DNA of 63,792 nucleotides from Actinomycetota bacterium (GTDB lineage: Bacteria > Actinomycetota > CADDZG01 > JAHWKV01 > JAOPZY01). The notes under the pieces were generated by a model. It saw nothing but the letters and a program-made list of their open reading frames with translations, made no database searches and was not told where the DNA came from. A program made the position numbers and the translations under genes. The DNA lies in assembly GCA_025963875.1 (NCBI GenBank), contig JAOPZY010000033.1:1-63792 (forward strand), given 5' to 3'. How positions within the stretch are numbered: the stretch's first letter is position 1; each line of letters starts with the position of its first letter. This document shows, in pieces, positions 1-63,792 of the stretch.

Positions 1-410
1 CCCTCCGCCACGCCTCGCGCCGGCTGGGACGCGGCCTGCGCCGGGCGGCCGCGGCGAGCTGGCCGTCCCTGTCGGCCGGTCCGGCCGCCGAGCACCTCGC
101 GGTGGTCCACGGGCTGGTCGCCCGGGCTGCCGGCCTGTCCGCCTCGGATGCCGCCCGGCTTCCAGGGGCCGCCCTGCTCGCCGGTTCTGCCTCCGCCATT
201 GCCCGGCTGCTCCCGGTGGACACGGCCGACGCCATGGCGGTGGCCACGAGGCTCGCCCCCCTGGCCGACCGGGTTGCCGAGGCGGGCGCCCGGTTCGCCA
301 TGCTGCCGCTGTCCGAGGGACCGGCGGCCTCGGCCCCCCTGCTCGAGCTGCGGGCTGAGGACCACGCAACCTGGCCGGAGCGAGGGAAGGTGCGCCTCTT
401 TGCCTCCTGA
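1..410 (+). CDS. ureF: Urease accessory protein UreF, C-terminal part (5' end outside window)
   Basis: Frame is open from the window edge to TGA 408-410. [24 protein letters not shown]...[10 protein letters not shown] resembles UreF C-terminal helices. ureG and ureD follow directly. Confidence 0.7.
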
Positions 411-1008
411 TCGGGTCGGCCCGCTCCGGGTGGGTATCGGCGGACCGGTGGGGTCGGGGAAGACGGCGCTCGTCGCCGCCCTGTGCCGCCTCCTCGCCGG
501 GCGCTTCGAGACGGCGGTGATCACCAACGACATCTACACGAAGGAGGACGCCGAAGCCCTCCTCCGCCTCGGCGTCATGCCGCCGGAGCGGGTCGTGGCG
601 GTCGAGACCGGCTGCTGCCCGCACACGGCCATCCGGGACGACGTCGCCGGCAACCTGGAGGCGGTCGACGAGCTGTGCGGGCGGTTCCCCGACCTGGAGC
701 TGCTGTTGATCGAGTCCGGCGGCGACAACCTGACCGCCACGTTCAGCCCGGCCCTCGCCGACCTCCAGCTCTTCGTCATCGACGTGGCCGGTGGGGACAA
801 GGTCCCCCGCAAGGGAGGCCCGGGCATCTCCCGGTCCGACCTGCTGGTGATCAACAAGGTCGATCTCGCCCCCATGGTGGGCGCCGACCTCCGGGTGATG
901 GCCCGGGACGCCGCCGCCCAGCGGGGCGAACGCCCCACGGTGTTCACCTCCCTGGTGGCCGACGGCGGCGCCGGCCCCGTTGCCGCCTTCATCGAGGGCA
1001 ACCTGTGA
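400..1008 (+). CDS. ureG: Urease accessory GTPase UreG
   Basis: Tail of ORF 148..1008. Motifs: P-loop [11 protein letters not shown], metal motif [18 protein letters not shown]. Start uncertain: TTG 400 (GGGAAGG 9 nt upstream, overlaps ureF stop) or GTG 430. Confidence 0.9.
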
Positions 1009-1016
1009 GGGCTGTA

Positions 1017-1069
1017 CCGAAGATCGTGCCAAAAAGGCCGGATACCGGTCCTTTTGGCACGATCTTCGG
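1017..1069. repeat. Palindromic hairpin element between ureG and ureD: 18 bp perfect outer stem plus 6 bp inner stem, with the A5/T4 run on the loop side of the stem
   Basis: CCGAAGATCGTGCCAAAA-aGGCCGGataCCGGtCC-TTTTGGCACGATCTTCGG, checked base by base. Same architecture as hairpins at 36243, 50506, 50558 and 57597. Confidence 0.85.
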
Positions 1070-1081
1070 GCAAGGTGCCCC

Positions 1082-1867
1082 ATGAGGGGGGGCGTCAGGA
1101 CCGTCGTCGAGGGACACCGGGTCGTCCTGCTCGAAACCCGGCCCCCCGTTGCGGCCAAGATCCTCAACACGCCTGGCGGGCCGGAGCTGGTGCTGGTCGG
1201 GGCCGCCGCCGGGCTCCTGGAGGGCGATAGGGTCACCATCGACCTCACGCTCGGCCCCGGTGCCCGGCTCACGGTGCGCACGACGGCCGCCACCCTCGCC
1301 CATCCCTGCCCGGACGGCGAGTGGACGGAGACGATCGTCAACGCCACCCTCGGGCCGGGGGCCACCCTCGCCTGGCTGGCGGAGCCGCTGGTTGCCTGCG
1401 CCGGCTGCCGCCACCGTTCACAGAGCACCATCGTTCTGGACGAGGGTGCCGCCGCCGTGTGGTACGAGGCCTGCACCCTCGGGCGCTCGGGCGAGCGGGC
1501 CGGGACCGTCCAGCTCCGCCTCGATGCCACCGTCGATGGCGTGCCGTTGCTCCGGGACGGGCTGAAGTTCCCAGACGGCGCCGAGACCCCCGCCGTGCTC
1601 GCCGGGCATCGGCACACGGGCAGCGTCCACCTGCTGGGGCGCCGGGCGAGCGGGCCGTTCCTGCAGCTCGCCGGCCCCGGCACCACCGCCCGTGCGGTGG
1701 CGGTCGATGCCGCCGGCCTCGAGCGGGCACTCGCTCCGGCTCGCTCGCTGTTCCTGTCGATCACCGCACCGACCGAAGAGGAGGTCCGCGCCCCATGGCT
1801 GAGCAGCCACACGTCCACGACCGTCACGGCCCGGAGGCCCGCCGCGCCCTCGAACGCGAGGCGCTGA
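1082..1867 (+). CDS. ureD: Urease accessory protein UreD/UreH
   Basis: First ATG of ORF 980..1867. LLEGDRVTIDLTLGPGARLTVRTTAATLA and later blocks are UreD-like. Operon position after ureG. Confidence 0.75.
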   Translation: MRGGVRTVVEGHRVVLLETRPPVAAKILNTPGGPELVLVGAAAGLLEGDRVTIDLTLGPGARLTVRTTAATLAHPCPDGEWTETIVNATLGPGATLAWLAEPLVACAGCRHRSQSTIVLDEGAAAVWYEACTLGRSGERAGTVQLRLDATVDGVPLLRDGLKFPDGAETPAVLAGHRHTGSVHLLGRRASGPFLQLAGPGTTARAVAVDAAGLERALAPARSLFLSITAPTEEEVRAPWLSSHTSTTVTARRPAAPSNARR

Positions 1868-2910
1868 TACCCCACACGAAGCACGAGCAGGAGATCGCAC
1901 GGGGCCTCGAGCTCGGCCTGCAGGGGGCCGATTCGATCGTGGACCGCACCATCCCCACGTTCAGCCGCGGCGAGCTGCCGCACTACGCCGGCATCAACAC
2001 GTTCCTCAAGGCGCCCTTCGTCGAGGACGTGCGCACCTGCGGCGCCTACGACGTCGCCGTCATCGGGGCCCCGCACGACTCGGGGACCACCTACCGCCCG
2101 GGGACCCGGTTCGGGCCGCAGGGGATGCGGCGTATCTCCGCCCTCTACGGGACCTACAGCTTCGAGCTGGGCGTCGACCTCCGGGAGTCGATCACGATCT
2201 GCGACCTCGGCGACATCTTCACCATCCCTGGCAACATCGAGAAGACGTTCGACCAGATCTCCAAGGCCGTCGCCCACGTGTACGCCTCGGGGGCGCTGCC
2301 GGTGGTGCTCGGCGGCGACCACTCGATCGGCTACCCCACCGTGCGCGGCGTGGCGGAGCACCTCGACGGCAACCTCGGCATCATCCACTTCGACCGCCAC
2401 GTCGACACCCAGGAGACCGACCTCGACGAGCGGATGCACACCACGCCCTGGTACCACGCCACCGACATCCCCAACGTCCCCGCCCGCAACCTCGTCCAGC
2501 TCGGCATCGGCGGGTGGCAGGCCCCCCGGCCCGGCGTCAAGGTCTGCCGGGAGCGCGAGACGACGATCATGACCGTCACCGACTGCGTCGAGATGGGCCT
2601 CGACGCCGCCGCGGACAACGCCCTCGACGTGGCGTGGGAGGGGACGGAGGCCGTGTGGCTCTCCTTCGACGTCGACTGCCTCGACGCCGCCTTCGTGCCG
2701 GGCACCGGCTGGCCCGAGCCCGGCGGGTTCCTGCCCCGGGAGGTCCTGAAGCTGGTGCGGCGGGTCGCGGAGCGGGGCCTGGCCGGCATCGAGATCGTGG
2801 AGTGCTCGCCGCCCTACGACTCGGCCGACATCACGTCGCTCATCGGGGTCCGGGTCATCTGCGACGTGCTGGCGACGCTGGTCAACGCGGGAAAGATCCC
2901 CCGGCCGTAG
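1795..2910 (+). CDS. Agmatinase-family ureohydrolase (agmatinase / guanidino-acid hydrolase type)
   Basis: ATG 1795 is preceded by GAAGAGGAGG (1775-1784). Arginase-fold Mn motifs: GGDHSIGYP, HFDRHVDT, SFDVDCLDAAFVPGTG. The longer ORF 1321..2910 upstream part is Arg/Pro junk. Confidence 0.85.
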   Translation: MAEQPHVHDRHGPEARRALEREALIPHTKHEQEIARGLELGLQGADSIVDRTIPTFSRGELPHYAGINTFLKAPFVEDVRTCGAYDVAVIGAPHDSGTTYRPGTRFGPQGMRRISALYGTYSFELGVDLRESITICDLGDIFTIPGNIEKTFDQISKAVAHVYASGALPVVLGGDHSIGYPTVRGVAEHLDGNLGIIHFDRHVDTQETDLDERMHTTPWYHATDIPNVPARNLVQLGIGGWQAPRPGVKVCRERETTIMTVTDCVEMGLDAAADNALDVAWEGTEAVWLSFDVDCLDAAFVPGTGWPEPGGFLPREVLKLVRRVAERGLAGIEIVECSPPYDSADITSLIGVRVICDVLATLVNAGKIPRP

Positions 2911-3016
2911 GGGGCCTCTTCACCGATGAGTCAGGAGCCTGGGGCCGATTGACCGGAACGTCATTGGCTCGTAGTCTTGTGGGACCATGTTGCTCATCGG
3001 TTGAGATGCAGGTGCC

Positions 3017-3047
3017 GGCGCCCGGGGCCCTCCCCCGGACGCCTTTG
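3017..3047 (+). terminator. Candidate intrinsic terminator/attenuator hairpin in the 194-nt spacer before the ABC operon
   Basis: GGCGCCCGGGG-ccctc-CCCCGGACGCC (10/11 bp) followed by TTTGG. The T-tract is short. Confidence 0.3.
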
Positions 3048-3104
3048 GTAGCGCGGTATCACAGCGCCTGACCACCCCTCTTCTCTTCCGAAGGAGCACC
3101 CCGA

Positions 3105-3974
3105 ATGTCACCCCTGCCTGTCGCTGCGCCCATGACCGTCCCGGTCCAGGACCGAGCCATGCCCGCCATCCAGGCGATCGACCTCCGCAAGGAGTTCCGC
3201 CGCCGCGAGCGGGTCGGGCGCCGGTTCGAGACGACGCGCTCCGTGGCCCTGGCCCCGACCACCTTCCGCGTGGAACGCGGCGAGTGCGTCGCCATCCTGG
3301 GCCAGAACGGCTCCGGCAAGTCCACCCTGGTCCGCCTGCTGTCGACCTTGCTGCTGCCCGACGGCGGGACGGCGAGGGTCTTCGGCCACGACATCCGCAC
3401 GGATGCCAGGGCCGTCCGGCGGCTGGTCAACCGGGTCTCCGTGGAGGCGTCGTTCTTCAAGAAGCTCTCGGCGTTCGAGAACCTGAGCTATGCCGCCCGG
3501 TTCTACGGCATCCGGCCGGCGGACAGCCGGGTTCGCATCCCGGAGATCGTCGAGCGGCTCAGCTTCCCGGCGGACCGCCTGCGCGAGCCGATGGAGCACC
3601 TGTCACGTGGCATGCAGCAGAAGATCGCCCTTGCCCGGGCACTCCTGACCGCGCCCGTGGTGCTGCTGCTCGACGAGCCGACGACCGGCCTCGACCCCCG
3701 CTCCAAGCTCGAGGTCCAGGCGCTGGTCACGGACATGCAGGAGCAGCACGACGCCACGGTGCTGCTCTGCACCCACGACCTCGCCGAGGCCGAGGAGCTC
3801 GCCCGGAGGGTGGGCATCCTGCACCGCGGGGAACTCATCGCCCTGGAGGCCGCGGCCGGCCTGAAGCTGCGCTATGGGGCGGCCACGCTGGAGGAGGCGT
3901 TCTTTGCGGCAACCGGTGGCCGGCTGGAAGACGAGGCCGACCGCGAGGCAGACGAGGGAGGTGAGTCTCCATGA
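3105..3974 (+). CDS. ABC transporter ATP-binding protein (ABC-2/DrrA-like exporter type)
   Basis: Walker A GQNGSGKST, signature LSRGMQQK, Walker B LLLDEPTTGLD, H-loop CTHD. AAGGAG lies 8 nt upstream of the ATG. Confidence 0.9.
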   Translation: MSPLPVAAPMTVPVQDRAMPAIQAIDLRKEFRRRERVGRRFETTRSVALAPTTFRVERGECVAILGQNGSGKSTLVRLLSTLLLPDGGTARVFGHDIRTDARAVRRLVNRVSVEASFFKKLSAFENLSYAARFYGIRPADSRVRIPEIVERLSFPADRLREPMEHLSRGMQQKIALARALLTAPVVLLLDEPTTGLDPRSKLEVQALVTDMQEQHDATVLLCTHDLAEAEELARRVGILHRGELIALEAAAGLKLRYGAATLEEAFFAATGGRLEDEADREADEGGESP

Positions 3975-4789
3975 TGATGAGAACCGAGCTGACGGGCCTC
4001 GCCGGCGTCGTCGAGCGCAACGTCTACCTGGTGAAGCGCTACGCCTGGTGGGAGGTGGCGTTCTTCGTCTACACCGTCGCGAGCTCGTACACGATCGTGC
4101 TCATCGCCAAGGGAATCCAGACCACCGGTGGACGCCTGGACGTGAACCGGGTCACGACGATCCTGCTCATCGGAGCCGTCGTGTGGGCGTACCTCAGCTC
4201 GATCTTCGAGGTCCTCACCGACACCGTCGCCTGGGAGCGCTGGGAGGGGACGATCGAGTACACGTTCATGGCCCCGTTGGCCCGCTCGGTGCACCTGCTG
4301 GGCATGGGCGTCTTCGCCATTGCCTACGGTCTGCTGCGTGCGGCGCTGCTGTTCGCCGTCATGGCCTTCTCCTTCCGCCTGGCCATGCCGAATGCGAACT
4401 TCCTCGGCGCCTTCGCGGTCGTGGCAATCGCCTCGGTGTCGTTCATCGGCATCGGGATGATGACCGCGGTGCTCCCGCTCATCTCCCCGGAGAAGGGGAC
4501 CCAGCTCGGGTTCATGGCCCAGGGCCTGCTGCTCGCGGTGTCCGGCGTCTACTACGACGTGGCGGTCCTGCCGGCACCGCTGCGGGCGGTGGCCCGGTTC
4601 TCGCCAGCCACGTACACGCTGGACGGCATCCGGTCGTCGATCATCGGCGGCACGGGCGTGGGGGGCCTGTGGCACGACCTGTGGCCGCTCGTGGTGATCG
4701 GCGCGGTCTCCATCCCGCTCGGCCTCTGGGTGTTCCATCAGGGGGAGGTCCACGCCAAGCGGCACGGCAAGCTGAAGCGCTCGGGCTGA
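3971..4789 (+). CDS. ABC-2 type transporter permease
   Basis: ATGA overlap with the ATPase stop. About 6 hydrophobic segments, typical ABC-2 length. Confidence 0.85.
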   Translation: MMMRTELTGLAGVVERNVYLVKRYAWWEVAFFVYTVASSYTIVLIAKGIQTTGGRLDVNRVTTILLIGAVVWAYLSSIFEVLTDTVAWERWEGTIEYTFMAPLARSVHLLGMGVFAIAYGLLRAALLFAVMAFSFRLAMPNANFLGAFAVVAIASVSFIGIGMMTAVLPLISPEKGTQLGFMAQGLLLAVSGVYYDVAVLPAPLRAVARFSPATYTLDGIRSSIIGGTGVGGLWHDLWPLVVIGAVSIPLGLWVFHQGEVHAKRHGKLKRSG

Positions 4790-4809
4790 CCGGCGGGGGG
4801 CCGCCGCCG

Positions 4810-5352
4810 TCACTCCAGATGGGGCCGGACGAGGGCTGCGAAGCCGGCGACGCCGGACTCGAGCGAGGCCTCCAGGATGTACCGGATGTTGGCGAGGGCG
4901 AAGGCGGCGGTCTGGTCGAACAGGTGCCGGACCAGGCCGTCGCCGGCGACCTCCGGCGGGATCCAGTCCGGCAGGTGGAGCCGGTTGCGGAAATGGAGCA
5001 CGCAGGCGTCCCCCAGGTCCTCCACCGAGAGCTCGTGCTCCAGCCGGCCGCCCGCGTCGGCCGGGACGCCGGCGGGGCGCACCACGATCGCTGCCCGCAT
5101 GCCGGGCGGGTCGAACTCCACCATCTCTCCCTCGACCGCGAGGCTGAGCCCGAGGATGTGCATGCGGCCCCGGAGGCGGCCCCCCTTCTCGAACACGCCG
5201 GCAGTCGGGGCCTCCACGTCGTAGATCACGGCGCTCCAGTAGGGCATGGTCGTCGGATCGAGGACGTACCGGGCAACGTCGGCGGCCGGGCGCTTGACCG
5301 TCGTGCACGAATGATGGGTGATGATCCTGTCCACGGGGGCATTTTGAACCAA
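4810..5352 (-). CDS. SRPBCC (START/polyketide-cyclase-like) family protein
   Basis: 180-aa ORF with good codon bias. The pattern PAADVARYVLDPTTMPYW...GGRLRGRMHILG is SRPBCC-like. Assignment by eye only. Confidence 0.55.
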   Translation of the reverse strand: MVQNAPVDRIITHHSCTTVKRPAADVARYVLDPTTMPYWSAVIYDVEAPTAGVFEKGGRLRGRMHILGLSLAVEGEMVEFDPPGMRAAIVVRPAGVPADAGGRLEHELSVEDLGDACVLHFRNRLHLPDWIPPEVAGDGLVRHLFDQTAAFALANIRYILEASLESGVAGFAALVRPHLE

Positions 5353-5384
5353 AGCCCAAGGGCCAGGCCGGGTAACATCGCCCG

Positions 5385-5813
5385 ATGCGGGTCGAGTACG
5401 CGTTCATCTCCGAGAGTGCGGATGTGCAGTCCGGGCTCTTCTACGTCGTCCGCGGGGGCACCGACATCTGGTATGCCCCGGCGGGCGCCGAGTTCCCGGT
5501 GCCGATCGGGCCGATGTCCTTCGTCGTTCGGCTGGTCGGCGAACCCCAGGAGGTGGGAACGAACCAGCCGGTCGAGTTCACCGTCGTGGACGCCGACGGG
5601 CGGGCCACCGGGGTCGGAGGCACCGGCACCATCGCCGTGGCGGCCCACGCGATCGACCGCACCCGCAGCGGGGCCGCCCTCCTGCATTTCCGCCTCGCCT
5701 TCGCGATCCCCGCCCCGGGGGCCTACTTCTTCGAACTGTTCTCCCGTGGGGACCGGCTCTGCCAGGTGCCGTTCTGGGTGCAGGTCAACGACGAGGCCGA
5801 GGCACCGGACTGA
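5385..5813 (+). CDS. Hypothetical protein (142 aa)
   Basis: Clean ORF divergent from 4810..5352, with non-junk composition. No family recognised. Confidence 0.5.
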   Translation: MRVEYAFISESADVQSGLFYVVRGGTDIWYAPAGAEFPVPIGPMSFVVRLVGEPQEVGTNQPVEFTVVDADGRATGVGGTGTIAVAAHAIDRTRSGAALLHFRLAFAIPAPGAYFFELFSRGDRLCQVPFWVQVNDEAEAPD

Positions 5814-5833
5814 CGTCGCCCACCGATCCCCAC

Positions 5834-5888
5834 GGAGAAGCGAGGAGGAAATTACGCGTATGACGCGCAAAAAACTCCTCACTTCTCC
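5834..5888. repeat. Nested palindromic element between convergent genes (candidate bidirectional terminator)
   Basis: GGAGAAGCGAGGAG...CTCCTCACTTCTCC (13/14 bp) encloses the core CGCGT-atg-ACGCG followed by A6. Confidence 0.75.
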
Positions 5889-5906
5889 CTGAGCTCTGCT
5901 CCCGCG

Positions 5907-8309
5907 CTACTGGCGGACCTCTGCCCCCAGCCGCTTCTGCAGGGCTCCGGCGATGGCGTCCCGGGCAGCGACTGCCTCGTCCTGGGTGAGGGTCCGGTCG
6001 GGCCGCAGGAACGTCAGCGAGAGTGCGAGGCTCTTGCGGCCCGCCCCCGCCTGCTCGCCGCGGTAGACGTCGAAGACCCGGACGTCGACGAGGGCAGGGC
6101 CGCCGGCGGAACGGGCGAGCTCCATGATCTCCGCCGCCTCCACAGCCTCCGGGACGACCACGGCCAGGTCGAGCAGGACCGGTGGGAACCTCGTCAGCTC
6201 CTTCGCCTGGGCGGGGTCACGGGCCAGCTCGAGCAGCTTGCCGAGCTCCAGCTCGGCGGCGACCACCCGGTTGGTGAAGCCGTAGCGCTCCGCGGTCGCC
6301 GGCGTCAGCTCGCCGATGGTCCCGAAGGCCCCGCCGGGGGCGACGAGCGCCGCCGTCCGCCCGCGGGTGAAGGGGTCCCGGGTGGTGGGGCCGAAGGTGT
6401 AGTCGATGCGGAGGCCCTCCATCAGCATCTCGACGACTCCCTTCAGGTCGAAGAAGTCGAGCTCGCGCGACGGCGTGTGCCACTCCTGCGGGATCGGCCC
6501 GTGGAACACCATGCCGAGGCGGAGCGGTTCCTCGGGCAACAGGTTGGTCTCCCGGGGGACGAAGCACCGGCCGACCTCGAACAGCCGCACGCAGAGGTTG
6601 CGCCGGGCGACGTTGCGGGCCGCCGAGGCGACGAGGCCGGGCAGCAGCGACGGCCGCAGGATCGACTCGTCCACCGTCAGAGGGTTCGTCAGGCGGAGAG
6701 CCGACCGGGCCGGGTGCTCGGGCGGGTACCCCATCCGGTCGAGGTCCGCTGGGCCGATCAAGGCGCTGGTGACCGCCTCGAACAGGCCCGCACCGGTGAG
6801 CAGGTTGCGGACGCGGCGCTGCAACCTCTGCGGACGGTTGAGCCCCCCGACCCTCGCCCCCGAGGGGATCCGGGATGGGATCCTGTCGTAGCCGGTCAGG
6901 CGGGCGATCTCCTCGACGAGGTCCCACTCGGCCCGGAGGTCGGGCCGTCGGGTGGGCACGGTCACCCGGATCTTCCCGTCCTCGACCACCGGGTTGAGGC
7001 CCAGGCGCCGGAGGTCGTCGACCATCGCCTCGACGCTGAGGTTCGTCCCGAGCACCTCGTTCACCCGCTCGGGCCGGAGCGTGAGCGTCCAGGGCTCCAC
7101 CGGCTCGGGGTAGACGTCGATGGCGCCGGGCGCCGACTCGCCGCCTGCCCACTCCTGGATGAGCGCGCTGGCGAGCTCGGCGGCGTAGGGCACGTTGTTC
7201 GGGTCGGCACCCCGCTCGAAGCGGGCCGACGCCTCGGAGCGCAGCCCGTGGCGCTTGGAGCTCCGCAGCACCGAGGCGGGGTCGAAGTACGCCGACTCCA
7301 GCAGGATCCGGGTCGTGGTGTCGGACACCTCGGAGTCCCTCCCGCCCATGATGCCGGCGAGGGCCACCGGGCCTTCGGCGTCGGCGATGACGAGGTCGTC
7401 GGCCGCGAGCTCCCGGGTGGCGCCGTCGATGGTGACGAGCTGCTCGGTAGCAAGGGCCCGCCGCACGACGATCTTCGAGCCCGACAGCTTGTCGAGGTCG
7501 AAGGCGTGCATGGGGTGGCCGGTGACGAGGAGGGCGTAGTTCGTGGCGTCGACGATGTTGGAGATCGGCCGCACTCCCGCCGCCGTCAGGCGCTTGGCCA
7601 CCCACTCCGGCGACGGGCCGGGCGTCACCCCGGTGATCACGCGGGCGAGGTAGCGGGGCGCCCCCGCCGGGTCCTCGACGGTGACCTGGGCGAGCTCCTC
7701 GACGGCGGGGCTCCCGGACGTCGCCCGGTTCATCCGCAGGGCGGGGAAGGTCACGTGGCCCCCGGTGATGGCGGCGACCTCCCGGGCGATGCCGAGCAGG
7801 CTCATGGCGTCCGGGCGGTTCGTGGTGACCTCGATGTCGAGGACGACGTCGTCCAGGCCGAGCACCTTGGTGACCTCGGCCCCCAGCTCGGTGTCGGGCG
7901 GCAGCACGAGGATCCCCGAGTGGTCGTCGGCAACCCCCAGCTCCCTTGCCGAGCAGAGCATCCCCTCCGAGACCTCGCCCCGGATGGTCGCCCGGCCGAT
8001 CGTCATGTCGCCCGGGAGGCGGGCGCCCGGCAGCGCCACCGGAACCTTGTCGCCCACCTTGAAGTTGTGGGCGCCGCACACGATGGGCCGCACCGACACC
8101 CCCGTCGTCACATCGACCAACTGGAGCTTGTCGGCGTTGGGGTGGGGCAGGATCTGTTGGACCTCACCCACCACGACGCCCTCGATGTCGGCCCCCGGCC
8201 GGTGGATTGCCTCGACCTTCAGCCCGGCGGACGTGAGGGCCGCAGCGAGGGACTCGGCGTCACGGTCGATGGCCACGTAGTCGGCCAGCCAGGAAAGCGG
8301 CACCAGCAT
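5907..8309 (-). CDS. pheT: Phenylalanine--tRNA ligase beta subunit
   Basis: 800-aa ORF. N-terminal MLVPLSWLADYV, tRNA-binding, B3/4, B5 and FDX-ACB type blocks. Abuts pheS. Confidence 0.95.
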   Translation of the reverse strand: MLVPLSWLADYVAIDRDAESLAAALTSAGLKVEAIHRPGADIEGVVVGEVQQILPHPNADKLQLVDVTTGVSVRPIVCGAHNFKVGDKVPVALPGARLPGDMTIGRATIRGEVSEGMLCSARELGVADDHSGILVLPPDTELGAEVTKVLGLDDVVLDIEVTTNRPDAMSLLGIAREVAAITGGHVTFPALRMNRATSGSPAVEELAQVTVEDPAGAPRYLARVITGVTPGPSPEWVAKRLTAAGVRPISNIVDATNYALLVTGHPMHAFDLDKLSGSKIVVRRALATEQLVTIDGATRELAADDLVIADAEGPVALAGIMGGRDSEVSDTTTRILLESAYFDPASVLRSSKRHGLRSEASARFERGADPNNVPYAAELASALIQEWAGGESAPGAIDVYPEPVEPWTLTLRPERVNEVLGTNLSVEAMVDDLRRLGLNPVVEDGKIRVTVPTRRPDLRAEWDLVEEIARLTGYDRIPSRIPSGARVGGLNRPQRLQRRVRNLLTGAGLFEAVTSALIGPADLDRMGYPPEHPARSALRLTNPLTVDESILRPSLLPGLVASAARNVARRNLCVRLFEVGRCFVPRETNLLPEEPLRLGMVFHGPIPQEWHTPSRELDFFDLKGVVEMLMEGLRIDYTFGPTTRDPFTRGRTAALVAPGGAFGTIGELTPATAERYGFTNRVVAAELELGKLLELARDPAQAKELTRFPPVLLDLAVVVPEAVEAAEIMELARSAGGPALVDVRVFDVYRGEQAGAGRKSLALSLTFLRPDRTLTQDEAVAARDAIAGALQKRLGAEVRQ

Positions 8310-9353
8310 CTAGAACCCCTCCAGGAGCCGGATGTCGTTCTCCACCAGCCACCGGATGTCGCCGATCGACCACCGCAGCAGGGCGACCCGCTCGATGCCC
8401 ATCCCGAAGGCGAAGCCGGTGACGTCCGGGTCGTAGCCGACCGCCTTGAAGACGTTCGGGTGCACCATCCCGGCCCCCATGATCTCGATCCATCCCTCCT
8501 TGCCGCAGACCCGGCAGCCGCTGCCGTCGCAGTTGAAGCAGGACACGTAGACCTCCGCCGACGGCTCGGTGAAGGGGAAGTAGTGGGGGATCATCCGGAT
8601 GCGCTGGTGCGGGCCGAAGAGCGCCTTGGCGAAGACCTCGACGCTGCCCTTCAGGTCGGCAAAGGAGATGCCCTTGTCGACGGCGAGGCCGTCGATCTGG
8701 TGGAACCCGGCGAGGTGCGTGGGGTCCGCCACGTCGCGGCGGAACGCCCTGCCCGGCATCGTCACGTAGAGGGGCGGATCGTTGGCCTCCATCGCCCGCA
8801 CCCACATCGGGGAGGTGTGCGTGCGCAGCAGCGGCTGGCCGTAGTCGTTGGGCTCGACGTACAGGGTGTCGAACATCGACCGGGCCGGGTGGTCCCGGGG
8901 CATGTTGAGGGCCTCGAAGTTGTAGTAGTCGCTCTCGACCTCCGGGCCGTCGGCGACCTTGAAGCCCAGGCCGACGAAGACGTCGACGATCTCGTCGATG
9001 ACCTGGGTGATCGGGTGCAGGTGGCCGAGCGGGGGCTTGCGGCCCGGGAGCGTGACGTCGACCCGTTCCGACTCCAGGCGGCAGGCGGCCTCCTCCGACT
9101 CCAACGATCCCCGGCGCCCGGCGACCGCCGACTCCAGGGCCGAGCGCACGGCGTTGGCCACCATCCCGACCTGCTTGCGCTCGTCCGGCTCCATGCCGCC
9201 GAGGGTGGAGAGGACGGCGGCGAGCGGACCCTTGCGGCCCAGATAGCGGATCTCGGTGTCCCGCAGGGCGGCAGCGTCGGGCGCGGCCTCGGTGGCCTCG
9301 AGGGCCTCGGCCCGGAGAGCCTCCAGCTTGGCGATCGCGTCAACAGTTGACAT
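8310..9353 (-). CDS. pheS: Phenylalanine--tRNA ligase alpha subunit
   Basis: Class II aaRS motifs (HPARSMFDTLY, FRRD, GMGIERVALL). ATG 9353 (MSTVDAIAKLEAL) is preferred over the upstream ATG 9401. Confidence 0.95.
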   Translation of the reverse strand: MSTVDAIAKLEALRAEALEATEAAPDAAALRDTEIRYLGRKGPLAAVLSTLGGMEPDERKQVGMVANAVRSALESAVAGRRGSLESEEAACRLESERVDVTLPGRKPPLGHLHPITQVIDEIVDVFVGLGFKVADGPEVESDYYNFEALNMPRDHPARSMFDTLYVEPNDYGQPLLRTHTSPMWVRAMEANDPPLYVTMPGRAFRRDVADPTHLAGFHQIDGLAVDKGISFADLKGSVEVFAKALFGPHQRIRMIPHYFPFTEPSAEVYVSCFNCDGSGCRVCGKEGWIEIMGAGMVHPNVFKAVGYDPDVTGFAFGMGIERVALLRWSIGDIRWLVENDIRLLEGF

Positions 9354-9393
9354 GCGAACCGAGGATAGCAGCGGGAAACGCTCGAACAGGTTT

Positions 9394-9424
9394 TGATGCA
9401 TATGATGCTAAGATCGATGCATCA
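9394..9424 (+). promoter_or_regulatory. AT-rich operator/promoter candidate of vapBC
   Basis: Inverted repeat TGATGCAT (9394-9401) / ATGCATCA (9417-9424) and three GATGC direct repeats. TAAGAT (9409-9414) lies 9 nt before the ATG and there is no SD. Confidence 0.35.
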
Positions 9425-9681
9425 TGCGCACCACGATCTCGATCGATGATCACCTGCTGGCCCGCGCCCGCCAGCAGGCCCGCCGCCGCGGGCAGACACT
9501 GGGGCAATACGTCGAGGAGGCCCTCCGAAGCGAGCTCGCCGGCTCGGGGACGACACCGCCGCGACCTCCCGTCCCGGTTTTCACGGGGGGCACCGGCCCC
9601 CGCCCCGGCGTTGACCTGACCTCGAACCGGGCGATCCTCCAGGCACTGGACGAAGAGTCGCCGCTCGAGAACCTGCGGTGA
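9424..9681 (+). CDS. vapB: Type II antitoxin, VapB-like
   Basis: 85 aa, [20 protein letters not shown]-terminus. 4-nt overlap with the downstream PIN gene. Confidence 0.75.
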
Positions 9682-10103
9682 TCCTGCTCGACGTCAACAT
9701 CGTGCTCGCCGCTCACCGCAGCGATCACCCCCATCACCCGACGGTTCGGCGGTGGTTTGACGACCTGCTGGCCGCCGATGACCGGTTTTGCGTTCCGGAC
9801 GTGGTCTGGGCATCGTTCGTCCGGATCACCACCAACCGCCGGATATTCACGGTTCCCAGCCCCCTGGGGGAGGCCTTCGATTTCCTGCGGGCGGTTCGGA
9901 GCCAGCCCCACCATGTCGCCCTGTCTCCCGGCCCCCACCACCTCGAGGTGTTCGAGCGGCTCTGTCGTGAGAGCGACGCCAGCGGAGATCTGGCCGCCGA
10001 TGCCTACCTCGCTGCGCTCGCCGTCGAGCAGGGGGCCGACCTGATCTCACTCGACCGGGACTTCGCCCGTTTCGCCGCTCTGCGATGGCGGACGCCTGGC
10101 TAG
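9678..10103 (+). CDS. vapC: PIN-domain toxin, VapC-like
   Basis: 141 aa. ILLDVN (Asp near N-terminus), [23 protein letters not shown]-terminal acidic residues typical of PIN. Confidence 0.8.
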
Positions 10104-11227
10104 GCCTTGGCGCCCCCGGCCTTGTCCGGCTCCGCCTGCGGATCGGGAGCGGCGCCGATCTCGAGGTCGTCCACCAGGGCGACCGGCAGGGTGAAGGTGA
10201 AGACTGCCCCGCCGGTGTCGCCCGCCTCGACCCAGATCCGGCCCCCGTGGGCCTCGACGAGGCCCTTGGAGATGAACAGGCCCAGCCCGGTGCCCGACGG
10301 CGAGCCCACCCGGCCGCTGTTGCGGCGGAAGAATTTTCCGAACACGGCCAGGCGGTGCTCCTTGGGGATCCCCTCGCCCTCGTCGGCGACGCTGATGCGG
10401 ACCTTCGAGTCCTCGACGACGCCGGTCACGTGGACCTGGCCGGCCTCGGTGTGCTTCGTGGCATTCTCGACGAGGTTTGTCAGGACCTGCTCCAGCTTGT
10501 CCGGGTCGCCGAAGACGGCGGGGAAATCCGGCGGGAACGCCATCGACAGCTCGTGGTTGGCAGCGGTTGGCGCCAGGCGGCCGGTCACCTTCTGGGCGAT
10601 CTCCGTGATGTCGATGGGGTACCGGCGCAGCTCGAGCCGGCCGGCCTCGATGCGGCTCACGTCGAGGAGCTCCCCGATCAGCCGGGTGACCCGGTCGGCG
10701 TCGCTCTCGATCGTGACCAGCAGATGCTTCTTCGTCTCGTCGTCGAAGCGGTCCCAGCGGTGCAGCAGTGTGGAAGTGAACCCCTTGACCGAGGTCAGCG
10801 GCGACCGCAGCTCGTGGGCCACTGCGGAGATGACCTCGGACTTCGCCATGTCGATGCGCTTGCGGCGGGTGATGTCCCGGGCGACGACGGTGATGCGGTG
10901 GATCGAGCCGCTGGCGTCACGCTCGTAGCTGCAGCAGGCGCCGAGCCAGAGCTCGGGGCGGCCGTTGGTCTCGACGAGGAACTCCTGCTCGGGCGTGCCG
11001 GTGGTGATGCCGAGCACGAGGTCCGGGTCGGCGGGGCCGATGCACGTGGGGTTGCCGTTGGCGTCCCGCGGCTGGAGCAGGTCGTCCACCGGCTTGCCGA
11101 GGACCTCGTCCTCGGACCAGCCGAGCATCCGGGGGGCGGCGCCGTACCAGCCGGTGATGTGCCGCTTGGCGTCGAGGACGATCAGGGCGTCTCGCAGCCG
11201 GGCAACGATGTCCTCAAGGGGGCTCAC
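10100..11227 (-). CDS. Cytoplasmic PAS-domain sensor histidine kinase (no adjacent response regulator)
   Basis: PAS-like N-terminus, H-box [14 protein letters not shown]-box [10 protein letters not shown]-boxes DEGEGIP / GTGLGL. GTGA overlap with the upstream gene. Confidence 0.85.
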
Positions 11228-12027
11228 GGCCGTCTCCTCTGCCGCACCGCCTCGAAGAGGAACACCGCAGCCGCGATGCCGACATTCAGGGACTCCGCCG
11301 ACGCCCTCATCGGGATCGACGCCCGCTCGTCCACCGCAGCCACCGCCTCCCCAGGCAGCCCCCAGGCCTCATTCCCGAAGACGAGAGCGCTGGGACCCCG
11401 CATGTCCACCTCGTCGTAGGTTGCCGTAGCCGCAGGATCGGCCGCCACCCGCCGGATGTGTCTGGCCCCCAACTCGGTCAAAACCCAGGGTACAGCAACC
11501 TCCCTGGCGACGGGAACGTGGAAAAGGGCACCAGCCGATGCCCTCACGACCTTCGGGTTGTAGACGTCCACGGTCCCCTTGGTGAGAAAGACTCCGCCGG
11601 CTCCCGCCGCACGGGCGGTGCGCAGGATCGTACCGAGGTTGCCGGGATCGCGCACCTCGGCCAGGACCACCAGCAGGTCGGAGCCCGAGTCGAGGAGCTG
11701 GGTGGGATCGACGTCCACGAAGGGGGCGACCGCCACGGCCCCCGGCGGCGTGTCGGCATCGGAGATCGAGTGCATCACCTCCGGTGACACCTCGAAGGTC
11801 TGCACCCGGGCGGCCCGTGCCTTCTCGACGAGGCCGTCGAGCTGCACCTCGCCGCCCTGCGACGTCGGACCGGAGACGAAGAGGACCTCCAGCCGGCGCC
11901 CGGACTCCAACGCCCCCTCGATCCCGTTGGCCCCCTCGACGAGGAACTCCTGCGCCCGGTCGCGCATCCCTCGCCTGCGGAGTTTGCGTGCCCGCTGAAC
12001 CAGCCCGTTGCGGACGCTGGTGATCAC
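11224..12027 (-). CDS. TrmH/SpoU-family RNA 2'-O-methyltransferase
   Basis: SpoU motifs: VRDPGNLGTILRTA, LVFGNEAWGL, IPMRASAESLNV. Confidence 0.85.
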   Translation of the reverse strand: MITSVRNGLVQRARKLRRRGMRDRAQEFLVEGANGIEGALESGRRLEVLFVSGPTSQGGEVQLDGLVEKARAARVQTFEVSPEVMHSISDADTPPGAVAVAPFVDVDPTQLLDSGSDLLVVLAEVRDPGNLGTILRTARAAGAGGVFLTKGTVDVYNPKVVRASAGALFHVPVAREVAVPWVLTELGARHIRRVAADPAATATYDEVDMRGPSALVFGNEAWGLPGEAVAAVDERASIPMRASAESLNVGIAAAVFLFEAVRQRRRP

Positions 12028-12048
12028 CTTGGGAAGCGCCGGATGGCG

Positions 12049-12453
12049 CTAGACGGGCTCCTGCACGGACTCGGCCCCACGAGGAACCGAGGCGGGGACG
12101 TGGGCGTGCTCCCGGGCCACCTCGACCAGGGCGGCGAAGCCCTGGGCGTCCTCGACCGCCATCTCGGCGAGCACCTTGCGATCCACCTCGACCCCCGCCC
12201 GGTGCAGACCCTCCATGAAGCGGCTGTAGGACATGCCGTGGGAGCGCGCGCCGGCGTTGATCTTGGCGATCCACAGGCGGCGGAACTGGCCCTTCTTGTC
12301 GCGGCGGTCCCGGTAGGCGTACGTGAGGGAGTGCAGCATCTGCTCCTTGGCCGCCCGGAAATGACGGCTCCGGACGCCTCGGTAGCCCGCGGCCGCCTCG
12401 AGGACCTTGCGGCGGTGCTTGCGCTTGTGGACGCCCCGCTTGACTCGTGCCAT
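12049..12453 (-). CDS. rplT: 50S ribosomal protein L20
   Basis: [26 protein letters not shown]... at the internal ATG 12453 of ORF 12049..12693. Confidence 0.95.
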
Positions 12454-12458
12454 GGCTC

Positions 12459-12653
12459 TTAGTCTCCCAGCAGCTTCCGGGCCCGGCGTGCATCGCCGGG
12501 CGAGAGGACGGCCTCGCGCTGCAACCGGCGCTTCCGCGTCCCCGATTTGTGCTCGAGGAGGTGGCGGACTCCCGCCTGTGCCCGCACGAACTTGCCGGTG
12601 CCCGTCCGCTTCAGCCGCTTGGCGGCGCCGCGGTGCGTCTTCATCTTCGGCAT
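12459..12653 (-). CDS. rpmI: 50S ribosomal protein L35
   Basis: [22 protein letters not shown]... Confidence 0.95.
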
Positions 12654-12658
12654 CTCTC

Positions 12659-13330
12659 TTACGCTCCTGCCTTCTCCACCTCGCCGGCGCCATTGCCGGC
12701 AGCTTCCCCGGCCGCCGATCCGGCGACGGGACCGTTCACGGAGGAGGGACCCCCCGATGCAGCTGGTCGCTCCCCGGAAGAACCCCTGTGGTGGGGTTCC
12801 TTGGGGGCCGGCTTCACAATCCGCTTCACCGGCGACAGCACCATCGTCATGTTGCGTCCGTCCTGCTTCGGAGCCGCCTCCACCTGCGAGATCTCGCCCA
12901 GGTCCTTGGCCAGCCGGTCGAGGAGCTTGGCCCCCAACTCGGTGTGGGCCATCTCACGGCCCCGGAACATGATCGTGACCTTGACCTTGTCGCCCTCTTC
13001 GAGGAACCGCTCGACGTGGCCCTTCTTGATGCTGAAGTCGTGGTCGGAGATCTTCGGCCGGAACTTCATCTCCTTGACGATGACCTGGGACTGCTTCTTG
13101 CGCGACTCCTTGGCGCGAACGTCCTGTTCGTATTTCCACTTGCCGAAATCCATGATCCGGCAGACGGGAGGGTCTGCTTGAGGTGCGACCTCCACGAGGT
13201 CGAGGTCCAACTCTTTCGCCCGAGCCAGGGCCGTCGCAGTGGGCATGATCCCGACCTGCTGGCCGTCGTGCCCAACAACTCGCACTTGGGGGGACCGGAT
13301 ACGGTCGTTGATCCGGTACTCAGCTACGAT
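12659..13330 (-). CDS. infC: Translation initiation factor IF-3, non-canonical ATC start
   Basis: The conserved N-terminus (I)[19 protein letters not shown] lies upstream of the first GTG (13285). In-frame ATC at 13330-13328 sits 10 nt after GGAGGGA. Low-complexity C-terminal tail of about 45 aa. Confidence 0.85.
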
Positions 13331-13470
13331 CGAAAACCACTCCCTCCGCGAGAGGGCTCAATTCCCGCCATAGACCTCCCCAACGCCAGTCGTCAGCACC
13401 TGATGAACGTAGCACCTGTGAACGCCCTGCACAACAGCGCGCGCCACTCAAGGCATGGTACCCGATAGTC

Positions 13471-14349
13471 CTACTCGACGATCTTGGTGATCGGCAGCTC
13501 GAGAATGTCGGAGGCTCCGATGGCCTTCAGCCTGGGGATCAGCACGTTGACGATCTTCCTCTCGACGACAGTCTCGAGGGCGTAGAAGGTCTGGTCCGCT
13601 AGCTTCGACACGGTGGGCGCCCGCATGGAGGGCAGGGCGTCCAGGACGGCCTGGAGGTACTGCCCCGGCACGTTCAGCTTCATGAGCACCTTGCCCCGGG
13701 CGTTGATGGCCCCCATGATCAGGATCTTCAGCTCCTCGATGGCCTGGCGCTTGGCGGGGTCCGCGTAGGCCGCCGGATTGGCGATCAGCAGGGTCGGCGA
13801 CTCGAGGATCGTGTGGATGACCTTGAGGCCGTGCCGGCGCAGGGTGCTGCCGGTGTCGGTCACCTCGACGACGGCGTCGACGATGGTCGGCACCTTCGCC
13901 TCGGTGGCCCCGTAGGAGAGGAAGATCTTGACCGGGATGCCGATCTCCTCGAAGTAGCGCCGGGTGAGTTCGACGTACTCGGTCGAGATCCGGGAGTCCG
14001 GCTTGATCTGGTGCGGCTCGTTGATCCCGGAGGCTTCGGACACCGCCACGACGATGCGGACCCGGCCCCCGACGTAGGCCTTCGAGTACGGGAGCTCGGC
14101 GACGGTGGCCACGGTGGCCTTCGTCTCCAGCACCCAGTCGAGGCCCGTCAGGCCGAGGTCGAAGAACCCGTCCTCCACGTAGCGGGGGATCTCCTGGGGC
14201 CGCAGCAGCGAGAACTCCTGGATGCGGGGGTCGTCGACCTTCCCGTGGTAGTCCCGGTCGCTCCCGCGCACGAGCCGGATGTCGGCGGCCTCGAAGAGGG
14301 CCAGCGTCTGGGCCTCGAGGCTTCCCTTGGGGATGACGAGCTTCAACAT
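13471..14349 (-). CDS. hisG: ATP phosphoribosyltransferase (long form)
   Basis: MLKLVIPKGSLEAQTLALF... at the internal ATG 14349. C-terminal regulatory domain present (292 aa). Confidence 0.9.
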   Translation of the reverse strand: MLKLVIPKGSLEAQTLALFEAADIRLVRGSDRDYHGKVDDPRIQEFSLLRPQEIPRYVEDGFFDLGLTGLDWVLETKATVATVAELPYSKAYVGGRVRIVVAVSEASGINEPHQIKPDSRISTEYVELTRRYFEEIGIPVKIFLSYGATEAKVPTIVDAVVEVTDTGSTLRRHGLKVIHTILESPTLLIANPAAYADPAKRQAIEELKILIMGAINARGKVLMKLNVPGQYLQAVLDALPSMRAPTVSKLADQTFYALETVVERKIVNVLIPRLKAIGASDILELPITKIVE

Positions 14350-14372
14350 GCCGCTCGATGGTACCGGATATC

Positions 14373-14840
14373 TCAGGCCCGCAGGCTCTGGTAGAGGTTC
14401 GCCATCTCGACCGCGTCGAGGGCCGACTCGTAGCCCTTGTTGCCGGCGGCACCCCCCGCGCGATCCTCCGCCTGCTCGTAATCGTCGGTGGTGAGCACGC
14501 CGAAGATGATCGGGATGCCGGTGTCCAGGCTCACCCGGAGGATCCCCTCCTGGGCGGCGGCGGCCACGAAGGTGAAGTGGTCGGTCTGGCCCCGGATCAC
14601 CGCCCCGATGCACACCACGGCGTCGACGGTGCCTGTCGCGGCGAGCTTGCCCGCCGTGCCGGCCAGCTCGAAGGCGCCCGGCACGGAGGCGACCGTGACA
14701 GCGTCGGACGGGACCTTCGCCTCCTCCAGCCCCTCCAGCGCCCCCTTCAGCAGGGCCTCGGTGACCGACTCGTTGAACCGGCTCACGACCACGCCGATAC
14801 GGAGGTTGCTGCCGTCGTGTTCACCCTGGAGGCGCCTCAC
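14373..14840 (-). CDS. ribH: 6,7-dimethyl-8-ribityllumazine synthase
   Basis: RIGVVVSRFNESVTEALLKGA...GAFELAG.. motifs. GTG 14840 overlaps the ribBA TGA (GTGA). Confidence 0.9.
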   Translation of the reverse strand: MRRLQGEHDGSNLRIGVVVSRFNESVTEALLKGALEGLEEAKVPSDAVTVASVPGAFELAGTAGKLAATGTVDAVVCIGAVIRGQTDHFTFVAAAAQEGILRVSLDTGIPIIFGVLTTDDYEQAEDRAGGAAGNKGYESALDAVEMANLYQSLRA

Positions 14841-16048
14841 GTGTCGAGGCCCTCCAGGAGGTGGCCGAGGCGATCGCGCTTCGTGCGGAGGTAGGCGATG
14901 TTCTGGGGGGTCGGGTGGGTCTCGAGAGGGACCCGCTCGGAGATCGAGAGACCGTAGCCCTCGAGACCGGCGTACTTCGCAGGATTGTTGGTCATGAGGC
15001 GCATTGAGGTGATCCCCAGGTCGGACAGCACCTGCGCCCCCACGCCGTACTCCCGGAGGTCGGGCTTGAAGCCGAGCTCCCGGTTGGCCTCGACCGTGTC
15101 CCGGCCCTGCTCCTGGAGGCTGTAGGCCCGGATCTTGTGCATCAGGCCGATGCCCCGGCCCTCGTGGCCCATGATGTAGAGCAGGACGCCGGCCCCCTCC
15201 TCCTCGATCAGCTGCATCGCCTCCCGGAGCTGGGCGCCGCAGTCGCAACGGGCGGACTGGAAGACGTCGCCTGTGAGGCACTGCGAGTGGACCCGGACGA
15301 GTACGTCCGGCTTGCCCTCGACCTCCCCCTTCACGAAGGCGACGTACTCCTGGCCGTCGGTCACGCAGCGGTAGACGTGGCAGACGAACTCGCCGAAGGC
15401 CGTCGGCATCTTCGCATTGGAGACGGGCTCGACGAGGCGCTCCCGCTGGTGGCGATAGGCGATGAGATCCTTGATGGTCACCATCTTGAGGCCGTGGCGC
15501 AGCGCCACCTCCTGCAGGTAGGGCACCCTCGCCATCGTGCCGTCGGGGTGGACGATCTCGGCGAGGACGCCGGCAGGCTCGAGGCCGGCGAGGCGGGCAA
15601 GGTCCACCGCTGCCTCGGTGTGGCCAGACCGGCGCAGCACCCCGCCGTCCACCGCCCGGAGCGGGAAGACGTGGCCCGGGCGGACGAGGTCGTTCGGCCT
15701 GGTGTCGGGGTGGGCCAGCGCCCGGATGGCGGCGGCCCGGTCGAAGGCGCTGGAGCCGGTGTGCTGGGGCACCTTGAGGTCCACCGAGACCCCGAAGGCG
15801 GTCTGGTGGGGGGCGGTGTTGTCGGCCACCATCATCGGGATCGAGAGCTGCTCGAAGCGGTCCCTGGTGAGGGCCACGCAGAGCTGGATGCCCGCCTCGC
15901 GGGCGATGAAGTTGACCTGCTCGGGGGTGACCGTCTCGGCGGCGGTGATGAAGTCGCCCTCGTTCTCCCGCTCCTCGTCGTCGACGACGATGATCATCTT
16001 GCCGGCCGCGATGTCGGCGAGGGCGTTCTCGATGGTGGCGAAGCTCAT
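14837..16048 (-). CDS. ribBA: Bifunctional 3,4-dihydroxy-2-butanone-4-phosphate synthase / GTP cyclohydrolase II
   Basis: 403 aa. Motifs DDEERENEGD, HTGSSAFDRA, CLTGDVFQSARCDCG. Confidence 0.95.
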   Translation of the reverse strand: MSFATIENALADIAAGKMIIVVDDEERENEGDFITAAETVTPEQVNFIAREAGIQLCVALTRDRFEQLSIPMMVADNTAPHQTAFGVSVDLKVPQHTGSSAFDRAAAIRALAHPDTRPNDLVRPGHVFPLRAVDGGVLRRSGHTEAAVDLARLAGLEPAGVLAEIVHPDGTMARVPYLQEVALRHGLKMVTIKDLIAYRHQRERLVEPVSNAKMPTAFGEFVCHVYRCVTDGQEYVAFVKGEVEGKPDVLVRVHSQCLTGDVFQSARCDCGAQLREAMQLIEEEGAGVLLYIMGHEGRGIGLMHKIRAYSLQEQGRDTVEANRELGFKPDLREYGVGAQVLSDLGITSMRLMTNNPAKYAGLEGYGLSISERVPLETHPTPQNIAYLRTKRDRLGHLLEGLDT

Positions 16049-16662
16049 TGCTCTCCTCTCAACCTATCCGGCGCCTTGAGGGGCGCCTCGGGCTTGTTGC
16101 ACAGCAGCGATTCCACGTACTTCGCGAGGATGTCGACCTCGAGGTTGACGGCGTCGCCGGGGGCCTTGGACTGCAGCGTCGTCGCAGTGAGGGTGTGCGG
16201 GATGAGCGCCACGCTGAAGGCATCCCCGCGCACGCCTGCCACCGTGAGGCTCACACCGTCCACTGCCACCGATCCTTTTTCCACAAGATAGCGCTGGAGC
16301 GCTCGGGGAGCCTCGATCCACATGAGGACCGAGCCTTCCTGGGGGTCGAGGGCGGCGACGGTTCCGGTGCCGTCCACATGGCCCTGGACGACGTGGCCCC
16401 CCAGGCGGCCACCCACCGGGACGGGCCGCTCGAGGTTGACCGGGCTCCCGCCGGTCAGCGTGCCGAGCGAGGTACGGGCCAGGGTCTCCTCGGACAGCTC
16501 GGCGGCAAAGGTGCCGGCGTCAAGTTCCATCACGGTCAGGCAGACGCCGTTGACGGCGATCGAGTCGCCGATGCCGAGATCGCCGAACCCGCAGGAGACC
16601 GCGAGCCGCAGGCCCCCTGCGGCGGTCACCCGCCCGACCTCCTCGATGATGCCGGTGAACAT
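16045..16662 (-). CDS. ribE: Riboflavin synthase alpha chain
   Basis: MFTGIIEEVG..., duplicated lumazine-binding repeats. ATGA overlap with ribBA. Confidence 0.9.
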   Translation of the reverse strand: MFTGIIEEVGRVTAAGGLRLAVSCGFGDLGIGDSIAVNGVCLTVMELDAGTFAAELSEETLARTSLGTLTGGSPVNLERPVPVGGRLGGHVVQGHVDGTGTVAALDPQEGSVLMWIEAPRALQRYLVEKGSVAVDGVSLTVAGVRGDAFSVALIPHTLTATTLQSKAPGDAVNLEVDILAKYVESLLCNKPEAPLKAPDRLRGEQ

Positions 16663-16670
16663 CTACGCGT

Positions 16671-16722
16671 GGAAGTCCGGAAAAAATCGCGTGTATGCAC
16701 GCGAAAAGTTCCGCACCTCTCC
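16671..16722. repeat. Palindromic element inside the rib operon (ribD/ribE spacer)
   Basis: Core TCGCGTG-tatg-CACGCGA (16687-16704) is flanked by A6 and A4 runs. The right flank TTCCGCACCTC is shared with the hairpin at 57597-57645. Confidence 0.7.
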
Positions 16723-16730
16723 TGACGACG

Positions 16731-17807
16731 TCACACCGCACCTTCCCTCGGCCGGGCTTCCAGGCGCAGATCCTCCCCCATCCGGCGGGTGGCGCGCAGG
16801 ACCAGGGGCCGGGCCTCCCCGATGGTGGCCGCCGACCAGCCCTCCAGCACCCCCGGGGCCGACCCGCCGCCGAGCAGCTTCGGCGCGACGTAGAAGAGGT
16901 AACGGTCGATCAGGCCCGCCGCAGCGAACGAGCCGGCGAGCGTCGCCCCGCCCTCCATCAGCAGGCTGACGACCCCCCGGGCCGCAAGGCAGCCGAGCAT
17001 CTCGGCGAGGGAGACCCGGCCTCCCTCGGCCGCCACGGCGACGACCTCCGCCCCCGCCTCCCGCAGCCGCCGGACGGCGTCGTCGGGGGCCGACCCCGTG
17101 ACGACCACGAGGGTGGGCGCCGCGGCGTCCAGCACCTTGGCCCCCGCCGGCGTCCTGGCGAGCGAGTCCACCACCACCCTGAGCGGCTTCCGGTGCGGGG
17201 TTCCCCGGACAGTCAGCGACGGGTCGTCGGCGAGCACGGTGCCGATCCCCACGCAGATGGCGTCGGAGTCAGCCCTGAGGCGCTGGACGTCCCGCCGGGC
17301 AGCGGGGCCGGTGATCCACTGCGACGTCCGGTCGGCGGCGGCGGTGCGGCCGTCGAGCGACATGGCGGCCTTATAGGTCACGAACGGCCTCCCCAGGCGC
17401 CGGTGGGTGACGTACGCCTCGTTGAGGCCGGCGGCCGCTTGGCCCTCCGTGCCCACCTCCACCTCGACGCCGGCCTCCCGCAGGGCGCCGAGGCCGCGGC
17501 CCGCCACCAGCGGGTCGGGGTCCTGCATGGCGGCGACCACCCGCGTCACCCCCGACGCCAGGACCGCCTCGACGCAGGGAGGGGTCCTGCCGTGGTGGGC
17601 GCACGGCTCCAGGGTCACGTAGAGCGTGGCGCCGCGGGCGGCCTCCCCCGCCTCCCGGAGCGCCAGGACCTCGGCGTGCTCCGTGCCGGCCCGGCGGTGC
17701 CACCCCGTGCCGATCACCCGGTCCCCGGCGACGACCACCGCCCCCACAGCGGGGTTGGGGCTGGTCCGCCCCAGACCCTTGCGGGCCAGCTGGAGGGCCA
17801 GTCGCAT
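16731..17807 (-). CDS. ribD: Bifunctional riboflavin biosynthesis deaminase/reductase
   Basis: Internal ATG 17807 of ORF 16731..19478. Deaminase motif HAEVLAL...PCAHHGRTPPC plus a reductase domain. Confidence 0.9.
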   Translation of the reverse strand: MRLALQLARKGLGRTSPNPAVGAVVVAGDRVIGTGWHRRAGTEHAEVLALREAGEAARGATLYVTLEPCAHHGRTPPCVEAVLASGVTRVVAAMQDPDPLVAGRGLGALREAGVEVEVGTEGQAAAGLNEAYVTHRRLGRPFVTYKAAMSLDGRTAAADRTSQWITGPAARRDVQRLRADSDAICVGIGTVLADDPSLTVRGTPHRKPLRVVVDSLARTPAGAKVLDAAAPTLVVVTGSAPDDAVRRLREAGAEVVAVAAEGGRVSLAEMLGCLAARGVVSLLMEGGATLAGSFAAAGLIDRYLFYVAPKLLGGGSAPGVLEGWSAATIGEARPLVLRATRRMGEDLRLEARPREGAV

Positions 17808-17845
17808 GAAGTCCGTGTCGGCGGCGGGTGGGGCGCTTGGGGTGC

Positions 17846-19642
17846 TCAGCGGTTGTATCCCTTCACGACCATCTGGTTCTGGTCGCTGAGCCCGGCGCTG
17901 TTGCGCCCCTTCGTGGGGCACGTACAGCTCCACCAGAACAGGTCCCAGGTCCTCGGGGCCGCCGACGGTTCGTAGTAGACGACGTAGTAGGTGGCGCCGG
18001 GTGTGACGGCGACATCGCCGATGTCGGCTGCGCTGGTGCCGTAGTTCACGACCGGGGCGGCCACGTCGGCAAGCTGGCCGTTGCAGGCGACATCCGAGGA
18101 CCCCGGCGTCCCGATCCCGCTGCAGACCCGGATGTGGGCCGTGACACCCGGCACCGACGATCCCGGTTGATAGTTCCCGCTCCCCCAGGTGACGCCCACG
18201 TAGGTCAGCGTATTGGACCGCGCCGTGAACGACTGGAAGCCGTAGGGGGACTGTCCCCAGTAGGGCGCGCCCGGGGCCATCCGGTCGTAGCTGACCACCG
18301 CGGTCCTGTTGGGCGGTGGAGGGGGCGGCGGGGTGCTGCTCCGGGACGGAGGGGGCGGCATGGGCGGCAGCGGTGTGGGGTTCGGGGGGCTCGGTTGCGG
18401 GGTGGGGCTCGCCGTCGGTGGCCGGTGGGAGGCACTGGCCGTGGGCCGGGCGGCCGAGGGCGCGGTGGCCGAGGGCGCGGGCGCGCCGGTGACCGTGATC
18501 GTCGCGGACGAGGAGAGCGTGCCGACCACCGCCCGCACGGTCGCTGTCCCCGGGCCCAGGGCACGGACCGTGCCGGACGTGACCGCCGCGATGTCGGGCC
18601 TCGACGACGTCCAGGCCGCACCGAGGGCAGCGGCAGGCGCCGGCGTCCCGTCGTTCATGGTCCCCGACAGCGCCAGGTCCTGCGAGGCCCCGGCGGCGAT
18701 CACGACGCTGCCAGGGCTGACCTCGAGCCCGCTCAGCTGCCTGACGGCGAGGTTCGTGCGGGCCAGGTAGGCGGTCTCCGCCTTCACCTGGTCGGCGACG
18801 AGGCGGCCCAGTCGGCCCGCCGACGGTCCCGAGGCAGGGACGTTCGCCTCGTAGGACACAGTCCCGCTCTGGCCGGGGCCCAGGTCGGGGAACGTGAACC
18901 GGAGGACGGGGTCGTTCTCGAGCACCTGGGGGCCGGGGGGCTGCAGGTCGTGCAGGGCGCTGGCCGAACGCGCCACCGAGGTGGGGATCACCTCGTTGTA
19001 GACGACGGTCTGCGTGCTCGACCCGGCGTTCGTGAGCGTGACATGGCCGGACAAGGTGGCTCCCTCGAGCCTCCAGGTTCGGCTGGCAGCCACGGTGCCG
19101 CCCACGATGGAGAGAGGAAACGTCGCCGTGGTCGGGGGAACGGACCGCGTGAGCGCTATCGCCACCACCAACCCGGCGACCGCCACCGCTGCGGCGAGCA
19201 GCACCACAAGGACGAGGCGCTGCCTGCGGGAACGAGCGCTGCCTTCTGGGGCGGCACCGACCCCCCGGCCGGGATCGGTTCGGGAACCGGGCCGGCCTCG
19301 AGCAAGGAGGGTCGCTCGTTGCGGCTCCGGCACCTGCGGCTCCGGCGGCCGGTCGAGGCGCGGCAGGGCCGGCAGGCCCTTGAGGCCGGCTGCCACGGAC
19401 CCGAGTGCCCTCGCCGCGCCCGCGGCGCCGGGCCGGTCGCCCGGCGCACGGGCGATCATGGCGGCGAACACCTCCCACAGGCGGGCCGGAAACCCGGGGA
19501 CCGGGCCGGGCACCCTCTCCCGCGCGGCCAGCAGGACGGCCACCGGGTCCACGCCGGTCGCGAACGGTGTCGTGCCCGTCACCAGCTCGTAGAGCATGAT
19601 CCCGGTGCTGTAGACATCGGCGGCGGCCGTCGCATGCTCGCG
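17846..19642 (-). pseudogene. C-terminal fragment of a receptor Ser/Thr protein kinase (subdomains IX-XI, TM helix, Big_2-like Ig domain, Pro-rich linker, Cys-containing C-domain)
   Basis: Reading down from 19642: RREHATAAADVYSTGIMLYELVTGTTPF..., then LVLVVLLAAAVAVAGLVVAIAL. No kinase N-lobe upstream on this strand. The first ATG (19597) is inside the conserved MLYEL motif. Confidence 0.8.
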
Positions 19643-19675
19643 ACGGCCTGTCAGCCCACCTTTTGGCTCAAACTG

Positions 19676-19701
19676 GTTGACCCGGACTGTTGACCCAGAC
19701 T
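19676..19701. repeat. Tandem 13-bp direct repeat
   Basis: GTTGACCCGGACT GTTGACCCAGACT (12/13 identical), about 35 bp inside the left end of the inverted segment. Confidence 0.7.
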
Positions 19702-19744
19702 GACTGCCGCCTGGCTGTCCGGCCGGCCCGCCTCCTTATGTTGC

Positions 19745-20335
19745 CTATGGTGCGGAGGCCTCCGCAGACTGCAGCGTCCGCAGCTCCATCCGTCCCTTGA
19801 GCTGGGCAAGGTAGCGACCCCGCGTCGGCCCGATGCTGCCGACGGGCATCCCGGTCAGCGCCGAGATCTCCTCGTAGCTGGGCGGCGGGTCGGCGAAGAG
19901 CAGCCGCAGGAGCACCTGCGCCTTCTCGGGCAGGTCGGAGAACGCCTCCCACAGCTCGCCGTCCCGCTCCAGGATGAGGACCCGGCTTTCGGGGGCCACG
20001 GCCGGATCGGCGTCGGGGACCTCGGCAAGGAAGATGTCGTCGCTCGGGACCGCCCGCTGGTTGTGACGGATCAGCCGAAGGCACTCCCGCCCTGCGGTCG
20101 TCGCCAGCCAGGCCCCGGTACGCTCGGGCTCCCGAACCTTGTCGATGTGCTCGGCCAGGCGCAGCCATGTGGTCTGGCTGACGTCGGCGGCGTCGGCCGC
20201 GCTCATGCGGTAGCCCCTGATCACCGACCACACCAGACCCGCGAAGTGGTCGACCAGTCCGGACCATGCCCCCTCGTCACCTCCGGCCGCTGCTGCGACC
20301 AGTGCCGCCACCCGTTTCGCTTCGTCGCTTTCCAT
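19745..20335 (-). CDS. ECF-type sigma-70 family RNA polymerase sigma factor
   Basis: 196 aa. Region 2 (LVWSVIRGYRMSAADAADVSQTTWLRL) and region 4 (SYEEISALTGMPVGSIGPTRGRYL). Divergent from the kinase N-terminal fragment. Confidence 0.85.
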   Translation of the reverse strand: MESDEAKRVAALVAAAAGGDEGAWSGLVDHFAGLVWSVIRGYRMSAADAADVSQTTWLRLAEHIDKVREPERTGAWLATTAGRECLRLIRHNQRAVPSDDIFLAEVPDADPAVAPESRVLILERDGELWEAFSDLPEKAQVLLRLLFADPPPSYEEISALTGMPVGSIGPTRGRYLAQLKGRMELRTLQSAEASAP

Positions 20336-20452
20336 GAGAAGAACATTTCAAATTGGACTGCGCGGCGCATCGGGGAAACGCCCTATTTCGCGAACCTGGC
20401 ACTACCTAGTTCGCCGCCCTGCCGGGTGCGGTAGGTCCTCTAAGCTGGGTGC

Positions 20453-21003
20453 ATGACCGAGCAGGTGCTGGGCGGTTTTGTCCTGCACGAGGTTGTTGGG
20501 TGGGGGGCGGTCGGGCAGGTGTACCGGGCGACGGACCCCCGGGGCGGTCAGGTGGCCGTCAAGGTCCTCCGCCCCGAGCTTGCGCACGACCGGGAAGTGG
20601 TGCAGCGGTTCCTGCGGGAGCGGAGCATCCTGGCCGGGATCGACCATCCCCGTGTGGTCAAGGTCCGGGACCTCATCGAGGAATCCGGGACGCTCGCCAT
20701 CGTGACCGACTTCGTCGCAGGCCCGAACCTCCGGGGGTACCTCGCCGGGGCGACGCTGCCGCCGGCCGAGGCGGCGCGCCTGATCATCCAGGTTCTCGAC
20801 GGCCTCACCGCCGTCCACGCCGCGGGCGTGGTGCACCGGGACGTGAAGCCGGAAAACGTCCTCGTCGACACCACGGTGACCCCGTCGCAGGCGCGCCTCA
20901 GCGACTTCGGCATCGCCAGGCTCACCCGCGGTCCCTCCCTCACGCGCCTGACCGGGCTGATCGGCACGCCCGGGTACCTGGCTCCCGAGCTGAGCCAGCG
21001 CGA
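20453..21003 (+). pseudogene. N-terminal fragment of the same Ser/Thr kinase (subdomains I-VIII)
   Basis: GWGAVGQVY, VAVKVL, HRDVKPENVL, DFGIA, GTPGYLAPE. After ...ELSQRE (21003) the frame runs into non-kinase junk to 21469. Confidence 0.8.
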
Positions 21004-21121
21004 AAATTCCACCGCAGGCTCCGAGGCCGTGCAGGGCGCGTTTTGGGTGCCGAATTACTCCGTTCCCAACCAGCCTTCGGCCTTCTCGCGGCGCGAGGGA
21101 GCGGGCGGACGAGCCCCTGGC

Positions 21122-21166
21122 CGGAACTTAGGGCCCCAGCGCGCGCATGCGCGCGCTGGGCTCCTC
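21122..21166. repeat. Nested palindromic repeat, family A copy with a perfect 26-bp palindrome
   Basis: CGGAACTTAGGG-CCCAGCGCGCGCATGCGCGCGCTGGG (palindrome 21135-21160, all 13 pairs checked) -CTCCT. Shares GAACTTAGG and CAGCGCGCG..ATG..GCGCG with the copies at 50636 and 50738. Confidence 0.85.
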
Positions 21167-21255
21167 ACCTTTCTCCTCCCCTGGCTGGCGCGCGGCCCCG
21201 GCCCCCGCGAGGCTCCGGCTGGACAGCCGGGGCTGCGGCGGGTAAGAGTCACCGC

Positions 21256-21810
21256 ATGGGCAGACGTCGCAGGCGATGCATCACTCCGTTGGGCGCCATC
21301 GTGCGGGGCGCCGTGGCCGGGGCCGCCGGGACGGCCGCCATGGACACCGCCCAGTACGTGCAGTACCGCCTCGGCGGCGGTACCGAGCCGTTCGCGGCGT
21401 GGGAGACCTCGAAGAGTCTGGACAACTGGGAGTCGGCCCCCGCCCCCGCCAAGGTCGCCAAGCGGCTGATCGAAGGCCTCACGCAACGGGAGTTGAAGGC
21501 CGACAAGGCGCGGCTGGCCAACAACGCGACGCACTGGGCCACCGGGATCGGCTGGGGGGCCGCCTACGGCGTGCTCGCCGGGTCGCTGCCCGCACGCAAG
21601 GTCCGCTACGGCCTGCTCTGGGGCCCGGTCGTGTGGGCCTCGAGCTACGTGGTGCTGCCCGCCCTCGGCCTCTACAAGCCGATCTGGGAGTACGACGCCA
21701 CGACCCTCGCCAAGGACCTCGGCGTCCACCTGGTCTACGGACTCACCACCGCTACCGCCTTCCGGGTGCTCGCCGGCCCAGCAGGCAGTCCGGGTCAGGA
21801 CGCCCACTGA
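21256..21810 (+). CDS. Hypothetical membrane protein (184 aa)
   Basis: ATG 21256 within ORF 20449..21810. Several hydrophobic segments (WATGIGWGAAYGVLAG, LLWGPVVWASSYVVLPAL). Confidence 0.55.
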   Translation: MGRRRRRCITPLGAIVRGAVAGAAGTAAMDTAQYVQYRLGGGTEPFAAWETSKSLDNWESAPAPAKVAKRLIEGLTQRELKADKARLANNATHWATGIGWGAAYGVLAGSLPARKVRYGLLWGPVVWASSYVVLPALGLYKPIWEYDATTLAKDLGVHLVYGLTTATAFRVLAGPAGSPGQDAH

Positions 21811-22325
21811 AACGTCTGGAGCATCCGGTCGTAGTTCGGGTGGGGATCCTCAGGTTTCGACGTGCCGCCGAACAGCACGTAGAACCTGTTGTCGCGGAAG
21901 ACCGCCCGTGAACGGAAGGACGCCCCGGAGCGGGTGATCACCGCGTCCTCCGCCGGGTGCCCCGCAACGGTCGCCGTCACCCTCGACGACACCGACCCCG
22001 AGAAGTCCACGGCCTCGGCGTCCATGGCCGCGTCAAGCGCCTTCTGGACGTCGCCGGCGGCCGGGGCGGTCGCACTGTGCGTGAACACCACACCGATGTC
22101 TTCGCCGTTGGTCGCCGCCTCGTAGGTGATGACGTCGACGGACGCTCCCGAGGGCGTCGCCGTCTTGACCAACCGCTTCGGCGTCACCGGGAAGACGGCC
22201 CGGAAGTCCGCATCCTTCGCGCTGAACGTCACCGGAGGCGGCGTGGTCCTGCCGCACCCGGCAAGCCTTCCCGAGGCGAGCGCGGCGAGCGCAAGGGCAA
22301 GAACGGCACCGGTCCGTCTGGTCAT
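21795..22325 (-). CDS. Lipoprotein of unknown function
   Basis: Internal ATG 22325. Signal peptide with lipobox MTRRTGAVLALALAALASGRLAGC. Confidence 0.65.
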   Translation of the reverse strand: MTRRTGAVLALALAALASGRLAGCGRTTPPPVTFSAKDADFRAVFPVTPKRLVKTATPSGASVDVITYEAATNGEDIGVVFTHSATAPAAGDVQKALDAAMDAEAVDFSGSVSSRVTATVAGHPAEDAVITRSGASFRSRAVFRDNRFYVLFGGTSKPEDPHPNYDRMLQTFQWAS

Positions 22326-22335
22326 GCCGGGCAGA

Positions 22336-23268
22336 CTACGACAGTTTGCCCGCCGCACCCCGGCGCCCGCGCAGGAAATCGGCCCCCGGCATCCGCCGGC
22401 CGCCCTCGGGCTGGACCTCCTCCAGGGTGAGAGCACCCTCGCCCGTCGCCACCACGAACGACCCGCCGGCACCACCGGCAAACGATCCCGGTGCCCCGCC
22501 CCCGGGCTCCCCGGCCACCCGTGCCCGCCACACCTTGAGGCGGCGGCCGTCGAGGGTGGTCCAGGCCCCCGGCCGGGGGCTGAAGGCACGCACGCGATCG
22601 ACGATCGACGGCCCCGGCTGGCCCCAGTCGATGCGGGCATCCTCGGGCGTGACCTTCCCGGCGTAGGTCGCCTGCGAGCCGTCCTGGGGCCGGGCCTCGA
22701 TGGTCCCGGCCTCCAGGCGGTCCAGGACCGAGACGAGCAGGCCGCCCCCGGCGACGGCCAGGCGGGCCTCGAGCGAGCCGGTGTCGTCGTCGGGCCAGAT
22801 GGGTTCCTCGATGGCGTCCAGGATAGGCCCGGTGTCGAGGCCGGGGTCCATCTGCATGATGGTCACCCCGGAGACCGGCAGGCCGGCGAGCACCGCTGCC
22901 GCCACCGGCGCCGCCCCCCGGAAGGCCGGCAGCAGCGAGAAGTGGACGTTGACGCAGCCGAGCGGGGGCTGGTCGAGGACGGCCGGCGGCAGGATCAGTC
23001 CGTAGGCACAGACGACGAAGACGTCGGCTCCGGCGGCGGCGAGCTCGGCCTGCGCCTCGGGCGTCCGCAGGGAGGGGGGCTGGAGGACGGGGATGCCGGC
23101 AGCCAGCGCCCGCTGCTTGACGGGGGAGGCGGCCAGCTCCATCCCCCTGCCCCTGGGCCGGTCGGGGGCGGTGACCACCGCCTTCACCGAGTGGTGGGAG
23201 TCCAGCAGGCGCTCAAGGCTCGGAACGGCAGCCTCCGGCGACCCGAAGAAGACGGTCGTGAGGGACAT
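22336..23268 (-). CDS. fmt: Methionyl-tRNA formyltransferase
   Basis: 310 aa. FFGSPEAAVPSL, HFSLLPAFRGAAP, C-terminal domain present. Confidence 0.95.
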   Translation of the reverse strand: MSLTTVFFGSPEAAVPSLERLLDSHHSVKAVVTAPDRPRGRGMELAASPVKQRALAAGIPVLQPPSLRTPEAQAELAAAGADVFVVCAYGLILPPAVLDQPPLGCVNVHFSLLPAFRGAAPVAAAVLAGLPVSGVTIMQMDPGLDTGPILDAIEEPIWPDDDTGSLEARLAVAGGGLLVSVLDRLEAGTIEARPQDGSQATYAGKVTPEDARIDWGQPGPSIVDRVRAFSPRPGAWTTLDGRRLKVWRARVAGEPGGGAPGSFAGGAGGSFVVATGEGALTLEEVQPEGGRRMPGADFLRGRRGAAGKLS

Positions 23269-23316
23269 TGGTCAGCCCAGCGTGGGCACCGGCCCTCGGC
23301 CGCTCAAGAGGGGGTC

Positions 23317-23835
23317 CTACAGGGCCGAAACGGGTTCGGGGAGGACGCCGCTCAGGGCCTGCTCGCGCAGGCGCCGCCTGGCCTCGCGTTGGAGGTCGGG
23401 GTGGATACGGTCGATGAACAGCACCCCGTCGAGGTGGTCGATCTCGTGCTGGAAGATGCGGGCCAGCCAGTCTTCCATCACCATCTCGACCCGGTCGCCG
23501 CGGTCGTTCATGCCGATGGCCTTCACCCACTCCGCCCGCGACACGGGATAGCTGAGGCCGGGCAGCGACAGGCACCCCTCGTCGGCCTCGGCCTTGCCGT
23601 GCTGCTCGACGATGGCCGGGTTGGCCAGCGCCCCCTCCGAGCCTTCATACGTCCAGACGAACACGCGCCGGGGAACGCCGATCTGCGGCGCCGCCAGCCC
23701 GACGCCCGGAGCGGCGATCACCGTGTCGCGCATGTCGCGCATCAGCTTGCGCATCGCGTCGTCGGGGGCCCCCACCTCGGCGGCCCTCCGCCGCAGCACG
23801 GGGTCTCCAAACGTCCGGATCGGCAAGACCGCCAT
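23317..23835 (-). CDS. def: Peptide deformylase
   Basis: Internal ATG 23835. Motifs GVGLAAPQIG, EGCLSLPG, QHEIDHLDG. Confidence 0.95.
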   Translation of the reverse strand: MAVLPIRTFGDPVLRRRAAEVGAPDDAMRKLMRDMRDTVIAAPGVGLAAPQIGVPRRVFVWTYEGSEGALANPAIVEQHGKAEADEGCLSLPGLSYPVSRAEWVKAIGMNDRGDRVEMVMEDWLARIFQHEIDHLDGVLFIDRIHPDLQREARRRLREQALSGVLPEPVSAL

Positions 23836-23837
23836 CG

Positions 23838-25538
23838 TCACCACTCCCTCGGGTCCATCTCCACGAGCAGCCGCTCGCCGGCCGACGCCACGATCGCCCG
23901 CAGCGGATCGAGGACCGGCTCCCGGTCGCCCACCTTCAACAGTACCTCCGCCCCCAGGCGGCCCTCCACGGGGCCGAGCAGCTCGGTTCCCGGCAGCTCC
24001 GCCAAGCGGTCGAGGACCTCGTCGCCGATCTCCTGGCGCACCGCGCGGACGCGGATGAGCGTGGAGAACGGTGGGACCTCGCTCGCCCGACGCGCCTCCA
24101 GCTCGTGGCGGGCGAAGAAATGATAGTCGCCCCGGACCACGGCCTGGACCACGTGGTGGCCCGGCGTGTCCGTCTCCAGCAGCAGGCGGGGGCGCGACGG
24201 GGCTCTCGCCAGCAGGCACGCCAGCTCCCACAGGGTGGCGAACGCCTCCTCCGCCGCCCGGCCGGTCGGCCGGTGGATCATCGAGTCCACACCCAGGGCG
24301 ACGGCGGCGCCGACCGCGGGGCGCTCGACGTCGGCCAGGGCGCCCTCGGTGGCGACGATGATCTCGGCCGTCAGCGCCCGTTCCAGGTCGCCCGCGCCCG
24401 ACACCGCTCCCGGGTCGGCCCGGGCGATGCGGGCCTGGGGCGCGACCTTGCGGAGGTAGGCCGCCACCTCCGCCGGCCCTGGGCCGGACGGCGTCGCCGC
24501 AAGGCGCGGGACGAGGACCAGCACCCGCTCCCCCGCCTTGCGTGCGGCCAGGACGGCCGCGACGGCACGCCGGGGCATTGCGGTGCGCCCGGCCTCGACG
24601 AGCTCGACCACCGGCCACACCGCGCGCATCGACTCCCGGGGCGGCTCGACCATCGACCATCGCCCGGACTGCGCACGGTGCAGCGACCGCAGGCTGGGCG
24701 CCTCGGCGGCGAGCACGAGGTCGGCGCCGGAGGCCGAGGCCCGCGCCTCGGCCACCTCCCGGGCATCGTAGTAGGGAGAGCGCTGCTCCTTGAGCGTCCG
24801 GTCCGCCTCGGAGTGGACGATGACCAGCCCCAGCGCGAACGCGGGGACCAGGGCGGCCGTGCGGCCCCCGAGCACGACCCGTCGCTTTCCCCTGGCGATG
24901 TCCCACAACGCCCGGGACCGCTCGGCCGGCTCCTGGGCGCTGTGCACGACCGCCGCCTCCTCGCCGAAGGCCTCCCGCAGCCGCTCCAGCACGAGCGAAC
25001 CCTCACGGATCTCGGGGAGGACGACGATCACCCCCCTGCCCTCGGCCAGGGCCCGCCGGATCATGCCGGCGTAGAGGGCAGCCGGATCCTCCCGAGGGCC
25101 GAGGCGTCGAAGGGTCCGCGTGCCGCCCGTCTCGCCGCCTCGCCGCGGCGGCGTGGCGGGGGACCCCCTGGCGCGTCCGAGCATCTGCGGCGGGGTCACC
25201 AGGTGCAGGAACGACGAGAGGGGGTGGACGTAGCGCCGGGCCATCGCATAGGCCGTCCCCAGCAGCCCCACGTCGAACACGGGGGCCGGCCCAGAAACGC
25301 CGGCCAGGTCCACGAGGCCGTCGCCCGTATCGCCGTCCCCGACCTCCGGCCCTGGCGAGACGGCAAGGACCCAGCCCCGCACACGGCGCCCCCGCAGCGG
25401 CGCCCGGACGATCATCCCGGGGACGACCCGGCCCGCAAGGGCCTCGGGGATCCGGTACGTCAGCGGGCGGTCCAGGCCCCAGATGGGCAGGTCGAGGATG
25501 ACCTCCGCCCGGAGAGGCCCCCCCGAGGCGCCCGGCAG
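23838..25538 (-). CDS. priA: Primosomal protein N' (PriA helicase); start unresolved
   Basis: N-terminal LRAEVILDLPIWGLDRPLTYRIPE, helicase body. No ATG/GTG/TTG lies between the metK stop (25540) and the conserved N-terminus; in-frame CTG at 25538. Confidence 0.8.
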   Translation of the reverse strand: MPGASGGPLRAEVILDLPIWGLDRPLTYRIPEALAGRVVPGMIVRAPLRGRRVRGWVLAVSPGPEVGDGDTGDGLVDLAGVSGPAPVFDVGLLGTAYAMARRYVHPLSSFLHLVTPPQMLGRARGSPATPPRRGGETGGTRTLRRLGPREDPAALYAGMIRRALAEGRGVIVVLPEIREGSLVLERLREAFGEEAAVVHSAQEPAERSRALWDIARGKRRVVLGGRTAALVPAFALGLVIVHSEADRTLKEQRSPYYDAREVAEARASASGADLVLAAEAPSLRSLHRAQSGRWSMVEPPRESMRAVWPVVELVEAGRTAMPRRAVAAVLAARKAGERVLVLVPRLAATPSGPGPAEVAAYLRKVAPQARIARADPGAVSGAGDLERALTAEIIVATEGALADVERPAVGAAVALGVDSMIHRPTGRAAEEAFATLWELACLLARAPSRPRLLLETDTPGHHVVQAVVRGDYHFFARHELEARRASEVPPFSTLIRVRAVRQEIGDEVLDRLAELPGTELLGPVEGRLGAEVLLKVGDREPVLDPLRAIVASAGERLLVEMDPREW

Positions 25539-25539
25539 G

Positions 25540-26769
25540 TTAGAGGTCTCGGACGGCTGCCGCGATCTTCTCTGCCAGGTCGGTCCGCTCCCAGGAGAAC
25601 CCGTCCTTGTCGGGCCGGCCGAAGTGGCCGTAGGAGCTCGTGGCCTTGTAGATGGGCCGCCGCAGGTCGAGGTTGTGGATGATCGCAGCCGGCCGGAAGT
25701 CGAAGAACTCCTGGACGAAGGCCTCCAGCTTCTGGGGGTCGACCCTGGCCGTGCCCCGGTCCTCGAGCGACACCGACACGGGGTGGGCGACGCCGATGGC
25801 GTAGGCAAGGCGGATCTCGCAGCGGTCCACGACACCGGAGGCGACCAGGTTCTTGGCGGCGTAGCGAGCCATGTACGCAGCCGAGCGGTCCACCTTCGTG
25901 GGGTCCTTGCCCGAGAAGGCGCCGCCGCCGTGGGCGCACATGCCCCCGTACGTGTCGACGATGATCTTGCGGCCGGTGAGCCCGGTGTCGGCCATGGGGC
26001 CCCCGACCTCGAAGCGGCCGGTGGGGTTCACGAGGAAGCGGATGTCGTCGGACCACAACACCTCGGGGACGGTTGGCTTGACGACGTACTCCAGAAGGTC
26101 GGGCTTCAGGAGCGTCTCGATATCCACCTCGGGCTGGTGCTGCGCCGAGATCAGGATGGTGTCGATGCCGACGGGCCTGCCGTCCTCGTACTCGACGGTG
26201 ACCTGCGTCTTGCCATCGGGGCGGAGGTAGGGGATCTGGCCGCTCTTGCGGCCCTCGGCGAGCTTCTCCGCCATCCGGTGCGCCAGCCAGATCGGCAGCG
26301 GCATGAGGGCGGTGTCGATGTCGTCGCGTTCGTTGGAGGCGTAGCCGAACATCATGCCCTGGTCGCCTGCACCCACCTTGTCGAAGTCGTCCTGGGCGAT
26401 GCCGCCTGCGGGCCCATCGCCACTCCGCTGCTCCAGGGCGGTGTCCACCCCCTGGGCGATGTCGGGGGACTGCTCCTGGATGGAGGTGATGACGCCGCAC
26501 GTCTCGGCGTCGAAGCCGAACTTGGCCCGGGTGTAGCCGACGGACTTGACCTCGTTGCGGACAATGGTCGGGACGTCCACGTAGGTGTTCGTGGAGATCT
26601 CGCCGGCCACCATGACGACGCCGGTGGTGACGAAGGTCTCGCAGGCCACCCGGCCGTACGGGTCGGACGCCAGGATGCCGTCCAGGACCGCGTCGGAGAT
26701 GCGGTCGGCCAGCTTGTCGGGATGGCCCTCGGTAACGGACTCAGACGTGAACAGGTAACGCCTCGGCAT
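25540..26769 (-). CDS. metK: S-adenosylmethionine synthase
   Basis: [26 protein letters not shown]..., [34 protein letters not shown] upstream of ATG 26769. Confidence 0.95.
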
Positions 26770-26848
26770 TCGTCCTCCAATCCACCCGCGTGGGTGTGGG
26801 GTTTGTGGCTCCGGCGTTCGAGTGCTCCGTGCCGTGCCTGTGAAGCCG

Positions 26849-26854
26849 ATTATA
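26849..26854 (-). promoter_or_regulatory. Candidate -10 box (TATAAT) for metK
   Basis: Perfect TATAAT on the minus strand, about 80 nt upstream of the metK ATG. No convincing -35. Confidence 0.3.
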
Positions 26855-26908
26855 GGCGGGGAGGGTGTGGATTTCGGTGAGGGAGCATTTCGGCGCCCGA
26901 GGCGCCCC

Positions 26909-27673
26909 TCAAGGCGCCGGATCCGCTTCCTGTTGGACCGCGACCTCGTCGACCCGGCACCGGTTGCCGTCGATCTCCACCAGCCAGATGCCCAGCGGAG
27001 CGTGGGCCGGGAGGTCAAGGTCCACCACGGCGGCCCGGACCGGCCCCGACCAGGGATTGGTCCCGCCCGCGGCACCGGGGCGGACGATCACCGCATCCCC
27101 GGCGACCCTCACGTCGCGGCTGTGGAGGTGGCCGCAGAGCATCAGCCGGACGCCGGGCGGAATCTCAGAGACCATCCGCTCGCTGTGCACGGCGATGACG
27201 TACGGATCCCCGCGGGGCGGCCGGACCTCCGCCGCGGCCTCCCTGGCCAGCTCCCGGTTGTGGGCGGCGCCGAACAGCACGGTGCGGTTGGGGTCGGGAT
27301 AGCCCCACACCCGAACCCCGGCCACCGTGACGAGCCTCGGTTCCGAGAGGACCTCGGCCCCCAGCCGGCGCATGCAGCGCTGCGTGAGGTCCGAATCGTG
27401 GTTGCCGGGTGCGAAGACCACCGGGGCGGGCCACCGGGTCAGGGCGGAAAGGAGCGTCCATTCCACCGGCCCGCCGAGCCCGGAGAGATCGCCCGTCGTG
27501 ACGATCAGGCGCACGGTCATCGTCCGGCAGAGGGCCGAGACGAGCCGGAACGCTGCCGGGCGGTTGTGGAGGTCCGTCACGTGGAGGATCCGCGTCCCGC
27601 GGGGTTGGCCGCAGCCGTCGGCGACAAGCCGTGCCATCCGAGCCATGGTCACCTCGGCATTTTGCCCAGCCAT
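26909..27673 (-). CDS. Metallophosphoesterase (calcineurin-like)
   Basis: [28 protein letters not shown] motifs. Start ATG 27673 or 27646/27637. Confidence 0.8.
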
Positions 27674-27716
27674 CCCGGTGGTACCCTCGACCGGCAACCT
27701 GACGGCGAAGGGGGGA

Positions 27717-30581
27717 ATGACGAAGCGCAGGCTCGCGGCGGGGCGGTTCGCAGCCCTCGCCGGCGCCGTTCTTCTCCTGGGATCGCTGGTCGCCGCACTC
27801 CCGGAGGCCGTGGCTGCAACGCCCCTGCCGCCGGTCCTCAGCATCCTGCCGCCCGGCGAGAACGGCCTCGTCAACCCCCTCCAGGCGGTGCTCGCCCAGC
27901 TCGGCCAGCGGCCCCCCAGCAGCAGCGACCAGACGGCGCCCTATGCCGGCCTGCTGTACGCGCCGGGGCTGACCGACCAGGCCCTCACGACGTACTACAA
28001 CGCCGAGACGCTCGGCACGCCCCCCGACGTCAGCCGCGTCGAGACCCTGTGGCCTCCCACCGGCTCCGTCACGATCACCCGCGACACCCACGATGTGCCC
28101 CACATCAAGGGATCCGACCCCGTCGCCCTCGGCTTCGGCGCCGGCTACGCCGCGGCCGAGGACCGCCTCTTTCTTATGGATGTCCTCCGCCACTACGGCG
28201 CCGGCACCCTGACGGCCTTCCTTGGCCCCACCTGCGCCAACGAGCAGATGGACCACGACCAGCTCCTCGCAGCCCCCTACACCGACGCCCAGCGCCAGGC
28301 CCAGGTGGACTCCCTGCCCCTCACCTACGGCGCGCAGGGGGCACTGCTCGTCGCCATGGCCACGAGCTACGTGGCCGGCATCAACCAGTACATCGCCGAG
28401 TCCCGCCTCGACCTCTCGAAGCTCCCCGCCGACTACGCGTCAACCTCGACGCCGCTCCCTCAGCCCTTCACGGCCGCGGATGTCATCTCCTCCGCCTCGC
28501 TCGTCGGGGGCCTCCTCGGCAAGGGCGGCGGGGCTGAGCTCCGCAACGCGGCCCTCTACCAGCACCTCCTGAAGGTGGCACCCGACGCCGCGGACGCCAA
28601 GGCGATCCTCGCCGACCTCCGCCAGCAGAACGACCCGGAGGCGCCGACGACGATCCGGGACCAGTCCTTCCCGTACGAGACCCCCACGTCCGGAGCGACC
28701 ACCATCGACCCCTCGACCACCGCCCTGCCCGACGACGCCCGAGCGACCCTGGCCGCCATGGGGGTACCGGGCGCCGACGAGCCCGACTGCCCTGGAGCCC
28801 CCAACCCCGTAAGCGGTGTGGTGTCGCCCCTGCTCAACGCCGTCGCCGCCCTCCCCGCCGCCCTCGGCAACATCGGCCATAGCAACGCGCTCGTCGTCGA
28901 CGCTGCCCACTCCGTGGACGGCCACCCCCTGGCCGTCTTCGGCCCCCAGGTCTCCTACTTCGCCCCGCAGGTGCTGATGCAGGAGGACCTCCAGGCGCCC
29001 GGCATCTCGGCGGCCGGCGTCGCCTTCCCCGGGACGGGCTTCGTCGTCGAGATGGGCCGGGGGCAAAACTATGCGTGGTCGGCAACCTCCGCCGGCACCG
29101 ACAACATCGACGTCCGCCTCGAGGTCCTCTGCGACCCGGCCGGGGGGCCCGTGTCCGCGCGCTAGCCGTTCTACCTGTTCAACGGCGCCTGCGTCCCAAT
29201 GGATCACCAGAGCTTCACGCTGACGGCCCTGCCCACCGTGGCCTCGATCAGCGCCGGGGGCATCCTGCCGAGGCTGATCACCCACGACACCTACCTCACC
29301 GGCCACGGCGTCGTGCAGGGATGGTCGACGGCATTGGGCGGCAAGCCCGTGGCCGTCGTCGCCCAGCGCAGCACGTACAACCATGAGGTCGACTCGGGCA
29401 TCGGGTTCCTCGCCTGGAACCAGCCGGCCGCGACCCACGACGCCGCCTCGTTCATCGCCGGGGCCTCCAACGTCGGCTACACCTTCAACTGGTTCTATCT
29501 CGACGCCGCCCACATCGCCTATGCGGTCAGCGGCCGCGATCCGATCCGTTCCCCCAACGCCGACCCCACGCTGCCCACCTGGGGCACGGGGGCCACGGAG
29601 TGGCAGGGCTTCCTCTCCCCCGCCGCCCATCCCCACGAGGTCGACCCGCCCCAGGGCTGGTTCACCTCCTGGAACAACAAGCCCGCGCCGGGCTTCTCGG
29701 CGGCGGACAACCAGTACGGCTACGGGCCGGTGTTCCGGTCACAGTCTCTCGACAGGGCGATCGCCAGGCAGCTGTCGCTGCAAGGGGGGCATCTGACTCG
29801 GGCCGACCTCGTCTCCGCCATGGAGAGCGCCGCCACCGTCGACCTGACCGGGGCGGCGGTGCTGCCGGAGCTGCTGGCGACGGTCAACCCGGCTTCGCAG
29901 CCGCCGCCGGTGCAGGCCATGCTCACCGAGCTGGGGGCCTGGCTCGCCGACGGTGCGGCCCGGAAGAAGGCTGCCCCCGGCGACGCCCAGTACCGCCACG
30001 CCGGCGCCGTCGCGGCGATGGACCACCTCGAGGTCCAGCTCGCCCAGGCGCTGTTCCGCACCGTTCTGGGGGACCTGACCCTGGGCAACGGTGGCCTCGA
30101 CCTCGTCGACGGGGTGCCGTACGACTGTGCCCTCCTGCCGATGGTCTTCGCCGACACGCCGAACAGCCGGGGCGCCCACCTGGGCAGCGCCTACGACAGC
30201 GGCTACGAGAGCTACGTCGTCAAGGCCCTGCGGCTCATGCGGGGGGCTCCGGTGGCGGCTCCCTTTGGGGCCGCCCTGTCGTCCCGGCTCTGCGGCGGGG
30301 GGCTCGCGGCCTGTGGGGCCGCCGTGGCGACCGCCCTGCAGCAGACGGCGAGCGACCTCGCCGCTGCGAACGGGGGGAGCACCGACCCGGCCAGCTGGAC
30401 GGTGTCGCCGGCCCTCGCCAACGCCAACCGTGCCGCTGCCGTCGCGTTCCCGCCCGGCGCCCCCCAGACGATGCCGCAGTACGACGCCATCGCCTTCCGC
30501 ACCCTCGGCCTCATCGGCCAGCCGAGCCTCGACTGGCAGAACCGCCCGACCTTCCAGCAGGTGGTCGAGTTCCGGGGGTGA
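27717..30581 (+). pseudogene. Penicillin/cephalosporin/AHL acylase family (Ntn hydrolase) gene interrupted by one in-frame TAG at 29163-29165
   Basis: ORFs 27327..29165 and 29199..30581 are in the same frame. Signal peptide MTKRRLAAGRFAALAGAVLLLG, THDVPHI, Ntn nucleophile context GHSNALVV. Family similarity continues straight across the stop (..GPVSAR*PFYLFNGACVPM..). Confidence 0.8.
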
Positions 30582-30671
30582 CGCTGGATGCGTCTGAACC
30601 CGTCAGGATTCTCAGCTACTTGCCAGCCCAGGCAAAGCGGATTACGAGATTAACGGACAAACCTGTCGGCT

Positions 30672-31934
30672 ATGGAGATCCAAGCCAGCGACACGGTGCG
30701 AAGCGCCCAGGAGGACAGCGCTCCCCCGGCCGTCGAGATCGTGGTCCCCGTCTTCAACGAAGAGCAGGATCTGGCGGCCAGCATCCGGCGGCTGCACGCC
30801 TTCCTGGGCTCTTCCTTTCCCTTCTCCGCCCGCGTGACCATCGCCGACAACGGCAGCACGGACGGCACGTGGGCCATCGCGACCGGGCTTGCGGGGTCGC
30901 TCCCCGAGGTCAGGGCGCTGCGGATCCCGGAGGCGGGGCGCGGCCGAGCACTGCACGAGGTGTGGTCGGCCAGCGACGCCGACGTGGTCGCCTATATGGA
31001 CGTCGACCTGTCCACCGACCTGGCCGCCCTTCTCCCGCTGGTTGCTCCCCTACTCTCCGGACACAGCGACCTGGCCATCGGCACCCGCCTGTCGGGCACG
31101 GCTCGCGTGGTTCGCGGCGTCAAGCGGGAGCTCATCTCCCGCAGCTACAACGCCGTCCTCCACGCCGTGCTCGCCACGCGCTTCTCCGACGCCCAGTGCG
31201 GGTTCAAGGCCATCCGCGCCGACCGGGCCCGGGCGCTGCTGCCCTGCGTCCGGGACAGGGCCTGGTTCTTCGACACCGAGCTGCTCGTCCTTGCGGAACG
31301 GGTGGGCTTGAGGATCCACGAGGTGCCGGTGGACTGGGTCGACGACCCGGATACCCGGGTCGACATCGTCGCCACCGCCGTCGGTGACCTGCGAGGTGTT
31401 GCAGGGCTTGTACGCCGGCTTGCGCGCTCCGAGATCCCGATCGGCAGACTCCGGGCGGAGCTGGGACTGCAGAAGGCACACCGGCCCCCGCCGGCCCCGG
31501 CCGCCCAGGCCCTTCGCTTCGCCGGGATCGGAGCCCTGAGCACCCTCGCCTATGTGGGGCTGTACCTGCTGCTGCGGGCCTCGATGTCGGCGCAGGCGGC
31601 CAATGCGCTGGCGCTGCTTGCCACCGCCGTTCCCAACATCGCCGCCAACCGTCGCGTGACATTCGGCATCCGTGGAATCCGCGGGTCCCTCCGCCACCAC
31701 GCCCGTGCGCTCGTGATGTTCGCAGCGGCACTCCTGGTGACCTCGGGCGCCCTCGATACGCTGCACACCTTCGCACCCGACGCCGGGCGCCTTTCCGAGA
31801 TCGGCCTCCTCGTGCTCGCCAACCTCGCTGCGACGGCCCTGCGCCTGCCCCTCATGCGAACATGGGTGTTCCAGACTCACCCCGCCCAGGTCGACCCGAT
31901 GCCCGTCGTACCCCGCCTCCGACCGGGCGCGTAG
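30672..31934 (+). CDS. GT2 polyprenyl-phosphate glycosyltransferase fused to a C-terminal GtrA-like membrane domain
   Basis: VVPVFNEE, DNGSTDGT, MDVDLSTD, QCGFKA, then about 4 TM helices with the NRRVTF motif typical of GtrA. Confidence 0.8.
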   Translation: MEIQASDTVRSAQEDSAPPAVEIVVPVFNEEQDLAASIRRLHAFLGSSFPFSARVTIADNGSTDGTWAIATGLAGSLPEVRALRIPEAGRGRALHEVWSASDADVVAYMDVDLSTDLAALLPLVAPLLSGHSDLAIGTRLSGTARVVRGVKRELISRSYNAVLHAVLATRFSDAQCGFKAIRADRARALLPCVRDRAWFFDTELLVLAERVGLRIHEVPVDWVDDPDTRVDIVATAVGDLRGVAGLVRRLARSEIPIGRLRAELGLQKAHRPPPAPAAQALRFAGIGALSTLAYVGLYLLLRASMSAQAANALALLATAVPNIAANRRVTFGIRGIRGSLRHHARALVMFAAALLVTSGALDTLHTFAPDAGRLSEIGLLVLANLAATALRLPLMRTWVFQTHPAQVDPMPVVPRLRPGA

Positions 31935-31949
31935 GACCAAGGAGTCCCG

Positions 31950-34058
31950 ATGACCACGACCGGCCTTCCTGATTCCACCGTCGTGTCCGAGGAGCGTCCC
32001 GGCCTGGCGGCGGACATGCCGACGGGGGGCAGATCCTGGCGCCGGCTCCTCCGCGGGCCGGAGGACGACCCACACTGGGTTCGGCCCGGCTTGCTGGTGC
32101 TGCTCGTCGGGACCGGCCTCCTCTATCTCTGGGCGCTCAGCGCCAACGGCATGGGGAACGACTTCTACGCCGCGGCCGTCCAGGCCGGCACCAGGAGCTG
32201 GAGGGCCTTCCTCTTCGGTTCGTTCGACGCCTCCAACTTCATCACGGTGGACAAGCCGCCCGCCTCGTTGTGGGTCATGGCGCTCTCCGGACGTATCTTC
32301 GGGTTCGGCACCTGGAGCATGCTCGTTCCCCAGGCGCTGGAGGGCGTGGCGGCCGTGGGGTTGCTGTACGCGGCGGTCCGCCGTTGGTACGGGGGCGCCG
32401 CAGGGTTGCTCGCCGGCGCCGCGCTCGCGCTCACCCCGGTGGCGGGACTGATGTTCCGGTACAACAATCCCGACGCCCTCCTCACCCTGCTGCTCGTTGC
32501 CGCCGCGTACGCCACCTGCCGGGCCATCGAGGGGGCCCGGGTGTGGTGGCTGGCCCTGGCGGGGCTGCTGATCGGATTTGGCTTCCTGACCAAGATGCTC
32601 GAGGCGCTGCTCGTCGTGCCGGCCCTGGCCGTCGCCTACCTGGTCGCTGCGCCCGTGTCCTTCTGGCGGCGGATCCGGGATCTGGCGGTCGCCGGGGCGG
32701 TGCTGGTCGTGGGCGCCGGCTGGTGGGTGGCTGCGGTCACCCTGACGCCGGCCGCGGACCGGCCCTACGTCGGGGGATCCACCAACAACAGCGTCCTGCA
32801 GCTTGCGTTCGGGTACAACGGGCTGTCCAGGATCACCGGGAGCAACCGGCGTGGCGGGGGTGCCCCGGCGGCGCTGCGGAACGTGCAGGCCGACGTCAGG
32901 CAGTTCGCGGGCTTCGCCTTCGGGGGCCAGCGGGGGCTGACGCGCCTGTTCAGCGGCTCGTGGGCCACGGATGCGGCCTGGCTCATCCCCGCCGCGCTGA
33001 TCGCGCTCGTCGCCGGCCTGTGGCTCACGCGGCGCGCCCCACGGACGGACCTGCAGCGCGCGGGGCTGGTGCTGTGGGGCGGCTGGATGCTGGTCTCGGC
33101 CCTCGTGTTCAGCTTCGCCAGCGGGATCGTCCACGAGTACTACTCGGTCGCCCTTGCCCCCTCGGTCGCCGCCCTCGCCGCCATCGGGACCGTCACGTTC
33201 TGGAAGCGGCGTGAGCAGTGGGCCGGCAAGGCGGCCCTCCTGGCGATGCTTGCCGCGACGGGCCTCTGGGCGTTCGTGGTGCTCGACCGAAGCCCCCACT
33301 GGAACGCCTGGCTGCGAGTCCTCCTCGTGGCAACGGCACTGGCCGGGATTGCCGGCATCGCCGCCGGCTCGCTGACGCGGCGCCGGTGGGCGGTTCCCGT
33401 TGGTTCCCTGGCCCTCGCCACGGCGCTGCTCGGCCCTATTGCGTATTCGGTGCAGACGGTGGCCTCCTCGCACGGAGGCGCCCTCCTTGCGGCGGGCCCG
33501 GCCACGGCGCAGACGAGGCTGCCCGCCGGCCTCCAGCGAGAAGCCGAGGACCTCCTGCAGCGGGGTGGCTTCGGCGGCTTCGGCGCGGGAACGAGGCCTC
33601 CCACCGGAGGGGGGGCAGCAGCCATGTTCGGCCGAGCCCGGGGCGGCCCCCAGACGGTCAGCAGCGCCCTGGTGTCCCGGCTCGAGGCCGGTGCCGGCAC
33701 GTACCGTTGGGTGGCCGCCGCCACGTCGGCCCCCCAGGCGGCGCCCTACGAGCTCGCAACCGGCAAGCCGGTGATGGCCATCGGCGGCTTCATGGGAACG
33801 GACAACGCGATCAGCCTCGCCGCGTTCCAGCAGCTCGTCCGGGCCGGGGAGGTGCACTACTTCATCGGTGGCGCCGGCCCCGATGCGGGCCCGGGTGGGG
33901 GCCGCGGCGGAGGCGGAGGGGGAGGCGGCTTCCGGGGTGGCTCGACGACGGACGCCGGTCAGATCGCAACCTGGGTGGCGGCGCACTACCCGCCGGAGAC
34001 CGTGGGCGGTACCACCCTGTACGACCTAACCGTCAGAGGATCCGGGTCAGGACAGTAG
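31950..34058 (+). CDS. GT39/ArnT-like (PMT_2) polytopic glycosyltransferase
   Basis: 702 aa, multi-TM N-terminal part with FDASNFITVDKPPASLW loop-1 acidic motif. Soluble C-terminal domain and Gly-rich tail. AAGGAG RBS. Confidence 0.8.
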   Translation: MTTTGLPDSTVVSEERPGLAADMPTGGRSWRRLLRGPEDDPHWVRPGLLVLLVGTGLLYLWALSANGMGNDFYAAAVQAGTRSWRAFLFGSFDASNFITVDKPPASLWVMALSGRIFGFGTWSMLVPQALEGVAAVGLLYAAVRRWYGGAAGLLAGAALALTPVAGLMFRYNNPDALLTLLLVAAAYATCRAIEGARVWWLALAGLLIGFGFLTKMLEALLVVPALAVAYLVAAPVSFWRRIRDLAVAGAVLVVGAGWWVAAVTLTPAADRPYVGGSTNNSVLQLAFGYNGLSRITGSNRRGGGAPAALRNVQADVRQFAGFAFGGQRGLTRLFSGSWATDAAWLIPAALIALVAGLWLTRRAPRTDLQRAGLVLWGGWMLVSALVFSFASGIVHEYYSVALAPSVAALAAIGTVTFWKRREQWAGKAALLAMLAATGLWAFVVLDRSPHWNAWLRVLLVATALAGIAGIAAGSLTRRRWAVPVGSLALATALLGPIAYSVQTVASSHGGALLAAGPATAQTRLPAGLQREAEDLLQRGGFGGFGAGTRPPTGGGAAAMFGRARGGPQTVSSALVSRLEAGAGTYRWVAAATSAPQAAPYELATGKPVMAIGGFMGTDNAISLAAFQQLVRAGEVHYFIGGAGPDAGPGGGRGGGGGGGGFRGGSTTDAGQIATWVAAHYPPETVGGTTLYDLTVRGSGSGQ

Positions 34059-34330
34059 ATCTTCGAAGCGATCGCGGGCGGCGTCAAGTCATGGCAGGCC
34101 TGTGCTTCGTCCACCGCCTCCTGTCCGTGAGCTGCGTGAATTGAGGCGCTCCTGCAACCGGGCTTCCTCAAGGCTCGGATTCGTCTCTGAGACAAAACTC
34201 GGCCGAAGGCTCTTGCCCACCTGACCGCCACCATGCCAGCGTCATCATCGCCCACCCACTCGGAATAACGGTCAAGACGCGGCGGAATCTCCCGGCGGGT
34301 GATAAAGGGAGCGCGAGGCCAAGACAGACG

Positions 34331-34618
34331 TCACGATCGCAGCCAACGACTATTGAAGCGATCCCTGAATTCATCGAGCACCTCTTCGAATCGCGTGAAG
34401 CCTTCAGCCCTCATCTGATGGGCGAACCTGGTGCTGTTCTCCGTTCCGGTGATCGCGGACCAGTAGTAGGCCACCATGCCTTCGGCGTCGCGCTGTTCCA
34501 TTCTCATCATGGTCAGTCGAACTCCTGACTTCAGGCCCTTGGACGCCTCGGGGGAATCCAGGATCGGGTCGAAAACCCGATCCTGGAGGAAGTGCATTAG
34601 CTCCTCTTCCTTCGTCAT
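34331..34618 (-). CDS. Hypothetical protein (95 aa) in lower-GC islet
   Basis: ATG 34618 with AAGGAG RBS. Balanced, non-GC-skewed composition (MTKEEELMHFLQDRVFDPILD...). No family recognised. Confidence 0.6.
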   Translation of the reverse strand: MTKEEELMHFLQDRVFDPILDSPEASKGLKSGVRLTMMRMEQRDAEGMVAYYWSAITGTENSTRFAHQMRAEGFTRFEEVLDEFRDRFNSRWLRS

Positions 34619-34664
34619 GCTCGATCTCCTTTTCGAATCGTCGACGCACGAACGCAGAAGGTCA

Positions 34665-35129
34665 CTACCCCCACATCTCCGCCCTGGCTTTACGGAACAG
34701 GGTGCGAACTGGCTCCGAGATGCGGTAGGCGGCGACCTCCCCAGCCCGATGCTCGAAAGGCCGCTCACGGCCCACCTTCTTCATTGCCCGGCCTACCGAC
34801 GAGAGGCTGCCGGCCACTCCGTAGGCCCCATCGAGGCCAGCTGCCGCCGCCGAGGCTTCAGCGCTGACCCACTCGCCTTTTGGCGAGTCGAGCCACAGGC
34901 TGATGATGGCCGAGGCCTTCTCGCTGATGCTCCCAAGGAAGGTGCGGGCCTCAGCGATGTCCCCCTCCTTCCACGCCGACAGCCCGCCGCCCATTGATGT
35001 TGCCGAACCATCGGTCGCTGCCGGCGCCTCTGCCAGCCACCGCCCGAACATCGAGTGGAACTCTGCGAACCGGTACTTCGGAACCGACACCGTTGCCGAC
35101 ATGTACTCCTCGCCTTCGGTACTAGCCAT
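34665..35129 (-). CDS. Hypothetical protein (154 aa); C-terminal half looks winged-helix-like (DUF6416-like, tentative)
   Basis: ATG 35129 after AAGGGGG. First gene behind the consensus promoter. Pattern WKEGDIAEARTFL...GVAGSLSSVGRAMKK...AAYRISEPV. Confidence 0.6.
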   Translation of the reverse strand: MASTEGEEYMSATVSVPKYRFAEFHSMFGRWLAEAPAATDGSATSMGGGLSAWKEGDIAEARTFLGSISEKASAIISLWLDSPKGEWVSAEASAAAAGLDGAYGVAGSLSSVGRAMKKVGRERPFEHRAGEVAAYRISEPVRTLFRKARAEMWG

Positions 35130-35181
35130 CTCTCATTGCCCCCTTCTAGGTCTTGGACTCCTGTGTTAAGTCCCACGAGCT

Positions 35182-35210
35182 ACTGTAAACTAGCTATTAG
35201 CCAGTGTCAA
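35182..35210 (-). promoter_or_regulatory. Near-consensus sigma-70-type promoter of the islet operon
   Basis: Minus strand: TTGACA (35210-35205), 17-nt spacer, TACAGT (35187-35182), about 50 nt upstream of ATG 35129. Confidence 0.55.
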
Positions 35211-35317
35211 GCCCAAGACAGCCATTGTAAGCTTCCCCAGCCAGCGTCCAGGGGGAGGGGTCCCACATAAGCTGAGCGACTCAGCAGTGGCGTTGCCGGT
35301 GGAGCGACAATGGCCCC

Positions 35318-36226
35318 ATGGCACCGGGCGTCGCTAACGGGGGGAAACAGCCGCCGACACTCGTGCGGGGATTGCGCCACGATCCCCACCACGCGCCCGA
35401 ACTCGTCCTCCTGCATACGGTGCCGCAGCTGTCGCCCCAGGTCCGGCGATGGCACGCTTCGTTGTTCCGTCGCCATCCGCAGACCGACGTCGACAAGCTC
35501 ACTGCGAAGCTCATCCGCCGGGCGACGGCCCAGGCCCGCTGGGACGGGGGCGTCACCGGCTCGTCGTTCTACTTCGGGATGCCGCCAGCAATTGCTTCGC
35601 TGTACTGCCGGCAGGTCATGACGGTGCTGCAGATCGCTGCGTTGCACGGCTTCGACCCAACCAACCCGGCCCGGCTCGTGGACCTGCTCGTGATCCAGGG
35701 CCGCCATCCCGACGCCGAGGCCGCTTCGGTGGCTCTCCGTACGGCAGGTGCGACGGCCCCCGGCGTCCACCTGCCCAATCCATTCACGTCATTGAGGCAC
35801 GCCCTGCGCCACGTACCGGGCATGGTCGGCGTGAGGTTCAACGCTTTCCGCAGAGGAGGGCCCGTCAATGCGACGCTGTCCGTCGCCAAGGTCGCCTCCT
35901 ATCTCGTCCCGGTGCTCGGCATCCCGGCATGGGCCATCGACCAGGCCAGGGCCACCAGGAAGCTGGGGAACGACGCCGTCGCGTTCTACGCCCTCCGGAC
36001 GGGACCGGACCCCGCGTCCGGTGTCTTGCTGCCTCCCCCGCTGAAGCCGCGCACACGGCGGCTGTACGAGGCCGGGGGGCTGGTGCTCGGCCTCCTCCTG
36101 GCGATCCTCGCCGCGGTCCTACCGCTCGGCGGTTTGACAGAGCGGTGGACCGTCCTCGTCTTCGCCGAGCTGTTTCTCGTGGTGACGCTGGGCAGGCTGC
36201 TCTGGATCACCCGCGCCGGCCGATGA
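35318..36226 (+). CDS. EcsC-family-like membrane-associated protein; start uncertain
   Basis: GGVTGSSFYFGMPPAIASLYCRQVMTVLQIAALHGFDP resembles the EcsC core. Two C-terminal TM helices. Confidence 0.5.
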   Translation: MAPGVANGGKQPPTLVRGLRHDPHHAPELVLLHTVPQLSPQVRRWHASLFRRHPQTDVDKLTAKLIRRATAQARWDGGVTGSSFYFGMPPAIASLYCRQVMTVLQIAALHGFDPTNPARLVDLLVIQGRHPDAEAASVALRTAGATAPGVHLPNPFTSLRHALRHVPGMVGVRFNAFRRGGPVNATLSVAKVASYLVPVLGIPAWAIDQARATRKLGNDAVAFYALRTGPDPASGVLLPPPLKPRTRRLYEAGGLVLGLLLAILAAVLPLGGLTERWTVLVFAELFLVVTLGRLLWITRAGR

Positions 36227-36242
36227 CCCGGCTCGACAGGGC

Positions 36243-36287
36243 AGTTTCCGTCAAAAAGTGTGCCCACGGCCCTTTTTGACGGAAACT
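36243..36287. repeat. Hairpin repeat, family B (16-bp perfect stem, 13-nt loop)
   Basis: AGTTTCCGTCAAAAAG-tgtgcccacggcc-CTTTTTGACGGAAACT. The arms are identical to the copy at 50506-50550. Followed by AGCTTTTG. Lies between convergent genes. Confidence 0.9.
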
Positions 36288-36316
36288 AGCTTTTGCCCCC
36301 CAGGCCCCAGGCCCCG

Positions 36317-37519
36317 CTAGGCCAGGAAGCGGTCCCGGACGGCGTCGAGGATCGCACCCGCAAGCTCCCGCTTCGAGACAAGCGGCAGGTGGTCCACCCG
36401 CTCGTCGCGGCCGACGAGGACTGCCCGGTTCGTACCGGCGTCGAACCCGGAGTCGTCGACCCCCACCAGGTTGCCGACCACGAGGTCGACGGCCTTGGTC
36501 TCCAGTTTCGCCCGTGCCCGGCCCTCGACGTCCTCGGTCTCCGCAGCAAAACCAACGAGCACCTGGCCGTCGTGCCGGCGGGCGGACAGCGCCCGCAGGA
36601 TGTCCTCGGTGGCCTCCAGCGTGATCACCGGGGGTCCGTCGCCCTTCTGCAGCTTGCGGCTGGCCGGATCGGTGGGTCGCCAGTCGGCGACCGCTGCCGC
36701 CATCACGACCACGTCCGCCCCCTCGGCGGCGCCGAGGACGGCGTCGCGCATGTCGGCGGCCGTCTCGACCCGGACGACCGCGGCGCCCGGCGGCGCCTCC
36801 AGGCTGGTCGGGCCGGTCACGAGCGTGACGGTCGCTCCGCGGCGGGCGGCCTCCGCGGCCACCTCGTGGCCCATCCGGCCCGAGGACCGGTTGCCGATGA
36901 ACCGGACGGGATCGATCGGCTCCCGGGTTCCGCCGGCCGACACGAGCACCCGCCGGCCGGCGAAGTCGTTTCGGCGGGAGAGTTCGGCGGCGACGGCGGC
37001 GAGGATGTCCTCGCTCTCGGCAAGCCGGCCCGGGCCCTGATCCGGGCCCGCCAGGGCACCGGTGGCGGGCCTGACGAAGACGACCCCCCTGGCCCTCAGC
37101 GTTGCGGCGTTGCGGGAGGTGGCCTCGTGCTCCCACATCTCCGTGTGCATGGCGGGCGCCAGCACCACCGTGGCCCGCGTGGCGAGCAGGAGGGCGGAGA
37201 GGACGTCGTCGGCGAGGCCGAGGGCGTACTTGGCGATCAGGTCCGCGGTGGCGGGGGCGACGACGATGAGCTCCGCCCACCGCCCGAGGGAGGTGTGGAC
37301 GATCTCTGCGGGAGCCGGCTCCGGGAAGAGGTCGGAGGCCACGGCGTGCCCGGTGAGCGTGGAGAAGGTGAGCGGGCCCACGAACTGCGTGGCCGCCCTG
37401 GTCATGACAACCCGGACCTCGGCGCTAGCCTGGGTGAGGCGGCGGGCAACCTCGACGGCCTTGTAGGCGGCGATGCCCCCGCAGACGCCGACGACGATGC
37501 GCCTGCCGGCGAGATCCAA
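36317..37519 (-). CDS. coaBC: Bifunctional phosphopantothenoylcysteine decarboxylase / phosphopantothenate--cysteine ligase
   Basis: 400 aa. GVCGGIAAYKAVE flavoprotein N-domain and CoaB C-domain (SGRMG, KK..D). TTG start. Confidence 0.95.
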   Translation of the reverse strand: MDLAGRRIVVGVCGGIAAYKAVEVARRLTQASAEVRVVMTRAATQFVGPLTFSTLTGHAVASDLFPEPAPAEIVHTSLGRWAELIVVAPATADLIAKYALGLADDVLSALLLATRATVVLAPAMHTEMWEHEATSRNAATLRARGVVFVRPATGALAGPDQGPGRLAESEDILAAVAAELSRRNDFAGRRVLVSAGGTREPIDPVRFIGNRSSGRMGHEVAAEAARRGATVTLVTGPTSLEAPPGAAVVRVETAADMRDAVLGAAEGADVVVMAAAVADWRPTDPASRKLQKGDGPPVITLEATEDILRALSARRHDGQVLVGFAAETEDVEGRARAKLETKAVDLVVGNLVGVDDSGFDAGTNRAVLVGRDERVDHLPLVSKRELAGAILDAVRDRFLA

Positions 37520-37521
37520 CC

Positions 37522-37782
37522 CTACTTGACCCGGGCCTCCGCCTCGGCCGGGCGCTCGTAGCCGAACTTGCCCTCGGCGACCTCCTCGAGGGCGATGGAG
37601 AGCGACTTGGCGTGCTCGCCGAGGCGGCTGGACGAGACCTGCGGCGGCACGAAGTCCCGGATGCCCTCGCCGAGCTGGGAGTAGTACGAGTTGATCTGCC
37701 GGGCACGCTTGGCCGCCAGGATCACGAGCGTGTACCGGCTGTCGACCTTCTTCATCAGGGTTTCGATCTTCGGGTGGATCAA
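37522..37782 (-). CDS. rpoZ: DNA-directed RNA polymerase subunit omega
   Basis: (M)IHPKIETLMKKVDSRYTLVILAAKRARQIN. TTG 37782 lies 6 nt after AGGAG. Confidence 0.85.
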   Translation of the reverse strand: MIHPKIETLMKKVDSRYTLVILAAKRARQINSYYSQLGEGIRDFVPPQVSSSRLGEHAKSLSIALEEVAEGKFGYERPAEAEARVK

Positions 37783-37793
37783 AATGGGCTCCT

Positions 37794-38360
37794 TTACGAG
37801 CGCTGCTTGGCCTTCTCCATTATTTGTAACACCTCTTCCACCGCTTGATCGACCTCCGTGTTGACGACGACCCCGTCGAAGGACTTCTTCTGGCGCAGTT
37901 CGTCGTAGGCATCGGCGAGCCGGCGGCTGAGCGCCTCCGCCTGCTCGGTGCGCCGGTTGCGAAGCCGCTGCTCGAGGATCGCCAGCGAGGGAGGCTCGAT
38001 GAAGATGAGCACGGCGTGGGGCATCTGGCGCTTCACCTGGGCCGCGCCCTGGACGTCGATCTCGAGCAGGACGTCCCGCCCCGAGGCCAGCGCCTCCTCG
38101 ATGCTGCGCCGCGACGTGCCGTAGAAGTTGCCGTGCACGTCGGCGCACTCGACGAAGTCGCCGCGCTGGCGCATGAGGGAGAACGTCGTCGGGCTGACGA
38201 AGTAGTAGTGCTCTCCGTCGCGCTCCGTCGGGCGCGGCGGGCGCGTCGTGTAGGACACCGAGAGCGCGATGTCGGGACGGCGGACGAGGAGCCCTTGGAC
38301 GATCGTCCCCTTCCCGGCCCCCGAAGGTCCGGAAATGATGTACAGCTGTGAGTGCGCTAT
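37794..38360 (-). CDS. gmk: Guanylate kinase; start codon unresolved (ATA 38360 or CTG 38345)
   Basis: LYIISGPSGAGKGT P-loop, TTRPPRPTERDGEHYYF. No ATG/GTG/TTG in frame upstream of the P-loop strand. Confidence 0.85.
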   Translation of the reverse strand: MAHSQLYIISGPSGAGKGTIVQGLLVRRPDIALSVSYTTRPPRPTERDGEHYYFVSPTTFSLMRQRGDFVECADVHGNFYGTSRRSIEEALASGRDVLLEIDVQGAAQVKRQMPHAVLIFIEPPSLAILEQRLRNRRTEQAEALSRRLADAYDELRQKKSFDGVVVNTEVDQAVEEVLQIMEKAKQRS

Positions 38361-38674
38361 TTTCCCGTGAACTCCTTGAGGAGGGACTCGATCTGCTTGG
38401 CTCCGAGACCTCGCATCCGGCGTGACTCGGCGATGTCCAGCCTGGTCATGATCTTGCGAGCCCGCACCTTGCCCACTCCTCGTATCGTTTGCAGCACGTC
38501 GGAAACCTTCAGCTTGCCGACGATCTCGTCGTCGGTGCGGTCGAGCAGGTCCTTCAGGGTCGCCTCTCCCGACCGGAGCTGGTCCTTCAGTGCCGCCCGC
38601 TGCCGCCGAGCCTCGGCCGCCTTGGCAAGCGCGTCCCGGCGCTGATCCTCGCTCAGCGGAGGTGGTAACGCCAC
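38357..38674 (-). CDS. mihF: Actinobacterial integration host factor
   Basis: 105 aa. ...VSDVLQTIRGVGKVRARKIMTRLDIAESRRMRGLG... typical mIHF. Confidence 0.9.
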   Translation of the reverse strand: MALPPPLSEDQRRDALAKAAEARRQRAALKDQLRSGEATLKDLLDRTDDEIVGKLKVSDVLQTIRGVGKVRARKIMTRLDIAESRRMRGLGAKQIESLLKEFTGK

Positions 38675-38768
38675 AGTTCCTCCTTCGAGCTCGATCGCCG
38701 GTCCGTCGCCGTACCGGCGGAAGTATAGTGCCCGCCTTTCGGATCCCCCCGGTCCCTAGACTTGCCCG

Positions 38769-39746
38769 ATGACCGCCGTCGAGTCCATCAGGTCCCGCTT
38801 CCTCTCGCACCCGGGGCTCGCCGCCAAGGCGGCGCTGCGCATGGTCCCCGGCATCCTCGGTCCGACGGACTGGGTGGGCGGCCCCGGCGACGACACCGCG
38901 GCCATCCCCTCCGACGGCGGGTTCCTGCTGGCCGCCGGTGAGGCGATGTTCCCCCCGTTCGTGGCGGCGGACCCCTACGGCGCCGGCGTCGCCTCGGTGG
39001 TGGCCAACGTCAACGACGTCGCCGCAATGGGCGGGCGGGCGGTGGCCCTCGCCAACACCGTCGTCGGGCCCGAGGCACAGCTGCGCGAGGCGCTGCGGGG
39101 CATGCGGTTCGCCTGCGACCTCTACGGCGTCCCCATGGTCGGGGGCCACCTGAGCGCCTGGGACGGGCCGGCGTCCGTCTCGGCGTTCGTCGTCGGGAAG
39201 GCGTCGACGCTGTTGTCGTCCCGCCACGCCGCCCCGGGCCAGGTCCTCCTCGCGGCCTTCTGCCTGGAGGGACGGGCCCGCGGCGACTTCCCCTACTTCA
39301 GCTCCGTGGCGGCCCGGGGCGTCGAGCTTGCCGGCGACGTCGCCGTGCTGCCGGCGATCGCCGAAGCGGGATGCTGCGTCGCCGCCAAGGACGTGAGCAT
39401 GGCGGGCCTGCTGGGGTCCCTGGCGATGCTCCTGGAGGCGACGGGGACGGGCGCGATTGTGGACCTGGCGTGCGTGCCCGTCCCGGACGGCGTCGGCCTG
39501 GAGCCGTGGCTGTTCACGTTCCCCACGTTCGGCTTCCTGCTCTGCTCCCCGCCCTCCCGGGCCGGCGAGTGCCGGGAGGCGTTCCACGCACGGGGGCTTG
39601 CGTGCGAGGTGATCGGCGCGATCGAGGCCGGGGGTTGCCTGCGGGTGCGCCTGGGTGCGGACGAGGCCACCCTCCTCGACTTCGCCACCGCCACGGTCAC
39701 CGGGTTGGGCTTGGGCAAAGACGTGGCCAGGAAATCGCGCTCATAG
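38769..39746 (+). CDS. AIR-synthase-related (PurM-superfamily) protein, sll0787 C-terminal-domain type
   Basis: GPGDDTAAI, NDVAAMGG, GGHLS motifs of the PurM fold. TATAGT at 38724-38729. Belongs by context to the radical-SAM cluster downstream. Confidence 0.7.
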   Translation: MTAVESIRSRFLSHPGLAAKAALRMVPGILGPTDWVGGPGDDTAAIPSDGGFLLAAGEAMFPPFVAADPYGAGVASVVANVNDVAAMGGRAVALANTVVGPEAQLREALRGMRFACDLYGVPMVGGHLSAWDGPASVSAFVVGKASTLLSSRHAAPGQVLLAAFCLEGRARGDFPYFSSVAARGVELAGDVAVLPAIAEAGCCVAAKDVSMAGLLGSLAMLLEATGTGAIVDLACVPVPDGVGLEPWLFTFPTFGFLLCSPPSRAGECREAFHARGLACEVIGAIEAGGCLRVRLGADEATLLDFATATVTGLGLGKDVARKSRS

Positions 39747-39763
39747 AAGGCCCCTGGTCCGAA

Positions 39764-39805
39764 GTTGGGAGCGAATCGCGCGTAGGCGCGCGCCAGGCTC
39801 CCAAC
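39764..39805. repeat. Nested palindromic repeat, family A copy
   Basis: GTTGGGAGC-gaat-CGCGCG-tagg-CGCGCG-ccag-GCTCCCAAC. The left side CCGAAGTTGGGAGC matches CCGAACTTAGGAGC of the 50.6 kb copies 12/14. Confidence 0.85.
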
Positions 39806-40031
39806 CTCATCCTCCGGCCCCCGGGTGGCGCGAAAAGCTCCTCAGTTCCCGGGACGCGCGCTGACCCGCTCCCCTGCGGCGTAGATCCCCGCGGTGCGGG
39901 GTAGGTATCCTGCGTTCGCCTTGACGCGCCCTGGGCGCTGGGAGCACACTGCTCGCCCGGAAGGTCCCGAGCCCGCTCCGAGGCCACCGCTGTACAACAC
40001 CGACGAGATCAGGTGAGAAAGGAGATGCCGC

Positions 40032-40658
40032 ATGCCCGAAGGGAAGAGAAACTTCTGGACGACCGTGCCGGGAGTCATCTCCGGCGTCGCCGCCATCGTG
40101 ACCGGCCTCGGCGTGCTGATCCCCCTGCTGCTCGGGGTTGGCGGCAAGCACACGAACACGAACAGCGCATCGCACAGCCCTTCCCCCAGCGTTACGAGCT
40201 CAACAGGGACCGAGGGCACCACCTCCACCACGGGTGGGGGGACGACCGGCACCGGGAGCCCGTCACCGACGGACAGCCTCGGATCGTCGCCCAGCGCCAG
40301 CGCCAGCGCCGGGGCTACGGGAGCAACGGGCATCTCCGCCGACCCCCCGAGCCTGAGCTTCGGGACGGTCAGGGCGAATGGGGGCACGTCGGACCAGGCG
40401 GTCACCATCAACAACCCGGGCAGCGTCCCCGTCATGATCGATCACGTGGCGGTCACGCCCTCGAATGCGCCGTTCACGATCACGAGCACGACCTGCGGAG
40501 AGGGATCCAGCATCGCGCCGCAGAGCTCCTGCCAGATCAAGCTGCACTTCGCGCCCACCGCTCTGGGGTCGGCGTCGGCATCGCTCGAGGTCCACTACCA
40601 CCCGCCACAGTCGGCCTTCACGTCGATCAGCCTCAGCGGAACGGGGTCGCTGGTCTGA
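40032..40658 (+). CDS. Membrane-anchored protein with S/T/G-rich linker and an ASH / choice-of-anchor-D-like beta-sandwich domain
   Basis: N-terminal TM (VISGVAAIVTGLGVLIPLLLG), low-complexity linker, then LSFGTVRANGGTSDQAVTINNPGSVPV...SCQIKLHFAPTALG. GAAAGGAG RBS. Confidence 0.6.
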   Translation: MPEGKRNFWTTVPGVISGVAAIVTGLGVLIPLLLGVGGKHTNTNSASHSPSPSVTSSTGTEGTTSTTGGGTTGTGSPSPTDSLGSSPSASASAGATGATGISADPPSLSFGTVRANGGTSDQAVTINNPGSVPVMIDHVAVTPSNAPFTITSTTCGEGSSIAPQSSCQIKLHFAPTALGSASASLEVHYHPPQSAFTSISLSGTGSLV

Positions 40659-40749
40659 GGGCCCGCGAGGAAACGACGCTGTACGTCGATCTGTGCTCAA
40701 AGAATCTCCCCAGGCGCCGCCGCCGCTCGTCTGACCGACGAAACCTCGC

Positions 40750-41319
40750 TCAGAGGCGGCGCAGGACCAGGGGGAGGTCGATCGCCATGGTCTGGTGGGG
40801 CCGCCCGACGAAGCTGACCGGCTCTCCGACCGCATACCAGCCGAGGTGCTCGAAGAAGCCCACGTTGGACGGCTGGATGTGGGCGATCATCTTCCGGCCC
40901 CCGGCCTGCGCCGCCGTCTGCACGGCGAAGCGCACGAGCGGTGCCCCCAGCCCGTTGTGGCGGAAGGAGGGCAGGACCGCCAGGCGGTCGCCCTTCCACA
41001 GTCCCGGCTCGAGATCGACGGCGTCGCCGTCGAGGGATGCATCGGTCAGGGGATAGAGGCGCACGGCCCCCCCGGCAACGTCGCCGCAGAGGCCGAGGAC
41101 GTGGACGGTGGCGGCGTCGCCGTCGTGATCGTCCGCATCGGACTCTTCGAACATTCCCTGCTCCTCCACGAACACCCGCCGGCGGATCTCGTGGTGCAGC
41201 GCCACCTCCCCGGGGTCGCGGGCCGGACGGCACACGACGTGCAGGCCGAGCTGGACGGCGGCGAAGGCCTTGCCCGGATGGAGGAAGGGCGACAGGGAGC
41301 GTGCGGGTTCAGCGGACAT
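40750..41319 (-). CDS. GNAT N-acetyltransferase, MSMEG_0567/sll0787 N-terminal-domain type
   Basis: 189 aa. RRRVFVEEQG, LAVLPSFRHNGLGAPLV acetyl-CoA loop. 11-nt overlap with the radical SAM gene. Confidence 0.75.
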   Translation of the reverse strand: MSAEPARSLSPFLHPGKAFAAVQLGLHVVCRPARDPGEVALHHEIRRRVFVEEQGMFEESDADDHDGDAATVHVLGLCGDVAGGAVRLYPLTDASLDGDAVDLEPGLWKGDRLAVLPSFRHNGLGAPLVRFAVQTAAQAGGRKMIAHIQPSNVGFFEHLGWYAVGEPVSFVGRPHQTMAIDLPLVLRRL

Positions 41320-42460
41320 TGAGGATGGGGAGTTGGCGACCGCCCGAGGGCGGCTCGCCGTGCCGCTCGTAGGCAGCGAGGGCCGAGCAGGCGCCGCAGC
41401 GGGCGCATCCGGCGTGGACCTCCCAGGACGCGAGGCCGTTGACCGCCAGGTAGGGGGCGACCTCCCGGTAGAGCGACTCGACGTACTCCGCGGGCGGCGG
41501 CACCTTGTCGCCCATCAGGCTGCCGGGGACCGGGCGCAGCGGGACGACGAAGGGGTACACCCCGGCGTCGATCGCCCGCTTGCAGCCGTCGATCGTCATC
41601 TGGAGGTCCTCGCCCATCCCGAGGATCACGTAGGTGGAGACCTGGCCCCTGCCGAAGATCTCGACGGCGCGCTGCCAGGCCCGGAAATAGCCGGCGACAC
41701 CGGTGCGGGCCTTTGCCGGCGCCACGTAGGCGAGGACGCCCGGATCGAAGGACTCCAGGTGCATGCCCACCGAGTCCACCCCCTGCTCCTTGATCTCCTC
41801 GAGCACCGAGAGGTCGTCCGGCGGCTCGAACTGTGCCTGCACGGGCAGGCCGCTCGCCGCCTTGATGGCCCTGGCGCACTTCCCGAGATAGCGAGCGCCC
41901 TTGTCGGCGCCTCCCGTCGTGCCGCTCGTGAGGGTGACGTCCACCGCCCCGTCGAGCTCCTTGGCGGCCACGGCCACCTCGGCGAGGTGCTCGGGCTTCT
42001 TGACCGGGATGGTCCGGCCCGCCTCGAGGGAGAGCTCGATGCCGCAGAAACGGCACTGATCGTCCTTGCCCCAGTACAGGCAGGTCTGGATGACGGTGGA
42101 GGCCAGCGAGTCGAGGTGCAGCAGCGCGATCTTCCAGTAGGGGATGCCGTCCGCCGTCGTCATGTCGTAGAACCTGGGCCTCGGCGGGACCTCGGCCCCC
42201 GCCAGGCGGCGGCCCTCGCGGTAGACGCCCCACGAACCCTCGTCCCCCTCGGGCTGCAGGACGTACGGAGAGTCCGCCACGTAGTCGGCGGTGAAGGGAA
42301 ACGTGACCGGGACACCTTCGACACGGATCATCCCGGCGTCGGACGGCCCGGCTCCCCCGCGGCGCGCCTGGATCGTGTCCTCGACCCGCACGCCGTAGCT
42401 CTGGAGCTCCGCCAGGAGCTCGCCGAGCGCCGGCCCGGACAGCGTGTCAGCCAAACTCAA
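41309..42460 (-). CDS. Radical SAM protein, MSMEG_0568 (NitD-like) type
   Basis: 383 aa. Cys cluster CLYWGKDDQCRFC, GGxxD-like TSGTTGG, C-terminal CARCGAC. TTG start 42460 (or TTG 42454). Confidence 0.75.
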   Translation of the reverse strand: MSLADTLSGPALGELLAELQSYGVRVEDTIQARRGGAGPSDAGMIRVEGVPVTFPFTADYVADSPYVLQPEGDEGSWGVYREGRRLAGAEVPPRPRFYDMTTADGIPYWKIALLHLDSLASTVIQTCLYWGKDDQCRFCGIELSLEAGRTIPVKKPEHLAEVAVAAKELDGAVDVTLTSGTTGGADKGARYLGKCARAIKAASGLPVQAQFEPPDDLSVLEEIKEQGVDSVGMHLESFDPGVLAYVAPAKARTGVAGYFRAWQRAVEIFGRGQVSTYVILGMGEDLQMTIDGCKRAIDAGVYPFVVPLRPVPGSLMGDKVPPPAEYVESLYREVAPYLAVNGLASWEVHAGCARCGACSALAAYERHGEPPSGGRQLPILNVR

Positions 42461-42466
42461 ATGCTC

Positions 42467-43327
42467 CTACTGGGCCTTCGTGTAGAGCTCTTCGAAATTC
42501 TGGTACAGGATCCGCTGCTTCAGCTCGCTGCCCACGGGTGCACCGTAGATCTTCCAGTATTCACCCCAGAAGTCGCTCCACGGCTCGTCCGAGGCGAAGA
42601 TCACCCGGTCGTGGCCCACGCCGCGCTTCTCGATCTCGGTCAGCAGCCACCGCGCACCGAACCCGATGGTCCAGGTGGTGTCGGTGTAGACCTTGTACCC
42701 CTCCTCCACCCAGTCGAGGAAGCGGGGGACGAGGCGGATGTGGCCGCTGACGCCGCCCCCGAAATGGACGAGATAGATCTTTACGCGCTTGCCGTACTTC
42801 TCGACCATCGGGATGAAGTTGCTGATGTCGGAGTTGCCGCCGGGGCTGGTGTGGAAGTGGAAGACGAGGTCGTGGGCCTCGGCGGCGTCGAAACAGGCAT
42901 CCGCGATCTCCCGGGTGGCGTCGTCCCAGCCCTCGGGGTTGGGGTTGCCGCCCAGCAGGAACGTGGTCTTCAGGGCCACGATGCCCTGCTCGCCGGCATT
43001 GCGGAGGGCCTCGCGGGTCATCTCGGCGTTCTGCGGCAGGAACGACACCCAGAGGCCGCCGAGGATCCGGTCCTCGGACTTGACCGCGTCCAGCACGAGC
43101 GGGTTCAGGAGGAAGGGCTGCTCCTGCTTCGGGATGCCGTAGTTCGGCAGGACCAGGCCCCGCTCGCAGCCGTAGGCGTCGAGGTGCTGGATGTAGTCCT
43201 TGGGCGTGGGGAACTCGTAGACCGTCGGCTTCACCGCTTCCTTCAGGTCGTAGAACTTCCAGGCGGCCATCTCACCGATGTGGCTGTGCCCGTCGATGAC
43301 CCGGCCGGCCACCCGCTCATCGCCCAT
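42467..43327 (-). CDS. Amidohydrolase_2 (TIM-barrel metal-dependent hydrolase) family protein
   Basis: VIDGHSHIG, HFHTSPG, IFASDEPW metal ligand pattern. ATG 43327 (AAGGAAGGGG 6 nt upstream) preferred over ATG 43363. Confidence 0.75.
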   Translation of the reverse strand: MGDERVAGRVIDGHSHIGEMAAWKFYDLKEAVKPTVYEFPTPKDYIQHLDAYGCERGLVLPNYGIPKQEQPFLLNPLVLDAVKSEDRILGGLWVSFLPQNAEMTREALRNAGEQGIVALKTTFLLGGNPNPEGWDDATREIADACFDAAEAHDLVFHFHTSPGGNSDISNFIPMVEKYGKRVKIYLVHFGGGVSGHIRLVPRFLDWVEEGYKVYTDTTWTIGFGARWLLTEIEKRGVGHDRVIFASDEPWSDFWGEYWKIYGAPVGSELKQRILYQNFEELYTKAQ

Positions 43328-43391
43328 GTGGCACCCCTTCCTTGCTGTGAAACGTCGTAACATCCCGGAAATAACTATAGGAAATATTCAT

Positions 43392-43748
43392 CTACCTTCG
43401 TTGATCCTCTCGCTCCGATGTGGGCAGTGTCAAGGCGCTTGCCTGAGCTTGGATCTCCCGTTCGCGCAGGGCGAAGGCGGCGGCCGCAACCAGCTCGGCC
43501 GTCGCAGGGTCGTCGGGCCCGCCCGCGGCGCGGAGGTGCTCGGCTGCCCGCTCGAAGGACGTCGCCGAGGCCGCCGCCCAGGACGCCACGAGCGCCTCGG
43601 GGCTGGCGACGACCAACAGCTCGTCTGCCAGCCCCCGAACCGCGAGAACGCAGCGCTGGTACCCGGAGGGGTCCGCGAGGATCGTCGGGTACAGCCGCTG
43701 CTCGGCGACCCGCCAGCGGCGGACCAGTTCCTCCAGCGCTTCCGGCAC
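43392..43748 (-). CDS. Hypothetical protein (118 aa)
   Basis: GTG 43748, 15 nt after the upstream stop. Helical, Ala-rich. No family recognised. Confidence 0.45.
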   Translation of the reverse strand: MPEALEELVRRWRVAEQRLYPTILADPSGYQRCVLAVRGLADELLVVASPEALVASWAAASATSFERAAEHLRAAGGPDDPATAELVAAAAFALREREIQAQASALTLPTSEREDQRR

Positions 43749-43765
43749 GTCGTTGGCCTGTGACC

Positions 43766-44251
43766 TCAGACGGTCCAGGTGCTGAGGACGAGCGCCTTCT
43801 CCCTGTACGCCTGGATCGTGAAATCGAGGACGTCCAACGGGTTGATGGGCTTGACGCCCTCCAGCATGTCGACCTCCCGCATGCCGTAGAGCGCGGCCGC
43901 CGAGAAGCGGCAGGCATAGACGTGGCCGCCTTCGTCGATGAAGGTCTTGAGCTGCTTGTTGTAGGCCTGCTCGCCGGGGAAGGGCTCGTCGCCGACCCGG
44001 GGGTAACCGCGGGTTGCGGCGGCGATGAGCGAGCCGGGGCCGTAGAGGATGATCGAGGTGTCGAATCCCTTCCGGTTGATACGGGTGCACGTGAGCAGGT
44101 TGACCAGGCCGACCGAACCCTCGAAGGGAACGGTGTGGAAAAAGACGTACGCGGTCTGGCCTTCCTCTGCCTTGTAATCCGGGAGGACCTTCTCTTCGTA
44201 GTCGACGATCGCGTCGCCCGGCTTAACCCGCTCCCCAACGATCTGTACCAT
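43766..44251 (-). CDS. MSMEG_0572 / Sll0783-type nitrogen-starvation-response protein (DsrE-like fold), tentative
   Basis: ATG 44251 after GGGAG. 161 aa, YVFFHTVPFEGSVGLVNLL...IILYGPGS...GGHVYACRFS pattern. Confidence 0.6.
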   Translation of the reverse strand: MVQIVGERVKPGDAIVDYEEKVLPDYKAEEGQTAYVFFHTVPFEGSVGLVNLLTCTRINRKGFDTSIILYGPGSLIAAATRGYPRVGDEPFPGEQAYNKQLKTFIDEGGHVYACRFSAAALYGMREVDMLEGVKPINPLDVLDFTIQAYREKALVLSTWTV

Positions 44252-44370
44252 CTCGACTCCCTTTCCTTTCGTTGACCTGCTTGTTTTATTCCTCGCTTGA
44301 CGTCTCGCCTGCCGGCTCGTAGGCCGGTTGAATCGATGAGCCCATCGATGAACCCTGCTCCTGCGCTGCA

Positions 44371-44652
44371 TCAGGGGGACGGGTCGGAGGGAGGCGGCGC
44401 CCTCCCCTTCCACGAGGGCCGGTAGGTCCACTGCCGGCGGTGGCTGCCCGGCATCATCTGCATGAGCGACCGGCGCCAGCTCCACGGCACCAGCCGGTAG
44501 GCAGGGACGAACACCCTGCGCCAGAACTGCGCCCGCAGGCCGCCACCCGTCGAGGGGGGCGCGGCACCGAGGTACTTCTCCGCCATCTCACGTTCGGACG
44601 CCTCCAGCAGGTAGTGCTGGGAGTTGACCCGCAACCATTCGGCGAAGGCCAC
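44371..44652 (-). CDS. Small conserved protein (93 aa), MSMEG_0570-like by position
   Basis: Starts 11 nt after the oxidoreductase stop. The basic C-terminus may be partly GC artefact. Confidence 0.45.
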   Translation of the reverse strand: MAFAEWLRVNSQHYLLEASEREMAEKYLGAAPPSTGGGLRAQFWRRVFVPAYRLVPWSWRRSLMQMMPGSHRRQWTYRPSWKGRAPPPSDPSP

Positions 44653-44663
44653 CGGGGGCGTCC

Positions 44664-46007
44664 CTAGGTGGACTTCCCGGCTTGCGCCAGCCGGGCGAGG
44701 CCGTTCTGGGCGGCCAGGGAGATGGGCTCGTTCAGGGCTCCGATCGGCGGCGAGTACACGTTCTCCATCACCGCGAGGTCCCGCATCGTGATGCCCTTCT
44801 TCGAACAGACGGCAAGGAAGTCGGCACGTTCCTTGATGCCCTCCCCGCCGACGAGCTGGGCGCCGATGATGCGGAGGGTCTTCGGCTCCGCGAGCAGCTT
44901 GACGAGGATCTTCTGCATGCCCGGGTAGTAGCGGGCGCGGGAGATGCCCTGGGCCATGCCAAGGTGGTAGGGCATCCCGAGCGCCCCCGCGGTGGTCTCA
45001 CCGAACGAGACACCACCGATCATCCACTTGCCCGCCACCATGCCCCACGGGACGAAGACGGGATCGTAGGTGCGCTGGCCGTTGGCGGCGTTGGTGCCGG
45101 CGGTCTTGCCCTGCGCGTAGGCATGGCTGCCGGAGAGGCCCTGCAGCGGCAGCATCGTGAAGCCCTGCGGGACCTCGACGCAGTCCCCCGCAGCGAACAC
45201 CCCGCCGCCCGACGTTGCCATCCGTTCGTCGACGACGATGCCGCCGGTGGAGCCGATCTCGAGGCCGGCCTCCCGCGCCAGGTGGTTGTTCGGCTGCTTG
45301 TGGGTGCAGACCACGACCACGTCGGCGGGGATCTCGCCCTCGCTAGTCCGGACCCCCCGCACCTCCTTGTCACCCAGGAACGCCTCGAGCTTGGCGTTGA
45401 AGTGCATCTGGACGCCCATCTCGGCCCACGAGTCCTGCACCGGCTTCATGATGTCGGGGTCGGCCACCTCCGACAGCGCCCACGGGTGGGCGTCGACGAG
45501 ATGGGTCTCCAGCCCCCGATGGGCGAGGGCCGTGGTCATCTCGAGCCCGAGGGGCGAGGCCTCGACGACCACGGCGGTCTTGGCCTTGTCGAGGATGGGG
45601 TCCCACTCCATGGCGCGGCGGATGTTCTTCACGTAGTGCAGACCCTCGAGGTCCGATCCGGGGACGCCCGGATCCGCGTAGTTGAAGCCCGTGGCGACAA
45701 CGAGGCGGTCGTACGGGACGCGCTCACCGCTCGCCAGGACAACGGCATGGCCCGCCGCGTCGACGCTTGCCACCGTGGTCTCGTAGTGGATGTCGAAGCC
45801 GGCGTTCTCGTAGAACTCCTTGCCCTGCAGGATCAGTCCCTGGAACGTCTCGATCTCGCGGCCGTGGACGTAGGGGATACCGCAGGGGCTGTAGCCGACA
45901 TCCTCGAACTCGGTGAACACGGTGATCCGGGCGTCCGGGTCTGCCTGCTTCGCCGCCCCCGCCGCGCCGATCCCAGCAGCTCCGCCCCCCACGACGACGA
46001 TCCGCAG
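44664..46007 (-). CDS. FAD-dependent pyridine-nucleotide-disulfide-type oxidoreductase, MSMEG_0569 type; start unresolved
   Basis: RIVVVGGGAAGIGAAG dinucleotide fold, second GxGxxG region, C-terminal dimerisation domain. The first canonical start (GTG 45992) would delete beta-1; upstream options are CTG 46007, ACG 46013 and ATC 46001, after GGGAGAGGAGA. Confidence 0.8.
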   Translation of the reverse strand: MRIVVVGGGAAGIGAAGAAKQADPDARITVFTEFEDVGYSPCGIPYVHGREIETFQGLILQGKEFYENAGFDIHYETTVASVDAAGHAVVLASGERVPYDRLVVATGFNYADPGVPGSDLEGLHYVKNIRRAMEWDPILDKAKTAVVVEASPLGLEMTTALAHRGLETHLVDAHPWALSEVADPDIMKPVQDSWAEMGVQMHFNAKLEAFLGDKEVRGVRTSEGEIPADVVVVCTHKQPNNHLAREAGLEIGSTGGIVVDERMATSGGGVFAAGDCVEVPQGFTMLPLQGLSGSHAYAQGKTAGTNAANGQRTYDPVFVPWGMVAGKWMIGGVSFGETTAGALGMPYHLGMAQGISRARYYPGMQKILVKLLAEPKTLRIIGAQLVGGEGIKERADFLAVCSKKGITMRDLAVMENVYSPPIGALNEPISLAAQNGLARLAQAGKST

Positions 46008-46033
46008 AGCCGTGGCCGGTCTCCTCTCCCTCT

Positions 46034-46051
46034 GGGGTCCTCGGGGACCCC
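46034..46051. promoter_or_regulatory. 18-bp palindrome in the divergent control region (candidate operator)
   Basis: GGGGTCCTCGGGGACCCC, 8 of 9 pairs complementary. Lies between the oxidoreductase operon and the XRE-cupin regulator gene. Confidence 0.4.
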
Positions 46052-46099
46052 TGTCCGAGATGTTTCTCTCGTCGCTACAGGGGTCTCTGGAGATGTAAC

Positions 46100-46750
46100 A
46101 TGCAATTTACTATGATGAAGATCGTATCTACCGCAGGCAACTCTACCCGCGGCGGCAGCCCACTTCAAGCCGCGGCGCTGCAGGGGGCGACCACGGAAGA
46201 CGTCATTGCTTCGATCGGCCCGAAGGTCCGCCAGCTCCGGCGGCAGAAGAACCTTTCCCTCCAGCAACTGGCCGAGCGTGCGGGCCTGTCGGCGGCGGCC
46301 ATCCACAAGATCGAGCACAACGGGATGGTCCCCACGATCACGACCCTGATGAAGCTCTCCGCCGCCCTGAACCGGTCCGTCGCCTACTTCGTCGACGAGG
46401 AGCAGGCCGAGCCCGCGGTCCTCGTTCGCTCCGACGAGCGCAAGCAGGTCTTCACCTCCAAGGACGGCCTCGAGCTGGCCGGCATCAGCGGCCCCTACGG
46501 CCACTTCTTCATGGCCGGGGCCGTCGCCACCATGGAGGCGGGGGCCGACTCCGGGCCCAAGCGGATGGAACATCCGGGCGAGGAGCTGATCTTCCTGCTG
46601 GACGGCACGATGAGCTTCGAGGTCGAGGGAGAGGAGTACACGCTGCGCCGCGGCGACGCCCTGCACTTCCGCACCGACCGGCCCCACCGGTGGGGGAACC
46701 CGTCCGCTCGGCCCGCTCGCGCCATCTGGATGGCGCTGCGCTCGACGTAG
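46100..46750 (+). CDS. XRE-family HTH transcriptional regulator with C-terminal cupin domain
   Basis: IGPKVRQLRRQKNLSLQQLAERAGLSAAAIHKIEHN HTH, then a cupin (HPGEELIFLLDGTMSFEV...GDALHF). Confidence 0.85.
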   Translation: MQFTMMKIVSTAGNSTRGGSPLQAAALQGATTEDVIASIGPKVRQLRRQKNLSLQQLAERAGLSAAAIHKIEHNGMVPTITTLMKLSAALNRSVAYFVDEEQAEPAVLVRSDERKQVFTSKDGLELAGISGPYGHFFMAGAVATMEAGADSGPKRMEHPGEELIFLLDGTMSFEVEGEEYTLRRGDALHFRTDRPHRWGNPSARPARAIWMALRST

Positions 46751-46765
46751 AAGGGGCCAGCGTCC

Positions 46766-47746
46766 ATGGCTCGCCCCCGCATCGCCGTGGTGGCCGTCGG
46801 CGGCAACGCGCTCACGCGCGAGGGTGAGGCCGGCACGTACGCCCAGCAGTGGCGCAACGCGACCAAGGTGGCCGGAGCCATCTGCCGGCTGGTCGAGGCC
46901 GGCTACCGGCCGGTGCTCATCCACGGCAACGGCCCCCAGGTCGGCAACCTCTCGATCCAGCAGGAGGAGGGCAGCCGGCTCGTGCCGGCCCAGCCGCTCG
47001 CCGAGCTGGTTGCGATGACCCAGGGTGCGATCGGCCACCTGCTCTCGCTCGCGCTCCACCACGCCTCCACCGGCACGCTCGGGGTCGTCGACATCGTCAC
47101 CCACGTCGAGGTCAAATCCTCCGACCCGGCCTTCCGCAATCCCACCAAACCGATCGGGCCGTTCCTCGCCGAGGACGTCGCCGGCAAGCTGGCGGCCGAG
47201 CGGGACTGGGTGGTCCGGGAGGACGCCGGCCGTGGCTTCCGGCGGGTCGTCGCCTCCCCGGAACCGAAGGCCATCCTGGAGGCCGCCGCCATCAAGGAGC
47301 TCGCGAGCAAGGGCTTCCTCGTGATCGCCGGAGGCGGCGGCGGCATCCCCGTCGTGCGCCGGGGGCGGAGCGTCTCCGGGGTGGACGCGGTGATCGACAA
47401 GGACCTCACCGCCGCCCGCCTCGCCACCTCGGTCGGCGCCGACACCCTCGTGTTCCTCACCGGCGCCAGCAACGTCTTCCTCGACTGGGGGACACCGCGC
47501 CAGCGTGCCGTCGCCGAGATGACCGCCGCCGAGGCCGAAGCCCACATCGCCGACGGCCAGTTCGCCGCCGGCAGCATGGGACCGAAGATCATCGCCGCGG
47601 TGCGCTTCCTCGCCGACGGAGGCCAGCAGTGCCTCATCACCTCCTCGCGCCATCTCGCCGCCGCCCTGGCCGGCAGCCACGGCACCCGGATCGTGCCCAC
47701 TGCGGGCCGGATGCCGGCCTCCCGGCGAAGCGCCGCCGCCCAGTGA
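46766..47746 (+). CDS. arcC: Carbamate kinase
   Basis: IAVVAVGGNAL, HGNGPQVG, GGGGGIPV, VIDKDL motifs. Confidence 0.9.
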   Translation: MARPRIAVVAVGGNALTREGEAGTYAQQWRNATKVAGAICRLVEAGYRPVLIHGNGPQVGNLSIQQEEGSRLVPAQPLAELVAMTQGAIGHLLSLALHHASTGTLGVVDIVTHVEVKSSDPAFRNPTKPIGPFLAEDVAGKLAAERDWVVREDAGRGFRRVVASPEPKAILEAAAIKELASKGFLVIAGGGGGIPVVRRGRSVSGVDAVIDKDLTAARLATSVGADTLVFLTGASNVFLDWGTPRQRAVAEMTAAEAEAHIADGQFAAGSMGPKIIAAVRFLADGGQQCLITSSRHLAAALAGSHGTRIVPTAGRMPASRRSAAAQ

Positions 47747-49290
47747 CCGAGGCGGCAACCAGGGTCCACGCCGACACCTACATCGATTCGGTGCAGCTCA
47801 TGGCGGCTACCCGGGCCATGTCCGGTGCGCCGGGCGTCGAGTATGCGGCGGCCGTGATGGCGACACCCGCCAACCGCGACGACCTTGCCGCCGGCGGGTT
47901 CGATGTGCCCGCAGCCGGGGCCAACGACCTCGTCCTGGCGGTGCGGGCAGGCTCCGCGGCCGACGCGGAGGCCGGACTCGACGCCGGCGACGAAACGCTG
48001 GCCTCGGCGGCAGCCTCGGCGGAGCCCGGAGGCGCCGAGCCGGGAGAGAGCCCAAGGACCCTGGAGGACGCCGTCGCCGCCCTGCCGGACGCCAACGTCG
48101 CCATCGTCTCGGTCCCCGGTCCCTTCGCCGCCCTCGAGGCCCACAAGGCCCTGTCGCAGGGGCTGCACGTCCTGCTGTTCAGCGACAACGTTCCGGTCGG
48201 CGACGAGGTGGCGCTGAAGGAGCGGGGCGCGTCGCTCGGCCTGCTGGTCATGGGGCCCGGCGCAGGCACCGCCATGCTCGGCGGCACCGGGCTCGGCTTC
48301 GCCAACGCGGTGCGGGCGGGCCGGGTCGGCGTGGTCGCGGCAGCCGGCACGGGGGCCCAGGAGGTCATGTGCCTCCTCGACCGCTGGGGCGAGGGCGTCA
48401 GCCAGGCCATCGGCGTCGGAGGGCGCGACCTGTCGTCGGCCGTCGGCGGGACGATGGCCGGCCTCGGGCTGCGGGCTCTCGCCGAGGACCCCGCCACCGA
48501 GGCCATCCTGCTGGTGTCGAAGCCGCCCTCCGCCGACGTGGCGGCCCGCCTGTTGCAGTCGGCGCACGGCAAGCCGCTGGTCGCCGCCCTCGTCGGCCTG
48601 GCAGCGCCGGTCGAGGCCGCCGCGGGCGTCCTGATCACGGACACGCTGGAGGAGGGGGTGCTCCTGACGCTGGAAGGCCTGGGGGCGACGCCACCCGATC
48701 CGGGTGCCGGCCTCGCCTCGCTCGTCTCCTCGGCGCTGGCCGGCCTGGACCCGGCGCGCCGCAGCCTGCTTGGTCTGTTCTCAGGTGGGACGCTCTGCTA
48801 CGAGTCCATGGTGGTGATGAGCCGGTATCTCGGTGCTATCCACTCGAACACCCCGCTCAACTATTCTTGGGGAATTCCGGCACCCGCAGGCGCCCATGTC
48901 TGCCTGGACCTCGGCGAGGAGGAGTACACCCGTGGACGGCCCCACCCCATGATCGACCCCGGCGACCGTGCGGAGCGCATCGCCGCCGCGCCCGGGGACG
49001 GCAGCGTCGGCGTCGTGCTGATCGACGTCGTGCTCGGCTACGGGGGGCACGCCGACCCGGCCTCCGTGCTTGCGCCCGCCTGCCGGTCGGTCACGGCCCA
49101 GCCCGGCGGCCCCAGGGTGGTCGCCTACGTCCTGGGGACCGAAGCCGACCCGCAGGTCCGGTCGAAGCAGTGCGCGGCGCTGGAGGAGGCGGGCTGCCTC
49201 CTCGCCCCGACCGCCACCCGGGCGGCACTCCTGGCCGCCGCCATCGCCGCTCGCAACCCTTCGATTGCAGAGGACGGGCGTGCCGGATGA
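47743..49290 (+). CDS. fdrA: FdrA-family protein (succinyl-CoA-synthetase-alpha-like)
   Basis: GTG 47743 overlaps the arcC TGA (GTGA). VSVPGPFAALEAHKAL, GPGAGTAMLGG, GTGAQEV, SGGTLCYES blocks typical of FdrA. Confidence 0.8.
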   Translation: MTEAATRVHADTYIDSVQLMAATRAMSGAPGVEYAAAVMATPANRDDLAAGGFDVPAAGANDLVLAVRAGSAADAEAGLDAGDETLASAAASAEPGGAEPGESPRTLEDAVAALPDANVAIVSVPGPFAALEAHKALSQGLHVLLFSDNVPVGDEVALKERGASLGLLVMGPGAGTAMLGGTGLGFANAVRAGRVGVVAAAGTGAQEVMCLLDRWGEGVSQAIGVGGRDLSSAVGGTMAGLGLRALAEDPATEAILLVSKPPSADVAARLLQSAHGKPLVAALVGLAAPVEAAAGVLITDTLEEGVLLTLEGLGATPPDPGAGLASLVSSALAGLDPARRSLLGLFSGGTLCYESMVVMSRYLGAIHSNTPLNYSWGIPAPAGAHVCLDLGEEEYTRGRPHPMIDPGDRAERIAAAPGDGSVGVVLIDVVLGYGGHADPASVLAPACRSVTAQPGGPRVVAYVLGTEADPQVRSKQCAALEEAGCLLAPTATRAALLAAAIAARNPSIAEDGRAG

Positions 49291-50552
49291 GGAGCCTGCC
49301 CCGCATCGCCCTCGTCACCTATTCGACCCGCCCCCGCGGGGGGCCGGTCCACACCGTCGAGCTTGCCGAGGCGTTGCAGGCCCTGGACTGTCCCGTCCAT
49401 GTCTTCGCGATCGGCGACCCAGGCGCCGGATTCTTCCGGGCCCTGGCGGCGCCCCACACGATCTTCCCGGGACCCGCGTCCGCAGGCACGCTCGAGGAGC
49501 GGGTCTTCGCCTCGGTGGACGCCCTGGCCGCCGGCCTCGCCGCGGCAGTGCCGGGGCGGTTCGACGTCGTCCATGTCCAGGACTGCATCGCCTCCACGGC
49601 TGCCATGGCCCTTCGGGAGGCCAATCCCTGCCTCCCGCTCGTGCGCACGGTCCACCACCTGGACGACTTCACCACGTCGGCACTCGTCAACTGCCAGCAC
49701 CGCTCGGTCCTCGAGCCCGACCACCTTCTCGTGGTCAGCGAGTTCTGGCGCCGCGCGCTGCGGGACGGCTACGGCGTCGAGGCGACCGTCGTGACCAACG
49801 GCGTCGACGCCGGTCGTTTTGCGGCTCGGAACGGTGCCACGGCCCAGCGCTCGGTGCTGCGGGACCGGGCGGGGGCGGACGGGCGGTTCCTCTTCCTGAC
49901 CGTCGGCGGCATCGAGCCCCGCAAGGGGAGCCTGCACCTCATGGAGGCGCTGGCGGCGCTCAAGGGTGAGCTGGATCCCCCCCCGATGCTCGCGGTGGTG
50001 GGGGGCCACTCGTTCCAGGACCACGCCGCCTACCGAGAGGGGGCGCTCGCCCGGGCATCGGACCTGGGCCTCACGGAGCGCGACGTCGTCATCCTCGGCA
50101 CGGTGCCGGACGCCGAGATGCCCGGCTGGTACCAGGCCGCCGACACCTTCGTCTTCCCCTCCGTCAAGGAGGGCTTCGGCCTCGTGGTCCTGGAGGCGAT
50201 GGCGGCGGGCCTCCCCGTGGTCGCGAGCGACATCCCCGTGTTCCGGGAGTTCCTGGGTGGCGGCAAGGCGCTGCTGGCCCGCGCGGGGAGCTCCGCATCC
50301 CTGGCGAGCGCCATGCGCCGCGCCGTCACCGACCGGGCCGAACGGGCACGCCTGGCCGCTGGCGGCCCCGCGGTGGCGGCCCACTTCAGCTGGGAGCGGA
50401 CGGCTCGCCAGCACCTCGATTTCTACGAACGGGTGCTCAGCGAAGCCGAGGACGCCGCCACGTTCGAGGCGGGCCAGGCCGGAGGTCTGGGGGCGGGCTC
50501 GGCCCAGTTTCCGTCAAAAAGCGTGGTGAGCGCCCTTTTTGACGGAAACTAA
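49287..50552 (+). CDS. GT4 glycosyltransferase, MSMEG_0565 type
   Basis: ATGA overlap with fdrA. RIALVTYSTRPRGGPVH, EGFGLVVLEAMAAGLPVV (EX7E). The last ~15 codons run into the hairpin repeat. Confidence 0.8.
   Translation: MRSLPRIALVTYSTRPRGGPVHTVELAEALQALDCPVHVFAIGDPGAGFFRALAAPHTIFPGPASAGTLEERVFASVDALAAGLAAAVPGRFDVVHVQDCIASTAAMALREANPCLPLVRTVHHLDDFTTSALVNCQHRSVLEPDHLLVVSEFWRRALRDGYGVEATVVTNGVDAGRFAARNGATAQRSVLRDRAGADGRFLFLTVGGIEPRKGSLHLMEALAALKGELDPPPMLAVVGGHSFQDHAAYREGALARASDLGLTERDVVILGTVPDAEMPGWYQAADTFVFPSVKEGFGLVVLEAMAAGLPVVASDIPVFREFLGGGKALLARAGSSASLASAMRRAVTDRAERARLAAGGPAVAAHFSWERTARQHLDFYERVLSEAEDAATFEAGQAGGLGAGSAQFPSKSVVSALFDGN
50506..50550. repeat. Hairpin repeat, family B, second copy with identical arms
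   Basis: AGTTTCCGTCAAAAAG-cgtggtgagcgcc-CTTTTTGACGGAAACT. Confidence 0.9.
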
Positions 50553-50557
50553 GGGCC

Positions 50558-50601
50558 AGTTTGCGCCACAACCGTCATATCCGCGGTATTTGGCACAAAC
50601 T
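50558..50601. repeat. Hairpin repeat, family B, degenerate neighbour
   Basis: AGTTTGCGCCACA...TTTGGCACAAACT (11/13 bp), 17-nt loop containing CCGCGG. TAAGGGCC occurs on both sides (50550, 50610). Confidence 0.7.
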
Positions 50602-50635
50602 ACCCCCGCTAAGGGCCCGCTTGGAAGGCAACCTC

Positions 50636-50791
50636 CTGGTGGCCGCCGAACTTAGGAGCACAGCGCGCGTATGTGCGCGAAAGGCGACTAACGTCCGCTC
50701 GGCCCGACGGTTTCCCCCGCGCCGGGCCCAAGCCTGGCTGGTGGCCGCCGAACTTAGGAGCACAGCGCGCGTATGTGCGCGAAAGGCGACT
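50636..50791. repeat. Two identical 54-bp family A units in tandem (period 102 bp)
   Basis: CTGGTGGCCGCCGAACTTAGGAGCACAGCGCGCGTATGTGCGCGAAAGGCGACT at 50636-50689 and 50738-50791. Confidence 0.9.
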
Positions 50792-50820
50792 GACCTGGCA
50801 TTGGAAGGAACGTTTTGGCG

Positions 50821-51573
50821 TCAGCCGGAGCCCACCGACGCCTCCGGGGGTGGCACGGCCCGGGGGGCCGTCCATTGGGAGTCGTCCCGCTCCGACAGCT
50901 GGCCGTCGTGCATCGCCAGGCGGCGGTGCGCCCACCCGGCGACGTTGTCGGCGTGGGTCACCAGGATGACCGTCACCCCGTGCTCGGCGGCGAGGCTGCG
51001 GAGGATCGTGCCGATCTCCTCGGAGGAGCGGCTGTCGAGGTTGCCGGTGGGCTCGTCCGCCAGGATGACCCGCGGCTTGTTGGCCATGGCGCGGGCTATC
51101 GCCACCCGCTGCTGCTCACCTCCCGACAGCAGCGACGGGAGGTGCCGGGTGCGCTCCGACAGCCCCACCTGGTCGAGCAGCTCGGCCGCCCGCTGGCGCC
51201 GCTGCGCCTTGCCCTCCTTGAGCGGCACCATGGCGATCTCGACGTTCTCGGAGGCCGTCAGCGTCGGGATCAGGTTGAAGGCCTGGAAGACGAAGCCGAT
51301 GTCCCTGGCCCGGATCGAGGTCAGTTCCCCATCCTCGAGCTTGGAGAGGTCGCGGCCGTCGAAGACGACGCTGCCCCGGCTCGGCTTGTCGAGGGCGCCG
51401 AGCAGCTGCAGCATCGTGGACTTGCCGGACCCGCTCGGTCCCTCGATGGCCACGAGCTCGCCGGGATACAGCTCCAGGTCGACGTTGTCCACGGCCCGGA
51501 CCTCGGCCGACCCGACCCGGAAGTAGCGGTCCACTGCCTTGAGCCGGTAGAGCGGCTCGGTGGTTGTCTCCAT
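50821..51573 (-). CDS. ABC transporter ATP-binding protein (MacB/LolD/FtsE-like)
   Basis: ATG 51573 after AAGGAG. GPSGSGKST, LSGGEQQRVAIARA, ILADEPTGNLD. Confidence 0.9.
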   Translation of the reverse strand: METTTEPLYRLKAVDRYFRVGSAEVRAVDNVDLELYPGELVAIEGPSGSGKSTMLQLLGALDKPSRGSVVFDGRDLSKLEDGELTSIRARDIGFVFQAFNLIPTLTASENVEIAMVPLKEGKAQRRQRAAELLDQVGLSERTRHLPSLLSGGEQQRVAIARAMANKPRVILADEPTGNLDSRSSEEIGTILRSLAAEHGVTVILVTHADNVAGWAHRRLAMHDGQLSERDDSQWTAPRAVPPPEASVGSG

Positions 51574-51608
51574 GGATGTTCGTGCTCCTTTCAGGTTTAG
51601 GCGAGGTC

Positions 51609-53426
51609 TTAAGCGAGGTTCCGGAGCGCCTCGGAGGGCGAGAGGCGGGCTGCCCGGGCGGCGCCGACGCCGCCGGCGATGAGGCCCCCGAGCACCGCCA
51701 GGGCGACGCCCACGATGAGCGTCAACGGGTGGATCGGTGCCGTCAGGTGGATCGTCGACGTGGTGGTGACCGCCTGGGTCGACTGGCCGAAGAGACCGGC
51801 GAGGCTCGAGCCCTGGAACGTGGACACGCCCACGGTGTTGGCGGACAGCGTCGGCGAGAAGGCGGTCACGGCGGCGCTGGCGCCGAAGCCGAGCGCGATC
51901 CCGAGCGCCCCGGCCACGAGGCCGATGCCGACGGTCTCGGCCACGATCTGGCGCACCACCCGGCCCCGGGACCACCCGATCGCCCGCAGGGTGCCGATCT
52001 CACGGACCCGCTTGCCGACCGAGGACAGCGTCAGCAGCATGGCGATCACGAAGGCCGCCGCCACCACGATGACCCCGAGCGCACCGCCGAGGGAGTCCGC
52101 CAGCTTCTTCACATCCTTGAGGGAGCCGGTCACCTGGTTGGCGAGCGACTGGGTGGTGATGACGGTGGCGCCGGGCAGCTCGGTCTGGATGCGCTTGGCC
52201 ACCGCGTCGACCTGGCTGGCGTCCTTCACCTTCACGAGGATCTGGGTGATCCGGCCGGACTTCCCGGCGAGGGTCTGGATCGTGGAGAGCGGGAAGTAGA
52301 CGTCGGCGATGGTGCCGGTGAGCGTGGGCTTCACGAGCCCGACCACGGTGTAGCTGGTGCCGTTGATGGGGAGCTGGGAGCCGACGTTATACGAGTGCTG
52401 GCTGGCGTAGGACTGGTTGAGGAGGACCTCGTTGCCGGCACCGTTCCCGATCCAGCGCCCAGCGACGAGCTGGGACGTCGTGACGAGGCCCGAGGTCGGG
52501 CTGCCCGGGTCGATGCCCGCGGCGGTGTAGCTGGTGGTGCTGATGTCGGTGGACGGCGGGTTGACCGCCTGGTTGATGGACCGGCGGGCGGTCGTGATCG
52601 AGGCCGTGTACTGCTGGAAGCGGACCGGCAGGCAGGCCTGGAACGCCCCGCCGCCTCTCCCGATGCGAAGACCCGTGTCGGGAGCTCCGGATGGGGCAGG
52701 AGCAGGGGCGCCTCCCACCTTGGGCGTCACCGTGGCGGTTGCCTGGCCCCGATCGCCGATGCGGACACCGGAGCTCTGGAGGCAGGTCTGGACCGCCGTT
52801 TGTTCGGCGTCGGTCAGGGGGGCCGGCGTGGCCGTGGTGGTCAAGGTCTCGCCGCCGATGACGAACGTGGCGGTCTGGGTCGGCACGGTACCGGTCTGGT
52901 GCTCGACGAGCTGGGTGAGCCCTGCCGTCGCCGAGGCGACCCCCGGGACCGTCACCGTCGCGGTGAGGGCGTCGGCGGGGAAGCTCAGCAGCGTCGAGGA
53001 GAGGAAGAAGTCGTGGGTGAACTTGGTGCCCGCCGGCCCGAGCTTCGAGAGGTCGGTCGTGACGTTGCTGTTCTCGGCGAGCAGCGCATTCGCGTCACTG
53101 GCGTTCGCGCCGTTGACGCTGACCGCCGCGCCGCCGCCCCCGCCGCCATTGGGGCCATTGGCGCCATTGGCGAAGAAGCCGCCGCCACCGTTGTTCTGGG
53201 TGTTGTTGTTGCCGGTTGCCGTCGATGTGGCCACCCGGGTGACGAGGATGTCGGTCCCGATCGACGAAAGTGGCTGGAGGACCGCGGTCTGCGCCTCGCT
53301 CAGGCCCTGGGAGAGGCCGATGATGCCCAGGACGAGGCCCACGCCGACGGCCAGGCCGAGAGCGGTGACGAGGGTGCGGCCCCATCGGCGGCGGAGTTCC
53401 TGGAGCAGGTACCCTCGTTGAAACAT
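51609..53426 (-). CDS. FtsX/MacB-type ABC permease with very large extracytoplasmic domain
   Basis: TM1 at the N-terminus, about 400-aa T/G/N-rich exodomain, then a C-terminal FtsX 3-TM bundle (LRAIGWSRGRV). Confidence 0.85.
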   Translation of the reverse strand: MFQRGYLLQELRRRWGRTLVTALGLAVGVGLVLGIIGLSQGLSEAQTAVLQPLSSIGTDILVTRVATSTATGNNNTQNNGGGGFFANGANGPNGGGGGGAAVSVNGANASDANALLAENSNVTTDLSKLGPAGTKFTHDFFLSSTLLSFPADALTATVTVPGVASATAGLTQLVEHQTGTVPTQTATFVIGGETLTTTATPAPLTDAEQTAVQTCLQSSGVRIGDRGQATATVTPKVGGAPAPAPSGAPDTGLRIGRGGGAFQACLPVRFQQYTASITTARRSINQAVNPPSTDISTTSYTAAGIDPGSPTSGLVTTSQLVAGRWIGNGAGNEVLLNQSYASQHSYNVGSQLPINGTSYTVVGLVKPTLTGTIADVYFPLSTIQTLAGKSGRITQILVKVKDASQVDAVAKRIQTELPGATVITTQSLANQVTGSLKDVKKLADSLGGALGVIVVAAAFVIAMLLTLSSVGKRVREIGTLRAIGWSRGRVVRQIVAETVGIGLVAGALGIALGFGASAAVTAFSPTLSANTVGVSTFQGSSLAGLFGQSTQAVTTTSTIHLTAPIHPLTLIVGVALAVLGGLIAGGVGAARAARLSPSEALRNLA

Positions 53427-53537
53427 AGAACCTCCTGGTCTTGTCGGGGCGGCGGGGTGTCAGTGCTTAGTAACGACCCGGGAGGTTGGGTAAAGCTGGA
53501 AGTTTCCTGTGGGCGGCCTGGGAGAACGGTCCTCCGC

Positions 53538-54248
53538 CTACGCCGTGCCCAGGCCCCGGGACAGCCCCCAGCACAATCCCTGGGCGAAGTCCGCCCCCGA
53601 CGAGTGACCGACACTGCCCAGCGCCCGCGCCGCCGAGCGGGCGGCGGGGCCATAACCCGCGACGGCCGCTGCGAGGAGATCGTGGACCGGGGCCAGCGCC
53701 TGACCTCGTGCCGCCCAGAGCAGGAAGGCGCCCGAGATGGCGGTCGTCTTCACCTGACGGGCCACGGCCACGAGGTCGTCGTCGCATCCCATCGCCTCCA
53801 GGGCGAAGAGGACCCCGCCCAGGGCGTCGTCGCCGGCAGGCGTCAGGCCGGGCCCCGCACCTCCGAGCCGGGCGGCGACCTCGAGTAGGTCGCCCCTTCC
53901 CAGCGCGAGAACGGCGGCCCCGGCCCGCTTCGCGGGCACCAGATTGTTGCCGGCGACCGGCGCGAGCACCTCGAGGACGAGGGGAACGGCAGCCGCGAGG
54001 GCCGCCGGATCCGGGAGCGCTCCCCGCCATATCGGAGCGCCGGCGAGCCCGAACACAGCCGCCTGGGGGGTCGGGGCGGCGTCGAGCAGCACGTGGAGCG
54101 GTCCCGCCCCCACCCCGGGGGCAACGAGCGCTGCGATGCCCGCCGGCGTGGCGACGTAGAGGGCCTTCGGAAACGACGCCAGGACCTCGGCCCCACCCGG
54201 GTGCGCCAGCGCCTCGGCGGCACCCATCCCGGCGAGGAGGGCCTTCAC
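53538..54248 (-). CDS. DUF2877 (YlbF-like) protein
   Basis: GTG 54248 overlaps the upstream TGA. GAGPGLTPAGDDALGGVLFAL motif typical of DUF2877. Confidence 0.7.
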   Translation of the reverse strand: MKALLAGMGAAEALAHPGGAEVLASFPKALYVATPAGIAALVAPGVGAGPLHVLLDAAPTPQAAVFGLAGAPIWRGALPDPAALAAAVPLVLEVLAPVAGNNLVPAKRAGAAVLALGRGDLLEVAARLGGAGPGLTPAGDDALGGVLFALEAMGCDDDLVAVARQVKTTAISGAFLLWAARGQALAPVHDLLAAAVAGYGPAARSAARALGSVGHSSGADFAQGLCWGLSRGLGTA

Positions 54249-55684
54249 GCCTCGGGCGACTCCACCACGCCGAGGAGGGCCGCCTGGAACGCGGCCAGGG
54301 GAGCCGTCGCCACCCCGGCGCCGACCTGGCCCCGGCCCCCTGCCGCGTCGAGGATGCCGGTGGTGATCCGCGGCGTGACCTCGAGCGTCACCACCCGGCG
54401 GAGATCGATGCCGATGGGCGAGCCGGAGAAGTCGAGGTACGGGATGCGGAACCTGGTGCTGCGGCCGGCGCAGATCGACTCCATCGCCCGCGTGGCGGCG
54501 ACCGCCCCGGCCATCTTCCCGCCGAGGAAGGTCGCCACCGCCGGCGACGCCGCGGCTGCAGCGCCGCCGAGCCCGAGGGTCTCGAGCACCGCACTGTCCC
54601 CGATGTCCGGGGCGGCGTCGGCGGGGCCGTAGCCGGGGTGGAAGAGGGCCTGGCCCACGTCGGGCGCGGGGGCGGTGAACCACCGGTCGAGGCCCGCGAC
54701 CTTGATCCCGAAGGTTGTCCCGTTGCGGGCCATCCCGGTGACGATGCTGGAACCCGGCACCGCCGAGGCCCAGTCGGACGTGGTCTTGGCGGCAGCCATG
54801 ACGACGTTGAGGAACAGGAGGTGATTCGTGGCCAGGAACCGTGCCACTTTGACGCCGCGGTCGCCGTCCGCAGCCACCAGGCCGGGCAGCAGCGCACGGA
54901 TGAGGAGGTTGGTGGAGGCCTGGGTCCGCATGTGGGCGTCGTCGCCCATCTGGAGCCCCTGCGCGGCCACCGAGAAGATGTCGATGGGACCTCCCGATTC
55001 GATGGTGGCCCCGAGTGCCGGCTCGAGGACCGGCCGGACGGCTTCCCTCAGCAGCACGAGCCTGGCGACGGCCTCCGGCGTCTCCACGCCGAACCACGGG
55101 GCAGCCCCCGGACCCTGGTTGATCCCGGCGAAGGCACGGGCGCCGGACTGAGGGTTCTCGACGACGAAGACCGGCGCCGAGGGGCCGAGCACGGTCGCCA
55201 TCGGACCAACGGTGGCGTGCTCGTTGGCGGGCTGGAGGTCGACGTCGCCCGAGGCAATCAACGCCTCGGCCGCCTCCGGGGTGTCCGCCCAGCCTTCCGC
55301 CATGACCGCGGCGTGGGCGGAGCGCCGCAGGGGGTCGCAGACGTCCTCCCAGGCAAGTGGCGGCCCGGGGTGGAGCAGCGTCCTGTCGCCCATCCCCGGC
55401 ACGACGTCCCGGGCGGTGGCCAGGCCGCTCAGCACGGGGGCGGCGCTGTCGAGGCGCCGGCAGACCTCCGCGTTGGCCTCCTCTATGCGAGCGGAGTGCG
55501 TTCCGTAGGTCGTGGTGAGCGCGGCCACCAGCGCCGGGTCGCCGCCGGCGGGGATGCGCCAGTCGACGTCGACGACCCCGACCCCCTGGGACCGCACGGC
55601 ATCGCCGAACAGCCTGAGTCCGACGTTGACCACGGCCACTCGGCTGGGGAGTTCCACGGGGGAGCCGTTATCGTGGTCGGCCAT
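54245..55684 (-). CDS. DUF1116 (YlbE-like) protein
   Basis: 479 aa. Length and blocks (NEHATVGPMA, GINQGPG, HMRTQASTNLL, VTGMARNGT) resemble YlbE. Start ATG 55684 or GTG 55657. Confidence 0.7.
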   Translation of the reverse strand: MADHDNGSPVELPSRVAVVNVGLRLFGDAVRSQGVGVVDVDWRIPAGGDPALVAALTTTYGTHSARIEEANAEVCRRLDSAAPVLSGLATARDVVPGMGDRTLLHPGPPLAWEDVCDPLRRSAHAAVMAEGWADTPEAAEALIASGDVDLQPANEHATVGPMATVLGPSAPVFVVENPQSGARAFAGINQGPGAAPWFGVETPEAVARLVLLREAVRPVLEPALGATIESGGPIDIFSVAAQGLQMGDDAHMRTQASTNLLIRALLPGLVAADGDRGVKVARFLATNHLLFLNVVMAAAKTTSDWASAVPGSSIVTGMARNGTTFGIKVAGLDRWFTAPAPDVGQALFHPGYGPADAAPDIGDSAVLETLGLGGAAAAASPAVATFLGGKMAGAVAATRAMESICAGRSTRFRIPYLDFSGSPIGIDLRRVVTLEVTPRITTGILDAAGGRGQVGAGVATAPLAAFQAALLGVVESPEA

Positions 55685-56072
55685 GAGCGAGCTCGAGCTT
55701 ACCGCCCGGTGGGAGGGCGGCTACCGGATGCGGACGGAGGTGCGGGGGCTCGAGATCAGGGCCGACGAGCCTCCCGAGTACCACGGCGACAACACCGGGC
55801 CGATGCCGACGGAGCTGTTCCTGGCCTCCCTTGCCTCGTGCTTCGGGATGGCGGTCGTACACGCCGGGCGCAAGCGCGGCATCGACCTGCCCGACGTTGC
55901 CGTTCGGGTGACCGGCACCTACGAGGGCCTGCGCTTCTCCCGGATCCGGGTCGAGGTCCTCTCCTCGCATCCCCGGGAGCAGCTGGAGCCGCTGCTCGAG
56001 CGGGCCATCAGCTACTGCTACGTCTCCAACACGCTGCTGCACCAGCCGTTGATGGAGTTCGCCATCGGCTGA
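55683..56072 (+). CDS. OsmC-family protein
   Basis: 129 aa. GPMPTELFLASLASCFG and ...AISYCYVSNTL (two conserved Cys). Confidence 0.8.
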   Translation: MSELELTARWEGGYRMRTEVRGLEIRADEPPEYHGDNTGPMPTELFLASLASCFGMAVVHAGRKRGIDLPDVAVRVTGTYEGLRFSRIRVEVLSSHPREQLEPLLERAISYCYVSNTLLHQPLMEFAIG

Positions 56073-56083
56073 CTGTTCTTGTC

Positions 56084-57577
56084 TCACCGGCCCGCCACCT
56101 CCTCGGCAGCCTTCACGAGGGCGCGCTCCGCCTCGTCGAAAGCCGCCTGGCGGCGCTCGGCCTCGGCCCGGATGCGGTCGGCCGCCGCCCGGCATTGGGC
56201 CACCATGCCGCGCACGACGTCCGGGGCGGCGCCGCCGGGCGACCGCCGGGTCGCCACGATGGCCCGGGGGTCGAGCACCTCCGTCAGGTCGGCGCCCGCG
56301 AGCCCCAGGCGCCGCCCGATCCGGCCCTCGGCCGCCTCCTCGATCATCCCGGCGGTGAGGTCGATGCCCCGCAGGCCCTCGGCCGCCGCCCGGCGGACCG
56401 CAGCCCCCACGACCACGTAGGCGGTGCGGTAGTCGACGCCACAGGTCTGCATCACGAATTCGGCGAGGTCGGTTGCCTGCGAGAAACCGGACTCCAGCGA
56501 CGCCCACATCCGCTCCGGATGGACCTCCAGCGTCCTGACGACGCCGGCCATCAGGCGGGTCACCTTGCCGGCCAGCTCCAGGGACCTGGGGATCTCGCCG
56601 TAGGCGAAGATGAGGTTGTCGGTGCGGGCGCTCGGTGTCTTCACGACGGCGAGGAAGCCCGACAGCCTCCCGATCAGCACCCCGGCGGCGCCCCGCACGA
56701 TCGAGAGGGCGTAGGGGTTGCGCTTCTGCGGCATCAGGACGCTGGAGCGGGTGTACGGGCCGGCAAGGCCGACGAAGTCGAACTCCTGGCTGTCCCAGAT
56801 CTCCAGGTCCTCCGCCAGCTTGCTCAGCGTCGAGACGAGGCTGGCCGAGGTGGCGAGGACGTCGATCAGGCCGTCGGTCTGCCACATCGCGTCCCGGGTG
56901 TGGTCGATCAGGCCGTCGAAGCCGAGCAGGGACGCCGTCCGGTCCCGGTCGAGGCCGATGCGGCTGCCGTTGACGCAGCCCGCCCCGCCGGGGCTGCGGT
57001 TGACCCAGTCGCCGGCGGCCAGCAGACGGTCGGCGTCGCGGAGGGCCGGGTAGGCGAACGTGAGGACGTAGTGGCCGAAGGTGGAGGGCTGGGCCTGCTG
57101 GAGGTACGTCTGGTCGGGCATGACCGTCTCGGCGTGGGCCGCGGCCAGGACGGCGGTCGCCTCGGCGAAGGATGCGGCGTCGATCACGAGGCCCGCGACC
57201 AGCCGGCGGAGGTGGAGCCGGAGGGCCACCCGGCCGGCCTCCCGGCGCGGTCGCCCGGCGTGCAGCCAACCGGCGTCGTCGCCGACCTGCCGCACGAAGT
57301 ACGCCTCCCGGCTGTTATAGGCGTCGCCGTAGGCAGGGTCGTAGGGGAAGTCCTCGGCCGGGATCGACCGCACGACGTCGAGGACGGCCCCGATCACCCT
57401 GGCCGCCGGTGCCGGCGGCACCACGCCGCGCTCGGCGAGAACCAGAAGGTGGGCGAGGTCGGCCATGTTGAGACCGTCGTGCAGGAGCGGAGCGTCGGCG
57501 ACCTCCAGGGCAAACCCGCTCTCGACCATCTCGGGGGCGGGGGCCTCGGACGAGGGCCCGACGTCACTCCTGCCCAT
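56084..57577 (-). CDS. Argininosuccinate-lyase-like member of the fumarase/aspartase (lyase_1) superfamily
   Basis: ATG 57577 after GGAGG. Signature SSVLMPQKRNPYAL. About 497 aa. Confidence 0.8.
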   Translation of the reverse strand: MGRSDVGPSSEAPAPEMVESGFALEVADAPLLHDGLNMADLAHLLVLAERGVVPPAPAARVIGAVLDVVRSIPAEDFPYDPAYGDAYNSREAYFVRQVGDDAGWLHAGRPRREAGRVALRLHLRRLVAGLVIDAASFAEATAVLAAAHAETVMPDQTYLQQAQPSTFGHYVLTFAYPALRDADRLLAAGDWVNRSPGGAGCVNGSRIGLDRDRTASLLGFDGLIDHTRDAMWQTDGLIDVLATSASLVSTLSKLAEDLEIWDSQEFDFVGLAGPYTRSSVLMPQKRNPYALSIVRGAAGVLIGRLSGFLAVVKTPSARTDNLIFAYGEIPRSLELAGKVTRLMAGVVRTLEVHPERMWASLESGFSQATDLAEFVMQTCGVDYRTAYVVVGAAVRRAAAEGLRGIDLTAGMIEEAAEGRIGRRLGLAGADLTEVLDPRAIVATRRSPGGAAPDVVRGMVAQCRAAADRIRAEAERRQAAFDEAERALVKAAEEVAGR

Positions 57578-57596
57578 GGTGGCCTCCGTCGCTTTC

Positions 57597-57645
57597 GAGG
57601 TGCGGAAGAAAAACGTTGCTAGAGGTCGTATTTTTTCCGCACCTC
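57597..57645. repeat. Hairpin repeat (family B architecture) between the two lyase genes
   Basis: GAGGTGCGGAA(g)AAAAA-17 nt-TTTTTTCCGCACCTC, 15 bp plus one bulge. Confidence 0.8.
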
Positions 57646-57658
57646 GCGCCACTGCAGT

Positions 57659-58987
57659 TCACGGCCACACCTCCGACTCGCTCGCCCGGGCGGCCCGGGC
57701 CCGGCGAACCACCTCGTCGACCATGCGCCCGGCGGCGCCCGCATCCGGAGCCAGGAGGTCCAACCCGTTGAGGCCAGCAGCGAACGCCACCTCGTCGAGG
57801 GACTCCCCCGCCGCCAGCGCGCGCTGCAGGACGTCCTGGGCCGCGTGCTTCCCCTTCGAGGGCGCCAGCGCGGCGAGCAGCTTCTCGGAGGCGGCCATGG
57901 CCCCGAGGTTGCGGCGCATGGCCTCGGGGTGCACCTCCAGCCCGGCCAGCATCCGCTTGGCGAGGTCGAGCGCGGCCCCCGCAAGAAGGCACGCCTCCGG
58001 CACCGCAGCCCACTCCGCCTTCCAGCCCCGGCCGTCGCGCTCGCCCTCGGCGACCATCCCCTCGAGGACCACACCCTGCTGCGCCCGCACCAGGCGCGAC
58101 AGCGTCACGAGGTGCTCGGCGATCTCGGGGTTGCGCTTGTGCGGCATCGTGATGCTGCCGACGACGCCCCGTCCCGGTGTCTCCGCCAACTCGCCGATCT
58201 CCGGCCGCGATAGCTGGTACACCTCGTTGCCCACCCGGGCGAGGGTTGCGGTCACCATGGCCAGCAGGTGGACGAGCTCCGCGGGACGGTCTCGCGAGGA
58301 GGTCCAGGAGATGGCGGGAGTCTCGAGCCCGAGCAGACCGCAGAAGCGCCGCCGGAGTTCGATGCCGCCGGACCCGAAGAACGCGAGCGTTCCCACGCCT
58401 CCCCCCAGCTGCCCGCCGAAGAGGCGGGGCCCCGCCTCACGGAGGCGGTCGACGTGGCGGCGAACCTCGTCGGCCCATCCGGCTGCCTTGTAGCCGAACG
58501 TGATGGGCGATCCGGGCTGGCCGTGCGTCCGCCCGGCCATGAGGGTGTCGCGGTGGGCCTTCGCCAGCGAGAGCAGGATCTCCTCGATGGCCCGTAGGTC
58601 GCGCCACGCCACGCCGAGGACCTTCCTGGCGGCGAGGGCGCTCCAGGTGTCGGTGAGGTCCTGCACCGTGGCGCCGTAATAGACCCACTCCCTGGCCTCG
58701 TCGGGCAGCACGGCCTGCCACCCCCGGATGAGTCCGAGGGTCGAGTGGCCGGTGCGGCGCGTCTCCTCGGCCACGACCTCGAGGTCGAGCAGCTCCACGG
58801 ACGACGAACCGGCGATGGCCTTGGCCGCCTCCTCGGGAATGATCCCCAGCTCGGCCTGGGCCTGGGCGAGGGCAGCGAGGACATCGAGCCATCCCTGGAT
58901 CCGGCCGGCCTCGTCGAAGACGCGGCGCAGCTCGTCCGTCCCCCAGAGGTGGGCGTAGAGGGCCGAGTCCGTCAGGCGGGCGCCCAC
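57659..58987 (-). CDS. Adenylosuccinate-lyase / 3-carboxymuconate-cycloisomerase-like lyase_1 superfamily enzyme
   Basis: GTG 58987. Signature GSITMPHKRNPEIAE, TVQDLTDT. Confidence 0.8.
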   Translation of the reverse strand: MGARLTDSALYAHLWGTDELRRVFDEAGRIQGWLDVLAALAQAQAELGIIPEEAAKAIAGSSSVELLDLEVVAEETRRTGHSTLGLIRGWQAVLPDEAREWVYYGATVQDLTDTWSALAARKVLGVAWRDLRAIEEILLSLAKAHRDTLMAGRTHGQPGSPITFGYKAAGWADEVRRHVDRLREAGPRLFGGQLGGGVGTLAFFGSGGIELRRRFCGLLGLETPAISWTSSRDRPAELVHLLAMVTATLARVGNEVYQLSRPEIGELAETPGRGVVGSITMPHKRNPEIAEHLVTLSRLVRAQQGVVLEGMVAEGERDGRGWKAEWAAVPEACLLAGAALDLAKRMLAGLEVHPEAMRRNLGAMAASEKLLAALAPSKGKHAAQDVLQRALAAGESLDEVAFAAGLNGLDLLAPDAGAAGRMVDEVVRRARAARASESEVWP

Positions 58988-59874
58988 GCCGTCTCCAGGA
59001 GTTTCGCCACTTCGCTCAACCCTCGGCGCACCTCGTCCAGCGACGCGCCCCAGGGCACGACGACGCAGTTGCCGTCCCGCACGATGTCCTCCTCGAGCAG
59101 GCAGCACTTCGTGAGGGTCGGCACGGTCGTCGGGCTGGCGGCCGCCAGTTCCCTGGGGCAGATGTCGACGGTGGGGGGCTCGGCGTCGCCGTAGAACCAC
59201 CGGTGGAGCTGGCGGGACCGGGCGCACCCGACGAGGGTCCAGGACGCACCGTTCTCCGGGAGGGGAGGCCGCTGATCGAGATAGGCCACCTCGGCCCCCG
59301 GCGGGGCGGCTCCCGAGCCGCGGCACGGCAGCAGGTACCGATCGGCCGGGTGAGTCGCGGCGAGCGCCTCCAGGTCCACCACTTCGCCCCGAAGCTCGAT
59401 CGGGGGCAGGTCGTCGGCCACGTCGAGCACCCGCTGGGCCTGGTCGAGCAACTTCGGCGGGAGGGGCGGCGACACCTCCACCACGCGGACGACCGAGGGG
59501 ACGGGGTCGAGGATGAAGCTCACATGCTGGTAGCGCCCCATCACGATCACGCACCGTGCCCCCGGCGCGAGGTTCCTCGCGGCACGGGCCAGCTGCGAGG
59601 GCACGCCGACGTCGGTTTCGGGGTCCTCGACCACCGCACACTCGTCCGGGCCGGCCAGCACCTCCACCGTGAGGATCGGCGAGAAGAGGGACTCTTCGGA
59701 GGCCTTCTCGACCCTCACGAGCGCCGCCCGGTCGCCGCGCCGGGCGACAATGTAGGTCGTCCGCCGGTAGGCCTCCCGGCCGACCAGGAGCGAGCGGAGG
59801 CCCGCCTCGTTCAGGTCGACATCGACGTCGGCGACGGAAACACTCCGGTAGCGTGCTGGGACGAGGTTCCGCAT
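58972..59874 (-). CDS. Hypothetical protein (300 aa), first gene of the lyase operon
   Basis: Clean ORF with AGGAGA RBS, non-junk composition and several Cys pairs. No family recognised. Confidence 0.6.
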   Translation of the reverse strand: MRNLVPARYRSVSVADVDVDLNEAGLRSLLVGREAYRRTTYIVARRGDRAALVRVEKASEESLFSPILTVEVLAGPDECAVVEDPETDVGVPSQLARAARNLAPGARCVIVMGRYQHVSFILDPVPSVVRVVEVSPPLPPKLLDQAQRVLDVADDLPPIELRGEVVDLEALAATHPADRYLLPCRGSGAAPPGAEVAYLDQRPPLPENGASWTLVGCARSRQLHRWFYGDAEPPTVDICPRELAAASPTTVPTLTKCCLLEEDIVRDGNCVVVPWGASLDEVRRGLSEVAKLLETAWAPA

Positions 59875-59912
59875 ATCTCCTACAGTAAATATTTATAGAA
59901 GGAAAGTCACAC

Positions 59913-61073
59913 GTGCTCGACAATCCGGAGCTGGCCCGACTCAGGGCCGACCGTTGGATTCTCCCGACGGGCGTGGCGTTGTGGGTCATCGCCCTCGCCG
60001 TCGCGATCCAGGGCTTTGTCCGACCTCTTCGCCAGCCGCTCGCCGACCTGCACGTGTATACAACCGCTGTCTCGTCGTTCGTCCACGGCACCGGCCTCTA
60101 CGGGCTGCACGGGTCGCTGCGGTCGGGATTCACCTACCCTCCGTTCGCTGGCCTGGTCCTCCTGCCGCTGGCGGCCGTGCCCGAAACAACGAGCGGTGTC
60201 GCCTGGACGGCGCTCACCGTGCTGGCCGCTGCCGGCATCGCCCTGATGGTGGCCCGCGCCCTGCCCCGGCGAGTCGGTCCCGTCGCCGTCTCCTGGCCGG
60301 CGCTCACTGTGCTGGCTCTGGCGTCGAAGCCGCTCCAGAGCAACCTGCGCTTCGGACAGGTGAGCATCTTCCTCACCCTGGCGGTCGTGGCCGACGTCGT
60401 CGCACTCGACGGCCACCGGTGGCAGGGCGTACTGACGGGGCTGGCCGCGGCGATCAAGTTGACGCCGCTGCTGTTCGTCCCCTACCTGTGGCTGATCGGC
60501 CGGCGGCGGGCCGCAGCCCTGGCTGCCCTTGTCTTCGGGGGAGCCTGCCTGATCGGATTCGCCGTCGCTCCCCATGACTCCGCCGCCTTCTGGGGTAATT
60601 ACCTGTGGCACGAGAGCTATGGCCTGCCCCTGGCCGAGGGCGGTAACCAGTCGATCTACGCAGTCCTCCTCCGGGCCGGGGCCCAGGGCGCCACCCTCGG
60701 CGTGCTGTGGGTCTGCCTCGGCGCCGCCGTGGTGGCGCTCGGCCTGTGGCGGGCCCGGGCGGCATGGGTGGGGGGCCAGCGTCTGTTCAGCCTCGCGGTG
60801 GTGGGCTGCGTGTCGATCCTGGTGTCACCGATCTCCTGGACCCACCACCAGCTCTGGATCCTGCTTGCCGCGGCCGGGGTGTTCACGGCGAACGCCTCCG
60901 TGGACTTCGCTCTCGCGGCCCTCATCATTGCGCTGATGCTGCTCGGCCTGCCCGGGATCCAGGATGTGGGGGCCGTTGGCCGATGGCTGGCCGTCAACCA
61001 CCGGGCCGCGCTCGCGGCGGTTGTCGCGTGCGCGCTCCCGTTCGTAGCCGTCCGGCGGCGCCTCAGCGGCTGA
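59913..61073 (+). CDS. GT87 (DUF2029) polytopic glycosyl/mannosyltransferase-like protein
   Basis: 386 aa, about 10 TM. YPPFAGLVLLPLA, AAAIKLTPLLFVPYL motifs typical of DUF2029. Confidence 0.7.
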   Translation: MLDNPELARLRADRWILPTGVALWVIALAVAIQGFVRPLRQPLADLHVYTTAVSSFVHGTGLYGLHGSLRSGFTYPPFAGLVLLPLAAVPETTSGVAWTALTVLAAAGIALMVARALPRRVGPVAVSWPALTVLALASKPLQSNLRFGQVSIFLTLAVVADVVALDGHRWQGVLTGLAAAIKLTPLLFVPYLWLIGRRRAAALAALVFGGACLIGFAVAPHDSAAFWGNYLWHESYGLPLAEGGNQSIYAVLLRAGAQGATLGVLWVCLGAAVVALGLWRARAAWVGGQRLFSLAVVGCVSILVSPISWTHHQLWILLAAAGVFTANASVDFALAALIIALMLLGLPGIQDVGAVGRWLAVNHRAALAAVVACALPFVAVRRRLSG

Positions 61074-62151
61074 GGCGCTCCAGGATGTGCGAGATCTGTT
61101 GCCAGGGCTCGGTCTGGCCGAGGGCCTGGCCGACGAACGGCAGGATCAGGGCGATGTTGCTCAACCGGAAGCGCCGCCGGGTGGCGGGGTCCACCGGCCA
61201 GGTGGGCATCTCCTCGATGGCCCTGTAGCGCTCCGACCCGGCGGCGATGCGCTCTTTGAGGCCGGCGTCCTGGGCGCCGGGGTCGTGGACGAGCTTGGCC
61301 TGGATCTCGGCGATCTCCAGGGCGGTGTGATCGGCCTCCTTGAGAGCCTTGTCCTTTTGGCTCACCATCTCCTGGTGGAATGCCCAGAGGGGCACGACGA
61401 AGGCCAGCATCTCGATCACGACGGCGACCGCAAGCAGGCCGGGGTAGGAGGTCTTCCAGCGGTCGTAGCGGTGGTGGTTCCAGCCAAGGACGATGAGGAC
61501 CCACCACACCGCGATGAAGGCACCGGGGATCGCCACGACCATCGCCTGGAAGAAATAGAAGTCGCCGACGGGCTTGAGGCCCCCGACGCCGTCGAGGTGG
61601 CCGGGTCGCACCTTGGGCAGGCACGCCCTGGCGCGCAGGAAGGGCCCCAGCCTGCCGAAGCCCGCCATCCGGCCGAGGTGGTAGCCCGCGACGTACGCGC
61701 CCAGGGACTCCAGCACCACCAGCGTCGCCTTCAAGGCGAGGTTGCCCCGCGTCGCCAGGACGAAGGCCAGGAACACCGCCGCCGCGGTCACCCAGCCCGT
61801 CCGGAGTCCCCAGCGCCCAGCACCCGCCGAGAAGTCGGTCCAGAGCTCGTCGAGCTCGCGCTGGGTGACCTCCAGACTGCCCCGGTCGCGCATGCGTTCC
61901 AGCATGCGTTGCGCACGTTGGGGGACGGTCTGGGCGATGACGAGGCCCACGACCAGCACGGCCCAGCCGGAGATGAGCAGCACGTCCCACCGCCGCAGGT
62001 CCGAGCCGCCGTCGTGGATCTGGACCGCGACGTAGAAGGCAAGGATCAGGCCGAACGGGGTCCACCCGTAGCGGGAGGTCAGCAGGCCTTCCAGGAGGCG
62101 AAGCGGTCTCCGTGCCCAATTCGGGGCCCATTTCGGCTGGGCTACGGCCAC
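61063..62151 (-). CDS. Hypothetical membrane protein (362 aa)
   Basis: GTG start. About 6 hydrophobic segments plus a coiled C-terminal region. No family recognised. Confidence 0.5.
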   Translation of the reverse strand: MAVAQPKWAPNWARRPLRLLEGLLTSRYGWTPFGLILAFYVAVQIHDGGSDLRRWDVLLISGWAVLVVGLVIAQTVPQRAQRMLERMRDRGSLEVTQRELDELWTDFSAGAGRWGLRTGWVTAAAVFLAFVLATRGNLALKATLVVLESLGAYVAGYHLGRMAGFGRLGPFLRARACLPKVRPGHLDGVGGLKPVGDFYFFQAMVVAIPGAFIAVWWVLIVLGWNHHRYDRWKTSYPGLLAVAVVIEMLAFVVPLWAFHQEMVSQKDKALKEADHTALEIAEIQAKLVHDPGAQDAGLKERIAAGSERYRAIEEMPTWPVDPATRRRFRLSNIALILPFVGQALGQTEPWQQISHILERLSR

Positions 62152-62154
62152 GGG

Positions 62155-62823
62155 CTACCCGGAGCTGGCGGCCAGATGGCGGCTGCCCGGGGCCACGGTG
62201 TCCTGCCCCGCGGCGCAGAGCGGGCACTCCGCCGGGTCCCACGTCGCGGCCTGCAGCCGGGCGAGGCTGGTGAGGGGCATCCCGAGGTCGAGCGCGGAGG
62301 AGCGGTCGAGGAGGCAGCCGGCCCCCACCAGGGCGTCGGGATCCACGAGGGCCAGGACCTCCTTGAGCGACGTACCGGTGGTCACGACGTCCTCCACGAC
62401 GAGGACCCGCTCGCCCGGCGCCAGCTCGAAGCCCCTCCGCAGCCGCATCGCTCCCGCGTCGCGCTCGGCGAACATGAACCGCGGCCCCCCATCCCGGCTC
62501 AGGGCGAGGGCGGTGGAAAAACCCAGGACGATCGCCCCCAGCGCCGGCGACAGCACGACGTCGATGTGCTGCCCGGCGAAGCGGTCCGCGAGTGACGCTC
62601 CCAGCGAGAGGGCGAGGTCGGGGTGCTCGAGTGCCCGGAACTTCTCGGCGTACACGTCGGAGTGGCGGCCGGAGGACAGGATGAAGTGGCCGGTCGACAC
62701 GGCCCCCACGTCGCGGAGGGCCTGTAGGACCTGGTCCTCGTCGAGGATCTTCGGTTGCCTGAGCCCGCCCGAGGATCGCCCGGCTGCCTTGTACTGGGAG
62801 GACTTGTGGGGTTTCGGGACCAT
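62155..62823 (-). CDS. pyrE: Orotate phosphoribosyltransferase
   Basis: PRPP motif VLVVEDVVTTGTS; FILSSGRHSDVY. Confidence 0.85.
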   Translation of the reverse strand: MVPKPHKSSQYKAAGRSSGGLRQPKILDEDQVLQALRDVGAVSTGHFILSSGRHSDVYAEKFRALEHPDLALSLGASLADRFAGQHIDVVLSPALGAIVLGFSTALALSRDGGPRFMFAERDAGAMRLRRGFELAPGERVLVVEDVVTTGTSLKEVLALVDPDALVGAGCLLDRSSALDLGMPLTSLARLQAATWDPAECPLCAAGQDTVAPGSRHLAASSG

Positions 62824-62838
62824 GACGGAGACGATACC

Positions 62839-63507
62839 TCAGCTGGGGTCGGGCTCCGGTTCCCGCTGTTCGGGCTCGAGCTTCGGCTTGTCGGGCTCCG
62901 GGTCCTCGGGGTCGATGTCCTCCGCAGCCAGCTTGCCCCACGGGATGGCGTCGAGCCAGCTGAGGATCCCCTCCTCGAAGATGATGGCGAAGCGGACCAC
63001 ATGCGCCGGCGCGGGGTCGGACCGGACGATGGCTGGCAGCAGGTTGCGGTAGTACTCCAGCGCCTCCTCGTGCCGGGGACGGACGGTGCTGACGAAGCGC
63101 CGTAGCGTCTCCTCGGACAGCAGGGCGCCGAAGAAGAACTTGAGCAGGAACGGAGAGCGGATGACATCGGGGCCCGGGTCGATCTCCAGCCACGCCAGGA
63201 ACGACTCGCGGCCGCGGTCGGTGATCGCGTAGGGCGCCCGGCGACGGGGCCCCACCTCTCCCAGCTCCACCAGACCGTTGACGGCGAGGGCCTGCAGTTC
63301 CCGGTAGATCTGGCTGCGGGTGACGTTCCAGAAATGGCCGACGCTCGCCTCCACCGCGGAGACGATCTCCCCACCGCTCATGGGCCGCCAGTAGAGGAAC
63401 CCGAGGAGCGACGCCGAGGTCGGGTTGATGGGGCTTGGCGCTTGCGTTGGGTCTTCACTTGGGTCTTGCGTTGGGTCTTGACTGTCCACAGTGGACATTG
63501 TTACCAT
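62839..63507 (-). CDS. PadR-family transcriptional regulator with acidic/Pro-rich tails
   Basis: LLGFLYWRPMSGGEIVSAV...SQIYRELQALAVNGLV wHTH. ATG 63507 (GGGAG 8 nt upstream) or 63498. Confidence 0.8.
   Translation of the reverse strand: MVTMSTVDSQDPTQDPSEDPTQAPSPINPTSASLLGFLYWRPMSGGEIVSAVEASVGHFWNVTRSQIYRELQALAVNGLVELGEVGPRRRAPYAITDRGRESFLAWLEIDPGPDVIRSPFLLKFFFGALLSEETLRRFVSTVRPRHEEALEYYRNLLPAIVRSDPAPAHVVRFAIIFEEGILSWLDAIPWGKLAAEDIDPEDPEPDKPKLEPEQREPEPDPS
63483..63497. promoter_or_regulatory. Perfect 7-1-7 palindrome at the 5' end of the PadR gene
   Basis: TGTCCAC-A-GTGGACA. GTGGA half-sites recur at 63563-63567 and 63582-63586. Confidence 0.35.
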
Positions 63508-63625
63508 CCTTTTGGCTCCCTGCTGGCTCCCTGCCGGCGAACTGACCTCCAGGGATATCACGGTGGATACCACGGTGAGCGGTGGAGTCCTGGATTTCTC
63601 CAAACCTCCGCAGACGGGAGAGGGG

Positions 63626-63792
63626 ATGGGAACGCTCGTGGCAGAGATGGCGGTGGTGCAACAGGCCGCCGAGACGATTGCCGGTCGGGTGGCCGCCATG
63701 GTCCGGGACATCCCCGACGTGAACCTCCGGATCCCCCACTCCGAATGGAGCGTGGGCGAGGCCGCCGCCCACCTGGCCTTCGCCAACCTGGG
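63626..63792 (+). CDS. DinB/mycothiol-maleylpyruvate-isomerase N-terminal-domain-like protein, 5' part (runs off window)
   Basis: ATG 63626 after GGGAGAGGGG. MGTLVAEMAVVQQAAETIAGRVAAMVRDIPDVNLRIPHSEWSVGEAAAHLAF. Not in the ORF track because no stop is reached. Confidence 0.5.
   Translation, partial: MGTLVAEMAVVQQAAETIAGRVAAMVRDIPDVNLRIPHSEWSVGEAAAHLAFANL

Follow-up and report, generated by a model that had tools for sequence, protein, structure and literature searches.

The window, that is, the whole stretch of DNA analyzed here, is a metagenome-assembled contig of 63,792 nt from an uncultured soil member of the Actinomycetota (GCA_025963875.1, contig JAOPZY010000033.1). It carries a gene for a predicted transmembrane Ser/Thr kinase in two pieces, which lie on opposite strands on either side of a gene for an ECF sigma factor. 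The locus is composed of the following features:

17846–19642, minus strand: kinase C-fragment, codons 185–780 plus stop (translation; collinear with residues 185–780 of the intact kinase P0130)
19638–19642: left copy of the microhomology and crossover site, TCGCG (the BLAST segments of the intact contig L005 overlap by exactly these 5 nt)
19643–19744: sigma-downstream spacer, part of the hypervariable sigma–DUF1440 spacer, ancestrally adjoining 20999 onward (alignment of 12 loci)
19643–20998: inverted segment, 1356 bp between the pentamers, comprising the sigma-downstream spacer, the sigma gene, the divergent intergenic region, and kinase codons 1–182 plus base 1 of codon 183
19745–20335, minus strand: ECF sigma gene, 196 aa, intact, flipped with the kinase N-fragment (PF04542, TIGR02937)
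20336–20452: divergent sigma/kinase intergenic region within the inverted segment, promoters presumed (same layout in L005 and L026)
20453–21003, plus strand: kinase N-fragment, codons 1–184, Hanks subdomains I–VIII, reading MTEQ...GTPGYLAPELSQRE and ending ...APELSQRE (translation; Pfam Pkinase at residues 11–186)
20999–21003: right copy of the microhomology, CGCGA (sequence; L005 alignment)
21004–21469, plus strand: read-through tail of the N-fragment ORF, 154 junk codons that span the spacer and overlap the start of the DUF1440 gene in a different frame
21256–21810, plus strand: gene for a DUF1440-like membrane protein (Pfam DUF1440, below the curated cut-off)

The ORFs and translations agree with the first-pass annotation of this DNA in placing the N-fragment at 20453–21003 on the plus strand and the C-fragment on the minus strand below 19642, where the frame reads ...REHATAAADVYSTGIMLYELVTGTTPF and continues through a TM helix and an exodomain to 17846. 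As assembled, the kinase domain is cut after subdomain VIII, just past the APE motif, and the C-fragment contains the end of the kinase C-lobe, the TM helix, a Big_2 exodomain (Pfam), a Pro-rich linker, and a C-terminal domain. Translation also bore out that the N-fragment runs on into 154 junk codons and that the C-fragment has no start codon at the break, its first in-frame ATG being located at 19597 within MLYEL. The junk tail matched no protein in a database of 5.8 billion sequences clustered at 90% identity, a search that was meant to count inverted contigs. Re-inverting 19643–20998 with the pentamer counted once, or equivalently 19638–21003, restores an uninterrupted ORF of 780 aa that is nearly identical to the intact kinase P0130 (MEA2534407.1) in a sister MAG. 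The earlier proposal that a kinase of ~780 aa can be recovered by re-inversion therefore stands as to the ORF, with the correction that the interval given for it, 19643–21003, is off by the pentamer: its literal re-inversion is out of frame because the pentamer gets duplicated. Pfam Pkinase scores the N-fragment ORF at 127 bits and the restored protein higher, at 161 bits, and only the restored ORF combines a Pkinase match at residues 11–211 (to 254 with the PK_Tyr_Ser-Thr model), a hydrophobic helix at ~330–352, and Big_2 at 489–566. Judged by these matches, the restored protein is predicted to have the layout of a Hanks-type receptor Ser/Thr kinase, in which a TM helix separates a complete Pkinase domain from an extracellular sensor region.

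The two pentamers, TCGCG at 19638–19642 and CGCGA at 20999–21003, are present in inverted orientation as previously noted, and this 5-bp inverted microhomology is more than expected by chance (P = 0.010 for breakpoint microhomology of at least 5 bp in a simulation that placed 200,000 inversions at random in this sequence). Ancestrally, the pentamer sites are located in kinase codons 183–184 and in the hypervariable spacer between the sigma gene and the DUF1440 gene; the spacer-side crossover is the palindrome TCGCGA and the kinase-side site is GCGCGA. No homology was found past the 5-bp core, the similarity of the flanks being matched equally by 47% of the other TCGCG/CGCGA pairs in the window. 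An imperfect extended pattern spotted by eye, TCGCG-NN-GGC-(N3)-TCAGC, was rejected on the same grounds, as its anchored alignment was no better than that of 47% of control pairs. Long inverted repeats were found neither at the breakpoints nor flanking the flipped segment. A 9-bp repeat, GGCCGTCGC, is present near both ancestral breakpoints.

The sigma gene at 19745–20335 on the minus strand is located inside the flipped segment, as had been claimed, and its product matches PF04542 and TIGR02937 (66 bits against a cut-off of 42.9). With regions sigma2 and sigma4 only, it is a predicted group 4 (ECF) sigma factor. The protein is identical on L001–L004, and no lesions were found in the 12.2 kb of sigma gene sequence surveyed. 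Because the divergent intergenic region is part of the inverted segment, the sigma gene and the kinase N-fragment both retain their own upstream DNA; a sigma-70 promoter scan of this region gave no match, and we infer the intergenic promoters. The divergent sigma–kinase pair is present in L005, L016/L017, and the sister species L026, and no neighboring kinase is encoded at the sigma homologs with 45% identity in L010 and L011 (Streptomyces and a Streptosporangiaceae MAG). A paralog of the kinase, P0013 (44% identity), lacks an adjacent sigma gene, and pairing with a sigma factor is therefore not general to this kinase architecture.

Known kinase-activated ECFs include the ECF43 members EcfP/PknT of Vibrio and EcfK/PknS of Xanthomonas, and ECF59-62, ECF217, ECF267, and ECF283 are kinase-linked, ECF283 being an actinobacterial kinase-associated group (PMC7826278, PMC8999054). 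The locus studied here resembles these systems in the divergent arrangement of a sigma factor and a transmembrane Hanks-type kinase and in the maintenance of this pairing in the sister species; no recognizable anti-sigma domain was found beside the sigma gene. The first-pass annotation had applied the label ECF43-type and proposed a check for the conserved Thr/Ser residues of kinase-dependent ECFs. In ECF43, the DAED of sigma2.2 is replaced by uncharged, phosphorylated Ser/Thr residues, STTA in EcfP (PMC8999054). The corresponding region here reads MSAADAADVSQTTW and has DAAD where canonical ECFs have DAED, keeping two acidic residues in place of the defining Ser/Thr-rich replacement, so the sigma factor is not ECF43-type. 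Ser53, Thr55, and Thr56, which immediately follow DAAD, are conserved and are candidate phosphorylation sites only.

Ancestrally, the DUF1440 gene is located directly downstream of the sigma gene on the same strand, an order that is kept in L001, L014, L015, L019, L023, L026, and L031; after the inversion it is downstream of the kinase N-fragment. The spacer between the two genes has at least six structural alleles in the 12-locus alignment. L023 and L031 share an 87-nt deletion, one end of which is 2 nt away from the breakpoint. In L022, at least 1.5 kb is inserted at the window equivalent of 19688; the insert encodes an HTH_28/HTH_32 protein whose IS481/IS630-like matches are weak, and L001 retains a 55-nt scar of the L022-type insertion plus a deletion. 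One weak terminator-like site is located at 21028–21040. Given the end of the 87-nt deletion and the 9-bp repeat, some local fragility or enzyme action at the breakpoints is conceivable.

Alignment to orthologous loci, a check that had been proposed for this DNA, revealed both orders in nature. L002 (GCA_025963855.1) contains both inverted junctions at 98.3% identity, L003 (Logan ERR1762333) contains the right one, and L004 (Logan SRR13312996) contains the left one. These are three distinct inverted haplotypes from different assemblies or runs; haplotypes with an inverted junction differ by 0.3–1.7%, and their source data and assemblers differ. Once the window is re-inverted, the intact contig L005 aligns with it collinearly along 3357 nt, end to end and across both junctions; on the window as assembled, the alignment of L005 falls into three segments, with neighboring segments sharing exactly 5 nt at each junction. 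Therefore, no sequence was gained or lost, and the junctions are reciprocal with respect to the ancestral order. The intact order is also found in L016/L017, L020, L022, L023, L031, and L035 and in the sister species L026 (~79–88% nucleotide identity), where DUF1440 and sigma are followed by a kinase of 790 aa and rib genes; given its presence in multiple contigs and the sister species, this order is ancestral. Sigma-based scans of metagenome and genome contigs yielded few loci and no species representative of the window's own lineage.

The inverted haplotypes share eight private derived SNPs (19745C, 20135A, and six in the C-fragment) that are absent from all intact haplotypes, and the carriers, namely the window, L002, L003, and L004, appear to form a clade with a single origin. 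They are ~1% apart from one another in the flipped segment, and given this divergence the inversion is not very recent, contrary to what had been suggested. Every haplotype is a consensus from a metagenome or MAG, and strains may be mixed in it. L002 resembles L005 in part of the C-fragment (19237–19430), and L006 and L035 are mosaics that join a window-like N-fragment to a lineage-2-like C-fragment via an intact junction. We considered L006 as a possible revertant and rejected it: L006 resembles the window only over CDS nt 1 to about 440, and from about nt 500 onward it follows lineage 2 (L016) almost exactly, and the same mosaic is found in L035 from another sample, pointing to a recombinant or a recurrent strain chimera. 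If real, the mosaics imply recombination around the locus and thereby weaken the SNP-based clade arguments.

The split kinase has continued to accumulate changes. The C-fragment of L002 has an extra 1-nt deletion (window 18875), and private substitutions are 14 synonymous to 17 nonsynonymous in the inverted copies and 40 to 16 in the intact lineages (Fisher p = 0.021), a contrast that, like the lesion census below, comprises small counts with p of about 0.02. The inverted copies thus appear to be under relaxed constraint. The first-pass annotation had also envisaged relatives with the same split in which both halves evolve under purifying selection; the split was found in relatives, with selection relaxed instead. 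Beyond the inversion, the 19.1 kb of kinase sequence surveyed contains four lesions (two frameshifts, one nonsense codon, and one deletion set), namely a frameshift at CDS nt 281 in two samples, a frameshift at nt 1311, a TAG at codon 484, and large internal deletions in L014, and no lesion was found in 22.7 kb of sigma, DUF1440, and ribD. The inversion is accordingly counted as one of at least five independent lesions predicted to disable the kinase in this species cluster. A cluster of 150-aa 'hypothetical proteins' (P0121 type) was considered as a sign of widespread kinase deletion and discarded: the kinase frame of L029 is open throughout, and the 150-aa call on that contig is a gene-caller artifact. 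The kinase of L030 does carry a TAG.

We consider it very probable that the 1,356-bp inversion is a genuine heritable variant that arose once at the 5-bp microhomology and segregates as a decaying loss-of-function allele. Of the explanations offered in the first-pass annotation, knockout of the kinase partner in a sigma–kinase pair by microhomology-mediated inversion is the one upheld by the restored ORF, the clean reciprocal junctions, and the simulation (P = 0.010). Illegitimate recombination at TCGCG/CGCGA would have taken place once and split the kinase just past the APE motif. The N-fragment retains its upstream region and is joined to the 154 junk codons, and the C-fragment, comprising the rest of the C-lobe, the TM helix, and the exodomain, is deprived of promoter and start codon, so that on the basis of architecture and domain truncation the kinase is predicted to be inactivated. 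The sigma gene remains intact with its upstream region and is uncoupled from DUF1440, now facing the kinase C-fragment and ribD. The inverted allele would then segregate beside intact alleles in natural populations and decay as a pseudogene, with the sigma factor strictly conserved while the kinase is disabled in at least five independent ways. In its reciprocal junctions, its 5-bp inverted microhomology, the later decay of the gene, and the lack of involvement of an IS, a long inverted repeat, or a recombinase, the event resembles microhomology-mediated inversions that segregate in bacterial populations. It differs from that class in that it is found in uncultured populations and several metagenomes, in the four further lesions in the same gene, and in having one breakpoint in a hypervariable spacer.

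An origin through a mobile element, either by intramolecular transposition or end-cleavage of an IS or by NHEJ of double-strand breaks at the TCGCGA palindrome, is unlikely. The IS-like insertion of L022 in the same spacer, the scar in L001, the presence of at least six structural alleles, and the deletion end 2 nt from the breakpoint in L023 and L031 are what such activity might produce; however, neither inverted junction retains a terminal repeat or any copy of an IS, two of which would be expected after duplicative inversion, the insertion site at 19688 is 45 nt from the breakpoint, and the kinase-side site is GCGCGA rather than TCGCGA.

Very unlikely is a programmed reversible inverton, in which a recombinase encoded elsewhere toggles the kinase and rewires the co-transcription of sigma and DUF1440. 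Invertons flip back and forth within clones at inverted repeats recognized by a recombinase, and the documented class includes inversions within and partly overlapping genes (Chanin et al., PMC10028968). The present case is similar in that one end is in coding sequence and the other is intergenic, the product is changed, and both orientations exist in nature, at 98–99% identity. Also in keeping with switching are the spacer crossover at a palindromic TCGCGA with independent deletion ends 2 nt off and the mosaics L006 and L035, with their window-like N-fragment and intact junction. However, the repeat is 5 bp with flanks at chance level, whereas the sole length given for a validated inverton is 11 positions (PMC10028968). 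On L001, L014, L016, and L026, which cover ~5 kb of left flank and 9 kb of right flank, no recombinase gene is annotated; the flanks encode rib, fmt, def, metK, amidase, hisG, and infC and one 525-aa ORF without a Pfam match. Orientation follows phylogeny, as the eight private SNPs indicate, a frameshift and an elevated N:S ratio are seen among the inverted copies, and the mosaics change lineage 50–110 nt ahead of the junction, which sets them apart from simple revertants. The ends of the L004 contig bear on both sides of this question. Logan assemblies use k = 31, and the two ends of L004, 21003 and 19613, are exactly where the graph should branch if the run also contains an intact kinase junction, which implies that intact and inverted kinase junctions are both present in this one sequencing run. 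The contig is, however, unbroken at 19638, where a window-type intact sigma–DUF1440 junction would break it, and SRR13312996 thus appears to lack the reciprocal intact junction on window-type flanks; the ends fit a different co-occurring strain rather than in situ flipping. The clade structure, the decay of the inverted copies, and this missing junction argue against in situ flipping and the switch proposed in the first-pass annotation, although rare reversal is conceivable. Scarcely likely is a true switch on the 5-bp core that toggles the kinase and rewires the sigma operon, with the kinase lesions reflecting fluctuating selection, for example, by phage or predators on the exodomain.

Almost certainly wrong is the earlier suggestion of an assembly artifact, a misjoin in the window contig with the real kinase intact: the window is metagenome-assembled and close intact alleles exist, but the same junctions are present in three further assemblies (L002, L003, and L004) from different data and assemblers, both reciprocal junctions are clean, and an assembler with k of at least 31 cannot be misled by a 5-bp repeat.

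A small illegitimate inversion that breaks a gene is nothing unusual in itself. This one provides a clean example, drawn from multiple datasets, of how a gene found split in a MAG may reflect a true segregating allele and not a misassembly. Of greater interest, as a by-product at the population level, is the putative set of at least five independent losses of the kinase in one species cluster with the sigma factor untouched. This pattern suggests that in these soils the kinase may carry a cost or be unnecessary, or that the ECF sigma factor may have no strict need of the neighboring kinase. The sigma factor is strongly constrained in strains that have lost the kinase, so its dependence on this kinase is putative only, and the locus bears on the little-tested idea that phosphorylation may activate kinase-linked ECF groups other than ECF43.

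The kinase gene is present in the window as two fragments with the ECF sigma factor gene between them. Raw sequence, ORF calls, and translation all bear out the ORFs, the fragments, and the sigma gene position described in the first-pass annotation:

20453–21003, + strand: kinase N-fragment, subdomains I–VIII, C-terminal ...GTPGYLAPELSQRE (ORF list, raw sequence, translation)
19642 down to 17846, − strand: kinase C-fragment, reading ...REHATAAADVYSTGIMLYELVTGTTPF, then a TM helix, then a large exodomain (translation)
19745–20335, − strand: ECF sigma gene, between the kinase fragments and divergent from the N-fragment
19638–19642 (TCGCG) and 20999–21003 (CGCGA): breakpoint pentamers

In translation, the N-fragment ORF runs past 21003 through 154 more, unrelated codons up to 21469, and ATG 19597 is the sole canonical start in the C-fragment frame. 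Re-inverting exactly 19643–21003, as that annotation proposed, is out of frame; re-inverting 19643–20998 with the pentamer counted once gives a single 780-aa ORF, which has a Big_2 exodomain and a complete Pkinase domain that scores 161 bits, compared with 127 in the N-fragment ORF.

A protein search and cluster look-up placed the C-fragment in a 90%-identity cluster with intact 770–780-aa kinases; one of these, P0130 (MEA2534407.1), is a near-perfect match to the restored ORF. The contig encoding P0130, L005 (GCA_034667365.1), is collinear with the re-inverted window across all 3357 nt. Aligned to the window as assembled, it falls into three segments, with an overlap of exactly 5 nt at either junction; the inversion is, therefore, clean and reciprocal. 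Because the intact kinase junction is also found in several relatives (loci L016/L017, L020, L022, L023, L031, and L035) and the sister species L026 has the gene order DUF1440(−), sigma(−), 790-aa kinase(+), and then riboflavin genes, the intact divergent sigma–kinase pair is ancestral. The inverted order recurs in three distinct haplotypes from independent assemblies: L002 (GCA_025963855.1) aligns with the window through both junctions without a break at 98.3% identity, and two Logan assemblies each span one inverted junction, the right one in L003 (from ERR1762333) and the left one in L004 (from SRR13312996), which matches the window at 100% identity. A 5-bp repeat is unable to confuse a de Bruijn assembler. 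With the junctions recurring in three further independent assemblies, the assembly artefact suggested as an alternative in the first-pass annotation was rejected, and its main interpretation, an inversion that knocks out the kinase, is correct.

One breakpoint lies in kinase codons 183–184 and the other in the spacer between sigma and DUF1440. Only 1.0% of random inversions of the window sequence would be expected to show a 5-bp microhomology at the breakpoints; breakpoint similarity does not extend past the 5-bp core, and a search for a long inverted repeat flanking the flipped segment found none. The best-supported mechanism is illegitimate recombination at this inverted microhomology, which would have proceeded by template switching or end joining. 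Duplicative inversion by an IS is unlikely because no IS copy is left at the inverted junctions. The inverted left junction (window 19626–19649) forms a hairpin with a perfect 9-bp stem, GGCCGTCGC ... GCGACGGCC (fold z-score −2.7), because the 9-mer GGCCGTCGC is directly repeated, with one copy beside each ancestral breakpoint; the hairpin may be due to chance (rough estimate about 5%) or may hint at local template switching.

Within the flipped segment, 20135A and 19745C, the latter making the sigma stop codon TAG instead of TAA, are common to the window, L002, L003, and L004, and every intact haplotype has the other allele; 19934G is found beyond the inverted haplotypes only in L001, the nearest non-inverted relative. 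Six further derived sites in the C-fragment are common to the window and L002. Because derived sites are shared in both regions, the inverted carriers appear to be a clade, as a single origin predicts. Divergence inside this clade reaches about 1%, so the inversion is not very recent; of the "recent microhomology-mediated inversion" initially proposed, the microhomology stands and the recency does not. The C-fragment of L002 carries an extra 1-nt deletion (window 18875), and private kinase substitutions are 14 synonymous to 17 non-synonymous in the inverted haplotypes vs. 40 to 16 in L005 plus lineage 2 (Fisher p = 0.021), which together point to decay of the inverted copies.

Related contigs, whose annotation covers about 5 kb of left flank and 9 kb of right flank, show no recombinase gene. 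Logan assemblies use k = 31, and the contigs reported are connected in the assembly graph. L004 ends at exactly 21003 and 19613, the forced branch nodes of such a graph if the run also holds an intact junction of N- and C-fragment, yet it is unbroken at 19638, where a reciprocal intact junction on window-type flanks would break the contig. From this pattern we infer that SRR13312996 contains an intact strain of a different sub-lineage beside the inverted strain, not in-place flipping. L006 and L035, from different JGI samples, have the same mosaic of a lineage-1, window-like N-terminal part (99–99.9% identity to the window) and a lineage-2 C-terminal part with the intact junction. They were rejected as revertants because the lineage switch, at kinase CDS nt ~440–500, lies 50–110 nt ahead of the kinase junction; the mosaic is either a genuine recombinant haplotype or a chimera of strains that recurs in assembly.

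A survey of 19.1 kb of kinase sequence across the fetched haplotypes revealed four lesions beyond the inversion:

CDS nt 281, 1-nt deletion: L016:584–2895 and L017:972–3271 (lineage 2), two JGI samples
CDS nt 1311, frameshift: L002 (the deletion at window 18875)
Codon 484, CAG-to-TAG nonsense: L030, exodomain NLAVR*LSGLE, kinase otherwise collinear
CDS nt 200–435 and 497–1864, large internal deletions leaving a remnant: L014:1604–2470 (lineage 3)

The lineage 2 kinase keeps the intact order and is broken into 109-aa and ~645-aa ORFs. The L014 deletions are known from a single contig, which retains intact copies of sigma, DUF1440, and ribD. On the contigs surveyed, 22.7 kb of sigma, DUF1440, and ribD sequence contained no net frameshift or stop, and the sigma protein is nearly invariant among lineages 5–6% apart in DNA. 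Given these kinase lesions vs. lesion-free neighbours and a near-invariant sigma, the comparison indicates that the kinase is being lost repeatedly with its partner sigma retained.

The sigma–DUF1440 spacer (window 19643–19744 plus 21004–21255 in ancestral order) is hypervariable: at least six structural alleles, about 50 to 360 nt long, occur among close relatives. It is short in lineages 2 and 3 (about 50–75 nt), and in lineage 1, the window-like lineage, it has about 300 extra nt between 12-bp direct repeats GGCYGGACAGCC. The spacers of L023 and L031–L034 have nested deletions, one endpoint of which is 2 nt from the inversion breakpoint. L022:1552–3087 is an IS-like insertion of at least 1.5 kb downstream of sigma (window-equivalent ~19688), with a product of at least 390 aa that carries HTH_28/HTH_32 domains at its N-terminus and weakly matches IS481/IS630 transposases; L001 has, besides a deletion that reaches window 21078, a 55-nt scar of an L022-type insertion with the left end in common (CTCCCTAACCGCTCAATTGCCTAA). 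Window 21135–21160, also in the spacer, is a perfect GC-rich palindrome of 26 nt (CCCAGCGCGCGCATGCGCGCGCTGGG; fold z-score −3.2) that is conserved in lineage-1 relatives and could be a terminator or REP-like element. Contigs L001, L015, and L019, from different assemblies, all end within window 20393–20413 in the sigma–kinase intergenic region, the L019 end coinciding exactly with a second TCGCGA palindrome (20388–20393); these ends may reflect more strain heterogeneity or another breakpoint.

Judging from the architecture, the N-fragment should be inactive because the cut after the APE motif deprives it of subdomains IX–XI, and the C-fragment, left with no start codon and presumably no promoter, could be transcribed at most by read-through from sigma, whose gene keeps its own upstream region and is separated from DUF1440. 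The latter, a DUF1440/DUF6789-like membrane protein gene (window 21256–21810), is on the same strand directly after sigma in every non-inverted relative, the sister species among them, and the gap is as short as about 50–75 nt in some lineages. It may be a partner co-transcribed with sigma or a sigma target; its product has no recognised anti-sigma domain.

The sigma–kinase locus resembles kinase-linked ECF systems. The ECF43 type, brought up for comparison in the first-pass annotation, does not fit: ECF43 proteins have an uncharged S/T motif in sigma2.2 (STTA in EcfP), whereas the window sigma reads DAADVSQTTW and retains acidic residues. A likelier candidate is ECF283, a kinase-associated group of actinobacteria; no kinase lies next to the 45%-identity sigma homologues in Streptomyces or a Streptosporangiaceae MAG. 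The inversion is like partial-intergenic invertons in geometry only; it departs from their defining features in its short repeat, in having no invertase annotated in the flanks covered and, probably, in not flipping within a clone. We place it among ordinary microhomology-mediated structural variants. As a loss-of-function allele that segregates, it is of a familiar kind and involves no new mechanism; what makes the locus worth following up is the recurrent loss of the kinase by multiple mechanisms beside a conserved sigma factor.

Follow-up and report, generated by a model that had tools for sequence, protein, structure and literature searches.

Architecture of the locus

The 63,792-nucleotide stretch of Actinomycetota DNA analysed here (the window) carries, at positions 38769-59874, the core of a conserved supercluster of approximately 21 kb that contains two insertions (Table 1). 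An earlier note on this DNA had proposed a gene layout whose coordinates were reproduced by a GC3 frame plot and a simple gene caller. The GTGA overlap at the arcC/fdrA junction (47743) and the ATGA overlap at the fdrA/glycosyltransferase junction (49287) were confirmed, as were the hairpin and the anchored-protein open reading frame between the AIR-synthase-like (AIRS) and GNAT genes. However, the right-hand edge that had been set at 50552 was too narrow, and the unit reaches to about 59874. Beyond 50552 it gains AllH, AllG and OsmC-like genes along with XcbC-, XcbD- and XcbA-like genes of bacterial coenzyme M (CoM) biosynthesis, of which the OsmC-like and the three Xcb-type genes had been omitted.

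Table 1. Features of the supercluster region (scores in bits where the analysis gave units)
Feature	Coordinates	Strand	Evidence
AIR-synthase-like, divergent sll0787-type member	38769..39746	+	TIGR04049 best match, 279 bits, below cut-off 321
Hairpin, 22-nt arms	39761-39808		Between AIRS and anchored-protein ORF
N-terminally anchored, S/T-rich membrane protein with Ig-like domain	40032..40658	+	Translation; homologue in L086 with ASH/HYDIN Ig-like Pfam domains
MSMEG_0567/Sll0786 family GNAT acetyltransferase	40750..41319	-	TIGR04045 96.4, cut-off 68.45
MSMEG_0568 family radical SAM (rSAM)	41309..42460	-	TIGR04043 411.6 bits, cut-off 303.7
Amidohydro_2 TIM-barrel metal-dependent enzyme	42467..43327	-	PF04909 61 bits, cut-off 26
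118-aa protein, N-terminal half of conserved ~210 aa family	43392..43748	-	Alignment with L086, L084 and Methylocystis 222-aa hypothetical protein
MSMEG_0572/Sll0783 family DsrE-like protein	43766..44251	-	TIGR04044 221.9, cut-off 109.85
93-aa conserved protein (P93)	44371..44652	-	Always follows flavoprotein gene
Single-cysteine pyridine-nucleotide disulfide oxidoreductase (CoADR / NADH oxidase / CoA-persulfide reductase type)	44664..46007	-	PF07992 167 bits
XRE-HTH + cupin regulator, PuuR-like	46100..46750	+	PF01381 and PF07883 match
Conserved DNA motif, divergent promoter region (candidate operator)	46106..46149	.	ACTATGAT and CTRTAGT-type boxes, then AACTCTACCC
Carbamate kinase (arcC)	46766..47746	+	NF009007 314, cut-off 266
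FdrA/AllF-type subunit, succinyl-CoA-synthetase-alpha-like	47743..49290	+	NF004760 409, below cut-off 433; PF00549 matches
MSMEG_0565 family GT4 glycosyltransferase	49287..50552	+	TIGR04047 387, cut-off 259.85
MacB-type ABC exporter (ATPase 50821-51573, permease 51609-53426)	50821..53426	-	Between GT and AllH genes
AllH-like (DUF2877) subunit	53538..54248	-	PF11392 68 bits, cut-off 25
AllG-like (DUF1116) subunit	54245..55684	-	PF06545 228 bits, cut-off 27
OsmC-like two-cysteine protein, peroxiredoxin fold	55683..56072	+	PF02566 67 bits
XcbC-like lyase, aspartase/fumarase superfamily	56084..57652	-	NF052535 448, cut-off 575
XcbD-like lyase, adenylosuccinate-lyase family	57659..58987	-	NF052536 582, cut-off 600
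XcbA family protein (DUF7714)	58972..59874	-	NF052538 367, cut-off 150; PF24830 308

The locus falls within the Nit1C / MSMEG_0565-0572 ('gpr') family, in a lineage that has no nitrilase, and keeps five signature families, namely the radical SAM, GNAT, AIR-synthase-like and DsrE-like proteins and the MSMEG_0565 glycosyltransferase. When scored against the MSMEG_056x/sll078x models, these proteins exceed the cut-offs of TIGR04043, TIGR04045, TIGR04044 and TIGR04047, and only the AIRS protein falls below its own (TIGR04049). The latter is 38.6% identical to a Rhizobium sll0787-family protein and matches both PF00586 and PF02769. Its gene had been described as detached on the other strand, but placement convergent to the GNAT gene is the usual arrangement in this clade (66/80 relatives). 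The radical SAM protein, which has more than 7381 homologues, shows a variant Cys motif as well as a CxxCxxC at its C terminus, and it also matches NF045502 (variant rSAM); its gene neighbors that for the GNAT protein in 79/79 loci. A coupled GT4 gene had been recognized correctly, although its membership in the MSMEG_0565 family (TIGR04047) had been overlooked.

The gap between the GNAT and AIRS genes is only 8-60 nt in most relatives, and the anchored Ig-like gene is an insertion, probably unrelated to the cluster. The MacB-type exporter is a lineage-specific insertion, found at the same place in loci L002, L087 and L088 and missing from L089 and most other loci.

The flavoprotein scores 241 against TIGR03385 (cut-off 579), and among PDB sequences it comes closest to NADH oxidases, CoADR and CoA-persulfide reductase. 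Its start is uncertain, as the codon at 46007 is CTG and the first canonical start is a GTG at 45992. Active-site cysteines are conserved in its SPCGIPY motif, in XcbA and in the VYACRF motif of the DsrE-like protein, where the cysteine is invariant. Assignment to the MSMEG_0569 type was ruled out, given that tblastn with a Rhizobium query of that family finds nothing and that the protein is instead Pyr_redox_2/CoADR-like. The 93-aa protein, whose gene neighbors that of the flavoprotein in 38/38 loci, has no family match in profile searches; the MSMEG_0570 seed likewise gives no match, and that assignment was rejected. Its homologues occur in about 40 loci and on a Methylocystis plasmid. The 118-aa protein, whose ~210 aa family occurs in 51 loci, has lost its C-terminal half in the window. 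The OsmC-like gene is present in 20/33 well-covered loci (those whose sequence extends 8 kb or more in both directions from the rSAM gene) and also adjoins the Methylocystis cluster.

The XRE-cupin gene is the first of the arcC-fdrA-GT operon and diverges from the flavoprotein operon; its product reaches 82 bits against NF007408 (PuuR), below cut-off. At least two motif boxes occur in the divergent regions of 15/29 relatives, compared to 0.3 expected from shuffles, and the L016 copy of the motif is not in frame with the XRE gene. This motif is a candidate operator of the XRE-cupin regulator.

Conservation among relatives

With its gene order shuffled, the supercluster is found in Actinomycetota, Acidimicrobiia, Dormibacterota and Chloroflexota, and tight gene pairs survive reordering across Actinomycetes, Acidimicrobiia, Euzebyales, Dormibacterota and Chloroflexota. 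The 33 well-covered loci contain genes for GT (32), FdrA (28), AllG (28), ArcC (25), XcbA (25), XcbD (24), XcbC (23), XcbE-like (22), Amidohydro_2 (22), DsrE (21) and flavoprotein (21). An XcbA-XcbD-XcbC-OsmC-AllG-AllH run is common to L087, L088 and L089, which represent the lineage of the window. It extends into GT and FdrA in L088 and L089, and in L089, where it is contiguous without the ABC exporter, onward to ArcC, cupin and flavoprotein. About a third of the relatives have no flavoprotein-P93-DsrE module within 10 kb, and common ancestry accounts for part of the conserved synteny among related MAGs.

Absence of the nitrilase

The absence of a nitrilase open reading frame, as previously noted, was borne out: among the called genes of 140 aa or more in the whole window, none matches PF00795, and six-frame tblastn with two Nit6803 nitrilase seeds found nothing there. 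Homologues of the nitrilase, MSMEG_0569, MSMEG_0570 and Pnap_2097 are absent both from the window and from 80 related loci.

It had been suggested that the Amidohydro_2 enzyme replaces the C-N hydrolysis step of the nitrilase. First, the slot immediately 5' of the rSAM gene, which holds the nitrilase in canonical clusters, is occupied here by the Amidohydro_2 gene, and this is the case in 48/53 loci. Second, the two genes are never found together. However, replacement is not established by this pattern, since 11/33 well-covered relatives have neither gene, and the nearest structural relatives of the protein, all with weak scores, are lactonases, decarboxylases and hydratases (best Foldseek matches LigI, IDCase and LigJ). 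The protein has no NCBIfam match, its invariant residues are H14, H16 and D247, and the best-scoring 120 of its 1205 homologues are 77-99% identical. Amidohydro_2 is an accessory gene.

Carbamoyl and coenzyme-M-type genes

The proposed joining of carbamate kinase and FdrA to the cluster is upheld by gene neighborhoods (GT-FdrA in 46/47 loci, FdrA-ArcC in 40/40) and by the translational coupling of FdrA to a signature-family glycosyltransferase. The kinase scores 350 against TIGR00746, below the cut-off of 358, and relatives of FdrA carry PF27530 (HMA_AllF_N). AllG and AllH genes are neighbors in 18/20 loci. In E. coli, AllFGH and carbamate kinase convert an N-carbamoyl compound and phosphate to carbamoyl phosphate and then to ATP, CO2 and NH3 (PMC11326118, PMC9843812). 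AllG and AllH, which with FdrA/AllF and ArcC complete an E. coli-like set, lend further weight to the earlier suggestion of a carbamoyl or ureido intermediate.

The XcbC-like lyase matches NF052535 (448) better than argH (273) and is 62% identical to the product of a Methylocystis gene adjoining phosphosulfolactate synthase. XcbD and XcbA genes are neighbors in 36/36 loci, and the XcbA family protein has conserved cysteines. In Xanthobacter, XcbA, XcbD and XcbC build the coenzyme M thiol from an unsaturated sulfonate and cysteine, and the XcbA prototype is a [2Fe-2S] thioaldehyde reductase (PMC9457059). Since XcbC and XcbD score below their NCBIfam cut-offs, they may act on substrates other than those of the CoM pathway. 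Phosphosulfolactate synthase and XcbE are missing from the cluster in the window and its lineage, and the cluster genes alone do not suffice to make CoM itself. Most relatives with enough flank carry both. Phosphosulfolactate synthase occurs in 42 loci, in most of which it sits between AIRS and XcbA.

Proposed function and comparison with known systems

We tentatively propose, while giving the idea slightly less than an even chance, that the cluster encodes a pathway serving a sulfur-containing (CoM-type) metabolite, that carbamoyl turnover forms part of it, and that it is tied to redox or nitrogen stress. The XRE-cupin protein would co-regulate the two divergent operons via a common operator, and the enzymes would jointly make or remodel a small sulfur-containing metabolite that derives from coenzyme M or is similar to it. 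Its thiol would be installed by the Xcb-like enzymes, and its scaffold elaborated by the glycosyltransferase, GNAT, AIRS-like ATP-dependent and radical SAM enzymes. The AllFGH-like complex and carbamate kinase might put a carbamoyl (ureido) group on or take it off via carbamoyl phosphate, although only catabolic roles are on record for these enzymes to our knowledge. The CoADR-like reductase, DsrE-like protein and OsmC could deal with the product's disulfide, persulfide and peroxide chemistry. By analogy with the M. smegmatis cluster, its role may be redox or peroxide protection during nitrogen limitation. Genetics of that cluster revealed peroxide resistance and an NADPH effect (PMC6039565), but this phenotype belongs to a nitrilase-containing cluster from a different genus.

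We know of no core Nit1C protein with an established product or activity. This nitrilase-less version of the enigmatic 'nitrogen-starvation' gene cluster is real, widespread and hitherto unstudied, and its ties to carbamoyl-phosphate and coenzyme-M-type thiol-forming enzymes offer a new, testable clue to the cluster product.

FdrA/AllF, AllG, AllH and ArcC reproduce the E. coli set of oxamic transcarbamylase and carbamate kinase (PMC11326118, PMC9843812). Compared to canonical Nit1C clusters, the locus lacks the nitrilase, the MSMEG_0569 flavoprotein, MSMEG_0570 and Pnap_2097, and four joined gene sets stand in their place: AllF(FdrA)-AllG-AllH with carbamate kinase; XcbA/D/C-like genes; the CoADR-type flavoprotein with its 93-aa partner and OsmC-like protein; and Amidohydro_2 with XRE-cupin. 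A plasmid of Methylocystis iwaonis carries an independent hybrid, in which a canonical cluster that has kept its nitrilase is combined with the same flavoprotein-P93-DsrE-AllG-FdrA module, OsmC and xcbBADEC.

A Nit1C-type gene cluster without a nitrilase

The Nit1C gene cluster (sll0783-0787, MSMEG_0565-0572) has been known since 2005 and is carried by many phyla and by hundreds of plasmids. It is responsive to nitrogen starvation and influences the assimilation of cyanide, the accumulation of PHB and resistance to peroxide; to our knowledge, none of its core enzymes has a known product or reaction. In the literature that we found, induction by nitrogen starvation or cyanide, or a peroxide phenotype, is described for the cluster only in M. 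smegmatis, Synechocystis and Pseudomonas.

The window has a G+C content of ~70%, and mechanical lists of its open reading frames (ORFs) are crowded as a result. Genes were called by a GC3 frame plot and a position-specific GC gene caller, which give one clear gene per stretch and reproduce the layout described in the earlier note. Translations and gene junctions show that the minus-strand operon is tight, and the GTGA and ATGA overlaps previously claimed for the arcC-fdrA-GT4 unit were both found.

Genes of the supercluster and of the intervening exporter in the window (forward-strand coordinates)
Feature	Position	Strand	Remark
AIRS-like	38769-39746	+	separated from GNAT by a hairpin and an anchored ORF
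GNAT	40750-41319	-	last gene of minus-strand operon
Radical SAM	41309-42460	-	11-nt overlap with GNAT
Amidohydro_2 (AH2)	42467-43327	-	6 nt before radical SAM
P118, 118-aa ORF	43392-43748	-	between DsrE-like and AH2
DsrE-like	43766-44251	-	17 nt before P118
P93, 93-aa ORF	44371-44652	-	3' of flavoprotein
Flavoprotein	44664-~46007	-	P93 starts 11 nt after
XRE-cupin	46100-46750	+	first, then arcC
arcC, carbamate kinase	46766-47746	+	GTGA overlap with fdrA
fdrA	47743-49290	+	ATGA overlap with GT4
GT4, MSMEG_0565 family	49287-50552	+	4-nt overlap with fdrA
MacB-type ABC exporter (ATPase + FtsX/MacB_PCD permease)	50821-53426	-	between GT and AllH
AllH	53538-54248	-	PF11392
AllG	54245-55684	-	PF06545
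OsmC-like	55683-56072	+	right-hand block
XcbC-like lyase	56084-57652	-	NF052535 best match
XcbD-like lyase	57659-58987	-	NF052536 best match
XcbA family	58972-59874	-	NF052538, PF24830

We scanned the window proteins against NCBIfam and Pfam profiles and applied the curated cut-offs. The MSMEG_056x and sll078x assignments made in the earlier note stand for the radical SAM protein (TIGR04043, 411.6 against a cut-off of 303.7), the GNAT protein (TIGR04045, MSMEG_0567/Sll0786; 96.4 against 68.45) and the DsrE-like protein (TIGR04044, MSMEG_0572/Sll0783; 221.9 against 109.85). The glycosyltransferase GT4, to which the earlier note gave no such assignment, is likewise above cut-off (TIGR04047, 387 against 259.85). 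The AIRS-like protein falls short, with its best match, TIGR04049, at 279.3 against 321.3 and TIGR04050 at 127 against 312; it is 38.6% identical over 324 aa to an sll0787-type member from Rhizobium. Because GT4 belongs to the MSMEG_0565 family, it is a signature member of the cluster and no add-on.

The flavoprotein is of the Pyr_redox_2 type, and its best matches, CoA-disulfide reductase (CoADR) and NADH oxidase, are all below cut-off (TIGR03385, 241 against 579). It carries a conserved single-cysteine motif, SPCGIPY, and its nearest solved structures are NADH oxidases, CoADRs and one CoA-persulfide reductase. From the TIGR03385 score and the single-cysteine motif, we conclude that the flavoprotein shares the CoADR enzyme class and is no CoADR orthologue. 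Its assignment to the MSMEG_0569 type was rejected on account of this CoADR-like character and because a Rhizobium MSMEG_0569 seed finds nothing by tblastn. P93 was rejected as an equivalent of MSMEG_0570, since tblastn with the Rhizobium seed detects no similarity, and it matches no Pfam or NCBIfam family.

Several details of the operon deserve comment. The Rossmann strand of the flavoprotein, RIVVVGGG, begins at a CTG codon at 46007, and the first canonical start, a GTG at 45992, would truncate this strand, which suggests a non-canonical start codon. P118 matches the N-terminal half of the proteins of a conserved family (~207-222 aa), full-length members of which lie at 6943-7566 and 8421-9056 in two related loci (L086 and L084) and at 10052-10717 in Methylocystis locus L082; the C-terminal ~100 residues are deleted in the window, the space before AH2 being too short for them. 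Finally, the GNAT and AIRS genes normally abut in convergent orientation, and in the window a 1-kb insertion (39747-40749) holds a terminator-like hairpin (39761-39808) and a gene for a TM-anchored, S/T-rich, Ig-like protein (40032-40658, plus strand). A minus-strand ORF at 39842-40435 lies in the frame indicated by GC3; given its low coding score and the absence of any family match, it was set aside in favor of the plus-strand protein. The same gap in L086 additionally carries an AbiEii toxin gene, and thus it seems to be an insertion hotspot.

The statement in the earlier note that the window has no nitrilase ORF was borne out by profile and tblastn searches. For the left 36 kb, the called genes of 140 aa or more were all joined into ten strings and scanned against Pfam; with separate Pfam scans of the other parts, this covers the whole window, and no called gene matches the nitrilase family PF00795. 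The left 36 kb holds housekeeping genes (pheST, the rib operon, hisG, infC, fmt, def, priA and metK) as well as urease accessory genes, an arginase-family gene, glycosyltransferases and a penicillin amidase. The last (PF01804) is split into two consecutive plus-strand ORFs (27678-29165 and 29199-30581, profile positions 1-254 and 286-576), perhaps through a frameshift or a sequencing error, or because the gene is a pseudogene. As tblastn seeds, we used the proteins of a canonical cluster on a Rhizobium daejeonense plasmid (L081). Seeds of the five shared families match as expected, and those for the Nit6803 nitrilase, MSMEG_0569, MSMEG_0570 and Pnap_2097 have no match in the window or in 80 related loci. 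A second nitrilase seed, from Methylocystis, finds nothing in the window or these loci.

The canonical cluster in L081 has the order MSMEG_0572, Nit6803 nitrilase, radical SAM, GNAT, AIRS, GT, MSMEG_0570, MSMEG_0569 and Pnap_2097. With this Nit1C/gpr/sll0783-0787 set, the window shares the radical SAM, GNAT, AIRS-like, DsrE-like and GT genes, and the local order DsrE-X-radical SAM-GNAT is common to both. Unlike the canonical cluster, the window lacks the Nit6803 nitrilase, the MSMEG_0569 flavoprotein, MSMEG_0570 and Pnap_2097; its radical SAM protein is only ~45% identical to the canonical ones, its AIRS gene is convergent and encodes the protein that scores below cut-off, and its GT gene has shifted into the arcC-fdrA operon. 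Added to the canonical set are AH2, the CoADR-like flavoprotein, P93, AllFGH-like proteins (resembling oxamic transcarbamylase), ArcC, Xcb-like proteins (resembling enzymes of bacterial coenzyme M biosynthesis) and OsmC. MSMEG_0568-type radical SAM proteins, ~45% identical to that of the window, occur in 515 plasmid records (373 from Klebsiella and 30 from Escherichia), indicating that the canonical cluster is highly mobile.

Conservation of the supercluster in relatives

The radical SAM protein has more than 7381 homologues. Scanning one genome per GTDB species with this protein yielded 450 relatives, of which the best 80 (61-92% identity) were analyzed by mapping the window proteins with tblastn. 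These 80 loci come from Actinomycetota MAGs (among them Jiangellaceae, Streptosporangiaceae, Micromonosporaceae and Kineosporiaceae), from Euzebyales and Egibacteraceae, from many Acidimicrobiia, from Candidatus Dormibacterota and Chloroflexota, and from a cultured Nonomuraea (sp. NPDC049649, L076). Genes 4-9 kb to the right of the region delimited in the earlier note belong to the same conserved neighborhood, and so its right-hand limit (50552) was too narrow: conserved genes for AllH, AllG, OsmC and XcbC, XcbD and XcbA lie beyond it.

Among the 33 loci with flanks of 8 kb or more to either side of the radical SAM gene, GT is present in 32, FdrA and AllG in 28 each, ArcC and XcbA in 25 each, XcbD in 24, XcbC in 23, an XcbE-like PLP enzyme and AH2 in 22 each, and the DsrE-like protein and the flavoprotein in 21 each. 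The neighborhood comparison proposed in the earlier note yields near-invariant adjacencies, namely GT-FdrA (46/47), FdrA-ArcC (40/40), AH2-radical SAM (48/53), XcbA-XcbD (36/36) and flavoprotein-P93 (38/38), with a nitrilase in 0/80 loci. The order of these gene blocks varies between lineages.

Such a neighborhood might be coincidental, with the arcC-fdrA, allGH and xcb-like genes functionally unrelated to the Nit1C-type genes, because many of the loci come from related MAGs whose synteny could be inherited, and because in the window an ABC exporter parts the Xcb/AllGH block from the rest and an inserted gene parts AIRS. However, the linkage persists through many rearrangements in several phyla and classes, which argues for a function beyond inherited synteny alone. 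Moreover, the signature glycosyltransferase is coupled to FdrA in 46 of 47 loci, and the same partners recur in a distant nitrilase-containing cluster (radical SAM protein 45% identical) on an alphaproteobacterial plasmid. We consider a coincidental neighborhood very improbable and close to refuted. The structure that we propose, a Nit1C-type supercluster that lacks the nitrilase and takes in AllFGH/ArcC and Xcb-like genes, is in our judgment highly probable, and because this variant is widespread, the window represents one member of it.

The divergent region between the flavoprotein and XRE-cupin genes contains a motif at 46106-46149 (TTTACTATGATGAAGATCGTATCTACCGCAGGCAACTCTACCCG), composed of paired ACTATRRT/CTRTAGT boxes plus AACTCTACCC, that overlaps three candidate ATG starts of the XRE-cupin gene (46100, 46112 and 46115). 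Related paired boxes are found in the divergent regions of 15 of 29 relatives, compared to 0.3 expected from shuffling. In L016 the motif does not share the reading frame of the XRE ORF, indicating that it is conserved as DNA. The motif is consistent with a single regulator acting on both divergent operons via this candidate operator. The shared motif speaks against the arcC-fdrA-GT unit being unlinked to the cluster, which would have counted against the reading in the earlier note. A promoter and terminator scan gave chance-level results only, save one promoter-like site that overlaps the conserved motif, and an Rfam scan of 36000-62500 (E <= 0.1) returned no riboswitch or other RNA able to name a ligand.

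We also made several observations on the surroundings of the cluster. A housekeeping block conserved in actinobacteria (mIHF-gmk-rpoZ-coaBC-metK-priA) directly adjoins it (36317-38674 and 25540-26769), and because related loci L002 and L086 show the same junction, the insertion point is stable in the lineage of the window. The MacB-type exporter is common to the window, L002 and two loci of its lineage (L087 and L088), and it is missing from a third (L089) and from most of the remaining loci; either it is unrelated or it may serve to export the product. A 362-aa protein with a strong coding signal (61063-62151, minus strand) has no Pfam or NCBIfam match, and at the corresponding place, flanked by GT87 and pyrE, L083 and L087 have ORFs of 362 and 325 aa, respectively, without a Pfam match. 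In two Dormibacterota loci, an ORF for a membrane protein of ~199 aa lies beside GT (L051, 3405-4004, and L053, 832-1431, both on the minus strand) and recurs in six other loci; judged by eye, its sequence appears to resemble AmiS/UreI amide or urea channels.

A predicted module for carbamoyl phosphate chemistry

In E. coli, AllF (FdrA), AllG (YlbE) and AllH (YlbF) form oxamic transcarbamylase, which produces oxamate and carbamoyl phosphate from oxalurate and phosphate; the carbamate kinase YbcF/AllK uses the carbamoyl phosphate to form ATP, CO2 and NH3 (PMC11326118, PMC9843812). All four components have counterparts in the window. The carbamate kinase exceeds the cut-off of NF009007 (314 against 266) and is just below that of TIGR00746 (349.8 against 358.25), whereas FdrA is slightly under its cut-off (NF004760, 408.6 against 433; PF00549, 104). 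The FdrA orthologues in L084 and L086 carry the PF27530 domain (HMA_AllF_N), and AllG (PF06545, DUF1116; 228 against 27) and AllH (PF11392, DUF2877; 68 against 25) are both above cut-off. Unlike in E. coli, the components are split over two operons. The earlier note had proposed a carbamoylated or ureido intermediate, and this proposal gains support now that AllG and AllH join ArcC and FdrA to complete the set of four. None of the called genes of the window belongs to the allantoin-pathway Pfam families for allantoinase, allantoate amidohydrolase or ureidoglycolate dehydrogenase, and the substrate of the AllFGH-like complex is presumably other than oxalurate.

Genes of coenzyme M biosynthesis type in the supercluster

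The bacterial coenzyme M (CoM) pathway comprises XcbA to XcbE (PMC9457059). XcbB (ComA, phosphosulfolactate synthase) joins PEP and sulfite to give phosphosulfolactate, XcbC removes the phosphate, which leaves sulfoacrylate, and XcbD adds cysteine to it; sulfoethanethioaldehyde is then released by the PLP enzyme XcbE, and the [2Fe-2S] protein XcbA reduces this aldehyde to CoM (PMC9457059). In the window, the XcbA-family protein is well above cut-off (NF052538, 367 against 150; PF24830, 308). The XcbD-like lyase is below cut-off (582 against 600) with the 3-sulfopropionylcysteine synthase model as its best match by a wide margin, and the XcbC-like lyase is also below (448 against 575), with argH second at 273.

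Phosphosulfolactate synthase (PF02679) and XcbE (PF00291) were found neither among the called genes of the window nor by tblastn, and both are also missing from L087-L089. Elsewhere, a phosphosulfolactate synthase homologue is detected with a Methylocystis seed in 42 of the 80 loci, in most of them between AIRS and XcbA. An XcbE-like gene is present in 32 of the 80, with XcbE as best NCBIfam match (314 against 450, below cut-off); it always lies between XcbD and XcbC, and the latter two are adjacent in 0/31 loci. In the lineage of the window, XcbA, XcbD and XcbC abut directly. The XcbA-XcbD-XcbC-OsmC-AllG-AllH arrangement is shared by the three independent contigs L087-L089 (XcbD 71-92% identical), two of which run on into the GT-FdrA block, and L089, whose contig stops within the P93 gene, is contiguous without the ABC exporter. 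The window therefore represents a stable reduced sub-variant and no assembly accident. AH2 was considered as a substitute for the absent XcbE or ComA and rejected, since it co-occurs with both in many loci.

With the xcbABCDE genes of Xanthobacter autotrophicus Py2, the window thus has in common an XcbA above cut-off and XcbD- and XcbC-like lyases, and in its relatives the set is complete, with phosphosulfolactate synthase and the XcbE-like enzyme, and ordered B-A-D-E-C. Unlike in Xanthobacter, XcbB and XcbE are lacking in the window, the XcbC-, XcbD- and XcbE-like proteins are under their curated cut-offs, and the genes sit inside a Nit1C-type cluster. No genes for CoM-dependent alkene or epoxide metabolism lie nearby in the window. 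A plasmid search with the XcbA-like protein returned the known CoM producers Xanthobacter, Nocardioides JS614 and Mycolicibacterium chubuense, and two Methylocystis iwaonis plasmids on which the XcbA gene is ~3 kb from an MSMEG_0568 radical SAM gene. The supercluster suggests that bacterial CoM biosynthesis genes have a role outside alkene metabolism; if so, Actinomycetota and Dormibacterota that are abundant in soil would join the groups with CoM-type chemistry.

The amidohydrolase AH2

AH2 is above the cut-off of PF04909 (61.3 against 26.4) and has no NCBIfam match. Its metal ligands (H14 and H16 of the H-x-H motif, H188 and D247) are invariant in 27 sequences. An AF2 model (pLDDT 76) predicts alternating strands and helices that fit a TIM barrel, and the best Foldseek matches, weak at a TM of ~0.55, are LigI (2-pyrone-4,6-dicarboxylate lactonase), an IDCase decarboxylase and the LigJ hydratase. 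AH2 has no match in the plasmid collection or among PDB sequences. At these weak fold scores, the model places AH2 in the amidohydrolase superfamily only, and because its fold relatives are a lactonase, a decarboxylase and a hydratase, the name 'Amidohydrolase_2' does not imply C-N hydrolysis.

In the earlier note, AH2 was taken as a non-orthologous replacement of the Nit6803-type nitrilase that would carry out the C-N hydrolysis of the pathway on a carbamoylated or ureido intermediate supplied or consumed via carbamoyl phosphate. In favor of this model, AH2 occupies the canonical slot of the nitrilase, directly 5' of and coupled to the radical SAM gene, and the two are mutually exclusive in our sample, since none of the 80 loci has a nitrilase and the Methylocystis hybrid has a nitrilase without AH2. 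The protein is also strongly constrained (the 120 best-scoring of its 1205 homologues are 77-99% identical, and the H-x-H and D ligands do not vary), and AllG, AllH and ArcC confirm carbamoyl handling. However, AH2 and the nitrilase are both missing within 10 kb in 11 of the 33 relatives with long flanks, five loci carry an AH2 homologue of 48-52% identity elsewhere, beside OsmC, and in the Methylocystis hybrid the nitrilase coexists with FdrA and AllG. The characterized PF04909 fold relatives, weak as these matches are, are lactonases, decarboxylases and hydratases, and the lack of a sequence match among solved structures likewise counts against the model. We consider replacement of the nitrilase by AH2 rather unlikely.

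Possible functions of the supercluster

Family membership, gene content, conserved linkage and conserved catalytic cysteines are established directly, as is the chemistry of the homologous Xcb and AllFGH/AllK enzymes. On this basis, we tentatively propose that the product may be a sulfur-containing small molecule related to CoM, with carbamoyl turnover via carbamoyl phosphate. The system would make or remodel this compound, its carbamoyl group would pass through carbamoyl phosphate, and a dedicated set of reductase, sulfur carrier and peroxidase would handle it. Such a set would fit the peroxide resistance and the NADPH phenotype of the gpr cluster of M. smegmatis (PMC6039565).

Catabolic scavenging of nitrogen and sulfur offers a different account, wherein the supercluster would take up a ureido and/or sulfonated compound from outside and degrade it. 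NH3 and ATP would be released through phosphorolysis of the AllFGH type and carbamate kinase, the lyases and AH2 would trim the carbon skeleton, and the PuuR-like regulator would sense the substrate. AllFGH and carbamate kinase are indeed catabolic in E. coli (PMC11326118, PMC9843812), the XRE-cupin regulator resembles PuuR, which controls a catabolic operon, canonical clusters are reported to be induced by nitrogen starvation (PMC6039565; PMC4222082), and the ORF judged by eye to resemble AmiS/UreI-type channels adjoins the cluster in 8 loci. In contrast, a glycosyltransferase, a GNAT protein, an AIRS-like protein and a radical SAM enzyme are typical of biosynthesis, and in 42 relatives a complete biosynthetic xcbBADEC set, including phosphosulfolactate synthase, lies inside the cluster. 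Moreover, there is no conserved uptake transporter, the lineage-specific ABC system of the window being a MacB-type exporter, and other allantoin-pathway genes are absent from the window. We consider scavenging rather unlikely.

A more specific form of the biosynthetic proposal, which we regard as quite unlikely, is that the supercluster constitutes a previously unrecognized low-molecular-weight thiol system of Actinomycetota, Dormibacterota and Chloroflexota. The Xcb enzymes would make a CoM-type sulfonate thiol that the Nit1C core (glycosyltransferase, GNAT, AIRS-like and radical SAM proteins) would elaborate, the AllFGH-like complex and carbamate kinase would handle a carbamoyl group, the CoADR-like reductase would keep the thiol reduced, and the OsmC-like peroxidase would use it. 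If true, this would give the Nit1C/gpr cluster a chemical function and account for its connection with NADPH balance and with resistance to peroxide.

The individual families are already named by NCBI models, and the canonical cluster is well known though unexplained. We found no literature that links phosphosulfolactate synthase, xcb or allFGH genes with the Nit1C cluster. With the composition of the variant, the Nit1C core gains its first partners that are informative about chemistry. A large natural variant drops the nitrilase and is joined to two sets of enzymes whose chemistry is known, one for installing a thiol from cysteine and one for transcarbamoylation linked to carbamoyl phosphate, which leads to concrete, experimentally testable hypotheses on the substrate class.

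Comparison with known systems

Radical SAM, AIRS-like, AllFGH and Xcb enzymes have no counterpart in the mycothiol, bacillithiol or CoA pathways, and the window lacks a cysteine ligase and an LmbE-type deacetylase. The next-best NCBIfam matches of GT4 are MshA and BshA. By analogy, we take the GT4 glycosyltransferase, GNAT protein and metal-dependent hydrolase of the window to resemble components of the mycothiol, bacillithiol and CoA/CoADR systems, and its dedicated single-cysteine disulfide reductase and thiol peroxidase fold are presumably like those of low-molecular-weight thiol systems.

A parallel in a distant organism is the hybrid locus L082 on Methylocystis iwaonis plasmid pSS37A-Re-1 (209118-229087), which is annotated and for which we found no description in the literature. 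It begins with genes for a flavoprotein, a 93-aa protein, MSMEG_0572, DUF1116, GT, an FdrA-like 'oxidoreductase', a 222-aa P118-family protein and a cupin, continues with Pnap_2097, AIRS, GNAT, radical SAM and the Nit6803 nitrilase, and ends with a divergent group for OsmC, phosphosulfolactate synthase, XcbA, XcbD, XcbE and XcbC. The PGAP names 'oxidoreductase', 'hypothetical' and 'argininosuccinate lyase' hide these relationships. Unlike the window, L082 keeps the nitrilase and Pnap_2097, has phosphosulfolactate synthase and XcbE, and is without AH2, and carbamate kinase and AllH are not annotated. Both nevertheless carry P93, a P118-family protein, a cupin, OsmC, XcbA and XcbD, and their identities are 58% for the flavoprotein, 64% for the DsrE-like protein, 54% for AllG, 55% for FdrA, 52% for GT and 62% for XcbC.
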